A stretch of 39,176 bases of DNA from Minisyncoccota bacterium (GTDB taxonomy: Bacteria > Patescibacteriota > Minisyncoccia > Phycocordibacterales > UBA5272). Every line of letters starts with the position of its first letter. Position 1 is the stretch's first letter. Positions 1 to 39,176 of the stretch are shown here, piece after piece. The notes below the pieces were generated by a model, which saw only the letters and a list, made by a program, of their open reading frames with translations, searched no databases and had not been told where the DNA came from. The position numbers were made by a program, and so were the translations under genes. The stretch lies in NCBI GenBank assembly GCA_043784805.1, contig JAYVXX010000111.1, forward strand, positions 1 through 39,176, given 5' to 3'.

Positions 1-972
1 GCCGTTGTTCCCGCCTCAGTGCCGCCCACTCCGGTTGACTCTGTGCCCAGCAAGGTTCAGATTCAGCTGAACAACTGGTACCAGAATCCGCCGTTCTATC
101 TCACTGACCGTGAGTTGGTCCAGATCGACAAAGATCGCCACTTCATTCCGATCAAGGTGTCGGAAGCTGTGGAAGGTCTGGCATCTTTCGTCAACCAGCA
201 AATCTTCCAAGAGTACAAAGGCATCTTTGGATTCCAAGGTACTCCCGGCACCACACCCTTTGGTACTCCCGGCACCCCTCTGGTCACCGACGTGACCAAG
301 GCTCGTGCTATCCTCAACCGCCAGAAGTGTCCCAAGAAGCCACGTTGGGCGTGCTTGGACTTCGATGCTGAAGCGGCTCTGCTCTCTCTAGGTACTATCT
401 CTGACGCAGAGCACACCGGCACCCCCGATGTGAAGATGGAAGGTGAGATCGGCCACAAGTTTGGTGTGGACTGGTATGCCGATGATGACACCCCGACGCA
501 CACTGCCGGCACTGCCGCTAGCTATGTGACCAACGGCATTCAAGCTATCGGTGCTACTAGCATCGTGCTTGGCACTGGCACTGGTACTCTCGTTGTCGGT
601 GACATCATCACCTTTGCCGGACACACCCAGACCTATGTAGTGACCGCAGGTATCGCTGCACCCGGCACTGCGGTGATCAATCCTGGTCTCAAGGTCCAAG
701 TAGCTTCAGCTGTGGCCGTCACCAGCAAAGCATCGCACGTCGTGAACATCATGGCGCATCGCGATGCCTTTGCGTTCGCCACACGTCCGCTGCTTCAGAG
801 TACCACTGACCTTCAGCTGGGTAGTGAGATTGTCTCGCTTCAAGACCCAGTGTCTGGTTTGGTTCTGCGCCTTGAAGTTAGCCGTCAGCACAAACAAACC
901 GCATGGGAGTTTGACCTGCTCTGGGGTCAGAAGCTTGTGCGTCCGGAACTGGCAATGCGAATTGCTGGCTAA
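1..972 (+). CDS. Major capsid protein, C-terminal ~323 codons (5' end outside the window)
   Basis: The frame is open from nt 1; the track start at 19 is only an in-frame GTG. Stop TAA is at 970-972. The gene sits directly upstream of a GC-rich hairpin and the head-tail connector genes. It has a Gly/Thr/Pro-rich loop (GTPGTTPFGTPGTP). The resemblance to HK97-fold/P22-coat-like capsid proteins is recall only. Confidence 0.6.
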   Translation, partial: AVVPASVPPTPVDSVPSKVQIQLNNWYQNPPFYLTDRELVQIDKDRHFIPIKVSEAVEGLASFVNQQIFQEYKGIFGFQGTPGTTPFGTPGTPLVTDVTKARAILNRQKCPKKPRWACLDFDAEAALLSLGTISDAEHTGTPDVKMEGEIGHKFGVDWYADDDTPTHTAGTAASYVTNGIQAIGATSIVLGTGTGTLVVGDIITFAGHTQTYVVTAGIAAPGTAVINPGLKVQVASAVAVTSKASHVVNIMAHRDAFAFATRPLLQSTTDLQLGSEIVSLQDPVSGLVLRLEVSRQHKQTAWEFDLLWGQKLVRPELAMRIAG

Positions 973-987
973 TTCTCGCACCCTCCT

Positions 988-1018
988 ACTGGCCGCCTGT
1001 AACACGCAGGCGGCCAGT
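988..1018 (+). terminator. Hairpin terminator/attenuator after the capsid gene
   Basis: A 12-bp GC-rich stem, ACTGGCCGCCTG (988-999) paired with CAGGCGGCCAGT (1007-1018), has a 7-nt loop and is followed by TATTGCTAT. It starts 16 nt after the capsid stop. The U-tract is weak. Confidence 0.55.
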
Positions 1019-1088
1019 TATTGCTATACTCCCGATTGTCGTGAGTATTACATTAACTGGCCTGTGCCTACCTGTCTTGGAGTCTACT

Positions 1089-1394
1089 ATGGCTGATGAA
1101 GAAATTGAACGTGATGAAGAACTTGAGACATACGCTGAGCTTAATGAACGTGGAGTTCAACGTGTACCTACTACTGAAATGATCGGTCCATCTGGACTAG
1201 CCATCGTCAACGTTTCAGACGTGGAATACTACCGTTCACGCGGTTACAAGCTCAAAAGTGAATTGAAGGATGGAGCCAAAACTACTGGTGGGCCAGTGAT
1301 TCCCGGTCTCACCGCTGATGAGAAGCGACAGCGTGAAGCTGGCACTGTCGGTGAAGAAGAAAAGCTGAAAGCTCTGGCGGCTAAGGGTAACTAA
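1089..1394 (+). CDS. Hypothetical acidic head-module protein (101 aa)
   Basis: ATG 1089 is preceded by GGAG at 1079-1082. The track start at 1041 is a GTG with no SD. TAATG overlap with the next gene. Confidence 0.6.
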   Translation: MADEEIERDEELETYAELNERGVQRVPTTEMIGPSGLAIVNVSDVEYYRSRGYKLKSELKDGAKTTGGPVIPGLTADEKRQREAGTVGEEEKLKALAAKGN

Positions 1395-1927
1395 TGGCAG
1401 CAACATTCGTAGTTGAGGACGGCACTGGACTAACTACAGCAAACAGCTTCACAGCCGTTGCTGAGGCCGATGACTACGTTGCCAACTATGCTACTTCAGC
1501 TGTTGCTGCTATCTGGAATGCTCTCTCAACGTCCGACAAACAACTCTACTTGAGACAGGGTTCATCTTACGTGGACCTAACCTACACTCCACGTTGGTTA
1601 GGTAGGAAGACAACCCAATACTCTGGGTTGTCTTGGCCACGTAGCTACATGAGAGACAGAGACAGACGGGCACTAGCTTCTAACAATGTGCCCAAAGAAG
1701 TTAAGTATGCAACGGCTGAAGTAGCTCTTGCTGCTGCTCAGGGTGATGACTTAATGCCTGCCCTAGCAGCTGGTGATGGGTCAATCTCCAGCACCTCAGA
1801 CAGAGTAGGTCCACTATCCACTAGTGTATCTTACCTTGCTGGCACACGCACAAAGAAGAAATACACAAAAGCAAATCGGTGGATAGATGTATTTCTGTCC
1901 CCATCTGCACAAGTAGATCGTGGGTAA
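1394..1927 (+). CDS. Head-tail connector/adaptor protein (gp6/gp15-like)
   Basis: The N-terminus MAATFVVEDGTGLTTANSF..AEADDYV is the pattern I associate with phage head-tail connector (DnaT-like/Phage_connect) proteins. The gene lies between the capsid and neck genes. Confidence 0.6.
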   Translation: MAATFVVEDGTGLTTANSFTAVAEADDYVANYATSAVAAIWNALSTSDKQLYLRQGSSYVDLTYTPRWLGRKTTQYSGLSWPRSYMRDRDRRALASNNVPKEVKYATAEVALAAAQGDDLMPALAAGDGSISSTSDRVGPLSTSVSYLAGTRTKKKYTKANRWIDVFLSPSAQVDRG

Positions 1928-1932
1928 CTGCT

Positions 1933-2319
1933 ATGGCACTGACTACACTTGATCTGAAGTTTCTGCCCAAGGTATTTGCACTAGTACAGAAATATGGTAA
2001 GACAGTCACCTTTATAGTAAACACAATAGTAGACTCTGACCCAGTATTAGGCGACGTCACTACATCATCTAATAAGAGATATCAACTCAAAGTATCTCCG
2101 CCAGAGAGTTATGAAGTAACAGTAGAAACTTCAGACTCCAATCTAGTAGGTGCGTTCAGCTGTATCCTGCCCGCCCAAGGCTTGCTGTTCAAGCCTGTTA
2201 TTGGCATGACTCTATTGTTAGAGAATAACAACTCAGAAACGTGGTACATAGTCAAAGTAGGCCGGTTGTACTCTGGTGAAGCTATTGCTGCTTATGAAAT
2301 AGTATTCAATCGTGGCTAA
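1933..2319 (+). CDS. Putative head-closure / head-tail joining protein
   Basis: ATG 1933 lies 6 nt after the upstream stop. The track start at 1879 overlaps the upstream gene. Size is about 128 aa. The call rests on synteny only. Confidence 0.45.
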   Translation: MALTTLDLKFLPKVFALVQKYGKTVTFIVNTIVDSDPVLGDVTTSSNKRYQLKVSPPESYEVTVETSDSNLVGAFSCILPAQGLLFKPVIGMTLLLENNNSETWYIVKVGRLYSGEAIAAYEIVFNRG

Positions 2320-2719
2320 CCTACAAACCAACATCAGTGCTTTCAACGCTGAGATCACAAAGTTTGTGGATGTATTGACACCACTAGAAGTAGTGTCAGT
2401 ACAGAAGAAAATAGCTCTGGAAGCACTCAAGAGAATAGTTCTCAAAACACCCGTCGACACTGGACGGTGTCGCGGCAACTGGCAAGTGAACTTAACTACT
2501 CCAGGTGAAGGGTTTGACCCCGAGCAGTTTGATAAGTCTGGCTCTGGTAGTTTGTCCAATGGTATGGCTGTAATCACTTCTGTGAAGAAGCCATTCCAAA
2601 TTATCTGGATTAGTAACAATGTGCCATATGTAATCTACTTAGAAGATGGCACATCCAAGCAAGCACCACGCGGTATGGTTAGTCTCACTGTTGAAGAGCT
2701 TAGACAAATGTTCCCATGA
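2312..2719 (+). CDS. HK97 gp10-like neck/tail-completion protein
   Basis: GTG start at 2312. The motif KTPVDTGRCRGNWQV matches the PVDTGxLRxSW signature of the HK97 gp10 family. Confidence 0.65.
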   Translation: MANLQTNISAFNAEITKFVDVLTPLEVVSVQKKIALEALKRIVLKTPVDTGRCRGNWQVNLTTPGEGFDPEQFDKSGSGSLSNGMAVITSVKKPFQIIWISNNVPYVIYLEDGTSKQAPRGMVSLTVEELRQMFP

Positions 2720-3129
2720 CCTACACAGACTACATAGCTGCGATCAAGAAAAGATATCAGACATACATAGTACAGGGAAGTCCACCACTAGTTAGTTTCT
2801 TTCCTAACGATAAATTCGCCTTTGCACCCGACGTTGACCCTTGGTCACGAGTAACATTCTTACAAGGTGAAGCTCATCAAGTATCTAATGGAGCACCCGG
2901 CAAGAATAGGTTCAGAACATCAGGGATATTAGTAGTTCAAGTGTTTGTTCCATCAGGTACTGGTTCTAGTATTGCTGATAAGATAGCTATAACTATTAGA
3001 GATACGTTCACCGCAGTTACTGACACTGGCGTGACGTTCCGCACAGCACAAATAATTCCAGTAGGTGTCAGTGGAAATCTATGGCAGGTCAACGTGTCCT
3101 GTCCATTCTTCTTTGATGAATTCAAATAG
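2716..3129 (+). CDS. Tail terminator-like protein (DUF4128/gpU-like)
   Basis: ATGA overlap with the upstream gene. The pattern FPNDKFAFAPDVDPWSRVTFL...GILVVQVFVPSGTG is typical of tail terminator proteins. The gene sits immediately upstream of the tube gene. Confidence 0.6.
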   Translation: MTYTDYIAAIKKRYQTYIVQGSPPLVSFFPNDKFAFAPDVDPWSRVTFLQGEAHQVSNGAPGKNRFRTSGILVVQVFVPSGTGSSIADKIAITIRDTFTAVTDTGVTFRTAQIIPVGVSGNLWQVNVSCPFFFDEFK

Positions 3130-3138
3130 GATACTACC

Positions 3139-4284
3139 ATGGGTGACGCAAATAGAGTTAGACTGTCTTTGGTTCCGGAAGTCACCTATGGAGTGACACC
3201 GTCTGCCAATTTGATTGACATCCGCATGACGGGTGAATCGTTGGAGCAGATCACCAACACTAAGTTGTCTACGGAAATTCGCTCAGACCGAAACAAAGCA
3301 GACTTGCTGCGTACCAACATCGAGTCTGGCGGCAACATCAACTTTGAGTTCTCTGGTGGCTCCCAAGATAACTTCTTCTTGGGTGTTCTCATGGCAGCTG
3401 CGTGGTCTACTCCGATCACTGTCACCGCAGCAACCATTAGTGCGGCAAGTGCCGACAACTCGTTCAATGACTCCGGTGCAGGCTTTGGTTCTATAGTAGC
3501 CAATCAATGGGTGCTCGTTACTGGCTTTGTCAACGCAGCCAATAACGGTTACTTCAAGATTGTCTCACAGACGGCCAGCAAGATCATCGTCAAGGGTGGC
3601 ACCCTAGTTACAGCGGTTGCTTCACCGTCCATCACTATCTTGATGGGTGCGCAGGCGGTCAACGGACTGGTGACTAATTCCTACTCCATCGAGCGTAACT
3701 ACACTGACTTGACCAACACATACGCTCTGTTTCCCGGTATCTGTTTTGATAAGATGACCCTAAGTCTCAAGACCGACTCCATCATCACCGGCGACGTGTC
3801 TTGTATCGGTCAGAAGTCATCTTCCGGTGTAGCTTCAGCGGGCACAGGTTACACTGTCGTGAACTCTAATCCTGTGCTTGAAGTGGTGGACAATATCTCT
3901 TCATTGCTGGAGAATTATACCGCACCGGGTGACTTGACCCAGTTTGATCTTGTTATCTCCAACAACATTCGCAAGCGTATCGCATTGGGTGTTCTTGGGC
4001 CCAAATCTCTTGGTCTGGGTGCAGTGGATTGTTCCGGCTCACTGATCATGTACTTTGCCACCGCTACTCTGTTCAATAAGTATCTAGGGTTCACTTCCTC
4101 CAGTCTCTCTGTAGCTCTGAAGGATGCCAATGGTGCAGGGTATATCATTGACTTACCACAGGTGAAATTCACAGCTGGCAAGCGAGCAGCTGGTGGCGAA
4201 AACACCGATATTATGGCGGATATGAAATGGATCGCGTATCGGCACCCGACGGAAGGAATTACTGTCCGCGTAGCCAAGTTCTAA
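3139..4284 (+). CDS. Major tail tube protein
   Basis: A 381-aa ORF between the tail terminator and the chaperone/tape-measure genes. The call is from synteny; no family motif was recognised with certainty. Confidence 0.6.
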   Translation: MGDANRVRLSLVPEVTYGVTPSANLIDIRMTGESLEQITNTKLSTEIRSDRNKADLLRTNIESGGNINFEFSGGSQDNFFLGVLMAAAWSTPITVTAATISAASADNSFNDSGAGFGSIVANQWVLVTGFVNAANNGYFKIVSQTASKIIVKGGTLVTAVASPSITILMGAQAVNGLVTNSYSIERNYTDLTNTYALFPGICFDKMTLSLKTDSIITGDVSCIGQKSSSGVASAGTGYTVVNSNPVLEVVDNISSLLENYTAPGDLTQFDLVISNNIRKRIALGVLGPKSLGLGAVDCSGSLIMYFATATLFNKYLGFTSSSLSVALKDANGAGYIIDLPQVKFTAGKRAAGGENTDIMADMKWIAYRHPTEGITVRVAKF

Positions 4285-4330
4285 GCAATTCTCCGCAACT
4301 TTCACATCTTTTTAGAGTAGAAACGCACTT

Positions 4331-4729
4331 ATGAAAATTTCAAAGCTTAAAACCGATTCTAGCAAGGAAGAAAACGGCGTGTGGGTCAGCATGGGTGACA
4401 ATCTGAGGATCAAGGTAGCACGGCTCAGCTCTGAAGGATATAAATCATATCTCAGAAAGATCGGCACCCCGTATCGGTCTGCGGCACGCTCCGGCAACAT
4501 GGATGAGAAGATTGCTACTGACCTAGTCAAGCAAGCTATCGCCAACAAGATTCTGCTTGGATGGGAGAATCTGGAAGAAGATGATGGTACACCCATCCCC
4601 TACTCTCCGCAGAAAGCACTCCAGCTGTTTCAGGAGTCTAACGACTTCTTTGAAATGGTCCGTGCTGCGGCTGACGACATAGACAACTTCCGCACAGAAT
4701 TGATGGTTGATGCCAAGGGAAACTCCTAA
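4331..4729 (+). CDS. Tail assembly chaperone (lambda gpG analogue)
   Basis: A 132-aa ORF directly upstream of the tape measure, carrying a slippery heptamer 4 nt before its stop. Confidence 0.75.
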   Translation: MKISKLKTDSSKEENGVWVSMGDNLRIKVARLSSEGYKSYLRKIGTPYRSAARSGNMDEKIATDLVKQAIANKILLGWENLEEDDGTPIPYSPQKALQLFQESNDFFEMVRAAADDIDNFRTELMVDAKGNS

Positions 4730-5082
4730 GCTGCTTGCGATGGCAGCTGGAATGGGGAAAATTCGCATCCTTCCTCAGTAAGAGGGCAGCCAGAGGGTTG
4801 CCCACTCCTGTGTGGGATAACAGGCCAGTACTATATGAGGACATACAGTGGGTGTGGGAAGCGTTCACCGATCTGAGTGCTAGTAGGCAGTCTGGCTTTG
4901 ATGTTAACCCTATATCGTTTCATGACATACTTTCATGGGTAGAAATGATGGGTGTAACTGATAGTGATGACAGGCAAGAGTTAGTATTTCTGTTAAGAGT
5001 CATGGATAGTAGTTGGGTCGAATGGGCCAGAAAGAAAACAAATGGCGACTCTACAACTGGCGATAGACGCAACAAAGGCTAA
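4331..5082 (+). CDS. Tail assembly chaperone frameshift fusion (gpGT analogue), join(4331..4723,4723..5082)
   Basis: The downstream ORF (track 4735-5082, which begins only at a TTG) is in the -1 frame relative to 4331-4729. It has no ATG or SD of its own and ends inside the start of the tape measure gene. Confidence 0.65.
4717..4723 (+). promoter_or_regulatory. -1 programmed ribosomal frameshift slippery site G_GGA_AAC
   Basis: An XXXYYYZ heptamer in the correct phase: zero-frame codons GGA 4718-4720 and AAC 4721-4723, with stop TAA at 4727-4729. The -1 frame is open from here to 5082. The lambda G/GT site is GGGAAAG. Confidence 0.7.
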
Positions 5083-7786
5083 GGATGGAGCTGCTAAGTT
5101 TGCGGAGGGTGCAAAGACTGTACATAATGAAGCTAATAAAGCTGCGCAGACGGTAGAGAATTTATCAGACAAACTAAACAAACAGGGTGAGAAGTCCAGT
5201 TTAGTAGCTTCGCAGATTAGTGAACTAGTAAGAGCATACCTAGGGTTTGAGGCTGTTAAGAAAGCCATAGAAGTCATTGGGCAGTTTGAACAAGCAGAGC
5301 TTAAATTCTCTCGCACGTCCAAACTAACTAAGGCAGATCAACATAGCTTGACTCAAGAGTTTATAGCTATGTCATCAGTAGCTCCTACTACTGCGAATCA
5401 ATTCTTACAGATCGCCACCGTGGGCGGCCAGCTAGGCATTAAGACTAAGGCAGGGGTGAAAGAATTTTCTGATGCTGTAGCACAATTCTCTGAAGTGGCG
5501 GGCATGGGTGCTAAAGAGTCTGCCTTGCTGTTAGGTCGCACTAAGCAGGCAGCGGGCGAGTCTAGTGACTCTATTAAAGAGTACGCCAGCACTCTAGTTA
5601 TGTTGGCTGATAATAACCTTGCTGCTGAAGGAGAAATTGCTGGACTAAACCTAGAAATGTCCAAGGTACTCTCACCATTCAAGATAGGCACAGAGAAATC
5701 TGCTGCACTGTCGGCTACTCTTATCGGATTAGGAGTAGACTCAGGGATGGCCAGCCAAGGTATCAGCAAGTTATTTAATGCCTTGGACCTAGCTACTAAG
5801 CAAGGTGAGAATGGCAAGCTCAGTATCATAGCTAATGTCTCTGGCCTTAAGTCTGAAGACTTTTCCCAGTTGTTCAACTCTGATGCCGTCGCTGCACTTC
5901 AGAAATTTCTGCAAGGTATTAACAGGCTTGAGGATGCCGGCACCAACGTTAAGACCGTATTCAAAGATTTAGTAGATGGCGATGCCCGTATGCTCAAAAG
6001 CTTGCTGCCCCTCATCCAGAACACTGACCAGCTACAAGCTAACTTAGATTCCCTGGGTAGTGCGTGGGCAAAGTCAGGAGCGTTAGAAAAGAGAGCATCT
6101 GACCAAGCTAATACCATCGACGGTCAATGGAAGATATTTGGCAACACTATGCGAGCGTTGGCAATCTCACATGACGGTCTGGGTGCTAGTATCGGCAAGG
6201 TGATGAAGACGTTCAATGAAGCATTAGGTATCGCCACTGGTTTCAGCCAAACTACTTCACAAACTAGTACAGCGGTGAAGATACTCGCAGTAGCTTTAGA
6301 GACTGTATCTGTAATTGTAGGCATCATAATAGCTAAGAAGCTTGCAACGGTATTTGTAGATATGTTCTTGAGTGTAATAAACCTCACCAAAACTTTGGGA
6401 CTATTCTCAGGAGTCATGGGCACTCTTTTACCAATGGCTGTTGGATTAGGTTTAGTATTTCTTAGTTGGTCTATCGGTGAATCTCTGTTTGATCAATTCT
6501 TGTCCGTACAGCTGGCAATGGAGAAGATCAGACATCTAGGTGCTGTGATACTAGATAGCTTCTCTGTATCCGGATTGTTAACTTTAACTGGAGTTACTAT
6601 TCCAGAAAACAAACCTAAGCACAAATTTGATGTTATGTCTGAGGATGATCTGCACGCACAGACAGAAGCTGAGATAAGAAAAAACTTTCAAGCTCCTACT
6701 AAGTCGCTGTCTAGTAACATCTATGATAAAATGTCAGAGAATATGCACGGCATTATTCAGACTATGAAAGAATTCAGTCTGTCTGGAGTGTTATCTAAAG
6801 AAGTTATTGGTGACTTGAGTCATGCTTTTGAAGACGCCACCAAAGCTACTAATAAAGTAGGTGACGCTACTAAGGGTGCCGGAGAAGCTTTCGATGAGGA
6901 TAATGTGATCATAGGCTCACAGCTAGTAGCTCTCAAGAAAGAAGCTGACTTACTGAAGTATGTAGGTCTGGCACGAGTGCAAGAGACAGCAATCATTGCT
7001 GCTCAGAGCAAGGCTAAGCTTGAAAATCTTACACTCACTGACAAAGGTATAGCACGTCTCAAGGAAGCTATTAGACTCAATGCACTCGCCAAAGCCCACG
7101 ATGAAATCAACCAGAAGTTAGGAGATAAGCGTGATCAAGCACAAAACCTGGGGTTGGTCGGTGATGACGCTACTAAGGCAGCTGAAGAGTTTGCGATACT
7201 TAACAAGTACAAGCGTGATGGATTAGTGATCGATGAAGAGACTATAAACACCGTCAAGCGTACAGTGGGTGCGGTGGAAGACTTAAAGAGTAAGTGGGAC
7301 AAAGTTCACGCAGTATCTAATGGGTTTGCCACAGCGTTTGCCTCATCTTTTGAAGAAGTAATTACACAGACTAAGACTCTAAAAGATGCGCTCATAGGGT
7401 TGGCTCAGCAGCTGGAGAAGATAGCTTTGCAAGCTCTAGTTACTAAGCCATTAGAGCAAGGGTTGTCCAAGGCGTTTTCATCCATACTAGGTGGACTATC
7501 TGGCGCAGCCGGTGGTGCAGCCGGTGGTGAAGCAACTCCGGCAATAGCTCATGCCAGCGGTGATATATTCGGTTCACCTACCTTCTTCAGCTCCGGTGGA
7601 CGACAACACGTTATGGGAGAGAGTGGGCCGGAGGCAGTTATGCCACTACAACGTGGCTCTGATGGTAAGTTGGGAGTCAGGGGTGGAAACACTACTAACG
7701 TCACGATGAACGTGTATGCCAACGATGTTAATGGCTTCAGAGCTAGTAGCCGACAGATCGCAGCAAACTTAAAAAAGAGTCTATAA
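5042..7786 (+). CDS. Tail tape measure protein
   Basis: 914 aa and Ala/Lys/Glu-rich with a coiled-coil character. It has a central hydrophobic segment (ILAVALETVSVIVGIIIAKKLATVFVDMFL...) and a C-terminal Gly-rich region. The position is canonical. Confidence 0.85.
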   Translation: MATLQLAIDATKAKDGAAKFAEGAKTVHNEANKAAQTVENLSDKLNKQGEKSSLVASQISELVRAYLGFEAVKKAIEVIGQFEQAELKFSRTSKLTKADQHSLTQEFIAMSSVAPTTANQFLQIATVGGQLGIKTKAGVKEFSDAVAQFSEVAGMGAKESALLLGRTKQAAGESSDSIKEYASTLVMLADNNLAAEGEIAGLNLEMSKVLSPFKIGTEKSAALSATLIGLGVDSGMASQGISKLFNALDLATKQGENGKLSIIANVSGLKSEDFSQLFNSDAVAALQKFLQGINRLEDAGTNVKTVFKDLVDGDARMLKSLLPLIQNTDQLQANLDSLGSAWAKSGALEKRASDQANTIDGQWKIFGNTMRALAISHDGLGASIGKVMKTFNEALGIATGFSQTTSQTSTAVKILAVALETVSVIVGIIIAKKLATVFVDMFLSVINLTKTLGLFSGVMGTLLPMAVGLGLVFLSWSIGESLFDQFLSVQLAMEKIRHLGAVILDSFSVSGLLTLTGVTIPENKPKHKFDVMSEDDLHAQTEAEIRKNFQAPTKSLSSNIYDKMSENMHGIIQTMKEFSLSGVLSKEVIGDLSHAFEDATKATNKVGDATKGAGEAFDEDNVIIGSQLVALKKEADLLKYVGLARVQETAIIAAQSKAKLENLTLTDKGIARLKEAIRLNALAKAHDEINQKLGDKRDQAQNLGLVGDDATKAAEEFAILNKYKRDGLVIDEETINTVKRTVGAVEDLKSKWDKVHAVSNGFATAFASSFEEVITQTKTLKDALIGLAQQLEKIALQALVTKPLEQGLSKAFSSILGGLSGAAGGAAGGEATPAIAHASGDIFGSPTFFSSGGRQHVMGESGPEAVMPLQRGSDGKLGVRGGNTTNVTMNVYANDVNGFRASSRQIAANLKKSL

Positions 7787-8748
7787 TGGGATTTCATGAA
7801 GTACAATTTCCGCCAGACATTTCTGTAGGTTCATCTGGTGGACCTGGATTCAGCACGTCGGTCATAGTCACCGATAGTGGCGCAGAACAACGTGTAGCTC
7901 GATGGACACAAAGTAGACGTAAATATGACGTTGCTGAAGCTGTCAAGACACAGCAAAACATGTCAGATATCCGTGACTTCTACATAACTAGGCAAGGTCT
8001 GGCTTTTGGCTTCAGGTATAAAGACTGGTCAGACTATAACACTACATCAAGTGGCTCCTATGACCACGACACCGGCCAGACTAACTTAGATGTAGTCATA
8101 GGTGCAGGCACTGGAGCACTCACACAATTTCAGCTAATTAAGAATTACACCAGCGGTGGCGTGACTCGTGTTAGGAACATCAAGAAACCAGTAGCAGGGA
8201 CTATAAAGGTTGCTGTCAACGGTGTGAACACTACTACGTTCACGACCGATACCACTACGGGCATTATCACATTCGCTGCTGCACCGGCCAACGGTACTGT
8301 GATCACTGCTGGGTTTGAGTTTGACACTCCGGTTAGGTTTGGCGATGCCCTTGACGACCACTTGCCACTGACTATTGAAGATTACAACATAGGTTCAACC
8401 CAGATCACTCTAGTAGAGATACTAGACGTTGGTGAACAACCGGATGAATACTTCTATGGCGGTGCGGCAGAAGTAGCTATCACAAGTAACTACCAACTGT
8501 CTGCCAGCCTAGCTAGAACATATGTGTTCAACACCACAGTAGCTAGTGTGTTATTCTTGCCAGACTTTACTAACCTGGCTCCGGGTGCGCCCTACTTTTA
8601 CTTGATCAACGATTCAGTCAGCACGCAGACTCTCACACTCAAGACCTTTGGCGGAGCTACTACCATTTGCATCATAGCTGCTGGTGTAGCTATGGATGTA
8701 ATTCTCAGTGTAGATAACTTTGGGGTGAAGGTGTGGTATGCTAAATAA
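7786..8748 (+). CDS. Distal tail protein, DUF2460/TIGR02217-like (RcGTA g12-like) with C-terminal extension
   Basis: The N-terminus FHEVQFPPDISVGSSGGPGFSTSVIVTDSGAEQRVARWTQSRRKYD matches the family signature FHEVRFPxxISxGSxGGP...SGxExR..W...RR.YD. TAATG overlap with the tape measure gene. Confidence 0.8.
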   Translation: MGFHEVQFPPDISVGSSGGPGFSTSVIVTDSGAEQRVARWTQSRRKYDVAEAVKTQQNMSDIRDFYITRQGLAFGFRYKDWSDYNTTSSGSYDHDTGQTNLDVVIGAGTGALTQFQLIKNYTSGGVTRVRNIKKPVAGTIKVAVNGVNTTTFTTDTTTGIITFAAAPANGTVITAGFEFDTPVRFGDALDDHLPLTIEDYNIGSTQITLVEILDVGEQPDEYFYGGAAEVAITSNYQLSASLARTYVFNTTVASVLFLPDFTNLAPGAPYFYLINDSVSTQTLTLKTFGGATTICIIAAGVAMDVILSVDNFGVKVWYAK

Positions 8749-9574
8749 AACGAAATTCTATGGTAAATCGTTTTACAGAGCAGCCGGGTTTGGACCCATA
8801 GTTCACCCTATACAGGGGAGAATCCAAGTATTGGGTGGTGCGCCGTCAAGTAGTCTGCAATTACCATCTAGGGCTGGGTTTAATCCTGGCGGACCATACT
8901 TGGAGATAATAAATATATCAGGTGGTAGCCAACCACTTAAAGATGAGTCCGGCACTACTATATTGACAATGGCTAACAACACTATTAGTAGAGTCATGCT
9001 TACTCCTACTAGGTGGTATGCTACGTCAAAGACCATAAATACAGGCAGTGCAGCATCATCGTCTGGTGGTAGGTCCAACCCAATAGGTACGTTAGCAACG
9101 GGAATCACTCCACCTACTACGGGCGCATATACTGATCCGTGTCCGGGTGGTGGCACTATACCGCCACAACCGCCTGTGGTAGATAGATGCACACCCGGTG
9201 TTGGATGTAGGACATTCTATAGGTTGCGATGGATATGGCCAGAGCTTACTGCAACTGGTCCAAATTGGAATGAATTGAACAATACGGTAGCCACGGTGAC
9301 GCGTGATCCTACAGCGATAGCTCCCAACGTAGAGTGGAATGGATGGCAAGTTACTTATGACAGTGCTGGCAACCCGACTCGACACTACTTCCAACTGACT
9401 CCCATACTAGATGTGAGCTTCTGCGTAACGGGCTGGAATATAAACATGTCTAACATAGGTGGATATGTTATTTCGTTTCATGCAACATCAGCTCCTCAAG
9501 GTTGTCCGTTAGTTGGTAGATACGTCAACTACTTTCATGGCACTCCGGCCACAGATTTTATGGATGTATTCTAA
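8738..9574 (+). CDS. Hypothetical tail-module protein (Gly/Pro/Thr/Cys-rich), inserted between the g12-like and g13-like genes
   Basis: A 278-aa ORF with no recognised family. Its N-terminal ~60 aa resemble the C-terminus of the preceding protein. Confidence 0.6.
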   Translation: MLNKTKFYGKSFYRAAGFGPIVHPIQGRIQVLGGAPSSSLQLPSRAGFNPGGPYLEIINISGGSQPLKDESGTTILTMANNTISRVMLTPTRWYATSKTINTGSAASSSGGRSNPIGTLATGITPPTTGAYTDPCPGGGTIPPQPPVVDRCTPGVGCRTFYRLRWIWPELTATGPNWNELNNTVATVTRDPTAIAPNVEWNGWQVTYDSAGNPTRHYFQLTPILDVSFCVTGWNINMSNIGGYVISFHATSAPQGCPLVGRYVNYFHGTPATDFMDVF

Positions 9575-10432
9575 ATGTTAGTTCTAAGTTCCAGCCTAGC
9601 TTCACTGACCCTAGGCAAGACATTCCGGTTTACTTCTTGCTGGACTATCACACGTACTGATGGGTTTACAGTAAGTGTAACTACTCACGATGGTTTACTT
9701 ACTGTACCCATCGCTGGAGTAGATGTAGTATTCAATCCAGTAGGTTCATTTAACCCTACTGCACGGCAGAAGCTGTCTCAGCTCAAGGAGCGTAACCTTG
9801 AAGTCAAAGGGTCATTCGACATTGCTGCCATCACGTTCGCTGACTTGGCAGCAGGCCGATATCGCGGTGCTAAAGTATCTGAATACTTAGTAGATTGGAA
9901 ATACCCATGGGCTGGGCCAATCAACACTACCATATACTTCATCGGCCAAACTAAGTTCAACGGCGAGTATTGGGAAGCTCAGATGGATGGCATCACAACC
10001 TACTTGAAGAAGGAAGTAGGTCGCAACTTTGATCGACATTGTTCAGCAAACTTAGGAGATATAGATTGCACGGTGAATCTAGCTCCATACACATTCTCCG
10101 GCACAGTCGGCACAGTACAAGATGCCAGACAGTCATTCTTTACTAGCTTAACACAAGCTGATAACTACTATAACTTTGGCACACTAGTTATGACTTCTGG
10201 GTTGTGTAATGGGTTGAAGTTTGACATTGAGTATTATGTGAACGCTAATGGCGGCATACAGCTGATGATCCCAGCACCATTTAACCTGGTTACTGGAGAC
10301 ACGTTCAATGCCATCAGGGGATGTGACAGAACGCTACCAACGTGCTTGAATGTATTTAACAACGTACTGAACTTCCGTGGCTTTCCCACTATTCCCGGCA
10401 CTGATATCATGCTGGCATCCGGTAACACATGA
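9575..10432 (+). CDS. DUF2163 / phage BR0599-family distal tail protein (RcGTA g13-like)
   Basis: The C-terminal motif RGCDRTLPTCLNVFNNVLNFRGFPTIPG matches the GCDKT..C...F.N..NFGGFP signature. Synteny agrees. Confidence 0.8.
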   Translation: MLVLSSSLASLTLGKTFRFTSCWTITRTDGFTVSVTTHDGLLTVPIAGVDVVFNPVGSFNPTARQKLSQLKERNLEVKGSFDIAAITFADLAAGRYRGAKVSEYLVDWKYPWAGPINTTIYFIGQTKFNGEYWEAQMDGITTYLKKEVGRNFDRHCSANLGDIDCTVNLAPYTFSGTVGTVQDARQSFFTSLTQADNYYNFGTLVMTSGLCNGLKFDIEYYVNANGGIQLMIPAPFNLVTGDTFNAIRGCDRTLPTCLNVFNNVLNFRGFPTIPGTDIMLASGNT

Positions 10433-10896
10433 ACAAGTTTATAAATTCAGCTCGACACTACCTAGGCACTCCCTTCCATCATCACGGCAGGTTGAAGGGT
10501 GTAGGAGTAGACTGCTTGGGTCTAATCTTATGCGCAGCGAGTGACTCCGGCATACCACTAAGAGAGAACTTTGGCTATGGTCAAAATCCCGGGCGAAACA
10601 CAGCAGCTGCTGGCTTGTCAGAACAATTAGATGAAATGGAGCTATGTGAAGCAGCAGCAGGCGATGTGCTACTATGCTGGGTTGGAAATCCCAAGATAAG
10701 TCAGCATATGCTCATAGCTACAGATATCTCTACCGTGATTCATTGTACTCCAGACCATGGGGTGATTGAAGATAGGTTCGATGACAATTGGGCGTCCAGA
10801 GTTACTAAGTGTTTTAGACTGCGCAACATAGTAGCTGGTGAACTTATTAAGTGGCCAGTGAAATATATGCCTGAGAAAACTTGTGGGTGTTGCTAA
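10429..10896 (+). CDS. NlpC/P60-family cell-wall peptidase (RcGTA g14-like)
   Basis: The catalytic Cys context GVDCLGLI is present, with downstream His residues (SQHMLIAT, VIHC). ATGA overlap with the upstream gene. Confidence 0.8.
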   Translation: MNKFINSARHYLGTPFHHHGRLKGVGVDCLGLILCAASDSGIPLRENFGYGQNPGRNTAAAGLSEQLDEMELCEAAAGDVLLCWVGNPKISQHMLIATDISTVIHCTPDHGVIEDRFDDNWASRVTKCFRLRNIVAGELIKWPVKYMPEKTCGCC

Positions 10897-13211
10897 TGGC
10901 TGAAATAAGTCTAATTGCTGTCGCTGCAGTAGCCACCACTGGTGCTACAGCAGCAACAGTTACTGTAGCTACTACAATAGCTACTATCGTCGGTGCAGCT
11001 ATTGATGCTCTGTTTATCTTCCCGGCACTTTTTGGTGGGAAGGGTGCAGCACAAGGTCCAAAGTTTAATGGGTTGGGAGTACAGACAGCGGGTGAGGGTG
11101 ACCCGATGAAGTATGCCTTGGGCGGACAGAATAGAGTTGCTGGCACCCTCATATGGACTTCCGGCGTGAAGCAGTCCAGCAAGAAAGTTGGTGGCAACAA
11201 GCACAGCTCCGGCACGCGGGTGTATACTTATACCGTCGATGTAGCTGTAGCGGTGTGTGAAGGACCAATTGCTGGCATAGGTAAGATTTGGGCCAGTAGC
11301 AAAGTCATATATGATGCCAGCACTGGATTCTACGACAAGAGAGTTTGTAAGGGTATCGGCATATATACTGGTACATCCAGTCAAGCCGTTGACCCTACTA
11401 TCTACGCTAATCAAGGGGCAAACACTCCAGCGTATCGCGGCACGGCTTATGTAGTGTTCAAATCAGTGAACCTATCTTGGTCTGGTAATATAATACCTCA
11501 GTTTCAGTTTCAAGTAGCGGCACAAACTTTTCAATCTGTGCCTGGAGCTATTAGTAATCTGCTCCTGCGTGCTGGATTAGTCAGCAATCAATATGACACT
11601 ACTTTGTGCAGTGGCTTCTTGCGTGGGTTTATCCTGTCTGGCCCACAATCAGCTATCACCGGCATCGAACCACTATTAGCTGCGTTTGGTATCTACACTC
11701 AAGAGAGTAACGGAGTGTTGAAGTTCATACAACGCGGGCTTGAGTCTAGTATCACGGTAGACTCCAACGATTTATCCTCACGAGAGCATGTGGCTGCTGA
11801 TTCTCCTATGCTACCCACTCGCCCATTGTTGATGGCAGACCAGCCTGATATACTTATTCCCAGTGTCGTACATTTAGGTTACATAGACTATGGCAACGAC
11901 TACCAGCAAGCCTCAGTAACAGAGAAGATGCGCAACGCACCCTATACGGGAGTCAACCAGATTAGTTTCCCCATGACTCTGTCGGCGGGTGAAGCTAGGT
12001 CCATCGCAGCACGGAGACTAATACAGTCATACTCTGAACGCATACAAGTTAAGTTTGATCTGCCGCCAAGCTACTTTGGACTGCAAGAGAATGACATTGC
12101 TGTCATAACATACAACGGTGAAAACTACTCTGTGCGTTGCGAGCAGATCGATAGAGGCAATAACTACCTAATCAATGTCACAGGTACTTTGGTCAGGACC
12201 AGCACATTCACACCGCATACTAGAAACGAGTTATGTTCTACCTATGCCAACAAAACTCCCTACGTTCCATCGTCTGTGGTTACTTATCCATTCTTGTTAG
12301 ATGTGCCCGCCCTTAATCCGGGTGACTTAACTACAGGTGGAATCTACTTTACATTCAGCATGGAGAACACAGCGGCATGGAGTGATGGTGATCTATTCTC
12401 CAGCGGGGATGATATCACATGGACTCAGAGAATACAGGCGTCACCATCGGGATGTATAGGATTCACTACATCCGCGTTGGGTACTGGCCCAGTAGGTATC
12501 TGGGATATAGTGAACACTCTAAACATAGTAGTTATCTCTGGCACACTAAATAGTGCTACAGATTTAGAAGTTTACAATGGAGCTAACAGAATCTACATCG
12601 GCGGTGAGCTTATAGCTTTTGGTACAGCTACTCTCACCGGAGTGAATCAGTACACGATCAATAGACTACTACGTGGCCTGAATTGCACCGACAACAAAGT
12701 AGGTACGCACGCTATCGGTGAAGATACTATTCTTTTCCAGTCTGACAATGTAGACTTCCTCACACTAAGCGTGGGAGATATAGGTATCACCAAGGATTAT
12801 GAGATCGTGCCAGAGGGTGGAGTTGCTGGCACTTTCCCCAATTTCAGCAACACTTATGTGGGAAATATATACCGTCAGTTTTCTCCCATTAACATAGTAG
12901 GTTCACGTGACGGCTCAAACAACCTCACTATATCGTGGATGCGACGCACTCGTTATCCTAACTTTCCAATCATCACCAGTGCAGGCATGCCACCGATACT
13001 CGCAGCTTCAGAGACATACTTAGTGGTGATCTACAATACGTCATTCACCGCTATTAGACGTACAGCCACGGTTGTGGGTCCAAGCTATGTCTACTTAGCT
13101 ACTGATCAAACAGCAGACGGTTATACCCTAGGCAACCCTGTATATCTGGTTGTATATCAGATGGGCGACCAAGGCGTGACTGGGTATCCTTCCATTCAAT
13201 CGCAGGTATAA
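10896..13211 (+). CDS. Host-specificity / central tail fibre protein (RcGTA g15-like, gpJ-like)
   Basis: ATG 10896 forms a TAATG overlap; the track start at 10881 is a TTG. The hydrophobic Ala/Thr/Val N-terminus followed by FPALFGG is typical of this family. Length is about 771 aa. Confidence 0.8.
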   Translation: MAEISLIAVAAVATTGATAATVTVATTIATIVGAAIDALFIFPALFGGKGAAQGPKFNGLGVQTAGEGDPMKYALGGQNRVAGTLIWTSGVKQSSKKVGGNKHSSGTRVYTYTVDVAVAVCEGPIAGIGKIWASSKVIYDASTGFYDKRVCKGIGIYTGTSSQAVDPTIYANQGANTPAYRGTAYVVFKSVNLSWSGNIIPQFQFQVAAQTFQSVPGAISNLLLRAGLVSNQYDTTLCSGFLRGFILSGPQSAITGIEPLLAAFGIYTQESNGVLKFIQRGLESSITVDSNDLSSREHVAADSPMLPTRPLLMADQPDILIPSVVHLGYIDYGNDYQQASVTEKMRNAPYTGVNQISFPMTLSAGEARSIAARRLIQSYSERIQVKFDLPPSYFGLQENDIAVITYNGENYSVRCEQIDRGNNYLINVTGTLVRTSTFTPHTRNELCSTYANKTPYVPSSVVTYPFLLDVPALNPGDLTTGGIYFTFSMENTAAWSDGDLFSSGDDITWTQRIQASPSGCIGFTTSALGTGPVGIWDIVNTLNIVVISGTLNSATDLEVYNGANRIYIGGELIAFGTATLTGVNQYTINRLLRGLNCTDNKVGTHAIGEDTILFQSDNVDFLTLSVGDIGITKDYEIVPEGGVAGTFPNFSNTYVGNIYRQFSPINIVGSRDGSNNLTISWMRRTRYPNFPIITSAGMPPILAASETYLVVIYNTSFTAIRRTATVVGPSYVYLATDQTADGYTLGNPVYLVVYQMGDQGVTGYPSIQSQV

Positions 13212-13213
13212 AT

Positions 13214-13705
13214 ATGACTACTACACGATATGCGTTCACCCTACTTGTCCAGAACCAAGCTTCAGCAGAGATAGTATTCAACGGTGATATTAACTTGCTG
13301 GACTCGATGGTAGGCTTGAACCTATTATCTATGGCTCTGGCTACGCCACCTGGTTCACCAGCAACTGGAGATACTTATGTGGTGGCAGCTTCCGGCACAG
13401 GAGCATGGCTAGGCCAGGACGGTAACATCGCTGTATACATCGGCGGGTGGATATTTATCACACCCAAGGCCGGCATGCAGGCTTATGACAGCAATACTAC
13501 TGCGTGGGTGAGATATAACGGCACGGTTTGGAGTGGAGGGAAATACACGGTAGCAAACTTGCCGACAGGCGTAGAAGGCATGACCGCATACGCCACCAAC
13601 GGTAGGAAAGTTGGGCAAGGTGTCGGAGCAGGTACAGGAGTACCGGTTTACTTCTCTGCCAGCAGTTGGCGAGTTCACTCCACCGATGCAGCAGTAGCTT
13701 CATAA
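13214..13705 (+). CDS. DUF2793-like tail-associated protein
   Basis: The motif GDTYVVAASGTGAWLGQDGNIAVYIGGWIFITPKAGM matches the DUF2793 pattern GDxYIV...GAWAG....IA....W.F..P..G. It is the last gene of the late module. Confidence 0.7.
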   Translation: MTTTRYAFTLLVQNQASAEIVFNGDINLLDSMVGLNLLSMALATPPGSPATGDTYVVAASGTGAWLGQDGNIAVYIGGWIFITPKAGMQAYDSNTTAWVRYNGTVWSGGKYTVANLPTGVEGMTAYATNGRKVGQGVGAGTGVPVYFSASSWRVHSTDAAVAS

Positions 13706-13710
13706 CTACT

Positions 13711-13720
13711 GGTTATAACC
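13711..13720. repeat. Perfect palindrome GGTTATAACC, copy 1
   Basis: Read directly from the sequence. A second identical copy is at 13874-13883 in the same non-coding region. Confidence 0.6.
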
Positions 13721-13873
13721 CTAACTTCACCGGCGTATTTTGAAAAATAAACGCTCTCTCTCTAAATTTCTCTATATGCCTAGAACACTAACTATAGCTT
13801 TTTTGTAAGTTGTGTATAGTATGTATTTTATAGAGAGTTAGGTATTTTATAAGAAAAAACTCCGTAGAGTTAC

Positions 13874-13883
13874 GGTTATAACC
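13874..13883. repeat. Perfect palindrome GGTTATAACC, copy 2 (extended CGGTTATAACCG 13873-13884)
   Basis: Read directly from the sequence. Confidence 0.6.
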
Positions 13884-13923
13884 GACAGTTATGAAAATTA
13901 TTTATTTTTATCATACTTACCTA

Positions 13924-13952
13924 TAGACTTGCTGGAGGATACCCGATAAGAT
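13924..13952 (+). promoter_or_regulatory. Candidate sigma70-type promoter TAGACT-17-TAAGAT
   Basis: -35 at 13924-13929 and -10 at 13947-13952 with a 17-nt spacer. It lies 34 nt upstream of the HNH gene ATG. It has the same TAAGATT -10 and AGTAAGAGAAT leader as the candidate promoter at 18269. Confidence 0.4.
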
Positions 13953-13971
13953 TCTCTGAGATCAGTAACTT

Positions 13972-13988
13972 TAACGAGTAAGAGAATG
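13972..13988 (+). promoter_or_regulatory. Leader/RBS cassette variant TAACGAGTAAGAGAATG
   Basis: A degenerate copy of the conserved early leader, ending in ATG 13986. Confidence 0.4.
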
Positions 13989-14393
13989 AAAAGCCGCAAA
14001 GAAATCAATCAAGGAATGAACTGGATCAGCCAGCACAAACGTCTGGCCATCTACCTGAGGGATGGTCTCTCTTGCTGCTATTGCGGCAAGGGTATCGAGA
14101 GTGAAATCAAGCTTACCCTTGATCACGTAAAGCCATACTCCAAGGGCGGGTCAAACAAAGAGACTAATCTGGTTACTTGCTGCCTCACCTGCAACTCAGC
14201 ACGCGGCAATCGGAGCGTAAAGAAATTCTGTGAAGCAGCCGTGAACTTCTACACCGACAATTCGGTGTCGGCGGTGTCGCTGGAGAAGGAGATCAAATCA
14301 CAACTCAAGAAGTCTTTGGACTTAGTTGAGGCCAAGAAGATCGTGAACCGACGTGGTTCGTGCGCAAAGGCTATAGAGGCAATGGGAGCTTAA
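13986..14393 (+). CDS. HNH endonuclease
   Basis: CCYCG...LTLDHVKPYSKGGSNKETNLVTCCLTCNSARGN gives a zinc-ribbon Cys pair plus the H-N-N catalytic motif. Confidence 0.85.
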   Translation: MKSRKEINQGMNWISQHKRLAIYLRDGLSCCYCGKGIESEIKLTLDHVKPYSKGGSNKETNLVTCCLTCNSARGNRSVKKFCEAAVNFYTDNSVSAVSLEKEIKSQLKKSLDLVEAKKIVNRRGSCAKAIEAMGA

Positions 14394-14394
14394 T

Positions 14395-14640
14395 ATGACG
14401 CAGAAAGACATGGAGCTTATCACAGAGATACTCACCACGGAGCTGGTTTATCCGGCAGGGTTGTATCTGTATCGTTCCGACGGTATGCACTCCGGAGCTG
14501 TCTGGTTCTCCTCATCAGAAGAATTGCTGCCATCCATCCCGGCAATCATATCGGTGATCTCACAAGAGCGTGAGGTGATGATTACTGACAGCGACAATCT
14601 GACACAATTCCATTATTGCGATGGAGAGATACATCGATGA
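14395..14640 (+). CDS. Hypothetical protein (81 aa)
   Basis: ATG lies 2 nt after the upstream stop. ATGA overlap with the downstream gene. Confidence 0.55.
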   Translation: MTQKDMELITEILTTELVYPAGLYLYRSDGMHSGAVWFSSSEELLPSIPAIISVISQEREVMITDSDNLTQFHYCDGEIHR

Positions 14641-15026
14641 GAGATATCTATTTTCTGCTACTAGATCATCGTAGTCTGGCTGAGGTGGATCTAATTGACA
14701 TGACGGCATCAGGCAATATTGGTGAGTATTATATCACCCGTATAATCGTGCCGGAGAGATACCGTGGCCAAGGGTATGCCTCAGCGATGTTCCAGCGAGT
14801 GCTGGATGACGCCGACAGGGAAAACGTCACGCTAGTGCTGAACGTTGTCCCTGATGGTGGATTAGACCACAACCAGCTTTGTTCGTGGTATCGTCGCTGC
14901 GGGTTCAAAATGACGTCGCCAAACACCTACTACCGGAAGCCAAATCATGAGCGCATTTTCAGGAAAGATTTACAAAACGTTCCGCTCACGAGAGCAGGCG
15001 CAGTCGGCACTCACCAGATACCTTGA
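14637..15026 (+). CDS. GNAT-family N-acetyltransferase (small, 129 aa)
   Basis: ATG 14637 forms an ATGA overlap; the track start at 14616 is a TTG. The acetyl-CoA motif A RYRGQGYASAMFQRVL and the C-terminal WYRRCGF are present. Confidence 0.7.
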   Translation: MRDIYFLLLDHRSLAEVDLIDMTASGNIGEYYITRIIVPERYRGQGYASAMFQRVLDDADRENVTLVLNVVPDGGLDHNQLCSWYRRCGFKMTSPNTYYRKPNHERIFRKDLQNVPLTRAGAVGTHQIP

Positions 15027-15171
15027 CCCGTCTTTGACGGCCATGGGCTTGTTTCTATCAGGGAGTATCGACCACGACGGAGTCACCGTCACCGTGGATG
15101 CGGTATTCTCGACGGAACAGGCGGCACGTATCGGGAAGGTGTTAGACCTGGCTCACCAGCTGTTGGTATAG
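14947..15171 (+). CDS. Hypothetical protein (74 aa), overlapping the GNAT 3' end by 80 nt
   Basis: An ATG-initiated ORF. It is followed by a hairpin with the stop codon in the loop. The long overlap makes either this start or the GNAT tail questionable. Confidence 0.45.
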   Translation: MSAFSGKIYKTFRSREQAQSALTRYLDPSLTAMGLFLSGSIDHDGVTVTVDAVFSTEQAARIGKVLDLAHQLLV

Positions 15172-15190
15172 GACCAACGCAGTGGTGTTT
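15159..15190 (+). terminator. Weak terminator-like hairpin
   Basis: GTTGGT (15162-15167) pairs with ACCAAC (15173-15178) around a 5-nt loop, with 2 more bp past a bulge. GTGTTTTGG follows. Confidence 0.3.
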
Positions 15191-15404
15191 TGGTACCCTA
15201 GCTGTCGGATAGTATTACCGGACATCTTATCGTTGTACTGCGTTGGAGTGTGTTTTACGTCCAGGAGCTTATGTGTTCTGGTTACTTTTAATTATTATCT
15301 TGCTGTTATTGCTGGCCAATCCACGAGCCACGCTGACCGTAATTACATACAGGCTGGCTCGTTGGCTCAGGAGAAAATAATCGTGAATAATCACGAGTTA
15401 GCTC

Positions 15405-15433
15405 TTTACTTACGCTGGATGGGTCGATATATT
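15405..15433 (+). promoter_or_regulatory. Sigma70-type early promoter TTTACT-17-TATATT
   Basis: -35 at 15405-15410 and -10 at 15428-15433. It is embedded in the conserved block GTTAGCTCTTTACTT with AATAATC repeats upstream. It lies 30 nt upstream of ATG 15463. Confidence 0.6.
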
Positions 15434-15444
15434 CTCTGAAGGGT

Positions 15445-15465
15445 TAACTAGTAGGAGAAGCAATG
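15445..15465 (+). promoter_or_regulatory. Conserved leader/RBS cassette TAACTAGTAGGAGAAGCAATG
   Basis: A near-identical copy of the 22-nt cassette, ending in ATG 15463. Confidence 0.65.
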
Positions 15466-16794
15466 AAATACGCAATGCACGTCCGTGGCAAGAATCTAGG
15501 CAAGACGATAAACGACACCCTGGCTCATCTCTTTGAACTCAACGAGAATGCGCCCAAGAAGTTGACTGATCAAGACATCGCTGCCTTTATGAAGGCAGAG
15601 TTTGCTGGTGTAAATACTGTCACGACCCAAGCTCCGGAAATTTATCGTCGCAGACGCCAATACAACGCGGGTGTGGGCTCATTCGATGGACTTACTCCCA
15701 AAATAGTATCTCGCCAGTACGATTCCAGCGGCATGATAGTTACAGACTATAAGAAGCCACTCACCCGTACCGACAACGCTGCGGAACGGACTGAACAGAT
15801 CAGGGCGGAATACGCTAAGCTCCAGCAAGAGCTTACACCCGCCCAAGTAGAGAAAATCATCCCGGTGGCGGATTATGTTACGCGTGAAGAGCTTGTCGCC
15901 GTAGTCGATGAACGTCTGGCAGGAACCACCCAGCAACTCGATGAGAATCGGGTCAAGCAGCTCATCGCTGAGACAACTCAACCGTCTATCACGGTGGTAG
16001 TGCCGGAAAGACAATCTATCACCCTTCCGTCTGGAACGTACCACAAGAAGCTCGCTGACGTGCTCTTAGCTGTCAAGGCAGGTGTCCCGATCTTGCTCGT
16101 GGGCCCAGCGGGCAGCGGCAAGACGCATCTGGCCAAGCAAGTCGCCCAAGTATTAGGACGCAAGTTCACCTTTAATTCCATGTCTGCTGGTGTCTCAGAG
16201 TCTTCCGTGCTTGGCCGGACACTTCCAGATGCCGATGGCAAGTGGGATTACAGACCATCCCCGTTTGTCAAGAGCTTTACCCAAGGCGGGGTGCACTTAT
16301 TCGATGAAATCGACGCAGCGGACCCAAATTTGCTGGTGCAAATCAACTCAGCTCTGGCCAACGGCCAGTTATCTGTGCCCTTCTTTGACGGTGACCCGTT
16401 CCAACAGCACGAGCTCAACGTCACTATGGCAGCTGCGAACACATTTGGTATGGGAGCAGACCGCATGTATGTGGGCCGCAACCAGCTAGATATGGCCACG
16501 GTGAATCGGTTCGTGGAAGGCACAATAGAGATGGATTATGACCGTGATCTGGAGAAAAGCCTGATCAACGCATACCTGAAGGAGGACAGCAATCTTGCTG
16601 GCCGTCTGCTGGCCTGGGGCTGGAAAACTCGCGACGGTATCAACTCAGCCAAGCTCCGCCGGATTATGTCCACCCGTAACTTGGAGAACCAAGCCAAGAT
16701 GCTTCTTGCTGGGAAGTCGTTTGAAGCCATCCAAGCCACCTTCTACGCTGGCTGGACCACCGATGAAGTGCGCAAAGTCACAGGAGGATACTAG
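15463..16794 (+). CDS. MoxR/CbbQ-type AAA+ ATPase (AAA_5-like) with ~190-aa N-terminal extension
   Basis: Walker A is LLVGPAGSGKTHLA and Walker B is VHLFDEIDAADPNLL. The layout is a single AAA+ module. Confidence 0.85.
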   Translation: MKYAMHVRGKNLGKTINDTLAHLFELNENAPKKLTDQDIAAFMKAEFAGVNTVTTQAPEIYRRRRQYNAGVGSFDGLTPKIVSRQYDSSGMIVTDYKKPLTRTDNAAERTEQIRAEYAKLQQELTPAQVEKIIPVADYVTREELVAVVDERLAGTTQQLDENRVKQLIAETTQPSITVVVPERQSITLPSGTYHKKLADVLLAVKAGVPILLVGPAGSGKTHLAKQVAQVLGRKFTFNSMSAGVSESSVLGRTLPDADGKWDYRPSPFVKSFTQGGVHLFDEIDAADPNLLVQINSALANGQLSVPFFDGDPFQQHELNVTMAAANTFGMGADRMYVGRNQLDMATVNRFVEGTIEMDYDRDLEKSLINAYLKEDSNLAGRLLAWGWKTRDGINSAKLRRIMSTRNLENQAKMLLAGKSFEAIQATFYAGWTTDEVRKVTGGY

Positions 16795-16795
16795 G

Positions 16796-17068
16796 ATGAT
16801 TCACCTCACTAAGAATCTAGCCCAGTTGGGCTCAAGCCACCTCAACCTCAACGGGGTTGAGGTGGAGTTTCACGGCACCCCCGATACCCTCACCCTGCCC
16901 GCACGTATGGGAGGAATGGAGCTACGGGTGGTAGCACCCATTAAAGATACCCAATGTCCGGAGTGTGGCGAGAAACACTCAGGATATATGTGCGCAGGTG
17001 GTATCTTCATGCTGGAGTGCCCGACCACCGGATATCTCTGGTGTGTGATTAAAAATAATCAAAGTTAG
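16796..17068 (+). CDS. Hypothetical small Cys-rich protein (possible zinc ribbon)
   Basis: ATG 16796 is preceded by AGGAGG at 16782-16787. The track ORF from 16595 is an out-of-frame extension into the ATPase gene. Cys motif: CPECGEKHSGYMC....ECP. Confidence 0.6.
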   Translation: MIHLTKNLAQLGSSHLNLNGVEVEFHGTPDTLTLPARMGGMELRVVAPIKDTQCPECGEKHSGYMCAGGIFMLECPTTGYLWCVIKNNQS

Positions 17069-17071
17069 CTC

Positions 17072-17100
17072 TTTACTTCCGGACAGACACCCGCTATACT
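17072..17100 (+). promoter_or_regulatory. Sigma70-type early promoter TTTACT-17-TATACT
   Basis: -35 at 17072-17077 and -10 at 17095-17100. It has the same GTTAGCTCTTTACTT block and overlaps the upstream stop codon at 17066-17068. Confidence 0.65.
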
Positions 17101-17112
17101 CCACGCAGGGGT

Positions 17113-17134
17113 TAACTAGTAGGAGAATGCGATG
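17113..17134 (+). promoter_or_regulatory. Conserved leader/RBS cassette TAACTAGTAGGAGAATGCGATG (exact copy)
   Basis: Identical 22-mers occur at 17113, 31081 and 31397. This copy ends in ATG 17132. Confidence 0.7.
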
Positions 17135-17977
17135 ACAAAATTGCCCACCCGCCATCTGGACGACAACGGGGTTGCCCGCTATGAGTTTGGTTCTATCACC
17201 GAATGCGTTGAATGTGCTTACTCTGATGAGCTACGTGACCCGGTGAATCGGAAGCTTGCTGGCTCATATCCGGAGAAGGGTAGGGAGAAATTTTTCAATT
17301 ATCAGAATCGCGACACCCTCATGGCGGCACTCGACAAGACACCGCGTCACTTACTTAATGCGGTGGCAGACGTCAAGGAGCGTATCGAGTCACGTATTGA
17401 GATGCCCGTAGCTCCACGCCGGAAGCGCAAATATGGTATGGACCAAGGGGATGAACTTTCCCTGGATGCTTGGGTGCAGCGTAACCCGGAAGGGTGGACG
17501 GACATGGTCAGGGAGAACAAACCTAAGCACGTGGTGCGTATCGGAATCAACGTCGCTATTATGTGCACCAAAAAGCCAAAAGATTTGCTGTATAGGGGTG
17601 CCGCAGCTGCCGCTCTAGCCGATATCGTCACCACTAAAGGGTATTCCGCTGAGGTCACCGTATTCGATGCCCGCGTTGGCCTAACATACAAGGAACCAAA
17701 ACACCTACAGATAATCACGGCCAAGCCTGCCAACGCTCCATTGGACTTAGGGGCCATAGCGGTGGCAGCTAGTGAGATTGGATTCTTTCGGGTTATCCAC
17801 CTTATCAACGCCTGCCGTCTGGCTGAAGGTCAGGTTAACGATGATCAAGGCCAGGTGAGCTCTATCTTTGAAGAGTATCGTCGTGGCTATGACGCCATCC
17901 TAGATGGCAACGTGTTTACTATCGACGATGCGGAACGTTTTGTGCTGGCTCAGCTAGCCAAACTGGAGGAAAAGTAA
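17132..17977 (+). CDS. Hypothetical protein, likely partner of the AAA+ ATPase (possibly a degenerate VWA/CobT-like alpha/beta domain)
   Basis: A 281-aa ORF with its own promoter and leader. The segment VVRIGINVAIMCT...AAAALADIV..GYSAEVTVFD looks like a VWA beta1-alpha1-beta2 unit lacking the DxSxS MIDAS motif. This reading is weak and made by eye only. Confidence 0.5.
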   Translation: MTKLPTRHLDDNGVARYEFGSITECVECAYSDELRDPVNRKLAGSYPEKGREKFFNYQNRDTLMAALDKTPRHLLNAVADVKERIESRIEMPVAPRRKRKYGMDQGDELSLDAWVQRNPEGWTDMVRENKPKHVVRIGINVAIMCTKKPKDLLYRGAAAAALADIVTTKGYSAEVTVFDARVGLTYKEPKHLQIITAKPANAPLDLGAIAVAASEIGFFRVIHLINACRLAEGQVNDDQGQVSSIFEEYRRGYDAILDGNVFTIDDAERFVLAQLAKLEEK

Positions 17978-18055
17978 GATGATCGCATACTACACAGATA
18001 ATGTCATATGGTTTGGTCTAAAGGTACTCACCACTGAGCCAGAGACTGCTATGGC

Positions 18056-18241
18056 ATGGCTGAGCTAGTGTCCCTAAGAGCTAATTCCAACAACCACTCC
18101 ATCAAGTATTTCCACTACAATGGTGCAAACCCGTTTGCTGGCAAGTCATTAGTAGTCTTCACCGCCGCAGTATCTGGCCATACTACCTTCAAGGATGTGC
18201 GTGATATCATCGTCAACCGAGTTACCTTAACTAACGATTAA
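18056..18241 (+). CDS. Hypothetical small protein (61 aa)
   Basis: An ATG ORF in an otherwise empty 350-nt gap with no clear SD. A 29-codon ORF at 17979-18068 overlaps its start. Confidence 0.3.
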   Translation: MAELVSLRANSNNHSIKYFHYNGANPFAGKSLVVFTAAVSGHTTFKDVRDIIVNRVTLTND

Positions 18242-18268
18242 GTCCAAGAAATTATGGTTAGAAAATGC

Positions 18269-18297
18269 TTTACCTTATGGTGAAGATCGGTTAAGAT
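18269..18297 (+). promoter_or_regulatory. Candidate sigma70-type promoter TTTACC-17-TAAGAT
   Basis: -35 at 18269-18274 and -10 at 18292-18297. It lies 32 nt upstream of ATG 18329. Confidence 0.45.
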
Positions 18298-18305
18298 TGC
18301 GAGTC

Positions 18306-18331
18306 TAAACTAGTAAGAGAATACCCATATG
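18306..18331 (+). promoter_or_regulatory. Leader/RBS cassette variant TAAACTAGTAAGAGAATACCCATATG
   Basis: A degenerate copy of the conserved leader, ending in ATG 18329. Confidence 0.45.
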
Positions 18332-20404
18332 ACCATAGATTCTGTAATCTCACGGCAGGTACTTACACCACTATCCAAAGCTACTTCTACGCTCTTGGAG
18401 CCGATCAAGCTATTCGCCAACGATTATCTGGAGCTAGAGTTAGACAAGACTCTCCGTTGGTTCGTGTCTACAGCCATAAGTTACCGCCCATACTCTGGTG
18501 TGCTTTCAAACTACTACACGGAAGCAGACATAGTAGACTTCAACGGTAGGATGTGGCTCAAGGATGGCTCAGCTTCCGGCAACGCTGCTCAGGGGTGGGT
18601 AAAGAAGGTGCCGGAGAAGTCTGAGATCGGGTTTGGCAAGTGGAGGCTTGCTGCCACAGACTTCACCGCCCTTATCATCTCTCAGAACTGGCCAGAAAAT
18701 AAACTTATCTTCCGGAGTGAAGAAGCTGAGATGTTATATAGGCTGCTCCTGCAGCGATTTGCCGCGACGCAAAGACAGTTAGAGCTAGCGGCACACTTTA
18801 AGCATTCTCAGAACGCTCCGGTGATGCCGGCTGACTACATTCCACACTCTGAATCCCCGCTACTACCTTACCAGCAAGTAGGATTGCTGATGTCCCTCAT
18901 GCAACCAGCGTTTGCGCTCTTCATGGAGCAAGGTACAGGAAAGACAGGAGTGACAGTATCTAGGTGGAATCTGGAAGCTATGCGCAAGCGCAACGGACCT
19001 AACAAGCAGATATACAAGACGCTGGTGATCTGCCCCAATCAAGTTAGGTCTAACTGGACTGACGAGTCAGCAAAATTCTCCGTGGTGCCGGGCAAGGTCA
19101 CGGTCATAAGGGGTGGCATAGACCAACGCAGGAGACTACTGCTGGACGCCATCCGGCACGAAGATGACTGTTTGTGGGGTACTGCTATTATCGGAGTAGA
19201 TTCAGTGGAGTCTACGTTAGAAGTGCTGAAGATGGTAGCCTGGGATTTGATTGTAGTAGATGAGGCTCATCTACTAAAGAACTCCCGCACATCTCGATGG
19301 AAAGCAGCGTCAGAGCTACGTGGTGTCTACGTCCGTCAAGTAATGCTACTCACAGGCACGCCGATAGCTAATACAATCATGGACTTGTGGGCCCAATTTG
19401 AACTGATGGGTGAAGGGTACTCTGGATTCATGAGCTTTGCTAACTTCAAGAAGTTCTATGGGGTGTACATCAAGCAGACTTCTCCCACTGAAGGTACATC
19501 CATCGAGAAGTTAGTTAGTATCAAGAATGTCCCACTCATTCAGGAACGGCTGGCTAGACTTAGTTTCATGATCACTAAGAAGGATGCCAACCTACAGCTG
19601 CCAGACATAGTGGAAGACGTAATAGAAGTCACTATGACTCCGGTGCAAGCTACTTGGTATAAGACAATCAAGGACCAATTAGTGCTGGAGCTGAAGGAGA
19701 TTCTGGATGGTACAGAAGGTCCACGTAGGATCATGGCCGACCACGTGCTGACCAAGCTACTTAGACTAGCACAGATAACTTCCGGAAATATCCGTTGGGA
19801 TGAGGTCATAGATATTGAGGGTAAGATATTAGCGGAGAGTAGAACTGAAGCTATTCCTGGACCTAACCCCAAGCTTGACGCACTACAAGAGCTGTGGGAA
19901 GATGAGGGACGTGACCCACTAGGTAAGAAGATCATCTGGGCTACTTTCGTGGCGGACATACATAGCATCTCTACTAGGCTCACCACCCTAGGCATCAAGC
20001 ACGTACTCTACCACGGCGAGGTGCCGGACAAAGACAGAGACAAAGTCATCTATCAATTCAACAACGATCCAGATACCAAGGTACTAGTAGGAACTCAGGC
20101 GACGGCTGGTACAGGTACTAACTTGCTGGGATACCCTCCGGAACGTCCTGACTCAGTAGACACCTACGTGGATCACGTGATAATCATTTCTCAGGGCTGG
20201 CAGCCAGTGTTACGCAGCCAGAGCATAGCCAGAGCGCATCGCAAGGGTGCAAGGTGTCCTAATTTGCGCATCACCGATGTGGTAGTGCCAGGCACAGTAG
20301 ATGAAGAAATCAGAGATAAAGTGCGTCAAAAGGTACAGACAGCCACACAGATTCAAGACCTGCGTGAAATTCTAAAGAATGTCTTGGAGAAAGAATTAGT
20401 ATGA
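18329..20404 (+). CDS. SNF2-family (SF2) helicase/translocase
   Basis: Motif I is MEQGTGKTG, motif II VVDEAHLLKN, motif III LLLTGTPIANTIMDLW, and motif VI QSIARAHRKG. Confidence 0.9.
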   Translation: MTIDSVISRQVLTPLSKATSTLLEPIKLFANDYLELELDKTLRWFVSTAISYRPYSGVLSNYYTEADIVDFNGRMWLKDGSASGNAAQGWVKKVPEKSEIGFGKWRLAATDFTALIISQNWPENKLIFRSEEAEMLYRLLLQRFAATQRQLELAAHFKHSQNAPVMPADYIPHSESPLLPYQQVGLLMSLMQPAFALFMEQGTGKTGVTVSRWNLEAMRKRNGPNKQIYKTLVICPNQVRSNWTDESAKFSVVPGKVTVIRGGIDQRRRLLLDAIRHEDDCLWGTAIIGVDSVESTLEVLKMVAWDLIVVDEAHLLKNSRTSRWKAASELRGVYVRQVMLLTGTPIANTIMDLWAQFELMGEGYSGFMSFANFKKFYGVYIKQTSPTEGTSIEKLVSIKNVPLIQERLARLSFMITKKDANLQLPDIVEDVIEVTMTPVQATWYKTIKDQLVLELKEILDGTEGPRRIMADHVLTKLLRLAQITSGNIRWDEVIDIEGKILAESRTEAIPGPNPKLDALQELWEDEGRDPLGKKIIWATFVADIHSISTRLTTLGIKHVLYHGEVPDKDRDKVIYQFNNDPDTKVLVGTQATAGTGTNLLGYPPERPDSVDTYVDHVIIISQGWQPVLRSQSIARAHRKGARCPNLRITDVVVPGTVDEEIRDKVRQKVQTATQIQDLREILKNVLEKELV

Positions 20405-20805
20405 CATCCAGAGTATTTCTAGTTGAACCTAGTAAGGGATTTTCCCTTGATCCGCTGGTCAAATACTCTCCTGCTGGAGAAGTAGTTTGGGCAGCATATG
20501 GCCCAGTGGTCTATGTCTTGGAGCTGAAGGAAAAGCAGAATATGTCGGCCAAGATTGTAGAGTACCAGTCACAGATCAACCCATTGTTTCCTGATGAAGC
20601 GTGTAAGATCATCTTGGATAACCTAGCCAAGCATCACTTTGACCCAAAGTATGACTACATCTGTATGACCGGCCAGCTCCTGAAGGTAGCCTACTTGCTT
20701 GCTGTGGTATCGGCTAACTGGCCAGCCGTGCAGTTATTACTCTTTGATGCCCGTAACGGTGTCTATGTAACACGTAATTGGGAGACACCACAATGGAAGA
20801 CTTGA
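20401..20805 (+). CDS. Hypothetical protein (134 aa)
   Basis: ATGA overlap with the SNF2 gene. No family recognised. Confidence 0.6.
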   Translation: MTSRVFLVEPSKGFSLDPLVKYSPAGEVVWAAYGPVVYVLELKEKQNMSAKIVEYQSQINPLFPDEACKIILDNLAKHHFDPKYDYICMTGQLLKVAYLLAVVSANWPAVQLLLFDARNGVYVTRNWETPQWKT

Positions 20806-21326
20806 ACCAATTGTTTCGGTTGACGAATGAGCTACGCAAGCTTCACCATGATTTCTACAATCACCTATCGTTAGTAGGTGACAGGATGAAGCAGCAAAAG
20901 TATTCTCCATCAGAGCTAGTAGATTTAGGATTTCTGTGTCGTGAAGCAGAGACTCTACTAGATGACTGGAGAAAAGATGCCAAGGCTAGGAAGGAGATTG
21001 CTGGCAGTTTGATTGCTATGAAAGTGACCCAAGATTCCGTGTCCAACCCTAATACTCCCGACACGGTCAAGGGTACTTTGGCTAGAGCTACGGCCCAGTG
21101 CCGTATGGCTCCAGTGTTACCTAGTAGGACTTCACCGGAGTATATTATGTTGCTGAAGTCGTTGGGCTTCACCGATCAAGTGATCGGCAAGAAGTATGTT
21201 GACATACATTGGAAGCACCTTGAAGAGCACGTCACGGAGTTAGCTGAGGCTGGACTCCCCATGCCGTCTGGACTAGGTAAGACTTTCCCAACGTTTACAG
21301 CAACATTCACCCGTCTATCCAAGTAG
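20793..21326 (+). CDS. Hypothetical protein (~177 aa)
   Basis: ATG at 20793, with an alternative ATG at 20778. Both overlap the upstream gene end. Confidence 0.55.
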   Translation: MEDLNQLFRLTNELRKLHHDFYNHLSLVGDRMKQQKYSPSELVDLGFLCREAETLLDDWRKDAKARKEIAGSLIAMKVTQDSVSNPNTPDTVKGTLARATAQCRMAPVLPSRTSPEYIMLLKSLGFTDQVIGKKYVDIHWKHLEEHVTELAEAGLPMPSGLGKTFPTFTATFTRLSK

Positions 21327-21353
21327 ATAGACCTTAAAGATAGGAAGTGTTTT

Positions 21354-22205
21354 ATGTCTCGCACAGATAAGAAGGATATTCAGAAGGTGCCCGGAACTAT
21401 GGCCGGTGCATCAGCTCTGTCTAGGTTCGCAGAGTCAGACAACTCTATGTCGCTGATCAAGCAATATAGAGTTGTACCACGACTGAAGTACATTCAAGGG
21501 TTGAGTGATCCTAACCTCAAGAAGCAATTCGGTGAGGGTGCGGTTATTGTAAGACCTGGTGATGCGCTCGTGGCCAAGGATGCCGATCATCCATTCCTGT
21601 TCGTGCCGCAATTCTTCTTCAGTGAGTTCTGTAAGTGGTCTGACCGTCGTGACAAAGAGCAGCCGTCCATCGTTGAACGTAGCTATGACCCTACTAGCAA
21701 CCTGGCTAAGCTCTGCGGCGACAAGAACAAGCGTGATCTCATCTATTCTGGTCACGAGTCTAGGACAGCCAAAGAGCAGTGGCACTATAAGCACGTGCAG
21801 CACTTCTGCTTTCCCGGCTTAATTTATGGTGATCACCCGCTTGCTGGCGAGTCAGTAGTTCTGTCGTTTGAGCGTGGCGAGTGGATCACAGGCCGGCAGT
21901 TCATCGGTGCAGTAGGGATGCGACGTCATGAAGGTCACCGCGTTCCGCTGTGGGCACAGGTGTGGAAAATGACTCCGGCACTACGCAAGAATGATCAAGG
22001 TAGTTGGTACGCTCTGGACTACTCTGCGCCAGAACAACCAGTAATCCTGGAATCGGAGATGGATTCCTACTTTGCTTCTCATCAGGAGTTGGCCCATCTC
22101 CATGAGGAGAATCGACTCAGGGTGGACTTCACTGACGACAAAGAAGGGAGCGAACCAGAGCAGTCATCTGGCGACGGTGTAGTTGATCCAGCAGATTCTA
22201 TGTAA
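21354..22205 (+). CDS. Hypothetical protein with acidic C-terminal tail (possible ssDNA-binding/annealing protein)
   Basis: 283 aa, located between the helicase and primase genes. The C-terminus DDKEGSEPEQSSGDGVVDPADSM is acidic, like phage SSB tails. The functional call is speculative. Confidence 0.5.
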   Translation: MSRTDKKDIQKVPGTMAGASALSRFAESDNSMSLIKQYRVVPRLKYIQGLSDPNLKKQFGEGAVIVRPGDALVAKDADHPFLFVPQFFFSEFCKWSDRRDKEQPSIVERSYDPTSNLAKLCGDKNKRDLIYSGHESRTAKEQWHYKHVQHFCFPGLIYGDHPLAGESVVLSFERGEWITGRQFIGAVGMRRHEGHRVPLWAQVWKMTPALRKNDQGSWYALDYSAPEQPVILESEMDSYFASHQELAHLHEENRLRVDFTDDKEGSEPEQSSGDGVVDPADSM

Positions 22206-22216
22206 GTAGTAAGCAC

Positions 22217-22254
22217 ATACATAGACTTGCTAAATTCTTAGCAAGTCTATGTAT
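22217..22254 (+). terminator. Strong hairpin (17-bp perfect stem, ATTC loop), terminator-like
   Basis: ATACATAGACTTGCTAA (22217-22233) pairs with TTAGCAAGTCTATGTAT (22238-22254) and is followed by TTACTC. It starts 12 nt after the stop at 22203-22205. Confidence 0.6.
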
Positions 22255-22269
22255 TTACTCAGGGCAATC

Positions 22270-25125
22270 ATGAAATCAGTGCCAATTGAGAACATCAACG
22301 CTCTGGCTGAACTGGAGCGATTGAAATGGGCTTGGAGCGCATCAGGCGATAATGAAGTCAGTATTTGCTGTCCTGTACACAAGGAGACTAATCCATCAGC
22401 GTTATTAAACACTGACAAGAATCTATGGAAATGCCAAGTGCCGTCTTGTAGCGGTAAGGGCGACATAGTGAACCTACTTTGTCATATCACGCTCACAGAT
22501 CGCAACGTGATGCTTGCTGATTTGTCAGAACGTTACGATCTGTATGAGGTCAAAGCTCTTAATCCAAGCATGGTAGAGACACTTCATGAACATATTTGGG
22601 AAGCTGGACCACTACTAAAAGCATTGTACGATCGTGGACTAACTGATGGAGATATTAGACGGGCAAAGCTAGGATTCAACGGAAAGCGTATCACCATACC
22701 AGTCTATGATGAAAAGCGCAATGTAGTGAATGTTCGCAAGTATCTTCCCGGTGCACCTGGCCCAGAGAAGATGATCAACACGTCAGGGTACAGCAAACCT
22801 AGAATATACCAGATTGAAGATGTAGTACAATTTGACAGTGTATGGTTACTAGGTGGTGAGTGTAAAGCTATAGTGGCTCGCAGACTACTTAACCCTCACG
22901 GAATAGGAGCTTGCAGTATTACGGCTGGTGAAGGTTCTTGGGAACATGAATTTGGAAAACTATTCCAAGGAAAGAATGTCTATGTTGCGATGGACGTGGA
23001 TAAGGCTGGGACGTTGGCTGCGAGAAAACTTGCTGAGAAGCTTATATCATTCACCAAGAATGTATACATCATCAACTTACCGCTTGACATTAAAAAATAC
23101 CCCAAGGGTGATATCAACGATTTTGTGGGTAATGAGGGTGCCACGGATAAAGAGTTACTTGCGATTACGCCGATACCGTTCACACGTGTCGTCACGCCTC
23201 AAGAGCAGCACGACCTAGGAGAAGTGAACACCAAGCTACTTCACGCAGCTAGGTCTGAGAACGTAGGTAGGAAGATATGTTTGGAAGCTGTAGTACACGC
23301 AAAGGTAGACCCACCCTACATAGTACCTAAGAACGTAGGTATTGAATGCACTAGAGATCAACCTAACTGTGAATGGTGTCCAGTAATGTCCAAGGAGCCA
23401 GATGATAAGAATGGTCTGACTTGGCTTACGGTGAAGGGCACATCACCCGGTTTGCTACAGATGATCGCCGCACCTATTAAGCAGATGCGAGATGCTATGC
23501 GTGAAGCTTTGGGCGTGCCAGTCTGTAAGGTAGCTGAGTTCACGGTGAAAGACCACCTCGACGTAGTAGATGTCAGGTTGTCTCCGCAAATTACTACAGA
23601 CGGCTCAAACGCAGATCACGTAGTGTTACCAGCCTATATCGTAGACAGGCCGGTGGACATAAACACTCCCTATAAGCTGACAGGCAGAGTATACCCGCAT
23701 CCTAAGAATCAGCAAGCTATTCTCTTGTTAGATGAAGTGACAGTAGCTGCAGATAGTCTGGACTGTTTCGATGATTCAGATATGTCAGAGCTGAAGATTC
23801 TCCAGCCAGTAGAGAATTCACTTGCTGGTATACAGATGAAGCTTGATGAAATCTATTCAGACTATGAAGCTAATGTAACTAATATCTATCAGCGTAGAGA
23901 CTTTCACTTATCGCTTGACCTGATGTATCACTCAGTGCTTTATATGGAGTTTGACGGTAAGCAGCAAAACGGATGGGTAAACGTCATCGCCGTAGGAGAC
24001 TCAGGACAGGGTAAGTCAGAAGCTAGTACAAGAATGAGAGATCACATAGGGTTAGGTGAGAGAGTAGACTGTAAGACCGCCAGCGTTGCTGGCCTACTAG
24101 GTGGTGTGCAAGACCTTAGTGGTCGATGGTTCGTGACATGGGGTGTCATTCCTATGCATGACCGTCGTGCGGTTATCCTTGAAGAAGTGAAGGGCGCATC
24201 GACTGAGACGTTGGGCACACTCACTGATATGCGTAGCTCCGGCAAAGCACAGATCAACAAGATAGCTAAGCATACAGCCTATGCCCGCACCCGGCTGTAT
24301 ATGATGACCAACGCTAGGGGCAAAGCCAAAATGTCTGATCACAACTTTGGTTGTGAAGCTATCTTGGAAGTGATGGGATCACTTGAAGACGTTAGACGGT
24401 TTGATGTCGGTATTATTCTCTCAGAGAATCAGATCAACGCAGCTGACATTAACAAGCTCAAAGAAGATCGACCAACTTGCGAGCATACCTACACTTCAGT
24501 GATAGCTAGAAAAGCTGTGCTATGGGCTTGGACCAGAAAGCGGGATCAAGTAATCATCGACCCAGACGCACAGAAAGAATGTATCTATGCCAGTAACTTA
24601 ATGTTCAGCAAGTTTGATGAGTCTATGCCACTAGTAGACAAGGGTACTATGAAGTACAAACTGGCCAGACTCGCCACAGCTCTGGCAGCAAGGTTATACT
24701 CTACCACAAACGATGGCAAGATGGTAATGGTTAAGAAGTGCCACGTAGAATATGTAGCGGCATGGATTGATCGGATGTACTCTGATAAACACTTTGGCTA
24801 TGTGGACTACTCACGAGCCAAGAGATATCAGGTACAAGTCATTGACCCTAATATAGTGCGTAGAAACTTGCTGGCTACCAAGCACCCGGCAGACTTAGTA
24901 GAGAACATCACTCACGCTACTGAGATCAACATCAATGATGTGATGGATTGGACAGAGACAGACTTTGCCGGTGCCCAACAACTACTATCGTTCCTGGTGC
25001 GCAAGCACGCCTTGTATCGTGTAAAACGATGGTATGTCAAGACGTCAGAATTCATTGAGTTACTAAAGCAGATGAGGATTGAAGGTATACCAACTGAACC
25101 AGAGATTGGAGAAGATAGACTATGA
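22270..25125 (+). CDS. DNA primase (CHC2 zinc finger + TOPRIM) fused to MCM-like AAA+ helicase
   Basis: Zinc finger: CCPVHKETNPS...WKCQVPSCSGKGD. TOPRIM: GGECKAI and YVAMDVDKAG. C-terminal module: Walker A AVGDSGQGKSE, SVAGLLGGV, Walker B-like AVILEEVKG, MMTNARG, and the Arg finger-like VRRFDVGIIL. Start ATG 22270 is preferred because ATG 22249 lies inside the hairpin stem. Confidence 0.85.
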   Translation: MKSVPIENINALAELERLKWAWSASGDNEVSICCPVHKETNPSALLNTDKNLWKCQVPSCSGKGDIVNLLCHITLTDRNVMLADLSERYDLYEVKALNPSMVETLHEHIWEAGPLLKALYDRGLTDGDIRRAKLGFNGKRITIPVYDEKRNVVNVRKYLPGAPGPEKMINTSGYSKPRIYQIEDVVQFDSVWLLGGECKAIVARRLLNPHGIGACSITAGEGSWEHEFGKLFQGKNVYVAMDVDKAGTLAARKLAEKLISFTKNVYIINLPLDIKKYPKGDINDFVGNEGATDKELLAITPIPFTRVVTPQEQHDLGEVNTKLLHAARSENVGRKICLEAVVHAKVDPPYIVPKNVGIECTRDQPNCEWCPVMSKEPDDKNGLTWLTVKGTSPGLLQMIAAPIKQMRDAMREALGVPVCKVAEFTVKDHLDVVDVRLSPQITTDGSNADHVVLPAYIVDRPVDINTPYKLTGRVYPHPKNQQAILLLDEVTVAADSLDCFDDSDMSELKILQPVENSLAGIQMKLDEIYSDYEANVTNIYQRRDFHLSLDLMYHSVLYMEFDGKQQNGWVNVIAVGDSGQGKSEASTRMRDHIGLGERVDCKTASVAGLLGGVQDLSGRWFVTWGVIPMHDRRAVILEEVKGASTETLGTLTDMRSSGKAQINKIAKHTAYARTRLYMMTNARGKAKMSDHNFGCEAILEVMGSLEDVRRFDVGIILSENQINAADINKLKEDRPTCEHTYTSVIARKAVLWAWTRKRDQVIIDPDAQKECIYASNLMFSKFDESMPLVDKGTMKYKLARLATALAARLYSTTNDGKMVMVKKCHVEYVAAWIDRMYSDKHFGYVDYSRAKRYQVQVIDPNIVRRNLLATKHPADLVENITHATEININDVMDWTETDFAGAQQLLSFLVRKHALYRVKRWYVKTSEFIELLKQMRIEGIPTEPEIGEDRL

Positions 25126-25586
25126 AACAAGTAAGAGACTTTCACAAGAAGTATGGTCTGCCGGTAGATGAAAACCTGCACGACCACAGTGGTATAGATA
25201 CTACACACTCTTTGAAGCTTCTGGCGGCAGAGATTCATACTATCACAGAAGATAGTTTGGAGAGAGCAGTAAGTACACGCAATGGTGGCGACCACCGATT
25301 GTGGCGTATGCATCTGTTACTAGGCGAAGTTGCGGAGATGGCCCAGAGCTTAGCAGATCGCAACGAGATAGAACTTGCTGACGCTCTGGGCGACTTGGAC
25401 TATGTAGTCAAGGGTACAGCGGTGACGTATAACATACCCTTAGACTATGTAGCGACAGAGATACACAAAAGCAATATGACCAAGCAACTATGTCTCCGTC
25501 CCAAAGGCCCAGACTACGTTCCGCCGGACATAGAAGGAGCTATAAAGAAGGGCAGAGAGTTAGCGGGGGGTGGGAAGCATGAGTAA
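25122..25586 (+). CDS. MazG-like (all-alpha) nucleoside triphosphate pyrophosphohydrolase
   Basis: LLLGEVAEMAQSL...ELADALGDLDYVVKGTA...IHKSNMTK shows the EExxE...ExxD metal-binding helix pattern of the MazG/dimeric dUTPase superfamily. Confidence 0.75.
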   Translation: MKQVRDFHKKYGLPVDENLHDHSGIDTTHSLKLLAAEIHTITEDSLERAVSTRNGGDHRLWRMHLLLGEVAEMAQSLADRNEIELADALGDLDYVVKGTAVTYNIPLDYVATEIHKSNMTKQLCLRPKGPDYVPPDIEGAIKKGRELAGGGKHE

Positions 25587-25704
25587 TTCCAAGGATTTAA
25601 TTCGTTTAGAAGATGCGGCGAAACTGTGCATGCCTTCCAAGTCAGGTAAGACACCTCATTTTAGTACACTTTGGAGATGGTGCAGAAAATCAGTTGTACG
25701 CTAA
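25579..25704 (+). CDS. Small HTH-like ORF (41 aa), not in the ORF track; possibly a truncated DUF1580/excisionase-like DNA-binding protein
   Basis: ATG 25579 overlaps the MazG stop. The translation is MSNSKDLIRLEDAAKLCMPSKSGKTPHFSTLWRWCRKSVVR. The H.ST.WRWCRK pattern is recalled from DUF1580-type HTH proteins, which normally continue for ~30 more residues. Confidence 0.4.
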   Translation: MSNSKDLIRLEDAAKLCMPSKSGKTPHFSTLWRWCRKSVVR

Positions 25705-25752
25705 AAAATTTAAGCTTAGAAAAGCTTATGTTAAACTTATTAGGAGTAGACA

Positions 25753-26613
25753 ATGAACCTAGCTCAACGCATTCTCTATGAAGGTCTGTGTAGGCCGAAC
25801 AATGTGAATCCTCACTTCAAGCTGGAGCTTGATGAGATGGTGAAGCTACTACCTATACAGATAGTGTCAGTGCCTCATTTTGAGACACCTAGGATTCTGG
25901 CTCAGTCTTACAGTGATCTGGAGGGAATTAAGAAGTTAGCCATCTATCATCTATACCCAGCCTACTGGATGGAAAATTCTACCAAAGGTACTCTGATATA
26001 TGACGGCAAGACTTTCGACAATGAAACTATCTACTCAGGAGCTTTGTTCCTATGGGAGAAGGGTATACCTACTATATTTAACATAGTAGCCCACCGATTT
26101 GAGAAACCTAAGATCATAGCTGCTTGGTTGCCGAGCAGTGACCCGCACGACAAGTTTGGCGTCTACACTATCTCTGACCTCACTAGCCGGTCAGCCTATG
26201 ATGCCAACGGAGATATACAGAAGATTATACAGCAAGCTACTATTTCAATGAATACGCTCTGGCCTATGTTTGCTGCACACAACCTACTACGCTGCTCGAA
26301 CATCACCGTCACCGATACTGAGATATCTCCTGATAGAGTTAAGCGGGCACGCCGTCTTACTACAGAGCCAACTCTAATCTACAAGACGTTAGTAGTTAGG
26401 GTGCCCAAAGAGCAAGCTAAAGCTTATGGCAGAGAGTGGGTGAACTTTGATGAGATGCCTATACACTCTGTACGCGGTCACTTCAAGAAGTACACAGTAG
26501 AGAAACCACTGTTTGGTAAATATATCGGTGAGTTCTTCTGTCCGCCCTTTGTGAAAGGTACTCCGGACAACGGCACTATATCCAAGGATTACAAACTCGA
26601 TGGGAACAAGTAA
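25753..26613 (+). CDS. Hypothetical protein (286 aa)
   Basis: ATG preceded by AGGAG at 25743-25747. By eye it is more AT-rich than its neighbours. No family recognised. Confidence 0.6.
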   Translation: MNLAQRILYEGLCRPNNVNPHFKLELDEMVKLLPIQIVSVPHFETPRILAQSYSDLEGIKKLAIYHLYPAYWMENSTKGTLIYDGKTFDNETIYSGALFLWEKGIPTIFNIVAHRFEKPKIIAAWLPSSDPHDKFGVYTISDLTSRSAYDANGDIQKIIQQATISMNTLWPMFAAHNLLRCSNITVTDTEISPDRVKRARRLTTEPTLIYKTLVVRVPKEQAKAYGREWVNFDEMPIHSVRGHFKKYTVEKPLFGKYIGEFFCPPFVKGTPDNGTISKDYKLDGNK

Positions 26614-26863
26614 CAGAATATACATCGTAGTAGATTCACCACCCGGCTACAAAGTAAGTAGGAGATACACAAAAGAAGTTATGTTACAGTATCTAACTCT
26701 CGATGGACACTGGACAGAGACTGGAGACATATTCACTAACGTGTCTCAGCTACAAGGAATGAAAGTCAAGGACTATAACTCTACGGCTGTTGTCTTTAGA
26801 GCATTGACCAAGAAACTACTCTCATTGAGGAAGAAACATGATCTCAGCATTCGACACGATTGA
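26600..26863 (+). CDS. Hypothetical protein (87 aa)
   Basis: An ATG ORF overlapping both neighbouring genes. Confidence 0.45.
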   Translation: MGTSNRIYIVVDSPPGYKVSRRYTKEVMLQYLTLDGHWTETGDIFTNVSQLQGMKVKDYNSTAVVFRALTKKLLSLRKKHDLSIRHD

Positions 26864-27815
26864 CGAACTATGGCTCTATGCGGCTGACCTTATTTTCAAG
26901 TATGGTCACGACTGTCCGTCACGTGACGGAGCTAGTAGGGAGATAATGGGCTTTGCGGCAAGGCTAAACAACCCCATGGCTCACTTCCTGTTTAACCCTG
27001 TGCGTAAACTTAACCCAGCGTACGCTGCGGCAGAGATGATCTGGTATCTGTCCGGCGATCAGAACATTGACAGGATACTACCATATGCCAAACAGTATGA
27101 GCGATTCGCCAACGATGGTATAGCTCACGGAGCTTATGGCTACCGATGGAAGAAGGACAGAAATTTTCTAGCAGAGAAGGAATACACCGGTATACCCAGC
27201 AAGTCTCAGTTAGAAGCTATTATAGACTTGCTGGCGGTGAAGCAGGCTACTAGACAGGCAGTGATGACGATGTGGAATGCTGGAGACTTACTACACGCTA
27301 TTGTGGGAGACTACAAAGACCTGCCCTGTACTTTAAGCTTAAACTTTCTGGTCAGGGCCAACAAGCTCTATATGACCACCACGATGCGCTCCAACGACAT
27401 ATGGCTTGGACTACCATATGATATCTTCTGCTTCACTAGCTTACAGATTATCATAGCTTCAGCTCTGAACCTAGGCTTGGGGTGGTATCAGCACCAAGCT
27501 ATGTCGATGCATATCTATGACCGTAACATTGAGAAGTGTAGGCTTGCTGTCAACCCGCCAGAGTTTAAGTGCGGGCCGATGGATTATAGTCTGGAATCTA
27601 CCGGAGCTAGTATCTTCCAACGTATCAGATCACTAGTACAGACAGAAGAACATAACCAACGTTTTGCCACTGTGAGCAAAGTAGCTAACTTGGGAGGGGA
27701 GTTTTCCCTGTTCGAGAATTTATCTTGTATGGCAGCCTATCGTTGGTGCCCAGATAGAGCTTATGAGAGAGTGAGTACAAAACTTTTACAGGAGTACATG
27801 CATGTTAATTCTTGA
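26838..27815 (+). CDS. Thymidylate-synthase-fold pyrimidine C5 transferase with dCMP-type specificity residue (dCMP hydroxymethylase/methylase-like)
   Basis: Core ThyA motifs are present: AYGYRW, RQAVMTMWN, DLPCTLSLNFLV (Cys164, nt 27327-27329), TMRSNDIWLGLPYDIFCF and MHIYDRN. Asp195 (GAT 27420-27422) occupies the position of ThyA Asn177, as does Asp179 in T4 gp42. Confidence 0.8.
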   Translation: MISAFDTIDELWLYAADLIFKYGHDCPSRDGASREIMGFAARLNNPMAHFLFNPVRKLNPAYAAAEMIWYLSGDQNIDRILPYAKQYERFANDGIAHGAYGYRWKKDRNFLAEKEYTGIPSKSQLEAIIDLLAVKQATRQAVMTMWNAGDLLHAIVGDYKDLPCTLSLNFLVRANKLYMTTTMRSNDIWLGLPYDIFCFTSLQIIIASALNLGLGWYQHQAMSMHIYDRNIEKCRLAVNPPEFKCGPMDYSLESTGASIFQRIRSLVQTEEHNQRFATVSKVANLGGEFSLFENLSCMAAYRWCPDRAYERVSTKLLQEYMHVNS

Positions 27816-28329
27816 AGGAGCTGGTAGACTAGGTAAGTCTACCGCAGCGTCACGGTTAAACGAGTTGGCTATACAACGTGGATGGACGTGGGTACAGAAA
27901 AGAAAAATGAACAAACCTGGTCCAGACTTTGACTGGAGATATCAGAATCTCATCGAGCCAGAGATTATCCAAGATAGATTTCATCTAGGTGGGTTGGCCT
28001 ACCATCATCAAGATGAGACACAGCTTGATGAGATCAGAGTACAGATAATCAACAGCTGGATTCACGCGACTGGTGGTATAATCGTCTTGTTTTACACTGA
28101 TAACATGGCGTTCTATGGCAAACAGTTTTCCGCTTTCCGCCACGAGAATAAGCCAGACAATATGGATCACTACATCCTACAACAATCAGCAAACTATAAA
28201 TTCACTGACATGCAGAGATATGCTGATCATGTAGTAAGAGTGAACAGTGTCGATGACTTCCCTACTGACGACACGTTAAACTTCTGGCTCGATGAATGGG
28301 CCATCCGCCGTGGCTTCGCACTGGAGTAA
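27802..28329 (+). CDS. P-loop deoxynucleoside monophosphate kinase (thymidylate kinase-like)
   Basis: Walker A is LEGAGRLGKST. QDRFHLGGLAY resembles the TMK DRY..S..AY motif. The gene sits between the ThyA-fold and deaminase genes. Confidence 0.65.
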   Translation: MLILEGAGRLGKSTAASRLNELAIQRGWTWVQKRKMNKPGPDFDWRYQNLIEPEIIQDRFHLGGLAYHHQDETQLDEIRVQIINSWIHATGGIIVLFYTDNMAFYGKQFSAFRHENKPDNMDHYILQQSANYKFTDMQRYADHVVRVNSVDDFPTDDTLNFWLDEWAIRRGFALE

Positions 28330-28332
28330 TTT

Positions 28333-28869
28333 ATGTACACAGAAATAGCTAGTAGTATCTTACAAACCATGGACTCTGCACAGAAGTACGCAGCAAGCAG
28401 AGTAACCTGTAAGCGTAAAGCTGTCGGCTGCGCAGCGGTGAGGATAGTAGGTGGCTTCTTAGATAAAACTCGATATACTTACAACGGACCAAGTATATCG
28501 AGAAGTGTCTGTACAAACATAGTAGGTAACTGTGGGTGCTCTCACGCAGAGCCACGGATGGTCATGAAGCTACTTCATGACGGATACGCAGGCGGGAAGA
28601 AGTTTGTCCTGCTGTGCGAGTATTCGCCATGTACTAATTGCGCGAACATTATACTGGACTCCAACCTGTTTCACGGAATCATATATCACAAGCTAACAGA
28701 GCACGATGTAAGGGGCAGAGACTACTTACTGCAAGCATGGCCGCTAGGTGTACTCACTACTGACCAGCTAGTAGCTTACATCAACGATAGTAGGTATGAG
28801 GGTATCACCTTAGCTACTAAGGTGGTAGTGTCTTCTGTGCGAGATTCTTTTGATCACTGGTCACTATGA
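28333..28869 (+). CDS. dCMP/cytidine deaminase-family zinc enzyme
   Basis: The zinc-binding motifs CSHAEPRMV (H-A-E) and SPCTNCANIIL (PCxxC) are present. Confidence 0.85.
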   Translation: MYTEIASSILQTMDSAQKYAASRVTCKRKAVGCAAVRIVGGFLDKTRYTYNGPSISRSVCTNIVGNCGCSHAEPRMVMKLLHDGYAGGKKFVLLCEYSPCTNCANIILDSNLFHGIIYHKLTEHDVRGRDYLLQAWPLGVLTTDQLVAYINDSRYEGITLATKVVVSSVRDSFDHWSL

Positions 28870-30857
28870 TAAATCCTAACTACAAATTAGTAACTAACAG
28901 CACTCAACTACCTAACGTGGCTGGGTGCGAGCACCTATTCTTAGACGTTGAGACATGTATTATGTCTGATGTCAAGAAGTGGGCAGGCTTGTACCCATTT
29001 AAGGGAGACAGAATTGCTGGCATAGCTCTCAAAACTTCCGACAGTCCAACGTGTTGGTATGTGCCGGTGAGACACAAGAATTATAACAACGTGGACTTCT
29101 CAGCGTATCAGAAGTGGCTCACGGAAATTATGTCTAAACGGGACGGGTGGTGGATCAATCATAACATCCTAATAGACATGGCTTTTGTGGCTCACGATGG
29201 TGTACCTATCCACCGTCAAGTAATAGATACTCTCACTACTGTGAAGCTACTAGACACTGACCGCATGAAATATGGGTTAAAACCTTACTGCAAGGAAGTG
29301 CTGGGCTTGCCGATGGCTGAGGAGCTAGGGATTAAAGCTGCTCTGAAAATTATCAAGTCTAAAAGCTACGGCGATGTACATCCTAACATAATGGGAGAAT
29401 ATGCTTGTAATGACGTGTTCGCCAACGAAATACTTCACCAGCACATAGAGTCTACTTTGCCGGAGCAGGTGCGAGGAGTGTATAAGACAGAGATACTACT
29501 AACTCCCATACTTCACGATATGGAGTTGGTAGGCCAGCAAGTAGTTAAGCAGGAGCTTATCCTAGATAAGCTTGCTGGCATCCGGCTACTCATAGAGCTG
29601 AGCTCAAAGTTGGCAGAGCTAACTAACAGAGAGTTCACTAACAGCTCTATATGTATCAGGGACATTTTCTGTAATATCCTGGGTCTACCTGTCTTGCTGA
29701 CCATTACTAAAAGAGATTCACTCACAGGTAGATACATAGATACTGGCAGGCCGTGTTTTGATAAGAAAGCTCTGGCACTATATGAAGTACATCCGCAGGT
29801 GACTGGGAATAAGACTAACAACAAGATAGTCCAGATGATCATGGCCTATCGTAAGGAGTCACAGCACCAGTCTCTGTTTGTTAATAGCTTCCTAGAGCTT
29901 ATGGATAGCTCAGAGCGTATTCATACTACCTACACGCAGCTAGTAAGGACAGGCCGGATGTCAGCCAAACGTCCCAATGGTCAGCAGAACACTAAACGCA
30001 GCAAGAGACTTATCAAGCCACGTAAGGGCAGATGCTTTATATCCTGCGATTATTCACAGATTGAGTTCAGGCTTATCGTTCACTATATCCGCGATCAAGA
30101 CGCCATCATGGCGTATCATGAGAATCCAAAGACAGATTTCCATGAATGGGTGGCGAACATGTGTCACATGGATCGATCCGCCGGCAAGACTATGAATTTC
30201 AGAATCGGGTTTGGTGCTGGTAAGTTCAACGTAGAAGCTGCTCTTGCTACAGATAAGAGTGTGGCGGCGGAAGTGTCTAAAGAAGTGGAAAAGATGGGCA
30301 TTGCTGACGACCAGAAAAACAGGATGTTCCATCAGCTATGTAAGGACAGGGCGGCAGCGTTGTATCATAAGTATCATGAGACTCTGCCCGGTATTAAGAA
30401 GACATCTGCGGAGGCAGAAGCAGTGTGTAAACGTCGTGGGTTTGTGTTTAACAATCACGGCAGACGGAGACACTTACCACCGAAAGCAGCAAGAAAAGCA
30501 TTTAATAACCTGTGCCAAGGTGACGCGATGGATATCATTAAGGAGCGTATGGTGGCGATATCACACCTATATAACAAGAAGATGCGCGACTGGGACATTA
30601 GAATTGCTGCTAACGTCCACGATGAGATTCTCTTTGATGCGCCTGAAGAGCTAATGCTAAACACGGAAGTCCACGACTATATATTGTCTGTGCTCCAGAC
30701 GCCTGACGTGAAATACTCCGTGCCGATTATCGCTGGACTGGGCGTATCTAAGAATAATTGGGGTGAGGCCAGCGGCGATCTGTCCGTGCTGGAGGACGGG
30801 TCGAAAGTTAAAACCGTACCTGACGGAGCTAAAATTTTGGCCGGAAAACTGCGCTAA
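28866..30857 (+). CDS. Family A DNA polymerase with 3'-5' exonuclease domain
   Basis: Exo I is FLDVET, Exo II HNILIDM and Exo III YACNDV. Pol motif A is DYSQIEFRL, motif B RSAGKTMNFRIGFGAG and motif C NVHDEILF. Confidence 0.95.
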   Translation: MINPNYKLVTNSTQLPNVAGCEHLFLDVETCIMSDVKKWAGLYPFKGDRIAGIALKTSDSPTCWYVPVRHKNYNNVDFSAYQKWLTEIMSKRDGWWINHNILIDMAFVAHDGVPIHRQVIDTLTTVKLLDTDRMKYGLKPYCKEVLGLPMAEELGIKAALKIIKSKSYGDVHPNIMGEYACNDVFANEILHQHIESTLPEQVRGVYKTEILLTPILHDMELVGQQVVKQELILDKLAGIRLLIELSSKLAELTNREFTNSSICIRDIFCNILGLPVLLTITKRDSLTGRYIDTGRPCFDKKALALYEVHPQVTGNKTNNKIVQMIMAYRKESQHQSLFVNSFLELMDSSERIHTTYTQLVRTGRMSAKRPNGQQNTKRSKRLIKPRKGRCFISCDYSQIEFRLIVHYIRDQDAIMAYHENPKTDFHEWVANMCHMDRSAGKTMNFRIGFGAGKFNVEAALATDKSVAAEVSKEVEKMGIADDQKNRMFHQLCKDRAAALYHKYHETLPGIKKTSAEAEAVCKRRGFVFNNHGRRRHLPPKAARKAFNNLCQGDAMDIIKERMVAISHLYNKKMRDWDIRIAANVHDEILFDAPEELMLNTEVHDYILSVLQTPDVKYSVPIIAGLGVSKNNWGEASGDLSVLEDGSKVKTVPDGAKILAGKLR

Positions 30858-30913
30858 ATCGCACTTTTCCGCAACTTTTACGCGTTTCCGCTAAGTAAAC
30901 GCAGCTAGAGCGT

Positions 30914-30935
30914 AAAACGCGGCGTTTTTGTTCCT
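30914..30935 (+). terminator. Palindrome AAAACGC-G-GCGTTTT plus T-run, terminator-like
   Basis: The arms at 30914-20 and 30922-28 are followed by TTGTT. A second hairpin, GCGTTT (30882-87) with AAACGC (30897-902), lies upstream. The stems are short and the loop of the first is sterically tight. Confidence 0.3.
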
Positions 30936-31028
30936 AATAGGATTTACAGGTTGAAATAAATAATTCAATCAGGCGGACACAGAATCGTGGTGGATGGAAT
31001 AATTCTTTAAATAATTATGATTTAGCTC

Positions 31029-31057
31029 TTGACTTGGCCTGATTGAGCCGATATACT
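31029..31057 (+). promoter_or_regulatory. Sigma70-type early promoter TTGACT-17-TATACT
   Basis: -35 at 31029-31034 and -10 at 31052-31057. It has the TAGCTCTTGACTT block with three AATAATT repeats upstream (about 30959, 30998 and 31011). Confidence 0.7.
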
Positions 31058-31080
31058 CTTGGGCTGTGGTAAAGAGAGTT

Positions 31081-31102
31081 TAACTAGTAGGAGAATGCGA
31101 TG
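31081..31102 (+). promoter_or_regulatory. Conserved leader/RBS cassette TAACTAGTAGGAGAATGCGATG (exact copy)
   Basis: Ends in ATG 31100. Confidence 0.7.
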
Positions 31103-31351
31103 AAGACTTACGATGATGTATCTGATAAGATGTTCCTTGTTCTGAACATTGCCCTTTCTGAGAATGTCGTATGTCTGGACCGGAGCGATAAAATTCCAAC
31201 AGAGCTGGTGTCTATGATTGAGTTGGCTGAAGAGGAGTTGAAGTCAGTAAGCGATGAATATCTGGAGAATGTGGAGTTTGAAGGCACTAATAATGCCATC
31301 GATGAATGCGGCGGTGCGGCCATCAAATACTATAATGCAATCGCGGAATAG
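31100..31351 (+). CDS. Small strongly acidic early protein (83 aa)
   Basis: It has a promoter, leader cassette and ATG. It carries about 19 Asp/Glu against 6 Lys/Arg. Confidence 0.65.
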   Translation: MKTYDDVSDKMFLVLNIALSENVVCLDRSDKIPTELVSMIELAEEELKSVSDEYLENVEFEGTNNAIDECGGAAIKYYNAIAE

Positions 31352-31396
31352 TATATCGAGAGTAACCATCCGGTACTGAGGATGACAGGCTAACAG

Positions 31397-31418
31397 TAAC
31401 TAGTAGGAGAATGCGATG
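31397..31418 (+). promoter_or_regulatory. Conserved leader/RBS cassette TAACTAGTAGGAGAATGCGATG (exact copy)
   Basis: Ends in ATG 31416. Confidence 0.7.
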
Positions 31419-31649
31419 AAGATCACTCTCAAAGAATTGACGATGGACGGCTCAGGGAATTTCTGCACAGAAGCTTCTCAGCTGCGCATCAAACCGGGTG
31501 CGGCTTGGCCCACTACGATAGAAGTCTGGAATGACGGCCAGCAACTCTTTGCCTCCATGGACTACCGTGATTTGATACACACGTCGTCATTTGAAGGCAG
31601 ACGATATTGGAACACGGAGGATGTGACGATCACTATCTTCAACGACTAG
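31416..31649 (+). CDS. Small early protein (77 aa)
   Basis: Leader cassette plus ATG. No family recognised. Confidence 0.65.
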   Translation: MKITLKELTMDGSGNFCTEASQLRIKPGAAWPTTIEVWNDGQQLFASMDYRDLIHTSSFEGRRYWNTEDVTITIFND

Positions 31650-31676
31650 TCGAAACAGCTCCTTGAAGGAGATGTC

Positions 31677-31694
31677 TAACAGGAGAATGCGATG
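31677..31694 (+). promoter_or_regulatory. Leader/RBS cassette, short form TAACAGGAGAATGCGATG
   Basis: It has the same AGGAGAATGCGATG core as the exact copies and ends in ATG 31692. Confidence 0.6.
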
Positions 31695-31958
31695 AAATTC
31701 GAGATTAAAAATATCGTGTCTAGCTCATCAACCGTGGTCTTCAAGGTAGTCTCCACGACCGGAGCGTACAGCGAGTTTTCCGCACCGGAAATACGGGTGG
31801 AGAAGAAGTATGGCACAACCGTATTCGCGGCACCCACAATTTCCTGGAGCAGCAACAACCTGTCGGCTGGAAAGGCTCGCGAGTTTGCTGAAGCTCTTAC
31901 CTACGCTATATCGGCGATGCCGGTGATATCGGCGATGGCAAAGAATTTTCACGGATAA
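31692..31958 (+). CDS. Small early protein (88 aa)
   Basis: Leader cassette plus ATG. No family recognised. Confidence 0.65.
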   Translation: MKFEIKNIVSSSSTVVFKVVSTTGAYSEFSAPEIRVEKKYGTTVFAAPTISWSSNNLSAGKAREFAEALTYAISAMPVISAMAKNFHG

Positions 31959-31961
31959 CTC

Positions 31962-31990
31962 TTTACTTTTAACCTATTATAGTCTATAGT
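31962..31990 (+). promoter_or_regulatory. Sigma70-type early promoter TTTACT-17-TATAGT
   Basis: -35 at 31962-31967 and -10 at 31985-31990. It has the AACTCTTTACTT block and begins 4 nt after the upstream stop. Confidence 0.6.
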
Positions 31991-32051
31991 AGGTTCTCTG
32001 ACGGCTGCCGACAGTCTCCGATGGAGACGGGCAAATAGTTTCAGTTTTCTA

Positions 32052-32069
32052 TAGTAGGAGAATGTTATG
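32052..32069 (+). promoter_or_regulatory. Leader/RBS cassette variant TAGTAGGAGAATGTTATG
   Basis: Ends in ATG 32067. Confidence 0.6.
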
Positions 32070-32675
32070 TCCAATGTTCAAATTAGCGGCACCAAGAAGA
32101 TCGGTGGCAACAAGGCAACTCAGACCAAGAGCAACGTAGCTCCGGCTGAAGTAGTCACAACCACTGTCACTCCTGCCGCACAACCGGAGTCTCAAGTGGA
32201 AGTTACTACCAATACCGTTACCCAGACCGAACCGCAGACCATCCCCGCAGGAGCTGTGCCCGCTGGCACGGAAGCTCCCAAGAAGCGTGGGCCCATCGGT
32301 GCGGTGCGCACCGTGTTCGATATCGCCAACGGCAAAGACGCTGCCGGTGTATCAGTCTACAACAGTGAGAAGAAAGTTCTCACAGGCGTCCCGATCAACT
32401 ATGATTGGAACAAAAACTCCCCTTTGGAGGATAAGCAATTCGTAGACAAAGCTACGGCTCTGGACTTCAAGGCGCATATCGCCGACAAGTGGGCAGAACG
32501 TTATATTGGGTCCGCCAAGAATTACCGGCTCAAGGCTGAGATGTATCGTAAGGGTGGCAACCCGGACGATACCAAGAAGATGGAAAAGATGGAAAAGATG
32601 CGTCGGGAATACGCTGCGTACGCTGCGCAGCTGAAAGCCGATGGCATCGAGGTGCCGCCTTTGTGTGCTTCGTAG
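32067..32675 (+). CDS. Early protein (202 aa) with Thr/Pro/Gln/Val-rich low-complexity N-terminus
   Basis: It has a promoter, leader and ATG. It contains the MEKMEKM tandem (ATGGAAAAG x2 at 32581-32598). Confidence 0.7.
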   Translation: MSNVQISGTKKIGGNKATQTKSNVAPAEVVTTTVTPAAQPESQVEVTTNTVTQTEPQTIPAGAVPAGTEAPKKRGPIGAVRTVFDIANGKDAAGVSVYNSEKKVLTGVPINYDWNKNSPLEDKQFVDKATALDFKAHIADKWAERYIGSAKNYRLKAEMYRKGGNPDDTKKMEKMEKMRREYAAYAAQLKADGIEVPPLCAS

Positions 32676-32698
32676 TTAGTCTGTCTGCTCAGACACTC

Positions 32699-32730
32699 AC
32701 ACCTATCCAGTCTAACGGCTGGATAGGTGT
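32699..32730 (+). terminator. Hairpin terminator
   Basis: ACACCTATCCAG (32699-32710) pairs with CTGGATAGGTGT (32719-32730) around an 8-nt loop and is followed by TTAAACTCTT. It starts 24 nt after the stop. Confidence 0.55.
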
Positions 32731-32739
32731 TTAAACTCT

Positions 32740-32760
32740 TAACCAGTAGGAGCAGCCATG
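32740..32760 (+). promoter_or_regulatory. Leader/RBS cassette variant TAACCAGTAGGAGCAGCCATG
   Basis: Ends in ATG 32758. Confidence 0.55.
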
Positions 32761-33063
32761 AGCGAGAAACAAGCCGTTCGGTCCATCCAAGAGAAGTCTA
32801 CTGACCTAGACAATCGGGTAAGATACTACCGATACTTGGTGGAGAACAACGACAAACTACGTGCAGAGCTACTATCTAAGTACAACCAGGCTAAGTCTGA
32901 CCTAGATAGGCACGATGAGAAGGTAGTGATGGCGGAGTCCATCATAGCTGAGTGCATAGGTAAGAAGGACAAGCTTGTCCATGAGGTTAAGGTAGTACAG
33001 GCCACTCCAGCTTTGGAGAAGCTTGCTGCCATCCGTAGGAAGTTCCTTGAATTATCTGCTTAA
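32758..33063 (+). CDS. Small coiled-coil-like protein (101 aa)
   Basis: Leader cassette plus ATG. The composition is charged with a heptad-like pattern. Confidence 0.65.
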   Translation: MSEKQAVRSIQEKSTDLDNRVRYYRYLVENNDKLRAELLSKYNQAKSDLDRHDEKVVMAESIIAECIGKKDKLVHEVKVVQATPALEKLAAIRRKFLELSA

Positions 33064-33487
33064 CACGATAGACGTGTTCACTGACCAGCCTACTTTCGAC
33101 TTGGAAGTTAGCTTGCTGGCCACCACTCCGGTGACAGGCTACGATCTGGTGAGTAGTGTTCAACCTATATCCAGAGTAGTTTATGCCCCATTCTCCGATA
33201 CGTTGAGCCTGAGCTTGACCGGCGACTTGGGAACGGTGCTGGACAACGTAGCGTTGCCCGTATCTGGCCAGCAACTCCTACAGAGACTCACGTTTGAGAG
33301 TAGGTCTGAGACGATACTGTTCAGTGGGTCAGTAGCGGGTGCCGCACCGACTTTCGCAGACATCTCCGTGCCCGACGTGTTGGTACACGTAACGGTGGTG
33401 CCTGAGCCTCAACTATTTGTAGGAGTATTATGTATATTGGCGTTTGTCAGCAGCCGGTTGAATCGTTCCCAAAATGGCAAGACCTAG
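33023..33487 (+). CDS. ATG-less ORF ending in a PEP-CTERM-like sorting signal (start uncertain: TTG 33023 or GTG 33074)
   Basis: It is the only long ORF covering the 366-nt gap 33064-33429. It has no Met codon in 154 codons. GGAG at 33015-33018 precedes TTG 33023. The C-terminus is VVPEPQLFVGVLCILAFVSSRLNR (PEP at 33401-33409). Confidence 0.4.
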   Translation: MLPSVGSSLNYLLNTIDVFTDQPTFDLEVSLLATTPVTGYDLVSSVQPISRVVYAPFSDTLSLSLTGDLGTVLDNVALPVSGQQLLQRLTFESRSETILFSGSVAGAAPTFADISVPDVLVHVTVVPEPQLFVGVLCILAFVSSRLNRSQNGKT

Positions 33488-34182
33488 AAGTGAACACCCT
33501 TGTAGGTATTCCAGGAAGTGCGGGCAAGTATCCTATCGGTAGTGAACCCGCTAACTGGGTTGCCGCAGCGAATGCGGCGGGTTTGTATCAAATCCGGGAA
33601 ATCGTAGGCAAGCCGGAAGTAGATGCGGCAAACTCACTCCTATTAGCTTGGAGTCACGTCGATGAGCCAGACCTAAAGGGTGTTACCCTTGAGCAGCTGA
33701 AGGTTGCTCACGATACTGGCAGGCTAGCAGACATGGTGAGGCCGGTGCCATGGTTCATGAACTTTGCTGGAGGAATGGTATTAGCCAAGGTGCCTAATAG
33801 TCCGACATCGTCGTGGTATCAGCAAGCCTCACAGCAGGCTAGCTGGATCGGCTCTGACATCTATCCTGTATCGGGCTGGAACAACGCTCTGGACCTATTC
33901 ACGCCGGGTCAGTGCGTAGACAAGCTTGCTGGTCTGTGTCCTGGCAAGAAACAGTTTATGTATGTCGAGTGTTGCCGGCAAGGTCTGGGCTGGCTACCGG
34001 GTGGCGGACGTTCACCCACAGTCGCTGAGGTGAATCTTATCGTAGCTCAGGCAGAGCGTAGGGAGGTTGCTGGCATCATATGGTTCCCGATTCAGCCAGA
34101 GGGTGGCTTTCTGTTTGATGCTACTACACCCGACGTCAAGCAGGCTATGAGAGAGATCAATCACAAGTTAAGACGATGGTGA
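33430..34182 (+). CDS. Putative glycoside hydrolase-like TIM-barrel protein (clan GH-A-like)
   Basis: IGVCQQP...W.DLEVNTLVG resembles beta1/alpha1. WSHVDEPD resembles the beta4 (N/D)EP acid/base motif. FMYVECC is a candidate beta7 nucleophile. This is by eye only. An alternative GTG start at 33490 would remove the overlap with the upstream ORF. Confidence 0.5.
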   Translation: MYIGVCQQPVESFPKWQDLEVNTLVGIPGSAGKYPIGSEPANWVAAANAAGLYQIREIVGKPEVDAANSLLLAWSHVDEPDLKGVTLEQLKVAHDTGRLADMVRPVPWFMNFAGGMVLAKVPNSPTSSWYQQASQQASWIGSDIYPVSGWNNALDLFTPGQCVDKLAGLCPGKKQFMYVECCRQGLGWLPGGGRSPTVAEVNLIVAQAERREVAGIIWFPIQPEGGFLFDATTPDVKQAMREINHKLRRW

Positions 34183-34334
34183 TGCCCAGCTCCCGGCTGC
34201 TGATAACGTGAGCAACATTGATACTAAGTTCACCCGGTAGTGTGGGTTTGAGCTAGTCAGTGTAGGAGTTATCAGGGTGAGTGCCGCATCTCTAGTGGCT
34301 AGGTAGTAGTCACACACGGCATAGACTACCACGG

Positions 34335-34362
34335 GTGGTAGTGGGTTAACACTCACTACCAC
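34335..34362 (+). promoter_or_regulatory. 9-bp hairpin immediately upstream of the ligase start, part of an alternative-pairing triplet
   Basis: GTGGTAGTG (34335-34343) pairs with CACTACCAC (34354-34362). The loop is GGTTAACACT. A third complementary segment, CTACCAC, is at 34326-34332. Confidence 0.35.
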
Positions 34363-34366
34363 TCTT

Positions 34367-35221
34367 ATGATGTTCACTGTAGATAACTTACTCCGACCCA
34401 AAGACTACGCTTGCCAGTTAGTGCAGTGGCTACAGACTAAGCGTGATGGTCTGAGACTACTAGTATCCAAGGATACAGCAGGATACATCACGGCCATGAC
34501 TAGGGAGGGCAAGACAGACTTCTGGCCGGAACTTAGGAGGATCAAAGTAGGTTGGGTGGATAGTATAGTAAAGATACCGATGGGCACAGCTCTTGACTGT
34601 GAACTGGATTCACCCAGCACTCAAGCTACCGACATCAAGACTCTTGTGTTGGCCAGCTCTGACAAGCTGGATCTATCTCCATTCGCCATGCCTATGTATA
34701 AGGGTTATGACTGTAGGAACGTAAAGATAATCCTGGCGAACAACTATATCAGAGACATGGGTTTCACTCCTGTTCCGGTGATGGAGATAGACGATGAGCC
34801 AGTAACTCTCAGCGATAGAGTGCTGGACAGCCTCAAGCGTGAAGCTACTAAGTTAGGTACGGAAGGGTGGATCGCCAAGTTAGCCCACTACAATGGTTGG
34901 TACAAGATCAAGCCAATCAGAACGGTAGACTGTGTGGTCACAGGCTATGAGATTAGTACCTCAGACACTTACTTTGGAGGACTAAAGAACATACAGGTAT
35001 CTCTGTATGACAACGAGTGTCAGCTAGTAAAGATTGCTGACGTTGGTAGCGGCTTTGAAGGACACTACAAGAACAACGTTGACCCTACTACACTATTAGA
35101 TAGGGTATGTGAGATAGCTTATGACTCCCTTGCCAGCAAGGGTAAGCTAAAATTCCCACGGTTCCTACAGTGGCGTGATGACAAGCCTGCCGTAGATTGC
35201 ACGAAAGACCAACTATTATGA
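34367..35221 (+). CDS. ATP-dependent DNA ligase (small T7-type)
   Basis: Motif I is KRDGLR (Lys25, AAG 34439-34441), motif IV EGWIAK and motif V WYKIKP. Confidence 0.85.
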   Translation: MMFTVDNLLRPKDYACQLVQWLQTKRDGLRLLVSKDTAGYITAMTREGKTDFWPELRRIKVGWVDSIVKIPMGTALDCELDSPSTQATDIKTLVLASSDKLDLSPFAMPMYKGYDCRNVKIILANNYIRDMGFTPVPVMEIDDEPVTLSDRVLDSLKREATKLGTEGWIAKLAHYNGWYKIKPIRTVDCVVTGYEISTSDTYFGGLKNIQVSLYDNECQLVKIADVGSGFEGHYKNNVDPTTLLDRVCEIAYDSLASKGKLKFPRFLQWRDDKPAVDCTKDQLL

Positions 35222-35544
35222 TTGAATGCACCTTTATTCACACAGGCCAAACGTATTTCTTTGCCACACTACATGGCAAGTTTGCGCACACTGAGGAAGT
35301 AGATGGTGGGCCAATTATCTCTGCCGGCCCACATCAAGTCTACTTGAAGAATACTACCATCACACTGGAGAAAGCTCTGAAGGATGGGCTGGTGGTTAAG
35401 ATGGGTGATGGAAGATTGGAGGATTGCCGGTCAACAAAGAAGATGCCGGAGAAAATCACAATCTTACTCCAGAATCTTGCTGATGCCTATAAGGATATTG
35501 AGGACTATCTCACAGACCCAGAGCGATGGGATGGGATGTCATGA
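35218..35544 (+). CDS. Hypothetical protein (108 aa)
   Basis: ATG 35218 forms an ATGA overlap with the ligase stop. The track start at 35197 is a TTG. Confidence 0.55.
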   Translation: MIECTFIHTGQTYFFATLHGKFAHTEEVDGGPIISAGPHQVYLKNTTITLEKALKDGLVVKMGDGRLEDCRSTKKMPEKITILLQNLADAYKDIEDYLTDPERWDGMS

Positions 35545-36374
35545 GAGATAACTATGTTCACGGCTCTGCTAGTATCCAGCAATTCTTTAACTGGATCAAC
35601 GAGAGGCAGGCTATATGGTGGCGTAGGAGTAAAGGTCACCCAAAGCCATGGACTACTGACCCGGTGATGCTGGACTATAAGTTCACTAACTGTTTCAGAG
35701 AATTAGACGCTGGTACAGTGGCTCTGAGACTTATGGAGTGTGGTCACATAGATAAGCCACTACTTATCTGGAACGCATGGTGGTATAGGTTGTTCAACTG
35801 GCATGAACACGCTACCAAACTAGGGTTTATATTTCACTACAATACCCTTGAAGAGTACATGCTGGACCTACATAAGCGTGACGGGAGAATCTTCACCGGT
35901 GCCCACATGGTACGTGGGTTAAATGGTGAACGTAAAGTGTTCTCATATCTACGTCTGGCCAAGCAACTCTATGAAGAGCGTGACGCTATATACCAGCAAG
36001 TTAAGCTTGCTGGCACCATAGAAGGTGCCTACAACGTCTGTCTAGGTTACTATCTGATGGGTGACTTCACTAGCTATGAAGTAGCCTGCGATATGCGCTG
36101 GACGGTGCTTAGGGATGCTCCAGACAAGCTTACGTGGGCTAACCCAGGCAACGGAGCTATACGTGGGTTAAAACGTCTAGGGTTATCTCCTACGTTGGCA
36201 GGAATGATACAGATCTTTGAGATGAAGGATTACTATCTTGCTTATTGGGTCAAGAACGCACCGGTGCCTTTTGAACTTAGAGAGATTGAACATAGTCTCT
36301 GTGAGTTTGACAAATATGAGCGGGTCAGGACTGGCCAAGGCAGACCACGTTCCAAGTACAATGGGAGGATATAA
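35541..36374 (+). CDS. Helical enzyme resembling the 5-hmdU DNA hypermodification family (5-hmdU DNA kinase helical domain / aGPT-pyrophosphorylase-like)
   Basis: ATG 35541 forms an ATGA overlap; an alternative ATG is at 35526. The N-terminal signature W..ERQAIWWRRSKGHPKPWTTDPVMLDYKFTNCFRELDAGT matches the recalled pattern ER..I...R..G.P.PWT.DPIL..YRF.N.YRE.D..T. FTGAHMV and MGDFTSYEVACDMRW are also present. The assignment is from memory, not from a search. Confidence 0.55.
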   Translation: MRDNYVHGSASIQQFFNWINERQAIWWRRSKGHPKPWTTDPVMLDYKFTNCFRELDAGTVALRLMECGHIDKPLLIWNAWWYRLFNWHEHATKLGFIFHYNTLEEYMLDLHKRDGRIFTGAHMVRGLNGERKVFSYLRLAKQLYEERDAIYQQVKLAGTIEGAYNVCLGYYLMGDFTSYEVACDMRWTVLRDAPDKLTWANPGNGAIRGLKRLGLSPTLAGMIQIFEMKDYYLAYWVKNAPVPFELREIEHSLCEFDKYERVRTGQGRPRSKYNGRI

Positions 36375-36383
36375 GGAGTAGGT

Positions 36384-36674
36384 ATGAGTACGAAACTTGC
36401 TGCCAAGGCGATTCTAGTTGCACTAGACGCACTTGACAGAGTCATTAAGCTGGAGATTAAGATGTCAGAAGCTCTCGATAAGATCAACAAAGACCTTGCA
36501 GACATTAACACTTTTAGCAACGGCCTGGCCACAGAAGTCACCGCCCTGCGCGACAAGGTCGCCAATGGGATCACACCCGCTGAAGCTGCTGGTGTGACCA
36601 CTCAGCTTGATGGTATCGCTGCCAAGCTGCAAGCACTTGCTGCTAATCCAGCAGCTCCTGTGCCGGTTGCATAA
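36384..36674 (+). CDS. Small Ala/Leu-rich coiled-coil protein (96 aa)
   Basis: ATG preceded by AGGAG at 36374-36378. It is followed by a strong hairpin. Confidence 0.6.
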   Translation: MSTKLAAKAILVALDALDRVIKLEIKMSEALDKINKDLADINTFSNGLATEVTALRDKVANGITPAEAAGVTTQLDGIAAKLQALAANPAAPVPVA

Positions 36675-36680
36675 CTAACT

Positions 36681-36718
36681 AAACATAGGCTCACTGAGAA
36701 GTCGGTGAGCCTATGTTT
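36681..36718 (+). terminator. Hairpin terminator (14-bp perfect stem plus 3 further pairs, GAAG loop)
   Basis: AAACATAGGCTCAC (36681-36694) pairs with GTGAGCCTATGTTT (36705-36718). It starts 7 nt after the stop. Confidence 0.6.
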
Positions 36719-36720
36719 CC

Positions 36721-36751
36721 TAACTAGTAATAGAAACTGAGGTACAACATG
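36721..36751 (+). promoter_or_regulatory. Leader cassette remnant TAACTAGTAATAGAAACTGAGGTACAACATG
   Basis: It shares the TAACTAGTA head with the conserved cassette but has a different SD (GAGG). It ends in ATG 36749. Confidence 0.35.
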
Positions 36752-36994
36752 GATGAAGAATATATGCTGGCCTATCTTGAGATGCGTAAGGCAATCTTGA
36801 TGGCACAGAAGCAAGTGTTGTTTATGTATACTCTGGAAGGCGATGAAGAGACTAAGAATAGGCTCAAGGCTATGAGTATGCTACTTCACGCCGACACAGT
36901 AAGTATGCCTAAAAACTACCCAAAGACCGCACTACAGGTACAATCGGGTAATGGGGATGCCTTTAGACTGGAGTTCTTAAAACATGGACTATGA
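36749..36994 (+). CDS. Hypothetical protein (81 aa)
   Basis: An ATG ORF with a GAGG SD. Confidence 0.55.
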   Translation: MDEEYMLAYLEMRKAILMAQKQVLFMYTLEGDEETKNRLKAMSMLLHADTVSMPKNYPKTALQVQSGNGDAFRLEFLKHGL

Positions 36995-37484
36995 TAAACC
37001 AGTAGGTTCACACCACGGCATACCAGACCTAACACAACGTGATATCACGCTGCTTGAAGCTCATGCTTTATGGGTAAAAACAGCCATCGCTGCTGGCTCC
37101 TATCCAGTCGGGTGGATGCCTCATCACCCTGACTGGATCAAGTCTAGGTTGTTCTGGCGTATTAGGTCTGGAAAGCAGCCGTTGGAGTATCCGCCACCAA
37201 CATGCTACTCTTGCCCGTGGTATGAGCTAATAGAAATGCCGGAAGTGTCTCACTCTACTTATGAGATAGTGCGGACTGTTGATTTTCTTAGTAATGATAT
37301 CAAGTCTGTCATAGTAGCTCAGTGTCGGTATGTATACATCTCTGGACCTATGGATAACCCTACTCAAGAAAACCCTATGATCATTAAATATGGTCAATAC
37401 AAGTTCCGTGCGTGGAACGGTGCGAATACGTCTAGGATGGAGCCAGCAGGGTATATTAAACTGGAGTCTACTGATGGGTTGTGA
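36984..37484 (+). CDS. Hypothetical protein (166 aa)
   Basis: An ATG ORF overlapping both neighbours. No family recognised. Confidence 0.6.
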   Translation: MDYDKPVGSHHGIPDLTQRDITLLEAHALWVKTAIAAGSYPVGWMPHHPDWIKSRLFWRIRSGKQPLEYPPPTCYSCPWYELIEMPEVSHSTYEIVRTVDFLSNDIKSVIVAQCRYVYISGPMDNPTQENPMIIKYGQYKFRAWNGANTSRMEPAGYIKLESTDGL

Positions 37485-37848
37485 TATTCACCTACATACC
37501 GAAGTTAAGGTTGCTGGCAAGTGGCATCACATGGGTCATCCCTTTATTCGCCGACACTACTTGTTGTTTGCGAAGATGGCTAATGTGCGCAATGACCCAG
37601 TGAGAGTCATTGACCCTATTAAACGTCATCTGGGCATCCCTGAAGACGCTACAGAGCTGACCAAGCTGTGTTTCGAGTTGGATCGTGAGAATTATTCTGA
37701 CCTACGTGAAGGATGGCTGGACAGCATTCATATTAGGGAGTTATATGAATGGTACGATAAGCTTAATGAAGCTCATGGCCTTGAAGGGTGGTGGGCTTTC
37801 AGAATACCGTTTGAGGATGTTCGGTTTATCTTTTGGTTTGATAACTAA
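37474..37848 (+). CDS. Hypothetical protein starting MGCDIHLHTE (124 aa)
   Basis: ATG 37474 is preceded by GGAG at 37464-37467. The track start at 37390 overlaps the upstream gene by 95 nt. I recall the MGCDIH N-terminus as a recurrent phage protein family of unknown function. Confidence 0.6.
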   Translation: MGCDIHLHTEVKVAGKWHHMGHPFIRRHYLLFAKMANVRNDPVRVIDPIKRHLGIPEDATELTKLCFELDRENYSDLREGWLDSIHIRELYEWYDKLNEAHGLEGWWAFRIPFEDVRFIFWFDN

Positions 37849-37857
37849 GGAGCACAA

Positions 37858-38277
37858 ATGAAAATCTACATTGCAGCGTCGTTTACTCAGAGAGACTATG
37901 AAGCTGCTGACATGAAGAACTGCTTGCTGGCAGCCGGTCACGAAGTAACTAGCCGATGGCTGGACCCGCTACACCAGAAACACAACAGCTATGGTATGGA
38001 GGACAAGTTTGCCGCTATGGACCTTACCGATATCCGGCGGTCTGAAGCTATGGTCATCATCACGGAGGGTGACGGCAAGCAGACTACTAAAGGTGGCAGG
38101 CACACAGAACTAGGTATAGCTCTGGAGCGTCACATACCTATCTTCTTGTATGGTCCCAAGGAGCAGGTGTTTCACAACCTGCTGAGTATCCAGCAAGTTA
38201 TTACTACAAGTCGGTTGATATTCGAGTTGGCCAAACACAGTAAGACTGCTTCAGGCAGCGTTGAAAGCTCTGGCTGA
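37858..38277 (+). CDS. Nucleoside 2-deoxyribosyltransferase / dNMP N-glycosidase (DNPH1/Rcl)-like protein
   Basis: MKIYIAASF..., ...DLTDIRRSEAMVII..., and GGRHTELGIALERHIPIFLY match the fold pattern MKIYxAGP...D...I..sD.vv....s.Gt..E.G.A...gkPv. The SD is AAGGAG at 37847-37852. Confidence 0.55.
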   Translation: MKIYIAASFTQRDYEAADMKNCLLAAGHEVTSRWLDPLHQKHNSYGMEDKFAAMDLTDIRRSEAMVIITEGDGKQTTKGGRHTELGIALERHIPIFLYGPKEQVFHNLLSIQQVITTSRLIFELAKHSKTASGSVESSG

Positions 38278-38385
38278 CCGGCTGTGTAATTGTGGATATC
38301 TAGTACCTAGTCTCAATGGCAATCATCCAAAACTACACAGTAAATCGTGTGCTTTCGTGGCGGCTCTGAATATGGAGTATAAACT

Positions 38386-39029
38386 ATGAATGATATTATT
38401 TGCGGTGATTGTGTAGAGAAAACTAAAAACATTTCAGACTCTAGTATAGACATGGTTTTATTCAGTCCACCGTATGACAAAATAAGGGACTACAACGGAT
38501 TTGAAATCGACATGAAATCATTGGGAGCAGAGTACTGAAAGATGGAGGTGTATGTGTAATAGCGGACGGAACTAAGAATTTTGCTAAAAGTCTGACTACT
38601 TGTCGTATAACTTTGGGTCGGGTTTCAACTGTTTGAACATCTGATTTATAGCAAACACGGTAGACCTGGTGCTTGGTGGAACCAACGATTCAGAGTAGAC
38701 CATGAATCAATCCTTGTATTCTTCAAGGGTGCCAGACCAAAATTTTTGATAAGCAACATTTATCGGTACCATCAAAAACTGCAGGTAGAGGCTGGCACTA
38801 CTCAACATCAAACTCTGAAGGCAACTGGTTGAAGTTAAAACATCCGGCTACATTTCCAGATAAGTTAGCTGAAGACTTGATCAAATGTTTTACTCAGGAA
38901 GGTGAAACAGTCCTTGATCCAACCACTTTAGTCAAGGCTAAACAATGTAAAAGGAATTACATCGGCATAGACTCATCTACCTATTACACTGAAATATGTA
39001 AACATCGTTTAGACTTGGAGACAAGATGA
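38386..39029 (+). pseudogene. Decayed N6/N4 DNA methyltransferase (N6_N4_Mtase family): at least 3 frameshifts plus loss of the FxGxG AdoMet motif
   Basis: Homology is split over four frames. Fragment 38386-38538 reads MNDIICGDC...DMVLFSPPY then stop. Fragment 38535-38636 reads LKDGGVCVIADGTKNF... then stop. Fragment 38611-38832 reads GFQLFEHLIYSKHGRPGAWWNQRFRVDHESILVFFKGARPKF. Fragment 38706-39029 reads ...KLKHPATFPDKLAEDLIKCFTQEGETVLDP--TTLVKAKQCKRNYIGID. The third shift lies in the A4T5 run at 38739-38747. By eye the region is more AT-rich than its flanks. Confidence 0.75.
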
Positions 39030-39176
39030 AAATCTTAGACATTCGCGGCACAAACGGATCAGGCAAGAGTTCTGTAGTAACCTTGCTGGCAAAGGGTGCA
39101 GGCAGGGCGGTGTCCCAGACACCGTGCGGGATGCCATATACTATACTTGCGACGGAGAAACACGGTCTGATAGCAG
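39026..39176 (+). CDS. P-loop NTPase/kinase, N-terminal 50 codons (3' end outside the window)
   Basis: ATG 39026 forms an ATGA overlap with the methyltransferase remnant stop. Walker A is GTNGSGKSS. The frame is open to the window end. Confidence 0.6.
   Translation, partial: MKILDIRGTNGSGKSSVVTLLAKGAGRAVSQTPCGMPYTILATEKHGLIA

Follow-up and report, generated by a model that had tools for sequence, protein, structure and literature searches.

A cytosine-type pyrimidine hydroxymethylase beside thymidine-hypermodification enzymes in an uncultured phage

The hydroxymethylcytosine pathway of phage T4 comprises the dCMP hydroxymethylase gp42, the dCTPase gp56, the dNMP kinase gp1 and the deaminase cd, while in 5hmU synthesis of the Bacillus SPO1 type a dCMP deaminase yields dUMP, which a dUMP hydroxymethylase turns into 5hm-dUMP before a kinase acts. 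Thymidine hypermodification by a 5-hmdU DNA kinase (5-HMUDK) and an amino-acid:DNA transferase (AADT, aGPT-Pplase2) has been described in Pseudomonas phages M6, YuA and PaMx11, Delftia phage PhiW-14, Salmonella phage ViI and Acinetobacter phage SH-Ab 15599 (PMC5889632, PMC8989533, PMC13458397). In MetaGPA metaviromes, contigs with experimentally modified cytosines are marked by Asp177 ThyA homologues occurring together with domains of the PRA-PH and dCMP deaminase families (PMC8670742). In human salvage, the dCMP deaminase DCTD acts on 5hm-dCMP to give 5hm-dUMP, which DTYMK converts to the diphosphate and which DNPH1 destroys; a CRISPR screen found the thymidylate kinase gene Dtymk among 5hmdC-sensitising genes, and modified dCMPs are rejected by CMP kinase (PMC10305735).

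We compared with these systems a window of 39,176 nt, the whole stretch of DNA analyzed, whose genes are those of an uncultured phage. A first-pass annotation had assigned six genes to a pyrimidine-hypermodification system, and all six ORFs were found where it had placed them, on the + strand. It had missed a 5-HMUDK gene starting at 39027, an AADT gene beyond the window and a frameshifted N4/N6 methyltransferase gene at 38386-39029. The parent contig (L002), which extends past the window end, shows 0 mismatches to the window in 11,319 nt. Gene families, active-site signatures and gene linkage are read directly from the sequence, and the features are as follows.

25122..25586, + strand: MazG-like (PRA-PH family) predicted dNTP pyrophosphatase (Pfam PF01503, E 4.8e-8; PHROG 671)
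26838..27815, + strand: ThyA-fold pyrimidine C5 hydroxymethylase with a dCMP-hydroxymethylase active-site signature (Pfam Thymidylat_synt, PF00303, E 1.1e-26)
27802..28329, + strand: thymidylate-kinase-like P-loop dNMP kinase (Walker A; orthologue profile)
28333..28869, + strand: dCMP-deaminase-family zinc deaminase, phage type (Pfam dCMP_cyt_deam_1, PF00383, E 2.5e-6; HAE and PCxxC motifs)
28866..30857, + strand: family A DNA polymerase (PolA) with a 3'-5' exonuclease domain (Pfam DNA_pol_A, E 1.5e-43; DNA_pol_A_exo1, E 3.5e-6)
35541..36374 (ORF opens at 35526), + strand: HMUDK_hel protein, clade-1 aGPT-Pplase, AADT paralogue (Pfam PF18723, E 1.7e-39)
37858..38277, + strand: probable nucleoside 2-deoxyribosyltransferase/DNPH1-like dNMP N-glycosidase (Pfam Nuc_deoxyrib_tr, PF05014)
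39027..39176, + strand: 5-HMUDK, N-terminal 50 residues, cut by the window end (tblastn; parent contig)

From the hydroxymethylase through the dNMP kinase and the deaminase to PolA, the genes follow one another directly or overlap, and relatives keep this block, with the pyrophosphatase gene upstream of the ThyA-fold gene and the kinase gene adjoining it. Between this nucleotide module and the hel, 5-HMUDK and AADT genes there are 8 to 13 kb. The closest match of PolA, at 40% identity, is also uncultured; there is no cultured relative, and PaMx11 proteins share no more than 22-34% identity with those encoded here.

The only ThyA-fold enzyme, that at 26838-27815, has the CMP hydroxymethylase MilA as its top PDB match (E 5e-24). 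In the alignment, its Asp195 falls on Asn177 of the E. coli enzyme and Asp179 of T4 gp42, so that the "dCMP-type Asp" noticed in the first-pass annotation is real. The residues D/C/T/D/D stand where E. coli has L143/C146/H147/D169/N177, exactly as in T4 gp42, while the dUMP hydroxymethylase of PaMx11, gp51, has D/C/N/D/N. The Asp177 equivalent and the Cys are present in 120/120 protein homologues, the full signature in 78 of 80 IMG/VR relatives, and the Asp is invariant among the 200 ThyA-fold homologues examined (200/200). Asp177 is a mark of dCMP use, and with D169 retained the enzyme cannot be of the 5-hydroxy-dCMP synthase type (PMC8670742, PMC13326640). With Asp instead of Asn at the residue that sets base specificity, it is not predicted to act on dUMP. 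One could still suppose that the pathway is the canonical one of PaMx11 or 15599, the deaminase yielding dUMP and the ThyA-fold enzyme hydroxymethylating it despite the Asp, since the gene content is PaMx11-like (pyrophosphatase, ThyA homologue, deaminase beside PolA, HMUDK, hel and AADT) and also parallels that of 15599 (PMC13458397). Against this, mutagenesis studies cited in PMC8670742 and PMC13326640 show that an Asn177Asp change turns a dUMP-specific enzyme into a dCMP-specific one, the Asp is invariant as given above, nearly all 80 IMG/VR relatives share the "CT" and "MRSND" motifs of T4 gp42 and MilA, and the PaMx11-type hydroxymethylases near hel genes carry Asn in 71 of 71 cases. We consider this explanation quite unlikely, and the puzzle raised earlier, a cytosine-type C5 hydroxymethylase beside thymidine-hypermodification enzymes, is genuine.

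Around this enzyme lie predicted nucleotide-pool functions. The MazG-like family of the 25122-25586 product is borne out by PHROG 671 ("nucleotide pyrophosphohydrolase", E 8.9e-20), and its top PDB match is DR2231, a MazG-like NTP pyrophosphohydrolase (E 0.002); the proposed kinship with T4 gp56 found no backing, pairwise BLAST detecting no similarity between the two. The kinase gene at 27802-28329 begins within the hydroxymethylase gene, sharing its last 14 nt. Its product, without a match in Pfam or PHROG, carries a DRFH motif as well as the Walker A sequence GAGRLGKST. When 8 orthologues were combined into a profile, this matched thymidylate kinases with E 7e-4 to 2e-3 and, more strongly, SPbeta YorR (2axp, E 4.8e-9); on the strength of the Walker A motif and these matches we agree that it is a dNMP-kinase-like P-loop protein. 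The deaminase profile matches the dCMP deaminases of T4 (cd, E 2.4e-8) and, slightly better, of cyanophage S-TIM5 (E 7.8e-9). The stop codon of the deaminase gene is merged with the PolA start codon in the sequence ATGA, in keeping with the coupling proposed earlier; the polymerase presumably incorporates the modified dNTP. The DNPH1/deoxyribosyltransferase-like assignment of 37858-38277 stands as probable only, because the Nuc_deoxyrib_tr score (28.4 bits, E 1.9e-6) falls just below the 28.8 cut-off and no sequence match was found in PDB; orthologues are present in several related contigs.

The post-replicative enzymes were analyzed likewise. The first-pass annotation had taken the 35541-36374 product for a helical enzyme of 5-hmdU hypermodification. 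Membership of the HMUDK_hel family holds; a role as a pathway catalyst is putative. The protein, 34% identical to PaMx11 gp50, is the orthologue of that protein and of M6 gp55, not the kinase. It has an invariant E-H-S-L-C motif, which hhalign places on the E-T-x-L-C motif of AADT (probability 71%, E 3.8e-5), in keeping with its being an AADT paralogue. In vitro reconstitution worked without a protein of the PaMx11 gp50/M6 gp55 type (PMC8989533), and the HMUDK_hel protein is not a demonstrated catalyst in the thymidine-hypermodification pathway. The kinase itself starts near the window end, where tblastn with PaMx11 gp49 matches 39023-39094 and the translation begins MKILDIRGTNGSGKSS. On the parent contig the complete 5-HMUDK has 185 aa (PF18748, E 1.9e-9; 28% identity to PaMx11 gp49, E 1e-13) and is followed by a 78-aa ORF and then by the AADT gene, about 800 nt past the window end (PF18724, E 3.9e-17). 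This AADT retains the E-T-x-L-C motif and the equivalents of Trp146 and Lys150. Where the YuA/PaMx11 AADT has a Lys binding the glycine carboxylate, this one has Asp, and an amine or a polyamine may therefore be the donor. A tailoring enzyme of the PLP, radical-SAM or FAD kind is not evident, and the AADT product is therefore probably the final base. The hel, 5-HMUDK and AADT ORFs are intact with their catalytic motifs, and the post-replicative core, judged on sequence, is complete and canonical. With 5-HMUDK and AADT directly after the window end, this half corresponds to the described pathway (PMC8989533, PMC13458397), and the earlier statement that the system matches no described pathway was overstated.

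Based on these assignments, we give a probability of about one half to a thymidine hypermodification in which the known 5-HMUDK/AADT chemistry is supplied before replication by an undescribed route, 5hm-dCMP deamination; the final base, the sequence of steps and their substrates are inferred. The pyrophosphatase would trim a canonical pyrimidine dNTP pool, be it dCTP, dTTP or dUTP, and the ThyA-fold enzyme would hydroxymethylate dCMP, not dUMP, to 5hm-dCMP, at least part of which the adjoining deaminase would convert to 5hm-dUMP. The thymidylate-kinase-like kinase would then form the diphosphate and the host NDP kinase 5hm-dUTP, allowing the phage polymerase to insert 5hmU instead of T; some 5hmC possibly enters DNA too. 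After replication, 5-HMUDK would phosphorylate the hydroxymethyl group, and the AADT cysteine would attack C6, expelling the phosphate and installing an amine-containing donor. The locus would thus represent an undescribed detour through the deaminase or, less likely, a new kind of cytosine decoration.

These were the two hypotheses of the first-pass annotation, and they are still the main candidates. According to the second, C would be replaced by 5hmC as in T4 and then phosphorylated and aminated in DNA by the 5-HMUDK-like kinase and AADT, the deaminase only feeding dUMP for host dTMP. The T4 gp42 signature is in agreement with this, and the MetaGPA association, which counts against the deamination route, would by itself predict 5hmC in DNA from the ThyA/PRA-PH/deaminase module (PMC8670742). 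In addition, orthologues of the kinase and pyrophosphatase occur in Asp-type phages without a detectable deaminase, and no residue of either protein set Asp-type lineages that have a deaminase apart from those that lack one, suggesting that both may serve conversion of 5hm-dCMP to 5hm-dCTP here too. However, the AADT of PaMx11, gp46, uses the Glu and Thr of the E-T-x-L-C motif to hold a metal contacting thymine O4 (PMC11472151), and mutating Glu/Thr abolishes activity of the 15599 Pplase2 (PMC13458397); the phage AADT retains these ligands, and an exocyclic C4 amine would not fit the contact. Moreover, the characterized 5-HMUDK phosphorylates 5hmU-DNA and not 5hmC-DNA (PMC6457204).

As had been proposed as a check, we looked for the gene set in related phages. 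The combination of a cytosine-type hydroxymethylase with thymidine-hypermodification genes is found on at least 5 uncultured phage contigs. HMUDK and AADT occur together on four further Asp-type contigs: three (L135+L009, L125+L089 and L191) have a deaminase and an AADT of the E-T type, while in L197 the Asp-type enzyme directly adjoins HMUDK and AADT, with no deaminase within 20 kb. Such a cluster speaks for cytosine hypermodification, but the L197 AADT is also the only one of the four to have lost E-T, suggesting that a cytosine-directed AADT would look different from the one studied here. We then compared 67 dereplicated Asp-type lineages, using loci with flanks of up to 10 kb and ignoring kinship. 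Genes for hel, HMUDK or AADT were present in 15 of 38 lineages with a deaminase and in 2 of 29 without, one of these loci being truncated (Fisher p = 0.004, with no phylogenetic correction). In Asp-type phages, these genes thus track the deaminase. In neighbor-joining trees, Asp-associated HMUDK and AADT proteins are interspersed among Asn-associated ones and form no separate Asp-associated clade, a point against cytosine hypermodification, and the nearest GenBank HMUDK adjoins an Asn-type hydroxymethylase. Taken together, the evidence leans toward the 5hm-dCMP deamination route, and cytosine hypermodification, although less favored, is better called unlikely than dismissed. Recurrence also bears on the idea that a T4-like 5hmC module is the sole functional system and that the kinase, AADT and hel are recent or decaying passengers with no substrate. 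The frameshifted methyltransferase gene indicates that gene decay occurs in the region, and the distance of 8 to 13 kb would suit unconnected modules; yet the three ORFs are intact, and the AADTs of the two closest contigs (L135+L009 and L125+L089) are only 37-40% identical to this one, which for a recurrent combination indicates that it is old and maintained. This idea is very improbable.

Compared with known thymidine-hypermodification phages, the phage shares the 5-HMUDK P-loop kinase, an AADT with catalytic Cys and metal ligands, the clade-1 paralogue HMUDK_hel, a phage PolA, a dCMP-family deaminase and a MazG-like pyrophosphatase, and it resembles PhiW-14 and 15599 in its lack of tailoring enzymes. 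Unlike them, it has Asp at the base-specificity position, a deaminase that would act after rather than before hydroxymethylation, and a dedicated thymidylate-kinase-like kinase; its DNPH1-like protein contrasts with an HD-domain nucleotidase in PaMx11. With T4 it has in common the hydroxymethylase signature, the set of roles (pyrophosphatase, hydroxymethylase, kinase and deaminase) and a deaminase profile matching cd. It differs in a pyrophosphatase lacking detectable gp56 similarity, in a kinase that is thymidylate-kinase-like, judged from PDB profile matches, and in having 5hmU-type kinase and transferase genes in place of a glucosyltransferase. The MetaGPA 5hmC phages share the domain trio at the hydroxymethylase and the Asp177 signature and combine them with a 5hmC carbamoyltransferase and experimentally modified cytosine, where this phage has 5-HMUDK, AADT and hel (PMC8670742). 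The predicted pre-replicative product, 5hm-dUTP, and the three enzyme classes are those of SPO1, with the order of deamination and hydroxymethylation predicted to be reversed because the hydroxymethylase is cytosine-type. The proposed chemistry, a dCMP-family deaminase acting on 5hm-dCMP followed by a thymidylate-type kinase, is that of human salvage, which serves as a biochemical precedent, and a DNPH1-family protein is likewise encoded in the window; the homology seen is at the family level, and what is accidental and cytotoxic in human cells would here be a dedicated biosynthesis.

The stretch of the window from 25 to 39 kb is the arm of a tailed phage devoted to replication and nucleotide metabolism; tail genes lie upstream of it, followed by an SNF2 helicase, Pam3 gp32/gp34-like proteins and a primase-helicase. 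The first-pass annotation had picked out six ORFs here as a possible pyrimidine-modification system; all six are present, and their family assignments hold:

25122-25586, + strand, pyrophosphatase
26838-27815, + strand, ThyA-fold hydroxymethylase
27802-28329, + strand, kinase
28333-28869, + strand, deaminase
35541-36374, + strand, HMUDK_hel protein
37858-38277, + strand, probable DNPH1-like protein

The hydroxymethylase, kinase, deaminase and polymerase genes run head to tail, with overlaps of 14 nt and 4 nt. Two further ORFs, 25753-26613 (286 aa, PHROG 20769) and 26600-26863 (87 aa), lie between the pyrophosphatase and the hydroxymethylase, and a relative, L008, has a small ORF at the same position. 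Using an exact-protein look-up, we found that the window sits on a 53,399-bp Logan contig from SRR23617254 (overlap identical over 11,319 nt), on which the order past the window is a 5-hmdU DNA kinase (5-HMUDK), a 78-aa ORF, an amino-acid:DNA transferase (AADT; PF18724, E 3.9e-17) and a class II ribonucleotide reductase. No near-identical phage turned up when 14 kb were compared by megablast with 50,697 phage records, and the closest relatives of this phage are uncultured. Between the DNPH1-like and 5-HMUDK genes lies a DNA N4/N6 methyltransferase (38386-39029), with an SPPY motif near its N terminus and a C-terminal piece matching PF01555 (E 4.4e-13); its coding sequence is split among three or more reading frames, a sign of either a pseudogene or assembly indels.

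We compared the ThyA-fold enzyme with characterized homologs at five active-site positions.

Active-site signatures of ThyA-fold enzymes, at the positions matching E. coli L143/C146/H147/D169/N177
Window enzyme: D/C/T/D/D
T4 gp42 dCMP hydroxymethylase: D/C/T/D/D
MilA CMP hydroxymethylase: same residues where aligned; best PDB match, E 5e-24
PaMx11 gp51 (dUMP hydroxymethylase): D/C/N/D/N
MW202557 enzyme: D/C/N/D/N
E. coli ThyA: L/C/H/D/N

Cys164 and Asp195 (E. coli C146 and position 177) align directly with Cys148 and Asp179 of T4 gp42 and with MilA, and the sequence MRSND keeps the D169 equivalent. Asp161 lies three residues ahead of the Cys, as in T4 gp42, MilA and PaMx11 gp51, the E. coli alignment near position 143 being ambiguous because of a 5-residue insertion in the phage enzymes. 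Read by the published residue rules, in which dCMP use is marked by Asp177, a hydroxymethyl product by an acidic residue at 143 and a 5-hydroxy-dCMP synthase by D169N (PMC8670742, PMC13326640), this signature identifies the 26838-27815 product as a predicted dCMP hydroxymethylase. The signature also makes real the puzzle raised at first pass, a cytosine-type C5 enzyme among thymidine-hypermodification genes. Asp and Cys are present in all of the 120 closest proteins, and 78 of the 80 closest IMG/VR loci have the full signature. A plain thymidylate synthase, which the first-pass annotation had named among the outcomes that would undo its proposal, is ruled out by Asp at the 143 and 177 equivalents and by "CT" in place of "CH"; an RB69-type 5-hydroxy-dCMP synthase is ruled out by the retained D169. 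Asn occupies position 177 in PaMx11 gp51, the MW202557 enzyme and 71 metagenomic enzymes linked to HMUDK_hel genes, the set that this check covered. No such Asn177 homolog, as expected of a dUMP hydroxymethylase, is found here: the only ThyA-fold gene has Asp195, with no second one in the window or the 9 kb beyond. We consider it rather improbable that, as the canonical reading has it, this enzyme uses dUMP as PaMx11 gp51 does.

The kinase carries a Walker A motif, GAGRLGKST, and a DRFH motif. It gave no match in single-sequence Pfam, PHROG and NCBIfam scans and was recognizable only through a profile of its orthologs, which matches YorR (2axp, E 4.8e-9) and several thymidylate kinases (E 7e-4 to 2e-3); the P-loop and this TMPK-fold similarity point to a thymidylate-kinase-like dNMP kinase. 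A second 5-HMUDK was rejected as its identity, given its lack of similarity to the HMUDK of the contig and its profile matches to thymidylate kinases. The deaminase has HAE and PCxxC zinc motifs (PF00383, E 2.5e-6), and its profile matches 4p9c (E 7.8e-9) and 1vq2 (E 2.4e-8), which together predict a member of the dCMP-deaminase family. The pyrophosphatase shows no similarity to T4 gp56. The DNPH1-like protein scores 28.4 bits against PF05014 (E 1.9e-6), 0.4 bits under the cut-off of 28.8, and has no PDB sequence match; it contains a TELG motif, which may resemble the catalytic-Glu motif of the nucleoside 2-deoxyribosyltransferase/DNPH1 family.

The 5-HMUDK ORF opens at window position 39027 (MKILDIRGTNGSGKSS...) and is cut short where the window stops; its full-length product, encoded on the parent contig, matches PF18748 (E 1.9e-9) and is 28% identical to the characterized PaMx11 gp49 (E 1e-13). 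The AADT gene lies about 0.8-1.6 kb past the window end (L002:11943-12800 on the parent contig) and encodes an E-T-S-L-C motif that aligns with PaMx11 Glu243/Thr244/Cys247, the Trp146 and Lys150 equivalents being kept; a viral-contig scan with this AADT alone gave no match. By homology, both the kinase and the transferase of a thymidine hypermodification system of the 5-HMUDK/AADT type are thus present, indicating that the post-replicative half is probably the one known from M6, PaMx11, ViI, PhiW-14 and SH-Ab 15599 (PMC8989533, PMC13458397). The genes and the puzzle reported at first pass are confirmed, but the interpretation as a system matching no described pathway is only partly supported, the post-replicative half being a known one. 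The "helical enzyme" at 35541-36374 does belong to the HMUDK_hel family (E 1.7e-39) and not to an unrelated one, but it is not the kinase; it is the ortholog of PaMx11 gp50 and of M6 gp55, which is dispensable for N-alpha-glycinylthymidine synthesis in lysates (PMC8989533). Its E-H-S-L-C motif, invariant in a 16-member alignment, was placed by hhalign on the catalytic E-T-x-L-C motif of AADT (probability 71%, E 3.8e-5), indicating that the HMUDK_hel protein is an AADT paralog in which both the cysteine and the glutamate are retained. Single-sequence PDB searches with the AADT and HMUDK_hel proteins gave no match.

The combination recurs beyond this phage, a point that the first-pass annotation had thought worth checking. 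An Asp-type hydroxymethylase (Asp at the position 177 equivalent), HMUDK and AADT recur together on uncultured contigs of IMGVR_UViG_3300033067_000350 (L135+L009/L098) and IMGVR_UViG_3300045996_000876 (L125+L089), both with HMUDK_hel and with AADTs 37-40% identical to that of the window phage, and again, without HMUDK_hel, in a separate lineage (L191 and L197). Two further relatives (L004+L012 and L124+L016) have HMUDK_hel and HMUDK alongside an Asp-type enzyme, no AADT lying within range, and other Asp-type contigs have HMUDK_hel alone. In the former of these two (L012:15713-16849, IMGVR_UViG_3300028840_000575), which has an Asp-type hydroxymethylase and HMUDK_hel, a C-terminal domain bearing a motif like those of SAM methyltransferases (DYGCNCG) is fused to the 5-HMUDK. 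HMUDK_hel genes usually lie directly beside a ThyA-fold hydroxymethylase (L018-L088, 63 IMG/VR loci; also L127-L132, L136-L138 and L154), and at most of these loci, Asn-type and Asp-type, no 5-HMUDK or AADT was detected within 10 kb, so that the family, whatever its Pfam name implies, seems to go with the hydroxymethylase and not with the kinase. At L006:1131-3124, Glyco_transf_9 and methyltransferase genes lie upstream of a module of pyrophosphatase, Asp-type hydroxymethylase, kinase, deaminase and PolA, with no HMUDK_hel within the locus; different post-replicative chemistries may act on the same precursor module.

In our best explanation, to which we assign a probability of about 0.5, thymine is decorated via deamination of 5hm-dCMP. 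The predicted dCMP hydroxymethylase would convert dCMP and CH2-THF to 5hm-dCMP, and the dCMP-family deaminase would act after hydroxymethylation, on 5hm-dCMP. The AADT of the window phage keeps the Glu/Thr pair, which in the PaMx11 gp46 structure holds a metal coordinated to thymine O4 (PMC11472151) and which is essential in 15599 Pplase2 (PMC13458397); commercial 5-HMUDK, moreover, does not phosphorylate 5hmC-DNA (PMC6457204). The action on 5hm-dCMP that this explanation needs from the putative deaminase has a precedent in human DCTD, which deaminates 5hm-dCMP, CMP kinase rejecting modified dCMPs and the thymidylate kinase gene Dtymk being among the 5hmdC-sensitising genes in a screen (PMC10305735). 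By analogy, this chemistry would also suit the three phage enzymes, namely the hydroxymethylase, the thymidylate-kinase-like kinase and the dCMP-family deaminase. Among 67 dereplicated Asp-type lineages, with flanks of at most 10 kb per locus, genes for HMUDK_hel, HMUDK or AADT occur in 15 of the 38 that bear a deaminase compared with 2 of the 29 that do not (Fisher p = 0.004, a value that ignores phylogeny); the two that break the pattern are L197 and a truncated locus. Asp- and Asn-associated proteins are intermixed in the kinase and AADT trees. We regard it as highly improbable that the kinase, AADT and HMUDK_hel are mere passengers.

Several observations favor cytosine. The co-occurrence of Asp177 ThyA, PRA-PH and dCMP deaminase is, in the MetaGPA data, a marker of contigs whose cytosine was shown experimentally to be modified (PMC8670742). 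Asp-type phages in which no deaminase was detected also have orthologs of the kinase and pyrophosphatase, and a differential-residue scan of the kinase, pyrophosphatase and hydroxymethylase between Asp-type lineages with and without the deaminase gave no signal; lacking distinguishing residues, the kinase and pyrophosphatase may also make 5hm-dCTP in the window phage. L197 (5095-10615, IMGVR_UViG_3300011994_000001) clusters, in order, a Fe-ADH-like gene, AADT, a TET-associated-glycosyltransferase-like gene, an uncharacterized ORF, 5-HMUDK, DUF1599 and the Asp-type hydroxymethylase, no deaminase lying within 20 kb. In the AADT of this cluster, Ser-Ser replaces the metal ligands Glu-Thr; the sister L191 encodes a deaminase as well as a Glu-Thr AADT. 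The L197 cluster is the best candidate that we have seen for a genuinely cytosine-directed variant. Given the triad, the orthologs and L197, 5hmC may enter DNA, alone or along with 5hmU; in a milder variant, one dCMP hydroxymethylase could feed both pyrimidines, virion DNA then containing 5hmC for C and a hypermodified T. That the 5-HMUDK-like kinase and AADT of this phage and its clade themselves act on 5hmC in DNA, giving an amine- or amino-acid-substituted 5-methylcytosine, we hold to be unlikely.

The AADT active site bears on the identity of the donor. In YuA, Lys248 salt-bridges the glycine carboxylate, and a Lys is found at the same position, directly after the catalytic Cys, in PaMx11. 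The window phage's AADT has Asp there, in contrast to Lys248 in the glycine-using YuA and PaMx11 enzymes and to Gly in the diamine-using 15599 enzyme; the change from Lys248 to Asp hints at a non-carboxylate donor, perhaps an amine or polyamine instead of an amino acid. No PLP, radical SAM or FAD tailoring enzyme was found in the window or the 9 kb beyond, and PhiW-14 and 15599 likewise do without them. A GNAT acetyltransferase (14616-15026, Pfam E 1.5e-7), flanked by HNH endonuclease and AAA_5 ATPase genes, could acetylate the installed amine in the manner of PaMx11 gp48, to which it has no similarity.

If the deaminase route is true, 5hmU would be made without touching the dUMP pool used by the host thymidylate synthase, and the annotation rule that an Asp177 ThyA means modified cytosine would mislabel such phages. 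If it is wrong, the AADT family would have a cytosine branch, and action of the kinase and AADT on 5hmC would be the first cytosine hypermodification by this enzyme family. Both outcomes matter for predicting from sequence the resistance of phage DNA to restriction and CRISPR, and for the use of these enzymes as DNA-labelling tools. Our literature search found no description of this uncultured clade and, among the papers listed, none pairing 5-HMUDK with a dCMP hydroxymethylase. To our knowledge, every characterized thymidine-hypermodifying phage is thought to begin with a dUMP hydroxymethylase; this clade repeatedly combines the post-replicative chemistry of those phages with a predicted dCMP hydroxymethylase, and in the window phage the known thymidine-hypermodification kit appears joined to an enzyme of the dCMP type.

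Follow-up and report, generated by a model that had tools for sequence, protein, structure and literature searches.

A thymidylate synthase-fold enzyme predicted to be a dCMP hydroxymethylase, encoded by an uncultured phage together with a thymidine hypermodification kit

In the thymidylate synthase (TS) family, a change from Asn to Asp at position 177 of E. coli ThyA switches the substrate from dUMP to dCMP. This rule, which an initial annotation of the DNA discussed here had taken as established, is indeed backed both experimentally and metagenomically (PMC6400193, PMC8670742). For instance, mutational studies cited in PMC6400193 and PMC8670742, on T4 gp42 as well as on the TS enzymes of E. 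coli and L. casei, show that Asp rather than Asn strongly favours dCMP, and in metaviromes Asp177 goes with cytosine-modified DNA (PMC8670742). The nature of the product is marked at another position, as Asp three residues before the catalytic Cys (Cys-3) is found where a hydroxymethyl product is made (PMC6400193, PMC13326640). In T4 gp42 this residue is Asp145, for which Ser94 is the water-positioning partner, and a D145N mutant makes no 5hm-dCMP (PMC6400193). In addition, D169N is the diagnostic change of 5-hydroxy-dCMP synthases (PMC13326640), and a K133R/A176S double mutant of MilA, the CMP 5-hydroxymethylase of mildiomycin biosynthesis, turns to dCMP (PMC5175136, PMC6400193).

Gene neighbourhoods are also informative. 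Asp177-type phage TS homologs that lie by genes for a deaminase, a PRA-PH/MazG protein, and DNA polymerase A form a described class (PMC8670742; bioRxiv 10.1101/2024.12.05.627091), and cassettes of the MazG/TS/kinase/deaminase/polymerase type are already known for these enzymes. The deaminases of this genomic class prefer 5mdCTP and 5hmdCTP, and they turn 5hmdCTP into 5hmdUTP both in vitro and in vivo (bioRxiv 10.1101/2024.12.05.627091). The thymidine hypermodification kit, by contrast, has so far been tied to Asn-type dUMP hydroxymethylases. It comprises a 5-hmdU DNA kinase (5-HMUDK), an amino-acid:DNA transferase (AADT), and a protein of the HMUDK_hel family, which co-occurrence statistics mark as a characteristic partner of enzymes modifying 5-hydroxymethylpyrimidines in DNA. 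The characterised 5-HMUDK accepts hmU but not hmC, and in PaMx11 gp46 the essential residues E243 and T244 carry the thymine O4-binding metal. Literature searches brought up no paper that pairs aGPT-Pplase/5-HMUDK with a dCMP hydroxymethylase or with 5hmdCMP deamination.

The window, that is, the whole stretch of 39,176 nucleotides analysed here, contains an open reading frame of 325 codons (26838..27815, plus strand) that is preceded at 7-8 nt by a GAGGA ribosome-binding site. Its product matches PF00303 (Thymidylat_synt) over residues 17-242 with E=1.1e-26, which is above the Pfam gathering score and far beyond chance. The AlphaFold2 model (pLDDT 95.8) was matched by Foldseek to more than 390 PDB chains of the TS family at E<=1e-3. 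The ThyA-type fold proposed in the initial annotation is thus borne out, and MAFFT, run with the sequences of E. coli ThyA and T4 gp42, gave all six of the alignments made there by hand. Both by sequence and by structure, the best PDB match is MilA (phmmer E=5e-24; E=5.6e-51 with the family profile), whose chains head the Foldseek matches with TM 0.79-0.80 over 329-335 columns, against about 0.6 for ThyA. The enzyme belongs to a large phage family of 538 clusters (50% identity, E<=1e-30), and its closest GenBank record, MW202657, is 41% identical, annotated as 'pyrimidine hmase', and of the Asp type. A megablast search of 50,697 phage records with the 9 kb around the gene gave no match; the phage has been seen only in metagenomic data.

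At the pyrimidine-specificity position, GLPYD195 is aligned by MAFFT with GLPFN177 of ThyA and GFRND179 of gp42. The placement of Asp195 (codon GAT, 27420-27422) opposite E. coli ThyA Asn177 and T4 gp42 Asp179, originally read by eye, was therefore left unchanged by a proper alignment. This residue is present in all 237 family proteins sampled, the set over which residue conservation was measured, and in 80 of 80 IMG/VR relatives, and it indicates a cytosine substrate. The PCT and MRSND motifs had also been called T4-like, and gp42 does carry MCT and MRSND where ThyA has PCH and QRSCD.

The position at Cys-3 points the same way. Asp161 (27318-27320), in the motif KDLPC that leads to the catalytic Cys164 (27327-27329), aligns with T4 Asp145 and with Leu143 of ThyA; 227 of the 237 family members have Asp at this site and one has Glu. 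Asp161 had played no part in the earlier argument that the active site is closer to that of a dCMP hydroxymethylase than to that of a thymidylate synthase, and it lends this view further support, as it indicates a hydroxymethyl rather than a methyl product. Cys164, Glu66, Arg29, Arg139, Arg184, His225, and Tyr227 could all be aligned, each being conserved in at least 97% of the 237 members, while Gln140 stands where the partner subunit of ThyA contributes its second Arg (Arg127) to phosphate binding. Gly98 occupies the T4 Ser94 position in 235 of 237 members, with the partner Tyr kept (Y100). The dUMP hydroxymethylase homolog PaMx11 gp51, to which this activity is ascribed because PaMx11 DNA contains 5-NmdU, has the same Gly, in the same HGAYGYRW motif as the 325-residue enzyme; thus, the Ser of the Ser/Thr-x-Tyr pair is not universal among hydroxymethylases.

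Two further activities were considered and rejected at this level. Where MilA has Lys133 and Ala176, the family has Arg139 (234/237) and Ser185 (236/237), which speaks against a ribo-CMP enzyme and indicates deoxyribose as the sugar. A 5-hydroxy-dCMP synthase of the RB69 gp48/DLP3 gp80 type is not expected either, because Asp187 (27396-27398) is kept in every one of the 237 members and there is no Asn at the ThyA Asp169 position. Together, Asp195, Asp161, Asp187, and the Arg139/Ser185 pair make it very probable, as far as substrate and product can be predicted from such residues, that the enzyme is a dCMP hydroxymethylase.

An XP12-type dCMP methyltransferase would instead make 5-methyl-dCMP, which the adjacent deaminase would convert to thymidine nucleotides. 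This activity has a precedent, since five of the seven tested Asp177-type TS homologs encoded next to a deaminase and PRA-PH are 5mdCMP synthases (bioRxiv 10.1101/2024.12.05.627091). Nevertheless, it is extremely improbable here and was rejected: the Cys-3 residue is Asp161, against Asn in the XP12-like enzyme of FMYAK-P1, and the PCT/RSND motifs are those of gp42 and not PCP/RSSD. In contrast to FMYAK-P1, no DHFR gene follows the enzyme, as none was found in the scanned ORFs of the window (22-31 kb and 31-38 kb) or among the downstream genes annotated on the source contig, L087, which does not differ from the window where the two overlap. Moreover, the protein is devoid of the ThyA-like C-terminal tail that closes the active site for hydride transfer, its closest solved relative (MilA) is a hydroxymethylase, and the kit on the contig requires a hydroxymethyl group.

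The C-terminal part of the protein had been described as an extension of about 60-80 residues relative to ThyA or gp42, with no recognised family. The length holds in comparison with gp42 (about 70 residues), but it amounts to only about 43 relative to ThyA, whose tail is a different structure; 98 residues follow the H-x-Y motif here, 55 in ThyA, and 28 in gp42. Although no Pfam model covers the extension, Foldseek and profile comparison show that it is not without relatives, as it corresponds to the C-terminal domain of MilA, which consists of five helices (PMC5175136). The AlphaFold2 model superposes on MilA over its full length (about 330 columns, TM 0.79-0.80), and the family profile aligns with MilA through residue 279 (MilA residue 272), including the E270..R274 motif. 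From the modelled secondary structure, the superposition, and the profile alignment, the domain spans residues ~240-325 (27555..27812, plus strand), with helices at 259-276, 291-300, 305-311, and 315-324 and with E270..R274 and MAAxKW as conserved motifs. In 233 of 237 family members the chain continues for at least 70 residues beyond Tyr227, and 215 of 237 have E270. In effect, a large phage family is commonly built with a MilA-type C-terminal domain. These C-terminal ~85 residues, a MilA-like helical domain lying away from the active site, probably have a structural role.

The hydroxymethylase gene lies in a cassette whose order is kept in relatives: a MazG-like pyrophosphohydrolase, the hydroxymethylase, a thymidylate-kinase-like dNMP kinase, a protein of the dCMP deaminase family, and DNA polymerase I. 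The MazG/PRA-PH-like nucleotide pyrophosphohydrolase (25122..25586, plus strand; PF01503 E=4.8e-8, phrog_671 E=9e-20), whose gene is directly 5′ of the TS homolog in most relatives, is predicted to deplete canonical dNTPs. The stop of the TS gene is overlapped by the start of a gene for a P-loop dNMP kinase of 175 residues (27802..28329, plus strand), and the position of the latter directly after the TS homolog is also conserved. Searches of Pfam, PHROG, NCBIfam, and PDB with this single sequence gave no match, and the protein was identified only through a profile of 20 relatives, which matches the SPbeta YorR structure (2axp/3kb2) with E=1.3e-11 and thymidylate kinases with E of about 1e-5. 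It was rejected as a 5-hmdU DNA kinase, as it shows no similarity to PaMx11 gp49 and the real kinase begins at 39026. The gene after the kinase, again in a position kept in relatives, encodes a zinc deaminase of the dCMP deaminase family (28333..28869, plus strand; 178 residues), with a weak match to PF00383 (E=2.5e-6) and intact HAE and PCxxC motifs; its best PDB match, the dCMP deaminase of cyanophage S-TIM5 (4p9c), is weak as well (E=0.02). The last gene of the cassette encodes a family A DNA polymerase (28866..30857, plus strand; DNA_pol_A in the precomputed Pfam annotation of the identical contig) that is similar to PaMx11 gp55 (tblastn E=2e-29).

What was unexpected is that the same contig also encodes a thymidine hypermodification kit. 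An ORF of 282 codons (35526..36374, plus strand) encodes an HMUDK_hel-family protein (PF18723, E=1.7e-39) that is 34% identical to PaMx11 gp50 (E=1e-34) and has a conserved EIEHSLC motif; hhalign aligns it with AADT at a probability of 68%, matching their E-x-E-[TH]-x-L-C motifs. The 5-hmdU DNA kinase gene (PF18748; 185 residues) is cut by the end of the window, which contains its first 50 codons (39026..39176, plus strand; translation 'MKILDIRGTNGSGKSS...'). On L087, precomputed Pfam matches place the kinase at L087:13486-14043, followed by the amino-acid:DNA transferase (PF18724, ADDT; L087:14260-15117) and a ribonucleotide reductase. PF18748 and PF18724 are 11-12 kb downstream on the same contig, and relatives show this association of the kit with the enzyme as well. 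The kinase has 28% identity with PaMx11 gp49 (E=1e-13), and the AADT, at 22% identity to a characterised AADT, retains D24, W146, K150, E243, T244, and C247 of PaMx11 gp46, with changes in the phosphate pocket (Y47F, Y51C, E92Q).

This combination is not confined to one contig, as the DNA kinase occurs on at least six independent Asp-type contigs, four of which have the AADT as well. In the cultured kit phages PaMx11, PhiJL001, Sonora, and RHph_TM26, on the other hand, the hydroxymethylase is always of the Asn type, and Asn is found at the ThyA Asn177 position in 52 IMG/VR loci, while the clade of the present enzyme has Asp. The Asp-type MW202657 shows no kit within the 16.7 kb examined; consequently, among these four phages and that part of MW202657 there is no cultured phage with both an Asp-type enzyme and the kinase kit. 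The residue at position 177 therefore splits phages with the same downstream DNA-modifying kit into an Asn type and an Asp type. Since the kit is otherwise known only with Asn-type hydroxymethylases, one of two things could fail here: the Asp rule, or what is assumed of the kit's substrate.

If it were the Asp rule that failed, the enzyme would use dUMP, or both dUMP and dCMP, despite Asp195, and would be an ordinary dUMP hydroxymethylase with a deaminase that supplies dUMP from dCMP. dUMP hydroxymethylases are the enzymes for which gene association with 5-HMUDK, AADT, and HMUDK_hel has been described, and the HGAYGYRW motif and the long helical C-terminus are common to PaMx11 gp51. However, Asp is invariant in 237 diverse members and Asn is invariant in the PaMx11-type clade, a clean split that argues for a functional difference. 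As the mutants and the metavirome data mentioned above also link Asp to cytosine, we regard the use of dUMP as very unlikely.

The 325-residue protein is, then, most likely a pyrimidine C5 hydroxymethylase that works as a homodimer, depends on folate, and takes dCMP as its substrate. Cys164 is expected to attack C6 of the base, and Asp195 would hydrogen-bond to and protonate cytosine N3/N4, so that dCMP is chosen over dUMP. 5,10-methylene-THF would be activated by Glu66, and once THF leaves, a water activated by Asp161 would add to the exocyclic methylene to yield 5-hydroxymethyl-dCMP and THF, rather than a methyl product and DHF. Arg139 and Ser185, with His225 and Tyr227, would provide the fit for 2′-deoxyribose. 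The enzyme would act first in a cassette with translational coupling that also contains the MazG-like pyrophosphohydrolase, the dNMP kinase, the deaminase, and the DNA polymerase. The adjacent deaminase may turn the 5hm-dC nucleotides, wholly or in part, into 5hm-dU nucleotides, and 5hm-dU would be incorporated in DNA and converted there to amino-acid-substituted thymine. 5hmC may also enter DNA. Fold, residue identities, gene order, and co-occurrence are observed here, and the substrate, the product, the deamination, and the final bases are predictions.

We infer the deamination of 5hm-dC to 5hm-dU nucleotides, as the likeliest link between cassette and kit, from the 5-hmdU DNA kinase, the AADT with its intact uracil-O4 metal site, and the HMUDK_hel protein, although only tentatively. 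The T4 deaminase Cd supplies dUMP for dTMP synthesis, and a deaminase encoded next to a dCMP hydroxymethylase need not use 5hm-dC nucleotides. As this phage has a 5-hmdU DNA kinase and an AADT, its end product in DNA is probably not simply 5hmC. Nevertheless, the DNA kinase and the AADT might act on 5hmC in DNA to give an amino-acid-hypermodified cytosine, the first of its kind, with the deaminase only supplying dUMP as Cd does. Such a route would account for an Asp-type hydroxymethylase in every member of the lineage and for the lack of a second, Asn-type TS in the regions seen of the kit-bearing contigs (here all but ~7 kb of the 53.4-kb contig Logan SRR23617254_789385, a remainder that could hold a second TS or a ThyX), and the divergence of the kinase and the AADT noted above (28% and 22% identity), with the altered phosphate pocket of the latter, is consistent with it. 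It is unlikely, though, because the AADT keeps the Glu-Thr pair holding the metal that coordinates the O4 carbonyl of the flipped uracil, which the N4 amino group of cytosine is unable to do, and because the characterised 5-HMUDK refuses 5hmC. In addition, sister phages with Asn-type enzymes carry homologous kinase/AADT and glycosyltransferase modules, which makes the same substrate base the more economical reading.

Perhaps, then, an uncultured siphophage lineage has swapped the usual dUMP hydroxymethylase of thymidine hypermodification for a three-gene cassette (dCMP hydroxymethylase, dNMP kinase, and deaminase), so that hydroxymethylation would take place on cytosine and 5hm-dU would be obtained through deamination of 5hm-dC, a possibility that is nearly as likely as not. 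On its own, the enzyme is of a known kind, one more sequence in the recognised class of Asp177-type phage hydroxymethylases, while the pathway may be a new variant. TS homologs encoded next to a 5-HMUDK are now annotated by default as 'dUMP hydroxymethylase', and for the Asp-type lineage this is probably wrong. If deamination does take place, it would be a second pre-replicative entry into thymidine hypermodification, and the new 5hm-dC-nucleotide deaminases and DNA kinases would be of interest as epigenetic-sequencing reagents. With the exchange of cassettes, one TS-fold enzyme would feed both 5hmC replacing C and amino-acid-substituted thymine, and the host thymidylate synthase would be unable to compete for the substrate.

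Among described systems, the XP12-like FMYAK-P1 differs in its KNVPCP motif, in place of KDLPCT, and in its downstream DHFR gene. The Asp177-type TS homologs of metaviromes (MetaGPA, PMC8670742; mSCD-B5, bioRxiv 10.1101/2024.12.05.627091) resemble the present locus in Asp177 and in the set of PRA-PH, TS, PF00383 deaminase, and DNA_pol_A, but those characterised are mostly 5-methyl-dCMP synthases of XP12/PaMx74-like phages, and neither of these two studies reports a connection to 5-HMUDK or AADT. With the dUMP hydroxymethylases (PaMx11 gp51, M6, and PhiJL001 gp24; pathway in PMC5889632 and PMC8989533), the enzyme has about 30% identity, Asp at Cys-3, HGAYGYRW, and a long helical C-terminus in common, as well as the partners HMUDK_hel, 5-HMUDK, and AADT or a TAGT-like glycosyltransferase. 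In contrast, the specificity position of those enzymes is Asn (GAxGAN), PCN replaces PCT, and the deaminase of their phages is of another subfamily and not adjacent.

T4 gp42 (EC 2.1.2.8; PDB 1B5E; ternary complex in PMC6400193) has the same predicted reaction, the catalytic Cys in xCT, the MRSND motif, the equivalent residues D179/D195, D145/D161, and Glu60/Glu66, and the His and Tyr for the 3′-OH; in T4, too, a dNTP pyrophosphohydrolase, a dNMP kinase, and a dCMP deaminase accompany it. However, the two are only ~22% identical, gp42 ends 28 residues after H-x-Y without a C-terminal domain, its Ser94 is replaced here by Gly98 and its RR phosphate pair by RQ, and in T4 the hmC product stays hmC and is glucosylated. 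Finally, MilA of Streptomyces (PDB 5B6D/5B6E/5JNH) agrees with the present enzyme in architecture, including the C-terminal helical domain with its E..R motif, and in having Asp at both diagnostic positions. At 26% identity, it prefers ribo-CMP by means of Lys133/Ala176, whereas Arg139/Ser185 are of the deoxy type, and it comes from a bacterial antibiotic gene cluster rather than from a phage DNA-precursor cassette.

The open reading frame (ORF) at 26838-27815 (+; 325 codons in the ORF listing and translation) is preceded by a GAGGA ribosome-binding site 7-8 nt 5′ of its ATG. In Pfam, it matches PF00303 (Thymidylat_synt; E=1.1e-26, residues 17-242), and it also matches four PHROG 'thymidylate synthase' families. 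When the ORF and its relatives were aligned with T4 gene 42 and E. coli thyA taken from sequence databases, all the blocks that the initial annotation had matched to ThyA by eye were recovered. In this alignment, 'GLPYD195' lies over ThyA 'GLPFN177' and gp42 'GFRND179', so that Asp195 does fall at ThyA Asn177, and its codon is GAT (27420-27422) as claimed. The gp42-like character proposed for the active-site motifs is also borne out: 'DLPCT' and 'MRSND' correspond to 'DFMCT' and 'MRSND' in gp42, unlike 'PCH' and 'QRSCD' in ThyA.

The C-terminal extension noted initially is real, with 98 residues after H-x-Y compared with 55 in ThyA and 28 in gp42, but it is not without relatives, as had been thought, since it matches MilA. 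This CMP hydroxymethylase is the best solved relative by sequence (E=5e-24), and the family profile matches it at E=5.6e-51, with an alignment reaching residue 279. An AlphaFold2 model from 38 family sequences (pLDDT 95.8, pTM 0.94) superposes on MilA chains over 329-335 columns with a TM of 0.79-0.80, whereas ThyA structures reach only about 0.6. At least 70 residues lie beyond Tyr227 in 233 of 237 family members, where an E270..R274 motif is conserved. In MilA, the C-terminal domain is distant from the active site, and the protein becomes insoluble once it is removed (PMC5175136). The same full-length build is seen in predicted viral structures of cultured phages, for instance Maribacter phage Colly_1 (TM 0.84), and the family comprises 538 clusters at 50% identity (E<=1e-30). 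There is also a second, short Asp-type subfamily (223-237 aa; IMG/VR loci L057-L082) without the C-terminal domain, in which gp42 Ser94 is matched by Ser. No MazG, kinase or deaminase neighbours were detectable there with the window's proteins as queries, and these homologs look like conventional gp42-like enzymes.

Selection of cytosine by Asp at ThyA position 177 is known from mutants of T4 gp42 and of the TS enzymes of E. coli and L. casei (summarised in PMC6400193), and in metaviromes Asp177 goes with cytosine-modified DNA (PMC8670742). An acidic residue at Cys-3 (gp42 Asp145; ThyA Leu143) activates water to give a hydroxymethyl product (PMC6400193, PMC13326640), and gp42 D145N forms no 5hm-dCMP (PMC6400193). 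In the alignment, the Cys-3 position of the window's ORF is Asp161 ('KDLPC164'). By contrast, in the TS homolog from XP12-like phage FMYAK-P1, used as a control, Asp at 177 is combined with Asn at Cys-3 ('KNVPCP'). Downstream of it come genes for a deaminase and DHFR, as one would expect of a methylase that releases DHF. That the window's enzyme is itself a methylase, with a methyl rather than a hydroxymethyl product, is highly improbable, as this conflicts with Asp161, with the lack of a DHFR gene among the window ORFs scanned (22-31 kb and 31-38 kb) and the genes annotated downstream on the source contig, and with the hydroxymethyl group needed by the modification genes discussed below. As for the sugar, Lys133 and Ala176 determine the choice between ribo and deoxyribo in MilA, and a K133R/A176S mutant favours dCMP (PMC6400193, PMC5175136); the equivalents here are Arg139 and Ser185.

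Among 237 family proteins from two database searches, Asp195 and Asp187 are invariant (237/237 each), Cys164 and Ser185 are each found in 236, Arg139 in 234 and Asp161 in 227. The same pattern is observed in 80 of 80 IMG/VR relatives. Given these diagnostic residues for base, product and sugar, and their conservation in the family, the reaction most likely catalysed is predicted to be dCMP + CH2-THF + H2O -> 5hm-dCMP + THF. Asn at ThyA Asp169 marks 5-hydroxy-dCMP synthases (PMC13326640), an activity that was ruled out because Asp187 is retained at this position. Other sites differ from gp42. Its Ser94 is Gly98 here, in a 'HGAYGYRW' motif identical to that of the dUMP hydroxymethylase homolog PaMx11 gp51, and its second partner-subunit arginine is Gln140 (27255-27257), at ThyA Arg127, the second Arg of the partner-subunit phosphate clamp. 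Gln occupies this site in 226 of the 237 members; Arg is kept in a minority subclade and in all reference enzymes.

The window is an uncultured siphophage, with tail genes of the PhiJL001/gene-transfer-agent type and no megablast match among 50,697 phage records. [quoted passage not shown] Relatives keep the order MazG, TS, kinase, deaminase, PolA. As a single sequence the P-loop protein has no match; its profile (20 relatives) matches the SPbeta YorR structure (E=1.3e-11) and thymidylate kinases, and a dNMP kinase of this type likewise adjoins the TS homologs of RB69 and DLP3. The two phage-specific ORFs look like a lineage-specific insertion: none of the 80 related loci has a homolog of either, and MazG there directly adjoins the TS gene. 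The single match is between the C-terminal half of the larger ORF and phrog_20769, a PHROG of unknown function. In a relative (L090:8782-9990, on a 67 kb contig of GCA_044343465.1), a C5 cytosine DNA methyltransferase (PF00145) lies between MazG and the Asp-type hydroxymethylase, an odd finding in a phage whose cytosine is predicted to be replaced or modified at C5. The MazG-to-PolA neighbourhood itself is already known for phage enzymes of the Asp177 type. A preference for 5-methyl- or 5-hydroxymethyl-dCTP is shown by many of the deaminases found there; 5hmdUTP is formed from 5hmdCTP in vitro by one of them, and several, if T4 gp42 and gp1 are co-expressed, yield 5hmdU in the DNA of E. coli (bioRxiv 10.1101/2024.12.05.627091).

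The contig also carries an HMUDK_hel protein (35526-36374, +; PF18723, E=1.7e-39; 34% identity to PaMx11 gp50) and, from 39026 (+), an ORF cut by the window end ('MKILDIRGTNGSGKSS...') that resembles the PaMx11 5-hmdU DNA kinase gp49. On the source contig (Logan SRR23617254, 53.4 kb), identical to the window throughout the overlap, this ORF is whole and encodes a 185-aa 5-hmdU DNA kinase (5-HMUDK, PF18748), after which come an amino-acid:DNA transferase (AADT, PF18724; formerly aGPT-Pplase2) and a ribonucleotide reductase. Such genes form the core kit of post-replicative thymidine hypermodification, whose substrate in all characterised cases is 5-hmdU from a dUMP hydroxymethylase (PMC5889632, PMC8989533). 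PaMx11, PhiJL001, Sonora and RHph_TM26 all have a TS homolog with Asn at the specificity position. HMUDK_hel is a free-standing 282-aa protein, although Pfam labels it the helical domain of the kinase. Its invariant motif 'E-I-E-H-S-L-C-E-F-D-K' is placed by hhalign (prob 68%) over the catalytic 'E-V-E-T-I-L-C' of AADT (metal-binding Glu/Thr and nucleophilic Cys), and for this reason it may be a paralogous enzyme whose targets are C5-modified pyrimidines of DNA, and not an accessory to the kinase. M6 gp55, which may be its counterpart if gene order is a guide, was dispensable in the published in-vitro reconstitution.

An HNH endonuclease (13986-14393) and a GNAT acetyltransferase (14616-15026) are encoded between the tail module and the replication module. 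PaMx11 thymidine hypermodification employs an acetyltransferase, to which the latter has no detectable similarity. A nucleoside 2-deoxyribosyltransferase-like protein (37858-38277; PF05014 slightly below threshold) has homologs in an Asp-type contig (L092) and in the Asn-type Rhizobium phage RHph_TM26, where a 'DUF4406' gene (30% identity) directly follows the TS homolog. Its superfamily includes MilB and DNPH1, hydrolases of hm-CMP and hm-dUMP. The protein may serve to prune nucleotide pools. Remnants of an N6/N4-type DNA methyltransferase ('SPPY', 'LKDGGVCVI', 'DHESILVF', 'HPATFPDKL', 'VLDP') occupy two reading frames at 38386-39000 with at least three frameshifts; they are not called in the public annotation of the identical contig and reflect an assembly error or else a gene in decay.

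Among 80 IMG/VR loci anchored on HMUDK_hel homologs, DNA kinase accompanies an Asn-type TS at 5 (with or without AADT) and an Asp-type TS at 2, while a TAGT-like glycosyltransferase accompanies an Asp-type TS at 11, ten of them also with the deaminase, P-loop kinase and MazG of the window's cassette. Several more kinase/AADT loci have an Asp-type TS elsewhere on their contig, beyond the flank (L008/L108, L009/L095, L019/L093, L089/L091). DNA kinase is thereby found on at least six independent Asp-type contigs, four of which also have AADT. The glycosyltransferase stands in place of the DNA kinase at 57 of the 80 loci (L093-L171). Because 44 of these pair it with an Asn-type (dUMP) hydroxymethylase, an arrangement also seen in marine PhiJL001 (L085:12271-16120; gp19, gp22, gp24), glycosylated 5-hydroxymethyluracil, as yet uncharacterised, is predicted to be widespread in phage DNA.

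How an Asp-type enzyme fits with a hydroxymethyluracil kit, and with it the predicted final bases of the DNA, may be read in three ways. Deamination is tentatively favoured, at somewhat under even chances: the adjacent deaminase would convert 5hm-dC nucleotides to 5hm-dU nucleotides. If instead the DNA kinase and AADT acted on 5hmC, their divergence would be in keeping, but this is unlikely. AADTs on Asp-type contigs retain the glycine-binding D24, W146 and K150, the catalytic Cys247 and the Glu243-Thr244 pair, which is essential and holds the metal that coordinates the O4 carbonyl of the flipped base, a role that the N4 amino group of cytosine could not fill; moreover, characterised 5-HMUDK does not accept 5hmC. 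Both observations argue for deamination, as do the homologous downstream modules of sister phages with Asn-type enzymes and the deamination chemistry demonstrated for deaminases of this genomic class. That the window's enzyme uses dUMP after all is quite unlikely, given that Asp in one clade and Asn in the other are invariant, a clean split.

No report pairing the cassette (MazG to DNA polymerase I) with the thymidine-hypermodification kit was found in the literature (5-HMUDK, aGPT-Pplase, dCMP hydroxymethylase, 5hmdCMP/5hmdUMP). If confirmed, the deamination route would represent a new form of the thymidine-hypermodification pathway. Compared with known systems, the enzyme would combine gp42 chemistry with a MilA-type scaffold, and its cassette is one that has been reported before with phage enzymes of the Asp177 type.

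Follow-up and report, generated by a model that had tools for sequence, protein, structure and literature searches.

HMUDK_hel in phage DNA hypermodification clusters: a stand-alone family member of an uncultured phage and its predicted function

HMUDK_hel proteins in hypermodifying phages

The formation of thymine from remaining 5-hmdU was first described around 1980, and to date this step lacks an assigned enzyme. The pathway leading to the decorated bases has already been reconstituted, and HMUDK_hel represents one conserved gene of the corresponding clusters without an assigned role. Virion DNA of the phages SP10, PhiW-14, M6, and ViI contains no 5-hmdU, only the hypermodified base or thymine (PMC8989533). 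For the DNA of phage 15599, proportions of ~77% T and 23% dapT were reported, and no route to T was proposed. Concerning the individual proteins, M6 gp54 phosphorylates just ~23% of 5-hmdU, the product is not lost when M6 gp55 is omitted from the reaction, and the kinase domain of SP10 gp186 still phosphorylates when its C-terminal domain is removed (PMC8989533). Full-length SP10 gp186 supplied with ATP alone produces 5-PmdU, not T, and thymidine formation was not reported for the lysate reconstitutions that included M6 gp55 and ViI gp160 (PMC8989533). M6 gp51 treated with borohydride yields dT through a methylene intermediate demonstrated for AADT (PMC8989533), indicating that the AADT fold is able to set up methylene chemistry. 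No activity has been shown in the published literature for any HMUDK_hel member; the biochemical proof of action on 5-hmdU, which the original prediction ascribed to the helical family, applies to the P-loop kinase and to AADT/Pplase2 enzymes. In some database records, members of PF18723 are called 'aGPT-Pplase1'.

The closest described counterparts of the protein studied here are PaMx11 gp50, M6 gp55, PhiW-14 gp72, and the C-terminal domain of SP10 gp186, of which it was shown to be an ortholog. They share with it the Pfam family PF18723 over its full length, the predicted all-helical fold, and the motif, and the four phages possess, like the phage of this study, a ThyA-fold hydroxymethylase, a P-loop 5-hmdU DNA kinase, and an AADT. 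However, the protein is only 24–35% identical to HMUDK_hel members of cultured phages (34% for PaMx11 gp50), its hydroxymethylase partner is Asp-type instead of Asn-type, and its gene adjoins neither the kinase nor the ThyA gene. A second group of relatives with the same family and motif comprises Brevibacterium phage LuckyBarnes gp38 (Pfam E=4.6e-68; gene order ThyA-TAGT-TAGT-hel) and marine IMG/VR contigs (hel-TAGT-ThyA-nuclease-PolA). These feature TET-associated-type glycosyltransferases and nucleotide-sugar enzymes with no kinase or AADT detected, whereas the phage studied here encodes both of the latter.

The HMUDK_hel gene and its genomic setting

The window, i.e., the whole stretch of DNA analyzed (39,176 nucleotides), is identical to a parent contig across 13,636 overlapping bases and originates from an uncultured phage of ~53 kb. 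A megablast search of window positions 26000–39176 against 50,697 phage records returned no match, indicating that no close cultured relative exists; tRNA genes were not found in the window. The features relevant for this study are summarized in Table 1.

Table 1. Genes of the predicted hypermodification module; coordinates refer to the window or, beyond its end, to window-equivalent positions.
Feature	Coordinates	Strand	Evidence and remarks
MazG/PRA-PH-like NTP pyrophosphohydrolase	25122..25586	+	Pfam PRA-PH E=4.8e-8
ThyA-fold pyrimidine hydroxymethylase, Asp-type (RSNDIWLGLPYDIF)	26838..27815	+	Thymidylat_synt E=1.1e-26
Thymidylate-kinase-like dNMP kinase, 175 aa, Walker A GAGRLGKS	27802..28329	+	Family profile vs. 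PDB
dCMP/cytidine deaminase family protein, 178 aa	28333..28869	+	dCMP_cyt_deam_1 E=2.5e-6, 27.7 bits (cut-off 25)
Family A DNA polymerase with 3'-5' exonuclease domain	28866..30857	+	DNA_pol_A E=1.5e-43, DNA_pol_A_exo1 3.5e-6
ATP-dependent DNA ligase	34367..35221	+	phrog_114 E=1.6e-19, DNA_ligase_A_C 1.9e-6
108-aa ORFan	35218..35544	+	Joins ligase to HMUDK_hel gene by ATGA overlaps
HMUDK_hel protein, stand-alone, 277 aa	35541..36374	+	Pfam PF18723 match
5-hmdU DNA kinase, P-loop, 5' part (50 codons)	39026..39176	+	Whole gene on parent contig (13486–14043), 185 aa, to window-equivalent 39583; PF18748 HMUDK_HMUD1 E=1.9e-9
78-aa ORF	39580–39816 (window-equivalent)		Beyond window end, after kinase
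ADDT/amino-acid:DNA transferase, 285 aa	39800–40657 (window-equivalent)		Beyond window end (parent contig 14260–15117); PF18724 ADDT E=3.9e-17, AETSLCDF motif

The HMUDK_hel gene represents an intact reading frame, and its translation contains the N-terminal string FFNWINERQAIWWRRSKGHPKPWTTDPVMLDYKFTNCFRELDAGT on which the original prediction was based. An alternative in-frame ATG is located at position 35526, five codons 5' of the start at 35541, the latter being used in the database cluster as well as by gene calling on the parent contig. The proposed homology to HMUDK_hel was borne out by the Pfam search, in which the protein matched PF18723 with E=1.6e-39 and 136.4 bits (gathering cut-off 25 bits) over model positions 3–277 of 281; PHROG 2396 was matched with E=1.7e-44. 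The protein is almost certainly a genuine full-length member of the family. The protein has neither a Walker A motif or P-loop nor a Pfam match to PF18748, in agreement with the earlier description of a stand-alone domain lacking a fused P-loop kinase. The database search yielded more than 1,200 homologues, and nearly all of the best 120 are 270–330 aa long and carry PF18723 as their sole domain, so that the stand-alone form is the normal architecture and no peculiarity of this protein. It is an ordinary new member of a widespread family found alongside phage pathways in which decorated bases take the place of thymine.

As judged from gene content, the phage holds a complete 5-hydroxymethyl-pyrimidine hypermodification toolkit. 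The MazG-like gene stands at the head of the module, is kept there in relatives, and encodes a candidate for the exclusion of a canonical dNTP. The best PDB match of the hydroxymethylase was the CMP hydroxymethylase MilA (5e-24; TS 1e-15), and the enzyme features Asp at the site where the PaMx11 dUMP hydroxymethylase has Asn. Following the Asp/Asn specificity rule for ThyA-fold enzymes (PMC5175136), a deoxycytidine nucleotide is predicted as its substrate, and with an enzyme of the Asp-type the modified base in the DNA of this phage may be either hmU or hmC. Two P-loop ORFs, at 27802 and at 39026, had been regarded as unassigned; both exist, and both can now be assigned. The kinase is not missing, because the ORF truncated by the window end is a 185-aa PF18748 protein. 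For the upstream ORF, the family profile searched against PDB matched SPbeta YorR (2axp; E=1.5e-8) and thymidylate kinases (9e-5 to 6e-4), the single-sequence AlphaFold model reaching a pLDDT of only 33; its product is a candidate kinase of hydroxymethyl-dNMP. An assignment as DNA kinase paralogue was rejected, its alignment to HMUDK being limited to the P-loop. This gene is present in 15 of 16 loci with an Asp-type ThyA gene and in 0 of 53 with an Asn-type one, and the corresponding values for the deaminase gene are 15/16 and 1/53.

The ligase is the first gene of a translationally coupled chain running via the 108-aa ORF to the HMUDK_hel gene. Both ATGA overlaps of this chain, noticed earlier, are real, joining the ligase stop to the ORF start at 35218–35221 and the ORF stop to the HMUDK_hel start at 35541–35544. 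The 108-aa ORF has no Pfam, PHROG, or NCBIfam match and no homologue in any of 86 loci searched. A ligase gene was found 5' of the hel gene in 10 of the 16 loci of the Asp-type lineage. Functional coupling to the ligase as a general trait was rejected, since the arrangement is confined to this lineage and spans an ORF lacking conservation; the linkage is lineage-specific synteny. The HMUDK_hel gene follows the ligase, is located 7.7 kb past the ThyA gene, and lies 2.6 kb and seven genes ahead of the kinase.

The proposed tabulation of co-occurrence with ThyA-fold hydroxymethylases was carried out for 85 related loci, which are not independent of each other, considering partners within 10 kb. 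A ThyA-like gene was detected in 71 of the 85 loci, in all cases on the same strand as hel, and within 4 kb of it in 59 of these 71; among loci from cellular genomes, 26 of 29 featured ThyA. In the loci devoid of ThyA, Tet_JBP was not among the 25 commonest Pfam families. The loci with a kinase numbered 17, those with ADDT 13, and those with a TAGT glycosyltransferase 49 (TAGT and sugar enzymes being verified with Pfam), and kinase/ADDT and TAGT never occurred in one and the same locus. Thus, the constant partner of hel is the ThyA-like hydroxymethylase, not the kinase, although phylogenetic inertia accounts for part of this association. Fusion or adjacency to a P-loop kinase, which the family name implies, is not found for the protein studied here and does not really define HMUDK_hel. 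The conserved motif, the tracking of ThyA over the kinase, and the presence in glycosyltransferase-type clusters suggest that the Pfam name is misleading. Genomic context points to a function that goes with the hydroxymethylase, i.e., with wholesale pre-replicative incorporation of a hydroxymethyl base, and with no single decorating module. This function is not obligatory, since Rhodoferax phage P26218 encodes ThyA, kinase, and AADT and has no detectable hel homologue.

Fold, conserved residues, and alternative functions

The AF2 model of the protein (pLDDT 95.7, pTM 0.91) is all-alpha and consists of 15 helices. Foldseek matched it to SP10 gp186 (TM 0.80), phiRSL1 (TM 0.78), and PhiW-14 (TM 0.67), and the phiRSL1 and PhiW-14 matches carry the label 'HMUDK helical'. 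The best fold match in PDB was 8z2m, the 5-PmdU glycinyltransferase gp46 of PaMx11, with a probability of 0.98 but a TM of 0.49 and a weak E of 0.12. Alignment of the family with AADT gp46 by hhalign reached E=3.3e-4 (global) and 9.2e-5 (local) and placed E250-H251-S-L-C254 over E-T-I-L-C of gp46. The AADT motif E-T-x-x-C hence corresponds to E250-H251-x-x-C254-E255. In the Pplase2 of phage 15599, E222 and T223 are ligands of the essential metal, with C226 acting as the nucleophile (PMC13458397). E250 and C254 are aligned with E222 and C226, with identical Glu-x-x-x-Cys spacing on one helix; Thr as the second metal ligand is absent, and His251, found in its place, is kept in 83 of 85 homologues.

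This kinship is suggested by fold and profile-profile alignment, not by Pfam or PDB sequence profile. None of the aGPT-Pplase/ADDT Pfam models, including PF18724 and PF18746 Pplase3, matched at E≤0.01, BLASTP against the ADDT of the same phage gave no significant similarity (E=1.9), the HMUDK_hel family profile found no PDB sequence at E≤10, and NCBIfam and PADLOC searches yielded no match. Of the earlier family assignment, the HMUDK_hel part thus stood, and the placement in the aGPT-Pplase clades was reduced to a distant relationship (profile-profile E of about 1e-4). With AADT/aGPT-Pplase2 enzymes (PaMx11 gp46, M6 gp51, 15599 Pplase2), the protein appears to share a related helical HhH fold, and its catalytic helix aligns with theirs; it differs from them in the low TM, the Thr-to-His exchange, and the lack of a PF18724 match. 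Altogether, the model suggests a divergent AADT-fold paralogue.

Conservation within the family is pronounced. Among 85 proteins with only 32–60% identity, ~40 positions are conserved at ≥95%, most of them occupied by charged or polar residues. Fifteen family residues, all present in this protein, are kept in ≥95% of the 85 homologues (R22, D40, N50, R53, D56, E180, R208, R212, E250, H251, C254, E255, D257, K258, and R261), as is the C-terminal motif E250-H251-S-L-C254-E255-F-D257-K258; the family motif R-E-I-E-H-x-L-C-E-F-D-K-Y is common to the protein and its phage relatives. Only one Cys is invariant in the family. As far as the model can tell, the transferase catalytic apparatus appears to be retained, with E250 as putative metal-binding Glu, H251 replacing Thr, C254 as putative nucleophile, and E255 as adjacent acid, and the protein may bind DNA via an HhH-like hairpin (W199-A-N-P-G-N-G-A-I-R-G, residues 199–209). 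Residues separating kinase-linked from TAGT-linked members were not found. Positions 90 (H/T) and 246 (L/M) were the sole ones tracking the ThyA type, possibly for phylogenetic reasons alone.

The same fold search also returned the HhH glycosylases MjOgg and AlkA along with the queuosine-nucleotide hydrolase DUF2419 (TM 0.3–0.43). These matches, the close adjacency of the family to ThyA, and the translational coupling to the ligase seen in this lineage would fit an enzyme linked to the hydroxymethylase and working either as a type of DNA glycosylase or at the nucleotide level. Such an enzyme might excise or hydrolyse bases or nucleotides that are not wanted (uracil, thymine, host-type DNA) or act on free hm-dNMP. 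We consider this very unlikely: the matches are weak (probability ≤0.33; for HhH-GPD glycosylase folds TM 0.32–0.34 and probability ≤0.25), Pfam glycosylase families do not match the protein, Asp is lacking at the canonical site after the HhH hairpin, and the conserved acidic and Cys residues reside on the C-terminal AADT-type helix. Moreover, the ligase linkage occurs in one lineage only and spans a non-conserved ORF.

Given a fold and catalytic motif as in AADT, the protein might instead be a second group transferase applying AADT chemistry with another nucleophile (amine, thiol, water, phosphate/pyrophosphate), its product being either a second modification that has so far escaped detection or the pyrophosphoryl intermediate of older reports. 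AADT-type genes are said to be frequent as a paralogous pair (PMC8989533), and 5-PPmdU was reported classically, yet the kinases add only one phosphate. However, nucleosides of M6, ViI, PaMx11, PhiW-14, SP10, and 15599 comprise one hypermodified base plus canonical T. AADT pockets vary with the donor, whereas the pocket-forming residues of HMUDK_hel are almost invariant despite chemically different decorations, and the family also accompanies glycosyltransferases, where a phospho-intermediate is not expected. A second transferase is consequently judged improbable.

The third alternative is an accessory subunit with no or weak catalysis, which binds DNA and flips or marks 5-hydroxymethyl-pyrimidines for the kinase or TAGT, setting the efficiency or sequence context of decoration in vivo. 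It would agree with the fusion to the kinase in SP10 gp186, with the adjacency of hel to the kinase (PaMx11-, M6-, and Pam3-like phages) or to TAGT (many others), and with the lack of an obvious DNA-binding domain in the small decorating enzymes (kinase, 185 aa; TAGT, about 260 aa), and dispensability in vitro fits an efficiency factor. On the other hand, an adaptor needs no invariant nucleophilic Cys, metal ligands, and adjacent acid at 30% identity, M6 gp54 alone already gives partial, site-limited phosphorylation near the in vivo level, co-variation of residues with the kind of partner was not found, and in the window the kinase is not a neighbor. Such a subunit appears rather unlikely. Likewise, a 'kinase helper domain' was demoted as main explanation, the SP10 kinase domain being active alone and 49 of the 85 loci featuring TAGT without kinase.

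A possible DNA-level role of HMUDK_hel

Retention of the transferase catalytic apparatus argues for an enzyme and not a scaffold, and the model suggests that the protein is probably catalytic and acts on DNA. Our preferred, tentative reading is that of a DNA-level Cys-C6 enzyme which may resolve undecorated 5-hydroxymethyl-pyrimidines, possibly to thymine; formation of thymine itself is speculative and considered doubtful. By base flipping, the protein would expose a 5-hydroxymethyl- or 5-phosphomethyl-pyrimidine of the DNA to Cys254, which would attack pyrimidine C6, and the leaving group of the 5-substituent would be expelled to form an exocyclic methylene. In phages of the TAGT type, the expelled group would have to be hydroxide, not phosphate, since no kinase is nearby, a point against this mechanism. 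The methylene intermediate would then be resolved otherwise than by AADT, for whose reaction HMUDK_hel is not needed in vitro.

In thymidylate synthase, a Cys adds to pyrimidine C6, an exocyclic 5-methylene is formed, and hydride transfer produces the 5-methyl base. At the level of DNA, conversion of undecorated 5-hmdU to T would correspond to the second half-reaction of this enzyme, and it would require a hydride donor. The likeness is a mechanistic analogy only and implies no membership: the folds are unrelated, and the substrate base would reside in polymeric DNA. By this analogy, thymidylate synthesis would be divided between two enzymes, with the ThyA-like one responsible for the first half, on the nucleotide, and HMUDK_hel for the reductive half, on the polymer. 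The undecorated 5-hmdU majority of newly replicated phage DNA would thereby be turned into thymine, a role for the family that we regard as unlikely on balance. In its favor count the virion DNA free of 5-hmdU, the partial phosphorylation by M6 gp54, the T majority in 15599, and the dT obtained from M6 gp51 with borohydride. Against the preferred reading as a whole stand the lack of thymidine in the M6 and ViI lysates, 5-PmdU as product of SP10 gp186, the single invariant Cys, the absence of a recognizable NAD(P)H-, flavin-, or folate-binding domain, and phage P26218 having no homologue, as well as the weak Foldseek E, the missing Pfam ADDT match, and the Asp-type hydroxymethylase (hmU/hmC).

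Phages hypermodifying thymidine are widespread and relevant for phage therapy (Pseudomonas, Acinetobacter, Salmonella), and hypermodification enzymes are under development as DNA-labelling tools. A thymine-forming role of HMUDK_hel would explain the fusion to the kinase in SP10 and the dispensability for the hypermodified base in vitro, and it would also explain why hel travels with the hydroxymethylase whatever the decoration, be it amino acid, polyamine, or sugar.

Family assignment and gene neighbourhood

The 277-aa target protein contains the N-terminal string quoted for it, and the homology to the 5-hmdU hypermodification helical family proposed in the original prediction was right. Pfam family PF18723 (HMUDK_hel, in short hel) matched with E = 1.6e-39 and 136 bits (cut-off 25) over model positions 3–277 of 281, a similarity that is not due to chance. 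No other family was found in the Pfam search at E ≤ 0.01, and PHROG 2396, labelled ‘unknown function’, matched at 1.7e-44. Among the best 120 of more than 1,200 homologues, nearly all were stand-alone proteins of 270–330 aa. The target adds an ordinary new member to a known family of unknown function. The homology call stood, but several of the accompanying inferences need correction.

All genes of the window are located on the forward strand, and the window represents a phage genome without a close cultured relative. A block of nucleotide-metabolism and replication genes lies upstream of the target, whose ATGA-overlap chain with the ligase and the 108-aa ORF is real at both junctions. A search of 86 loci (L001–L086) yielded no homologue of the 108-aa ORF, which also lacked a family match, and the locus comparison limited ligase linkage to one lineage.

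Features of the window discussed in the text
Feature	Position	Strand	Remark
AAA_5 (MoxR/CobS-like) ATPase, then DUF7192 protein	15463-17977	+	ATPase: phrog_249 ‘porphyrin biosynthesis’
MazG/PRA-PH-like NTP pyrophosphatase	25122-25586	+	
ThyA-fold enzyme	26838-27815	+	
175-aa P-loop protein	27802-28329	+	
dCMP-deaminase-family protein	28333-28869	+	
PolA	28866-30857	+	
Ligase	34367-35221	+	First of ATGA-overlap chain
108-aa ORF	35218-35544	+	Between ligase and target; ATGA stop/start overlap on each side
Target HMUDK_hel protein	35541-36374	+	277-aa translation
139-aa protein	37858-38277	+	Borderline PF05014 match
N6/N4 DNA methyltransferase	38386-39029	+	In pieces

The parent contig (Logan SRR23617254; 53.4 kb; 13,636 overlapping bases identical to the window) extends past the 3′ end of the window. 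There, the truncated ORF at 39026 is a 185-aa P-loop 5-hmdU DNA kinase (HMUDK_HMUD1, PF18748), followed by a 78-aa ORF, a 285-aa amino-acid:DNA transferase (ADDT, PF18724; motif AETSLCDF) and a ribonucleotide reductase. The kinase believed to be missing is thus located 2.6 kb downstream of the target. The 175-aa P-loop protein was rejected as a DNA kinase: its family profile matched SPbeta YorR (1.5e-8) and thymidylate kinases (9e-5 to 6e-4), and the Walker A segment is the sole part shared with HMUDK.

Upstream of the kinase, the methyltransferase reading frame is interrupted by three or more frameshifts, and the FxGxG SAM motif is absent (VLDPTTLVKAK). The gene has probably become a pseudogene, an assembly error being possible; the relative L003 encodes two intact methyltransferases of the same family. 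The 139-aa protein narrowly missed the nucleoside 2-deoxyribosyltransferase family (28.4 bits vs. the 28.8-bit cut-off) and, since this fold includes dNMP N-glycosidases, could act in nucleotide-pool remodelling. The AAA_5 ATPase and DUF7192 pair is recurrent in phages.

Partners of HMUDK_hel

Among cultured phages, hel occurs in known thymidine-hypermodifying groups, namely M6/YuA/PaMx11-like Pseudomonas phages, Bordetella phages, PhiW-14, SP10-like Bacillus phages, Acinetobacter phages and Pam3. The orthologue in PaMx11 is gp50, whose gene is flanked by those of the kinase (gp49) and the dUMP hydroxymethylase (gp51). In SP10, hel makes up the C-terminal half of gp186, a kinase encoded next to the dUMP hydroxymethylase. 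The proven PaMx11 kinase gp49 (8426-8995 of its locus) is erroneously labelled ‘terminase small subunit’ in RefSeq, and the public annotation of PAKlein3 (PP931173.1, 14778-15626) puts this label, also in error, on the feature over the hel tblastn match.

The family had been described as biochemically shown to act on 5-hmdU. This applies to the kinase and to the amino-acid:DNA transferases (AADT/Pplase2), not to hel, because M6 gp55 could be omitted from the in vitro reconstitution, SP10 gp186 without its C-terminus (‘the kinase domain alone’) still formed 5-PmdU (PMC8989533), and the literature gives hel no function. Searches by Pfam name or accession returned nothing, and the structural and biosynthetic papers of 2024 and 2026 are silent on the family.

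Profiling of 80 IMG/VR loci and relatives with local HMMs gave 85 loci with a hel gene. A ThyA-like gene was located within 10 kb in 71 of these, sharing the strand of hel in every case and lying no more than 4 kb away in 59 of those 71, and PolA was present in 70. The kinase was found in 17 and ADDT in 13 loci, while 49 featured in their place a TET-associated-type glycosyltransferase (TAGT; PF20691, Pfam-verified), frequently accompanied by UDP-glucose dehydrogenase, epimerase, FkbM methyltransferase or other sugar enzymes. Kinase/ADDT and TAGT never occurred together in this sample, and cultured phages agree: the order is ThyA-TAGT-TAGT-hel in LuckyBarnes, whose hel gave the strongest Pfam match observed (4.6e-68), and Pplase2-x-P-loop-hel-Nmad5-ThyA in Pam3. 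Even close relatives from the window's own lineage have either module, and no residues of hel separate the two contexts. Together with the hydroxymethylase, hel therefore belongs to a conserved core that is combined with exchangeable decorating cassettes. Pfam's designation ‘5-hmdU DNA kinase helical domain’ is misleading, because most related loci combine hel with TAGT, nucleotide-sugar enzymes and a ThyA-like gene, without kinase or ADDT. Judging from their gene content, TAGT-type phages probably glycosylate a hydroxymethyl-pyrimidine. Examples of such loci are L032 (10843-11619), L011 (11021-14436), LuckyBarnes (L087, 3858-7873), L049 and L058.

Within 185,579 species genomes, hel was detected at 29 loci only, mostly phage-sized MAG contigs or prophages; 26 of these encode ThyA, typically directly adjacent. 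The only cellular-genome setting observed for hel comprises hel-ThyA-~270-aa cassettes in bacterial contigs of 0.5–2.7 Mb (Hyphomicrobium/Hyphomicrobiaceae; L099, L102, L117), presumably prophages.

Predicted base specificity of the hydroxymethylase

The question of which base occurs in this phage's DNA is complicated, because the ThyA-fold enzyme (RSNDIWLGLPYDIF) carries the cytosine-type Asp and not the Asn of dUMP hydroxymethylases. It was closest to the CMP hydroxymethylase MilA (5e-24 vs. 1e-15 for TS). Ser occupies the MilA Ala176 position, a mark of deoxyribose substrates, and Asp the MilA Asp186/T4 Asp179 position, as for cytosine substrates, TS and dUMP hydroxymethylases having Asn there (PMC5175136). 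At this second position, the window enzyme agrees with T4 gp42 and MilA; PaMx11 gp51 has Asn.

Among the hel loci, 16 encode an Asp-type and 53 an Asn-type enzyme. Of the 16 Asp-type loci, 15 also encode a thymidylate-kinase-like kinase and a deaminase, which were present in 0 and 1, respectively, of the 53 Asn-type loci. These three genes (26838-28869 in the window) are a conserved triad. Its composition suggests either a route from dCMP via 5-hm-dCMP to 5-hm-dUMP, in which dCMP would be hydroxymethylated, then deaminated and finally phosphorylated by the kinase, or phage DNA carrying 5-hmdC. The former would be another way of making 5-hmdU DNA and agrees with the presence of HMUDK and ADDT further downstream. 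Residue 90 of hel (codon ~35808-35810), His in all Asp-type loci and Thr in 94% of Asn-type loci, is the only non-conservative position tracking ThyA type, which may reflect a role in determining specificity or plain phylogeny.

Fold, conserved motif and proposed function

The AlphaFold2 model of the target is all-helical and very confident (pLDDT 95.7, pTM 0.91). Its only meaningful PDB match was 8z2m (prob 0.98, TM 0.49), the 5-PmdU glycinyltransferase PaMx11 gp46, followed by weak matches to HhH glycosylases and DUF2419; a glycosylase or nucleotide-level enzyme is one rival reading of hel. Among viral models, SP10 gp186 ranked first (TM 0.80), then other HMUDK_hel proteins, ‘Pplase1’ proteins and AADTs. 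Profile-profile alignment with the AADTs was significant (global E = 3.3e-4; local E = 9.2e-5, prob 59%) and set E250-H251-S-L-C254 on gp46 E-T-I-L-C; a second transferase is another rival. In 15599 Pplase2, E222 and T223 coordinate the essential metal, while nucleophilic attack by C226 activates 5-PmdU (PMC13458397); in hel, this Thr is replaced by His. The alignment of 58 hel sequences features many invariant charged residues, and the motif R-[ED]-[IV]-E-H-x-L-C-E-[FY]-D-K-Y and ~40 other positions are at least 95% conserved across 85 homologues of 32–60% identity. From this we infer an enzyme that would keep the transferase Cys-C6 chemistry with Thr-to-His at the metal site.

Based on structural, motif and context evidence, hel would bind DNA and flip a 5-hydroxymethyl- or 5-phosphomethyl-pyrimidine out of the helix, whereupon Cys254 would attack C6; the outcome would be common to all decoration types. 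Our best guess, a speculative one, is thymine formation. In its favour, virions of the studied phages contain the hypermodified base or thymine instead of 5-hmdU, the kinase phosphorylates only ~23%, and a related transferase with borohydride gave dT via an exocyclic methylene (PMC8989533); moreover, phage 15599 DNA is ~77% T, without a proposed route. Against it, no T formation was reported for lysate mixes with M6 gp55 or ViI gp160 (PMC8989533), the target has no recognisable cofactor domain, and TAGT-type phages have no kinase to supply the leaving group. A further rival is that hel acts as an accessory targeting subunit.

Rhodoferax phage P26218 (36 kb) also counts against thymine formation: it has consecutive genes for AADT, P-loop kinase, Asn-type ThyA and an HD-domain protein (9773-12780), with no detectable hel. 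The family is therefore not obligatory, and the DNA composition of this natural ‘knock-out’ would be informative. It is the HMUDK_hel family, not its instance in the window, that is of interest.
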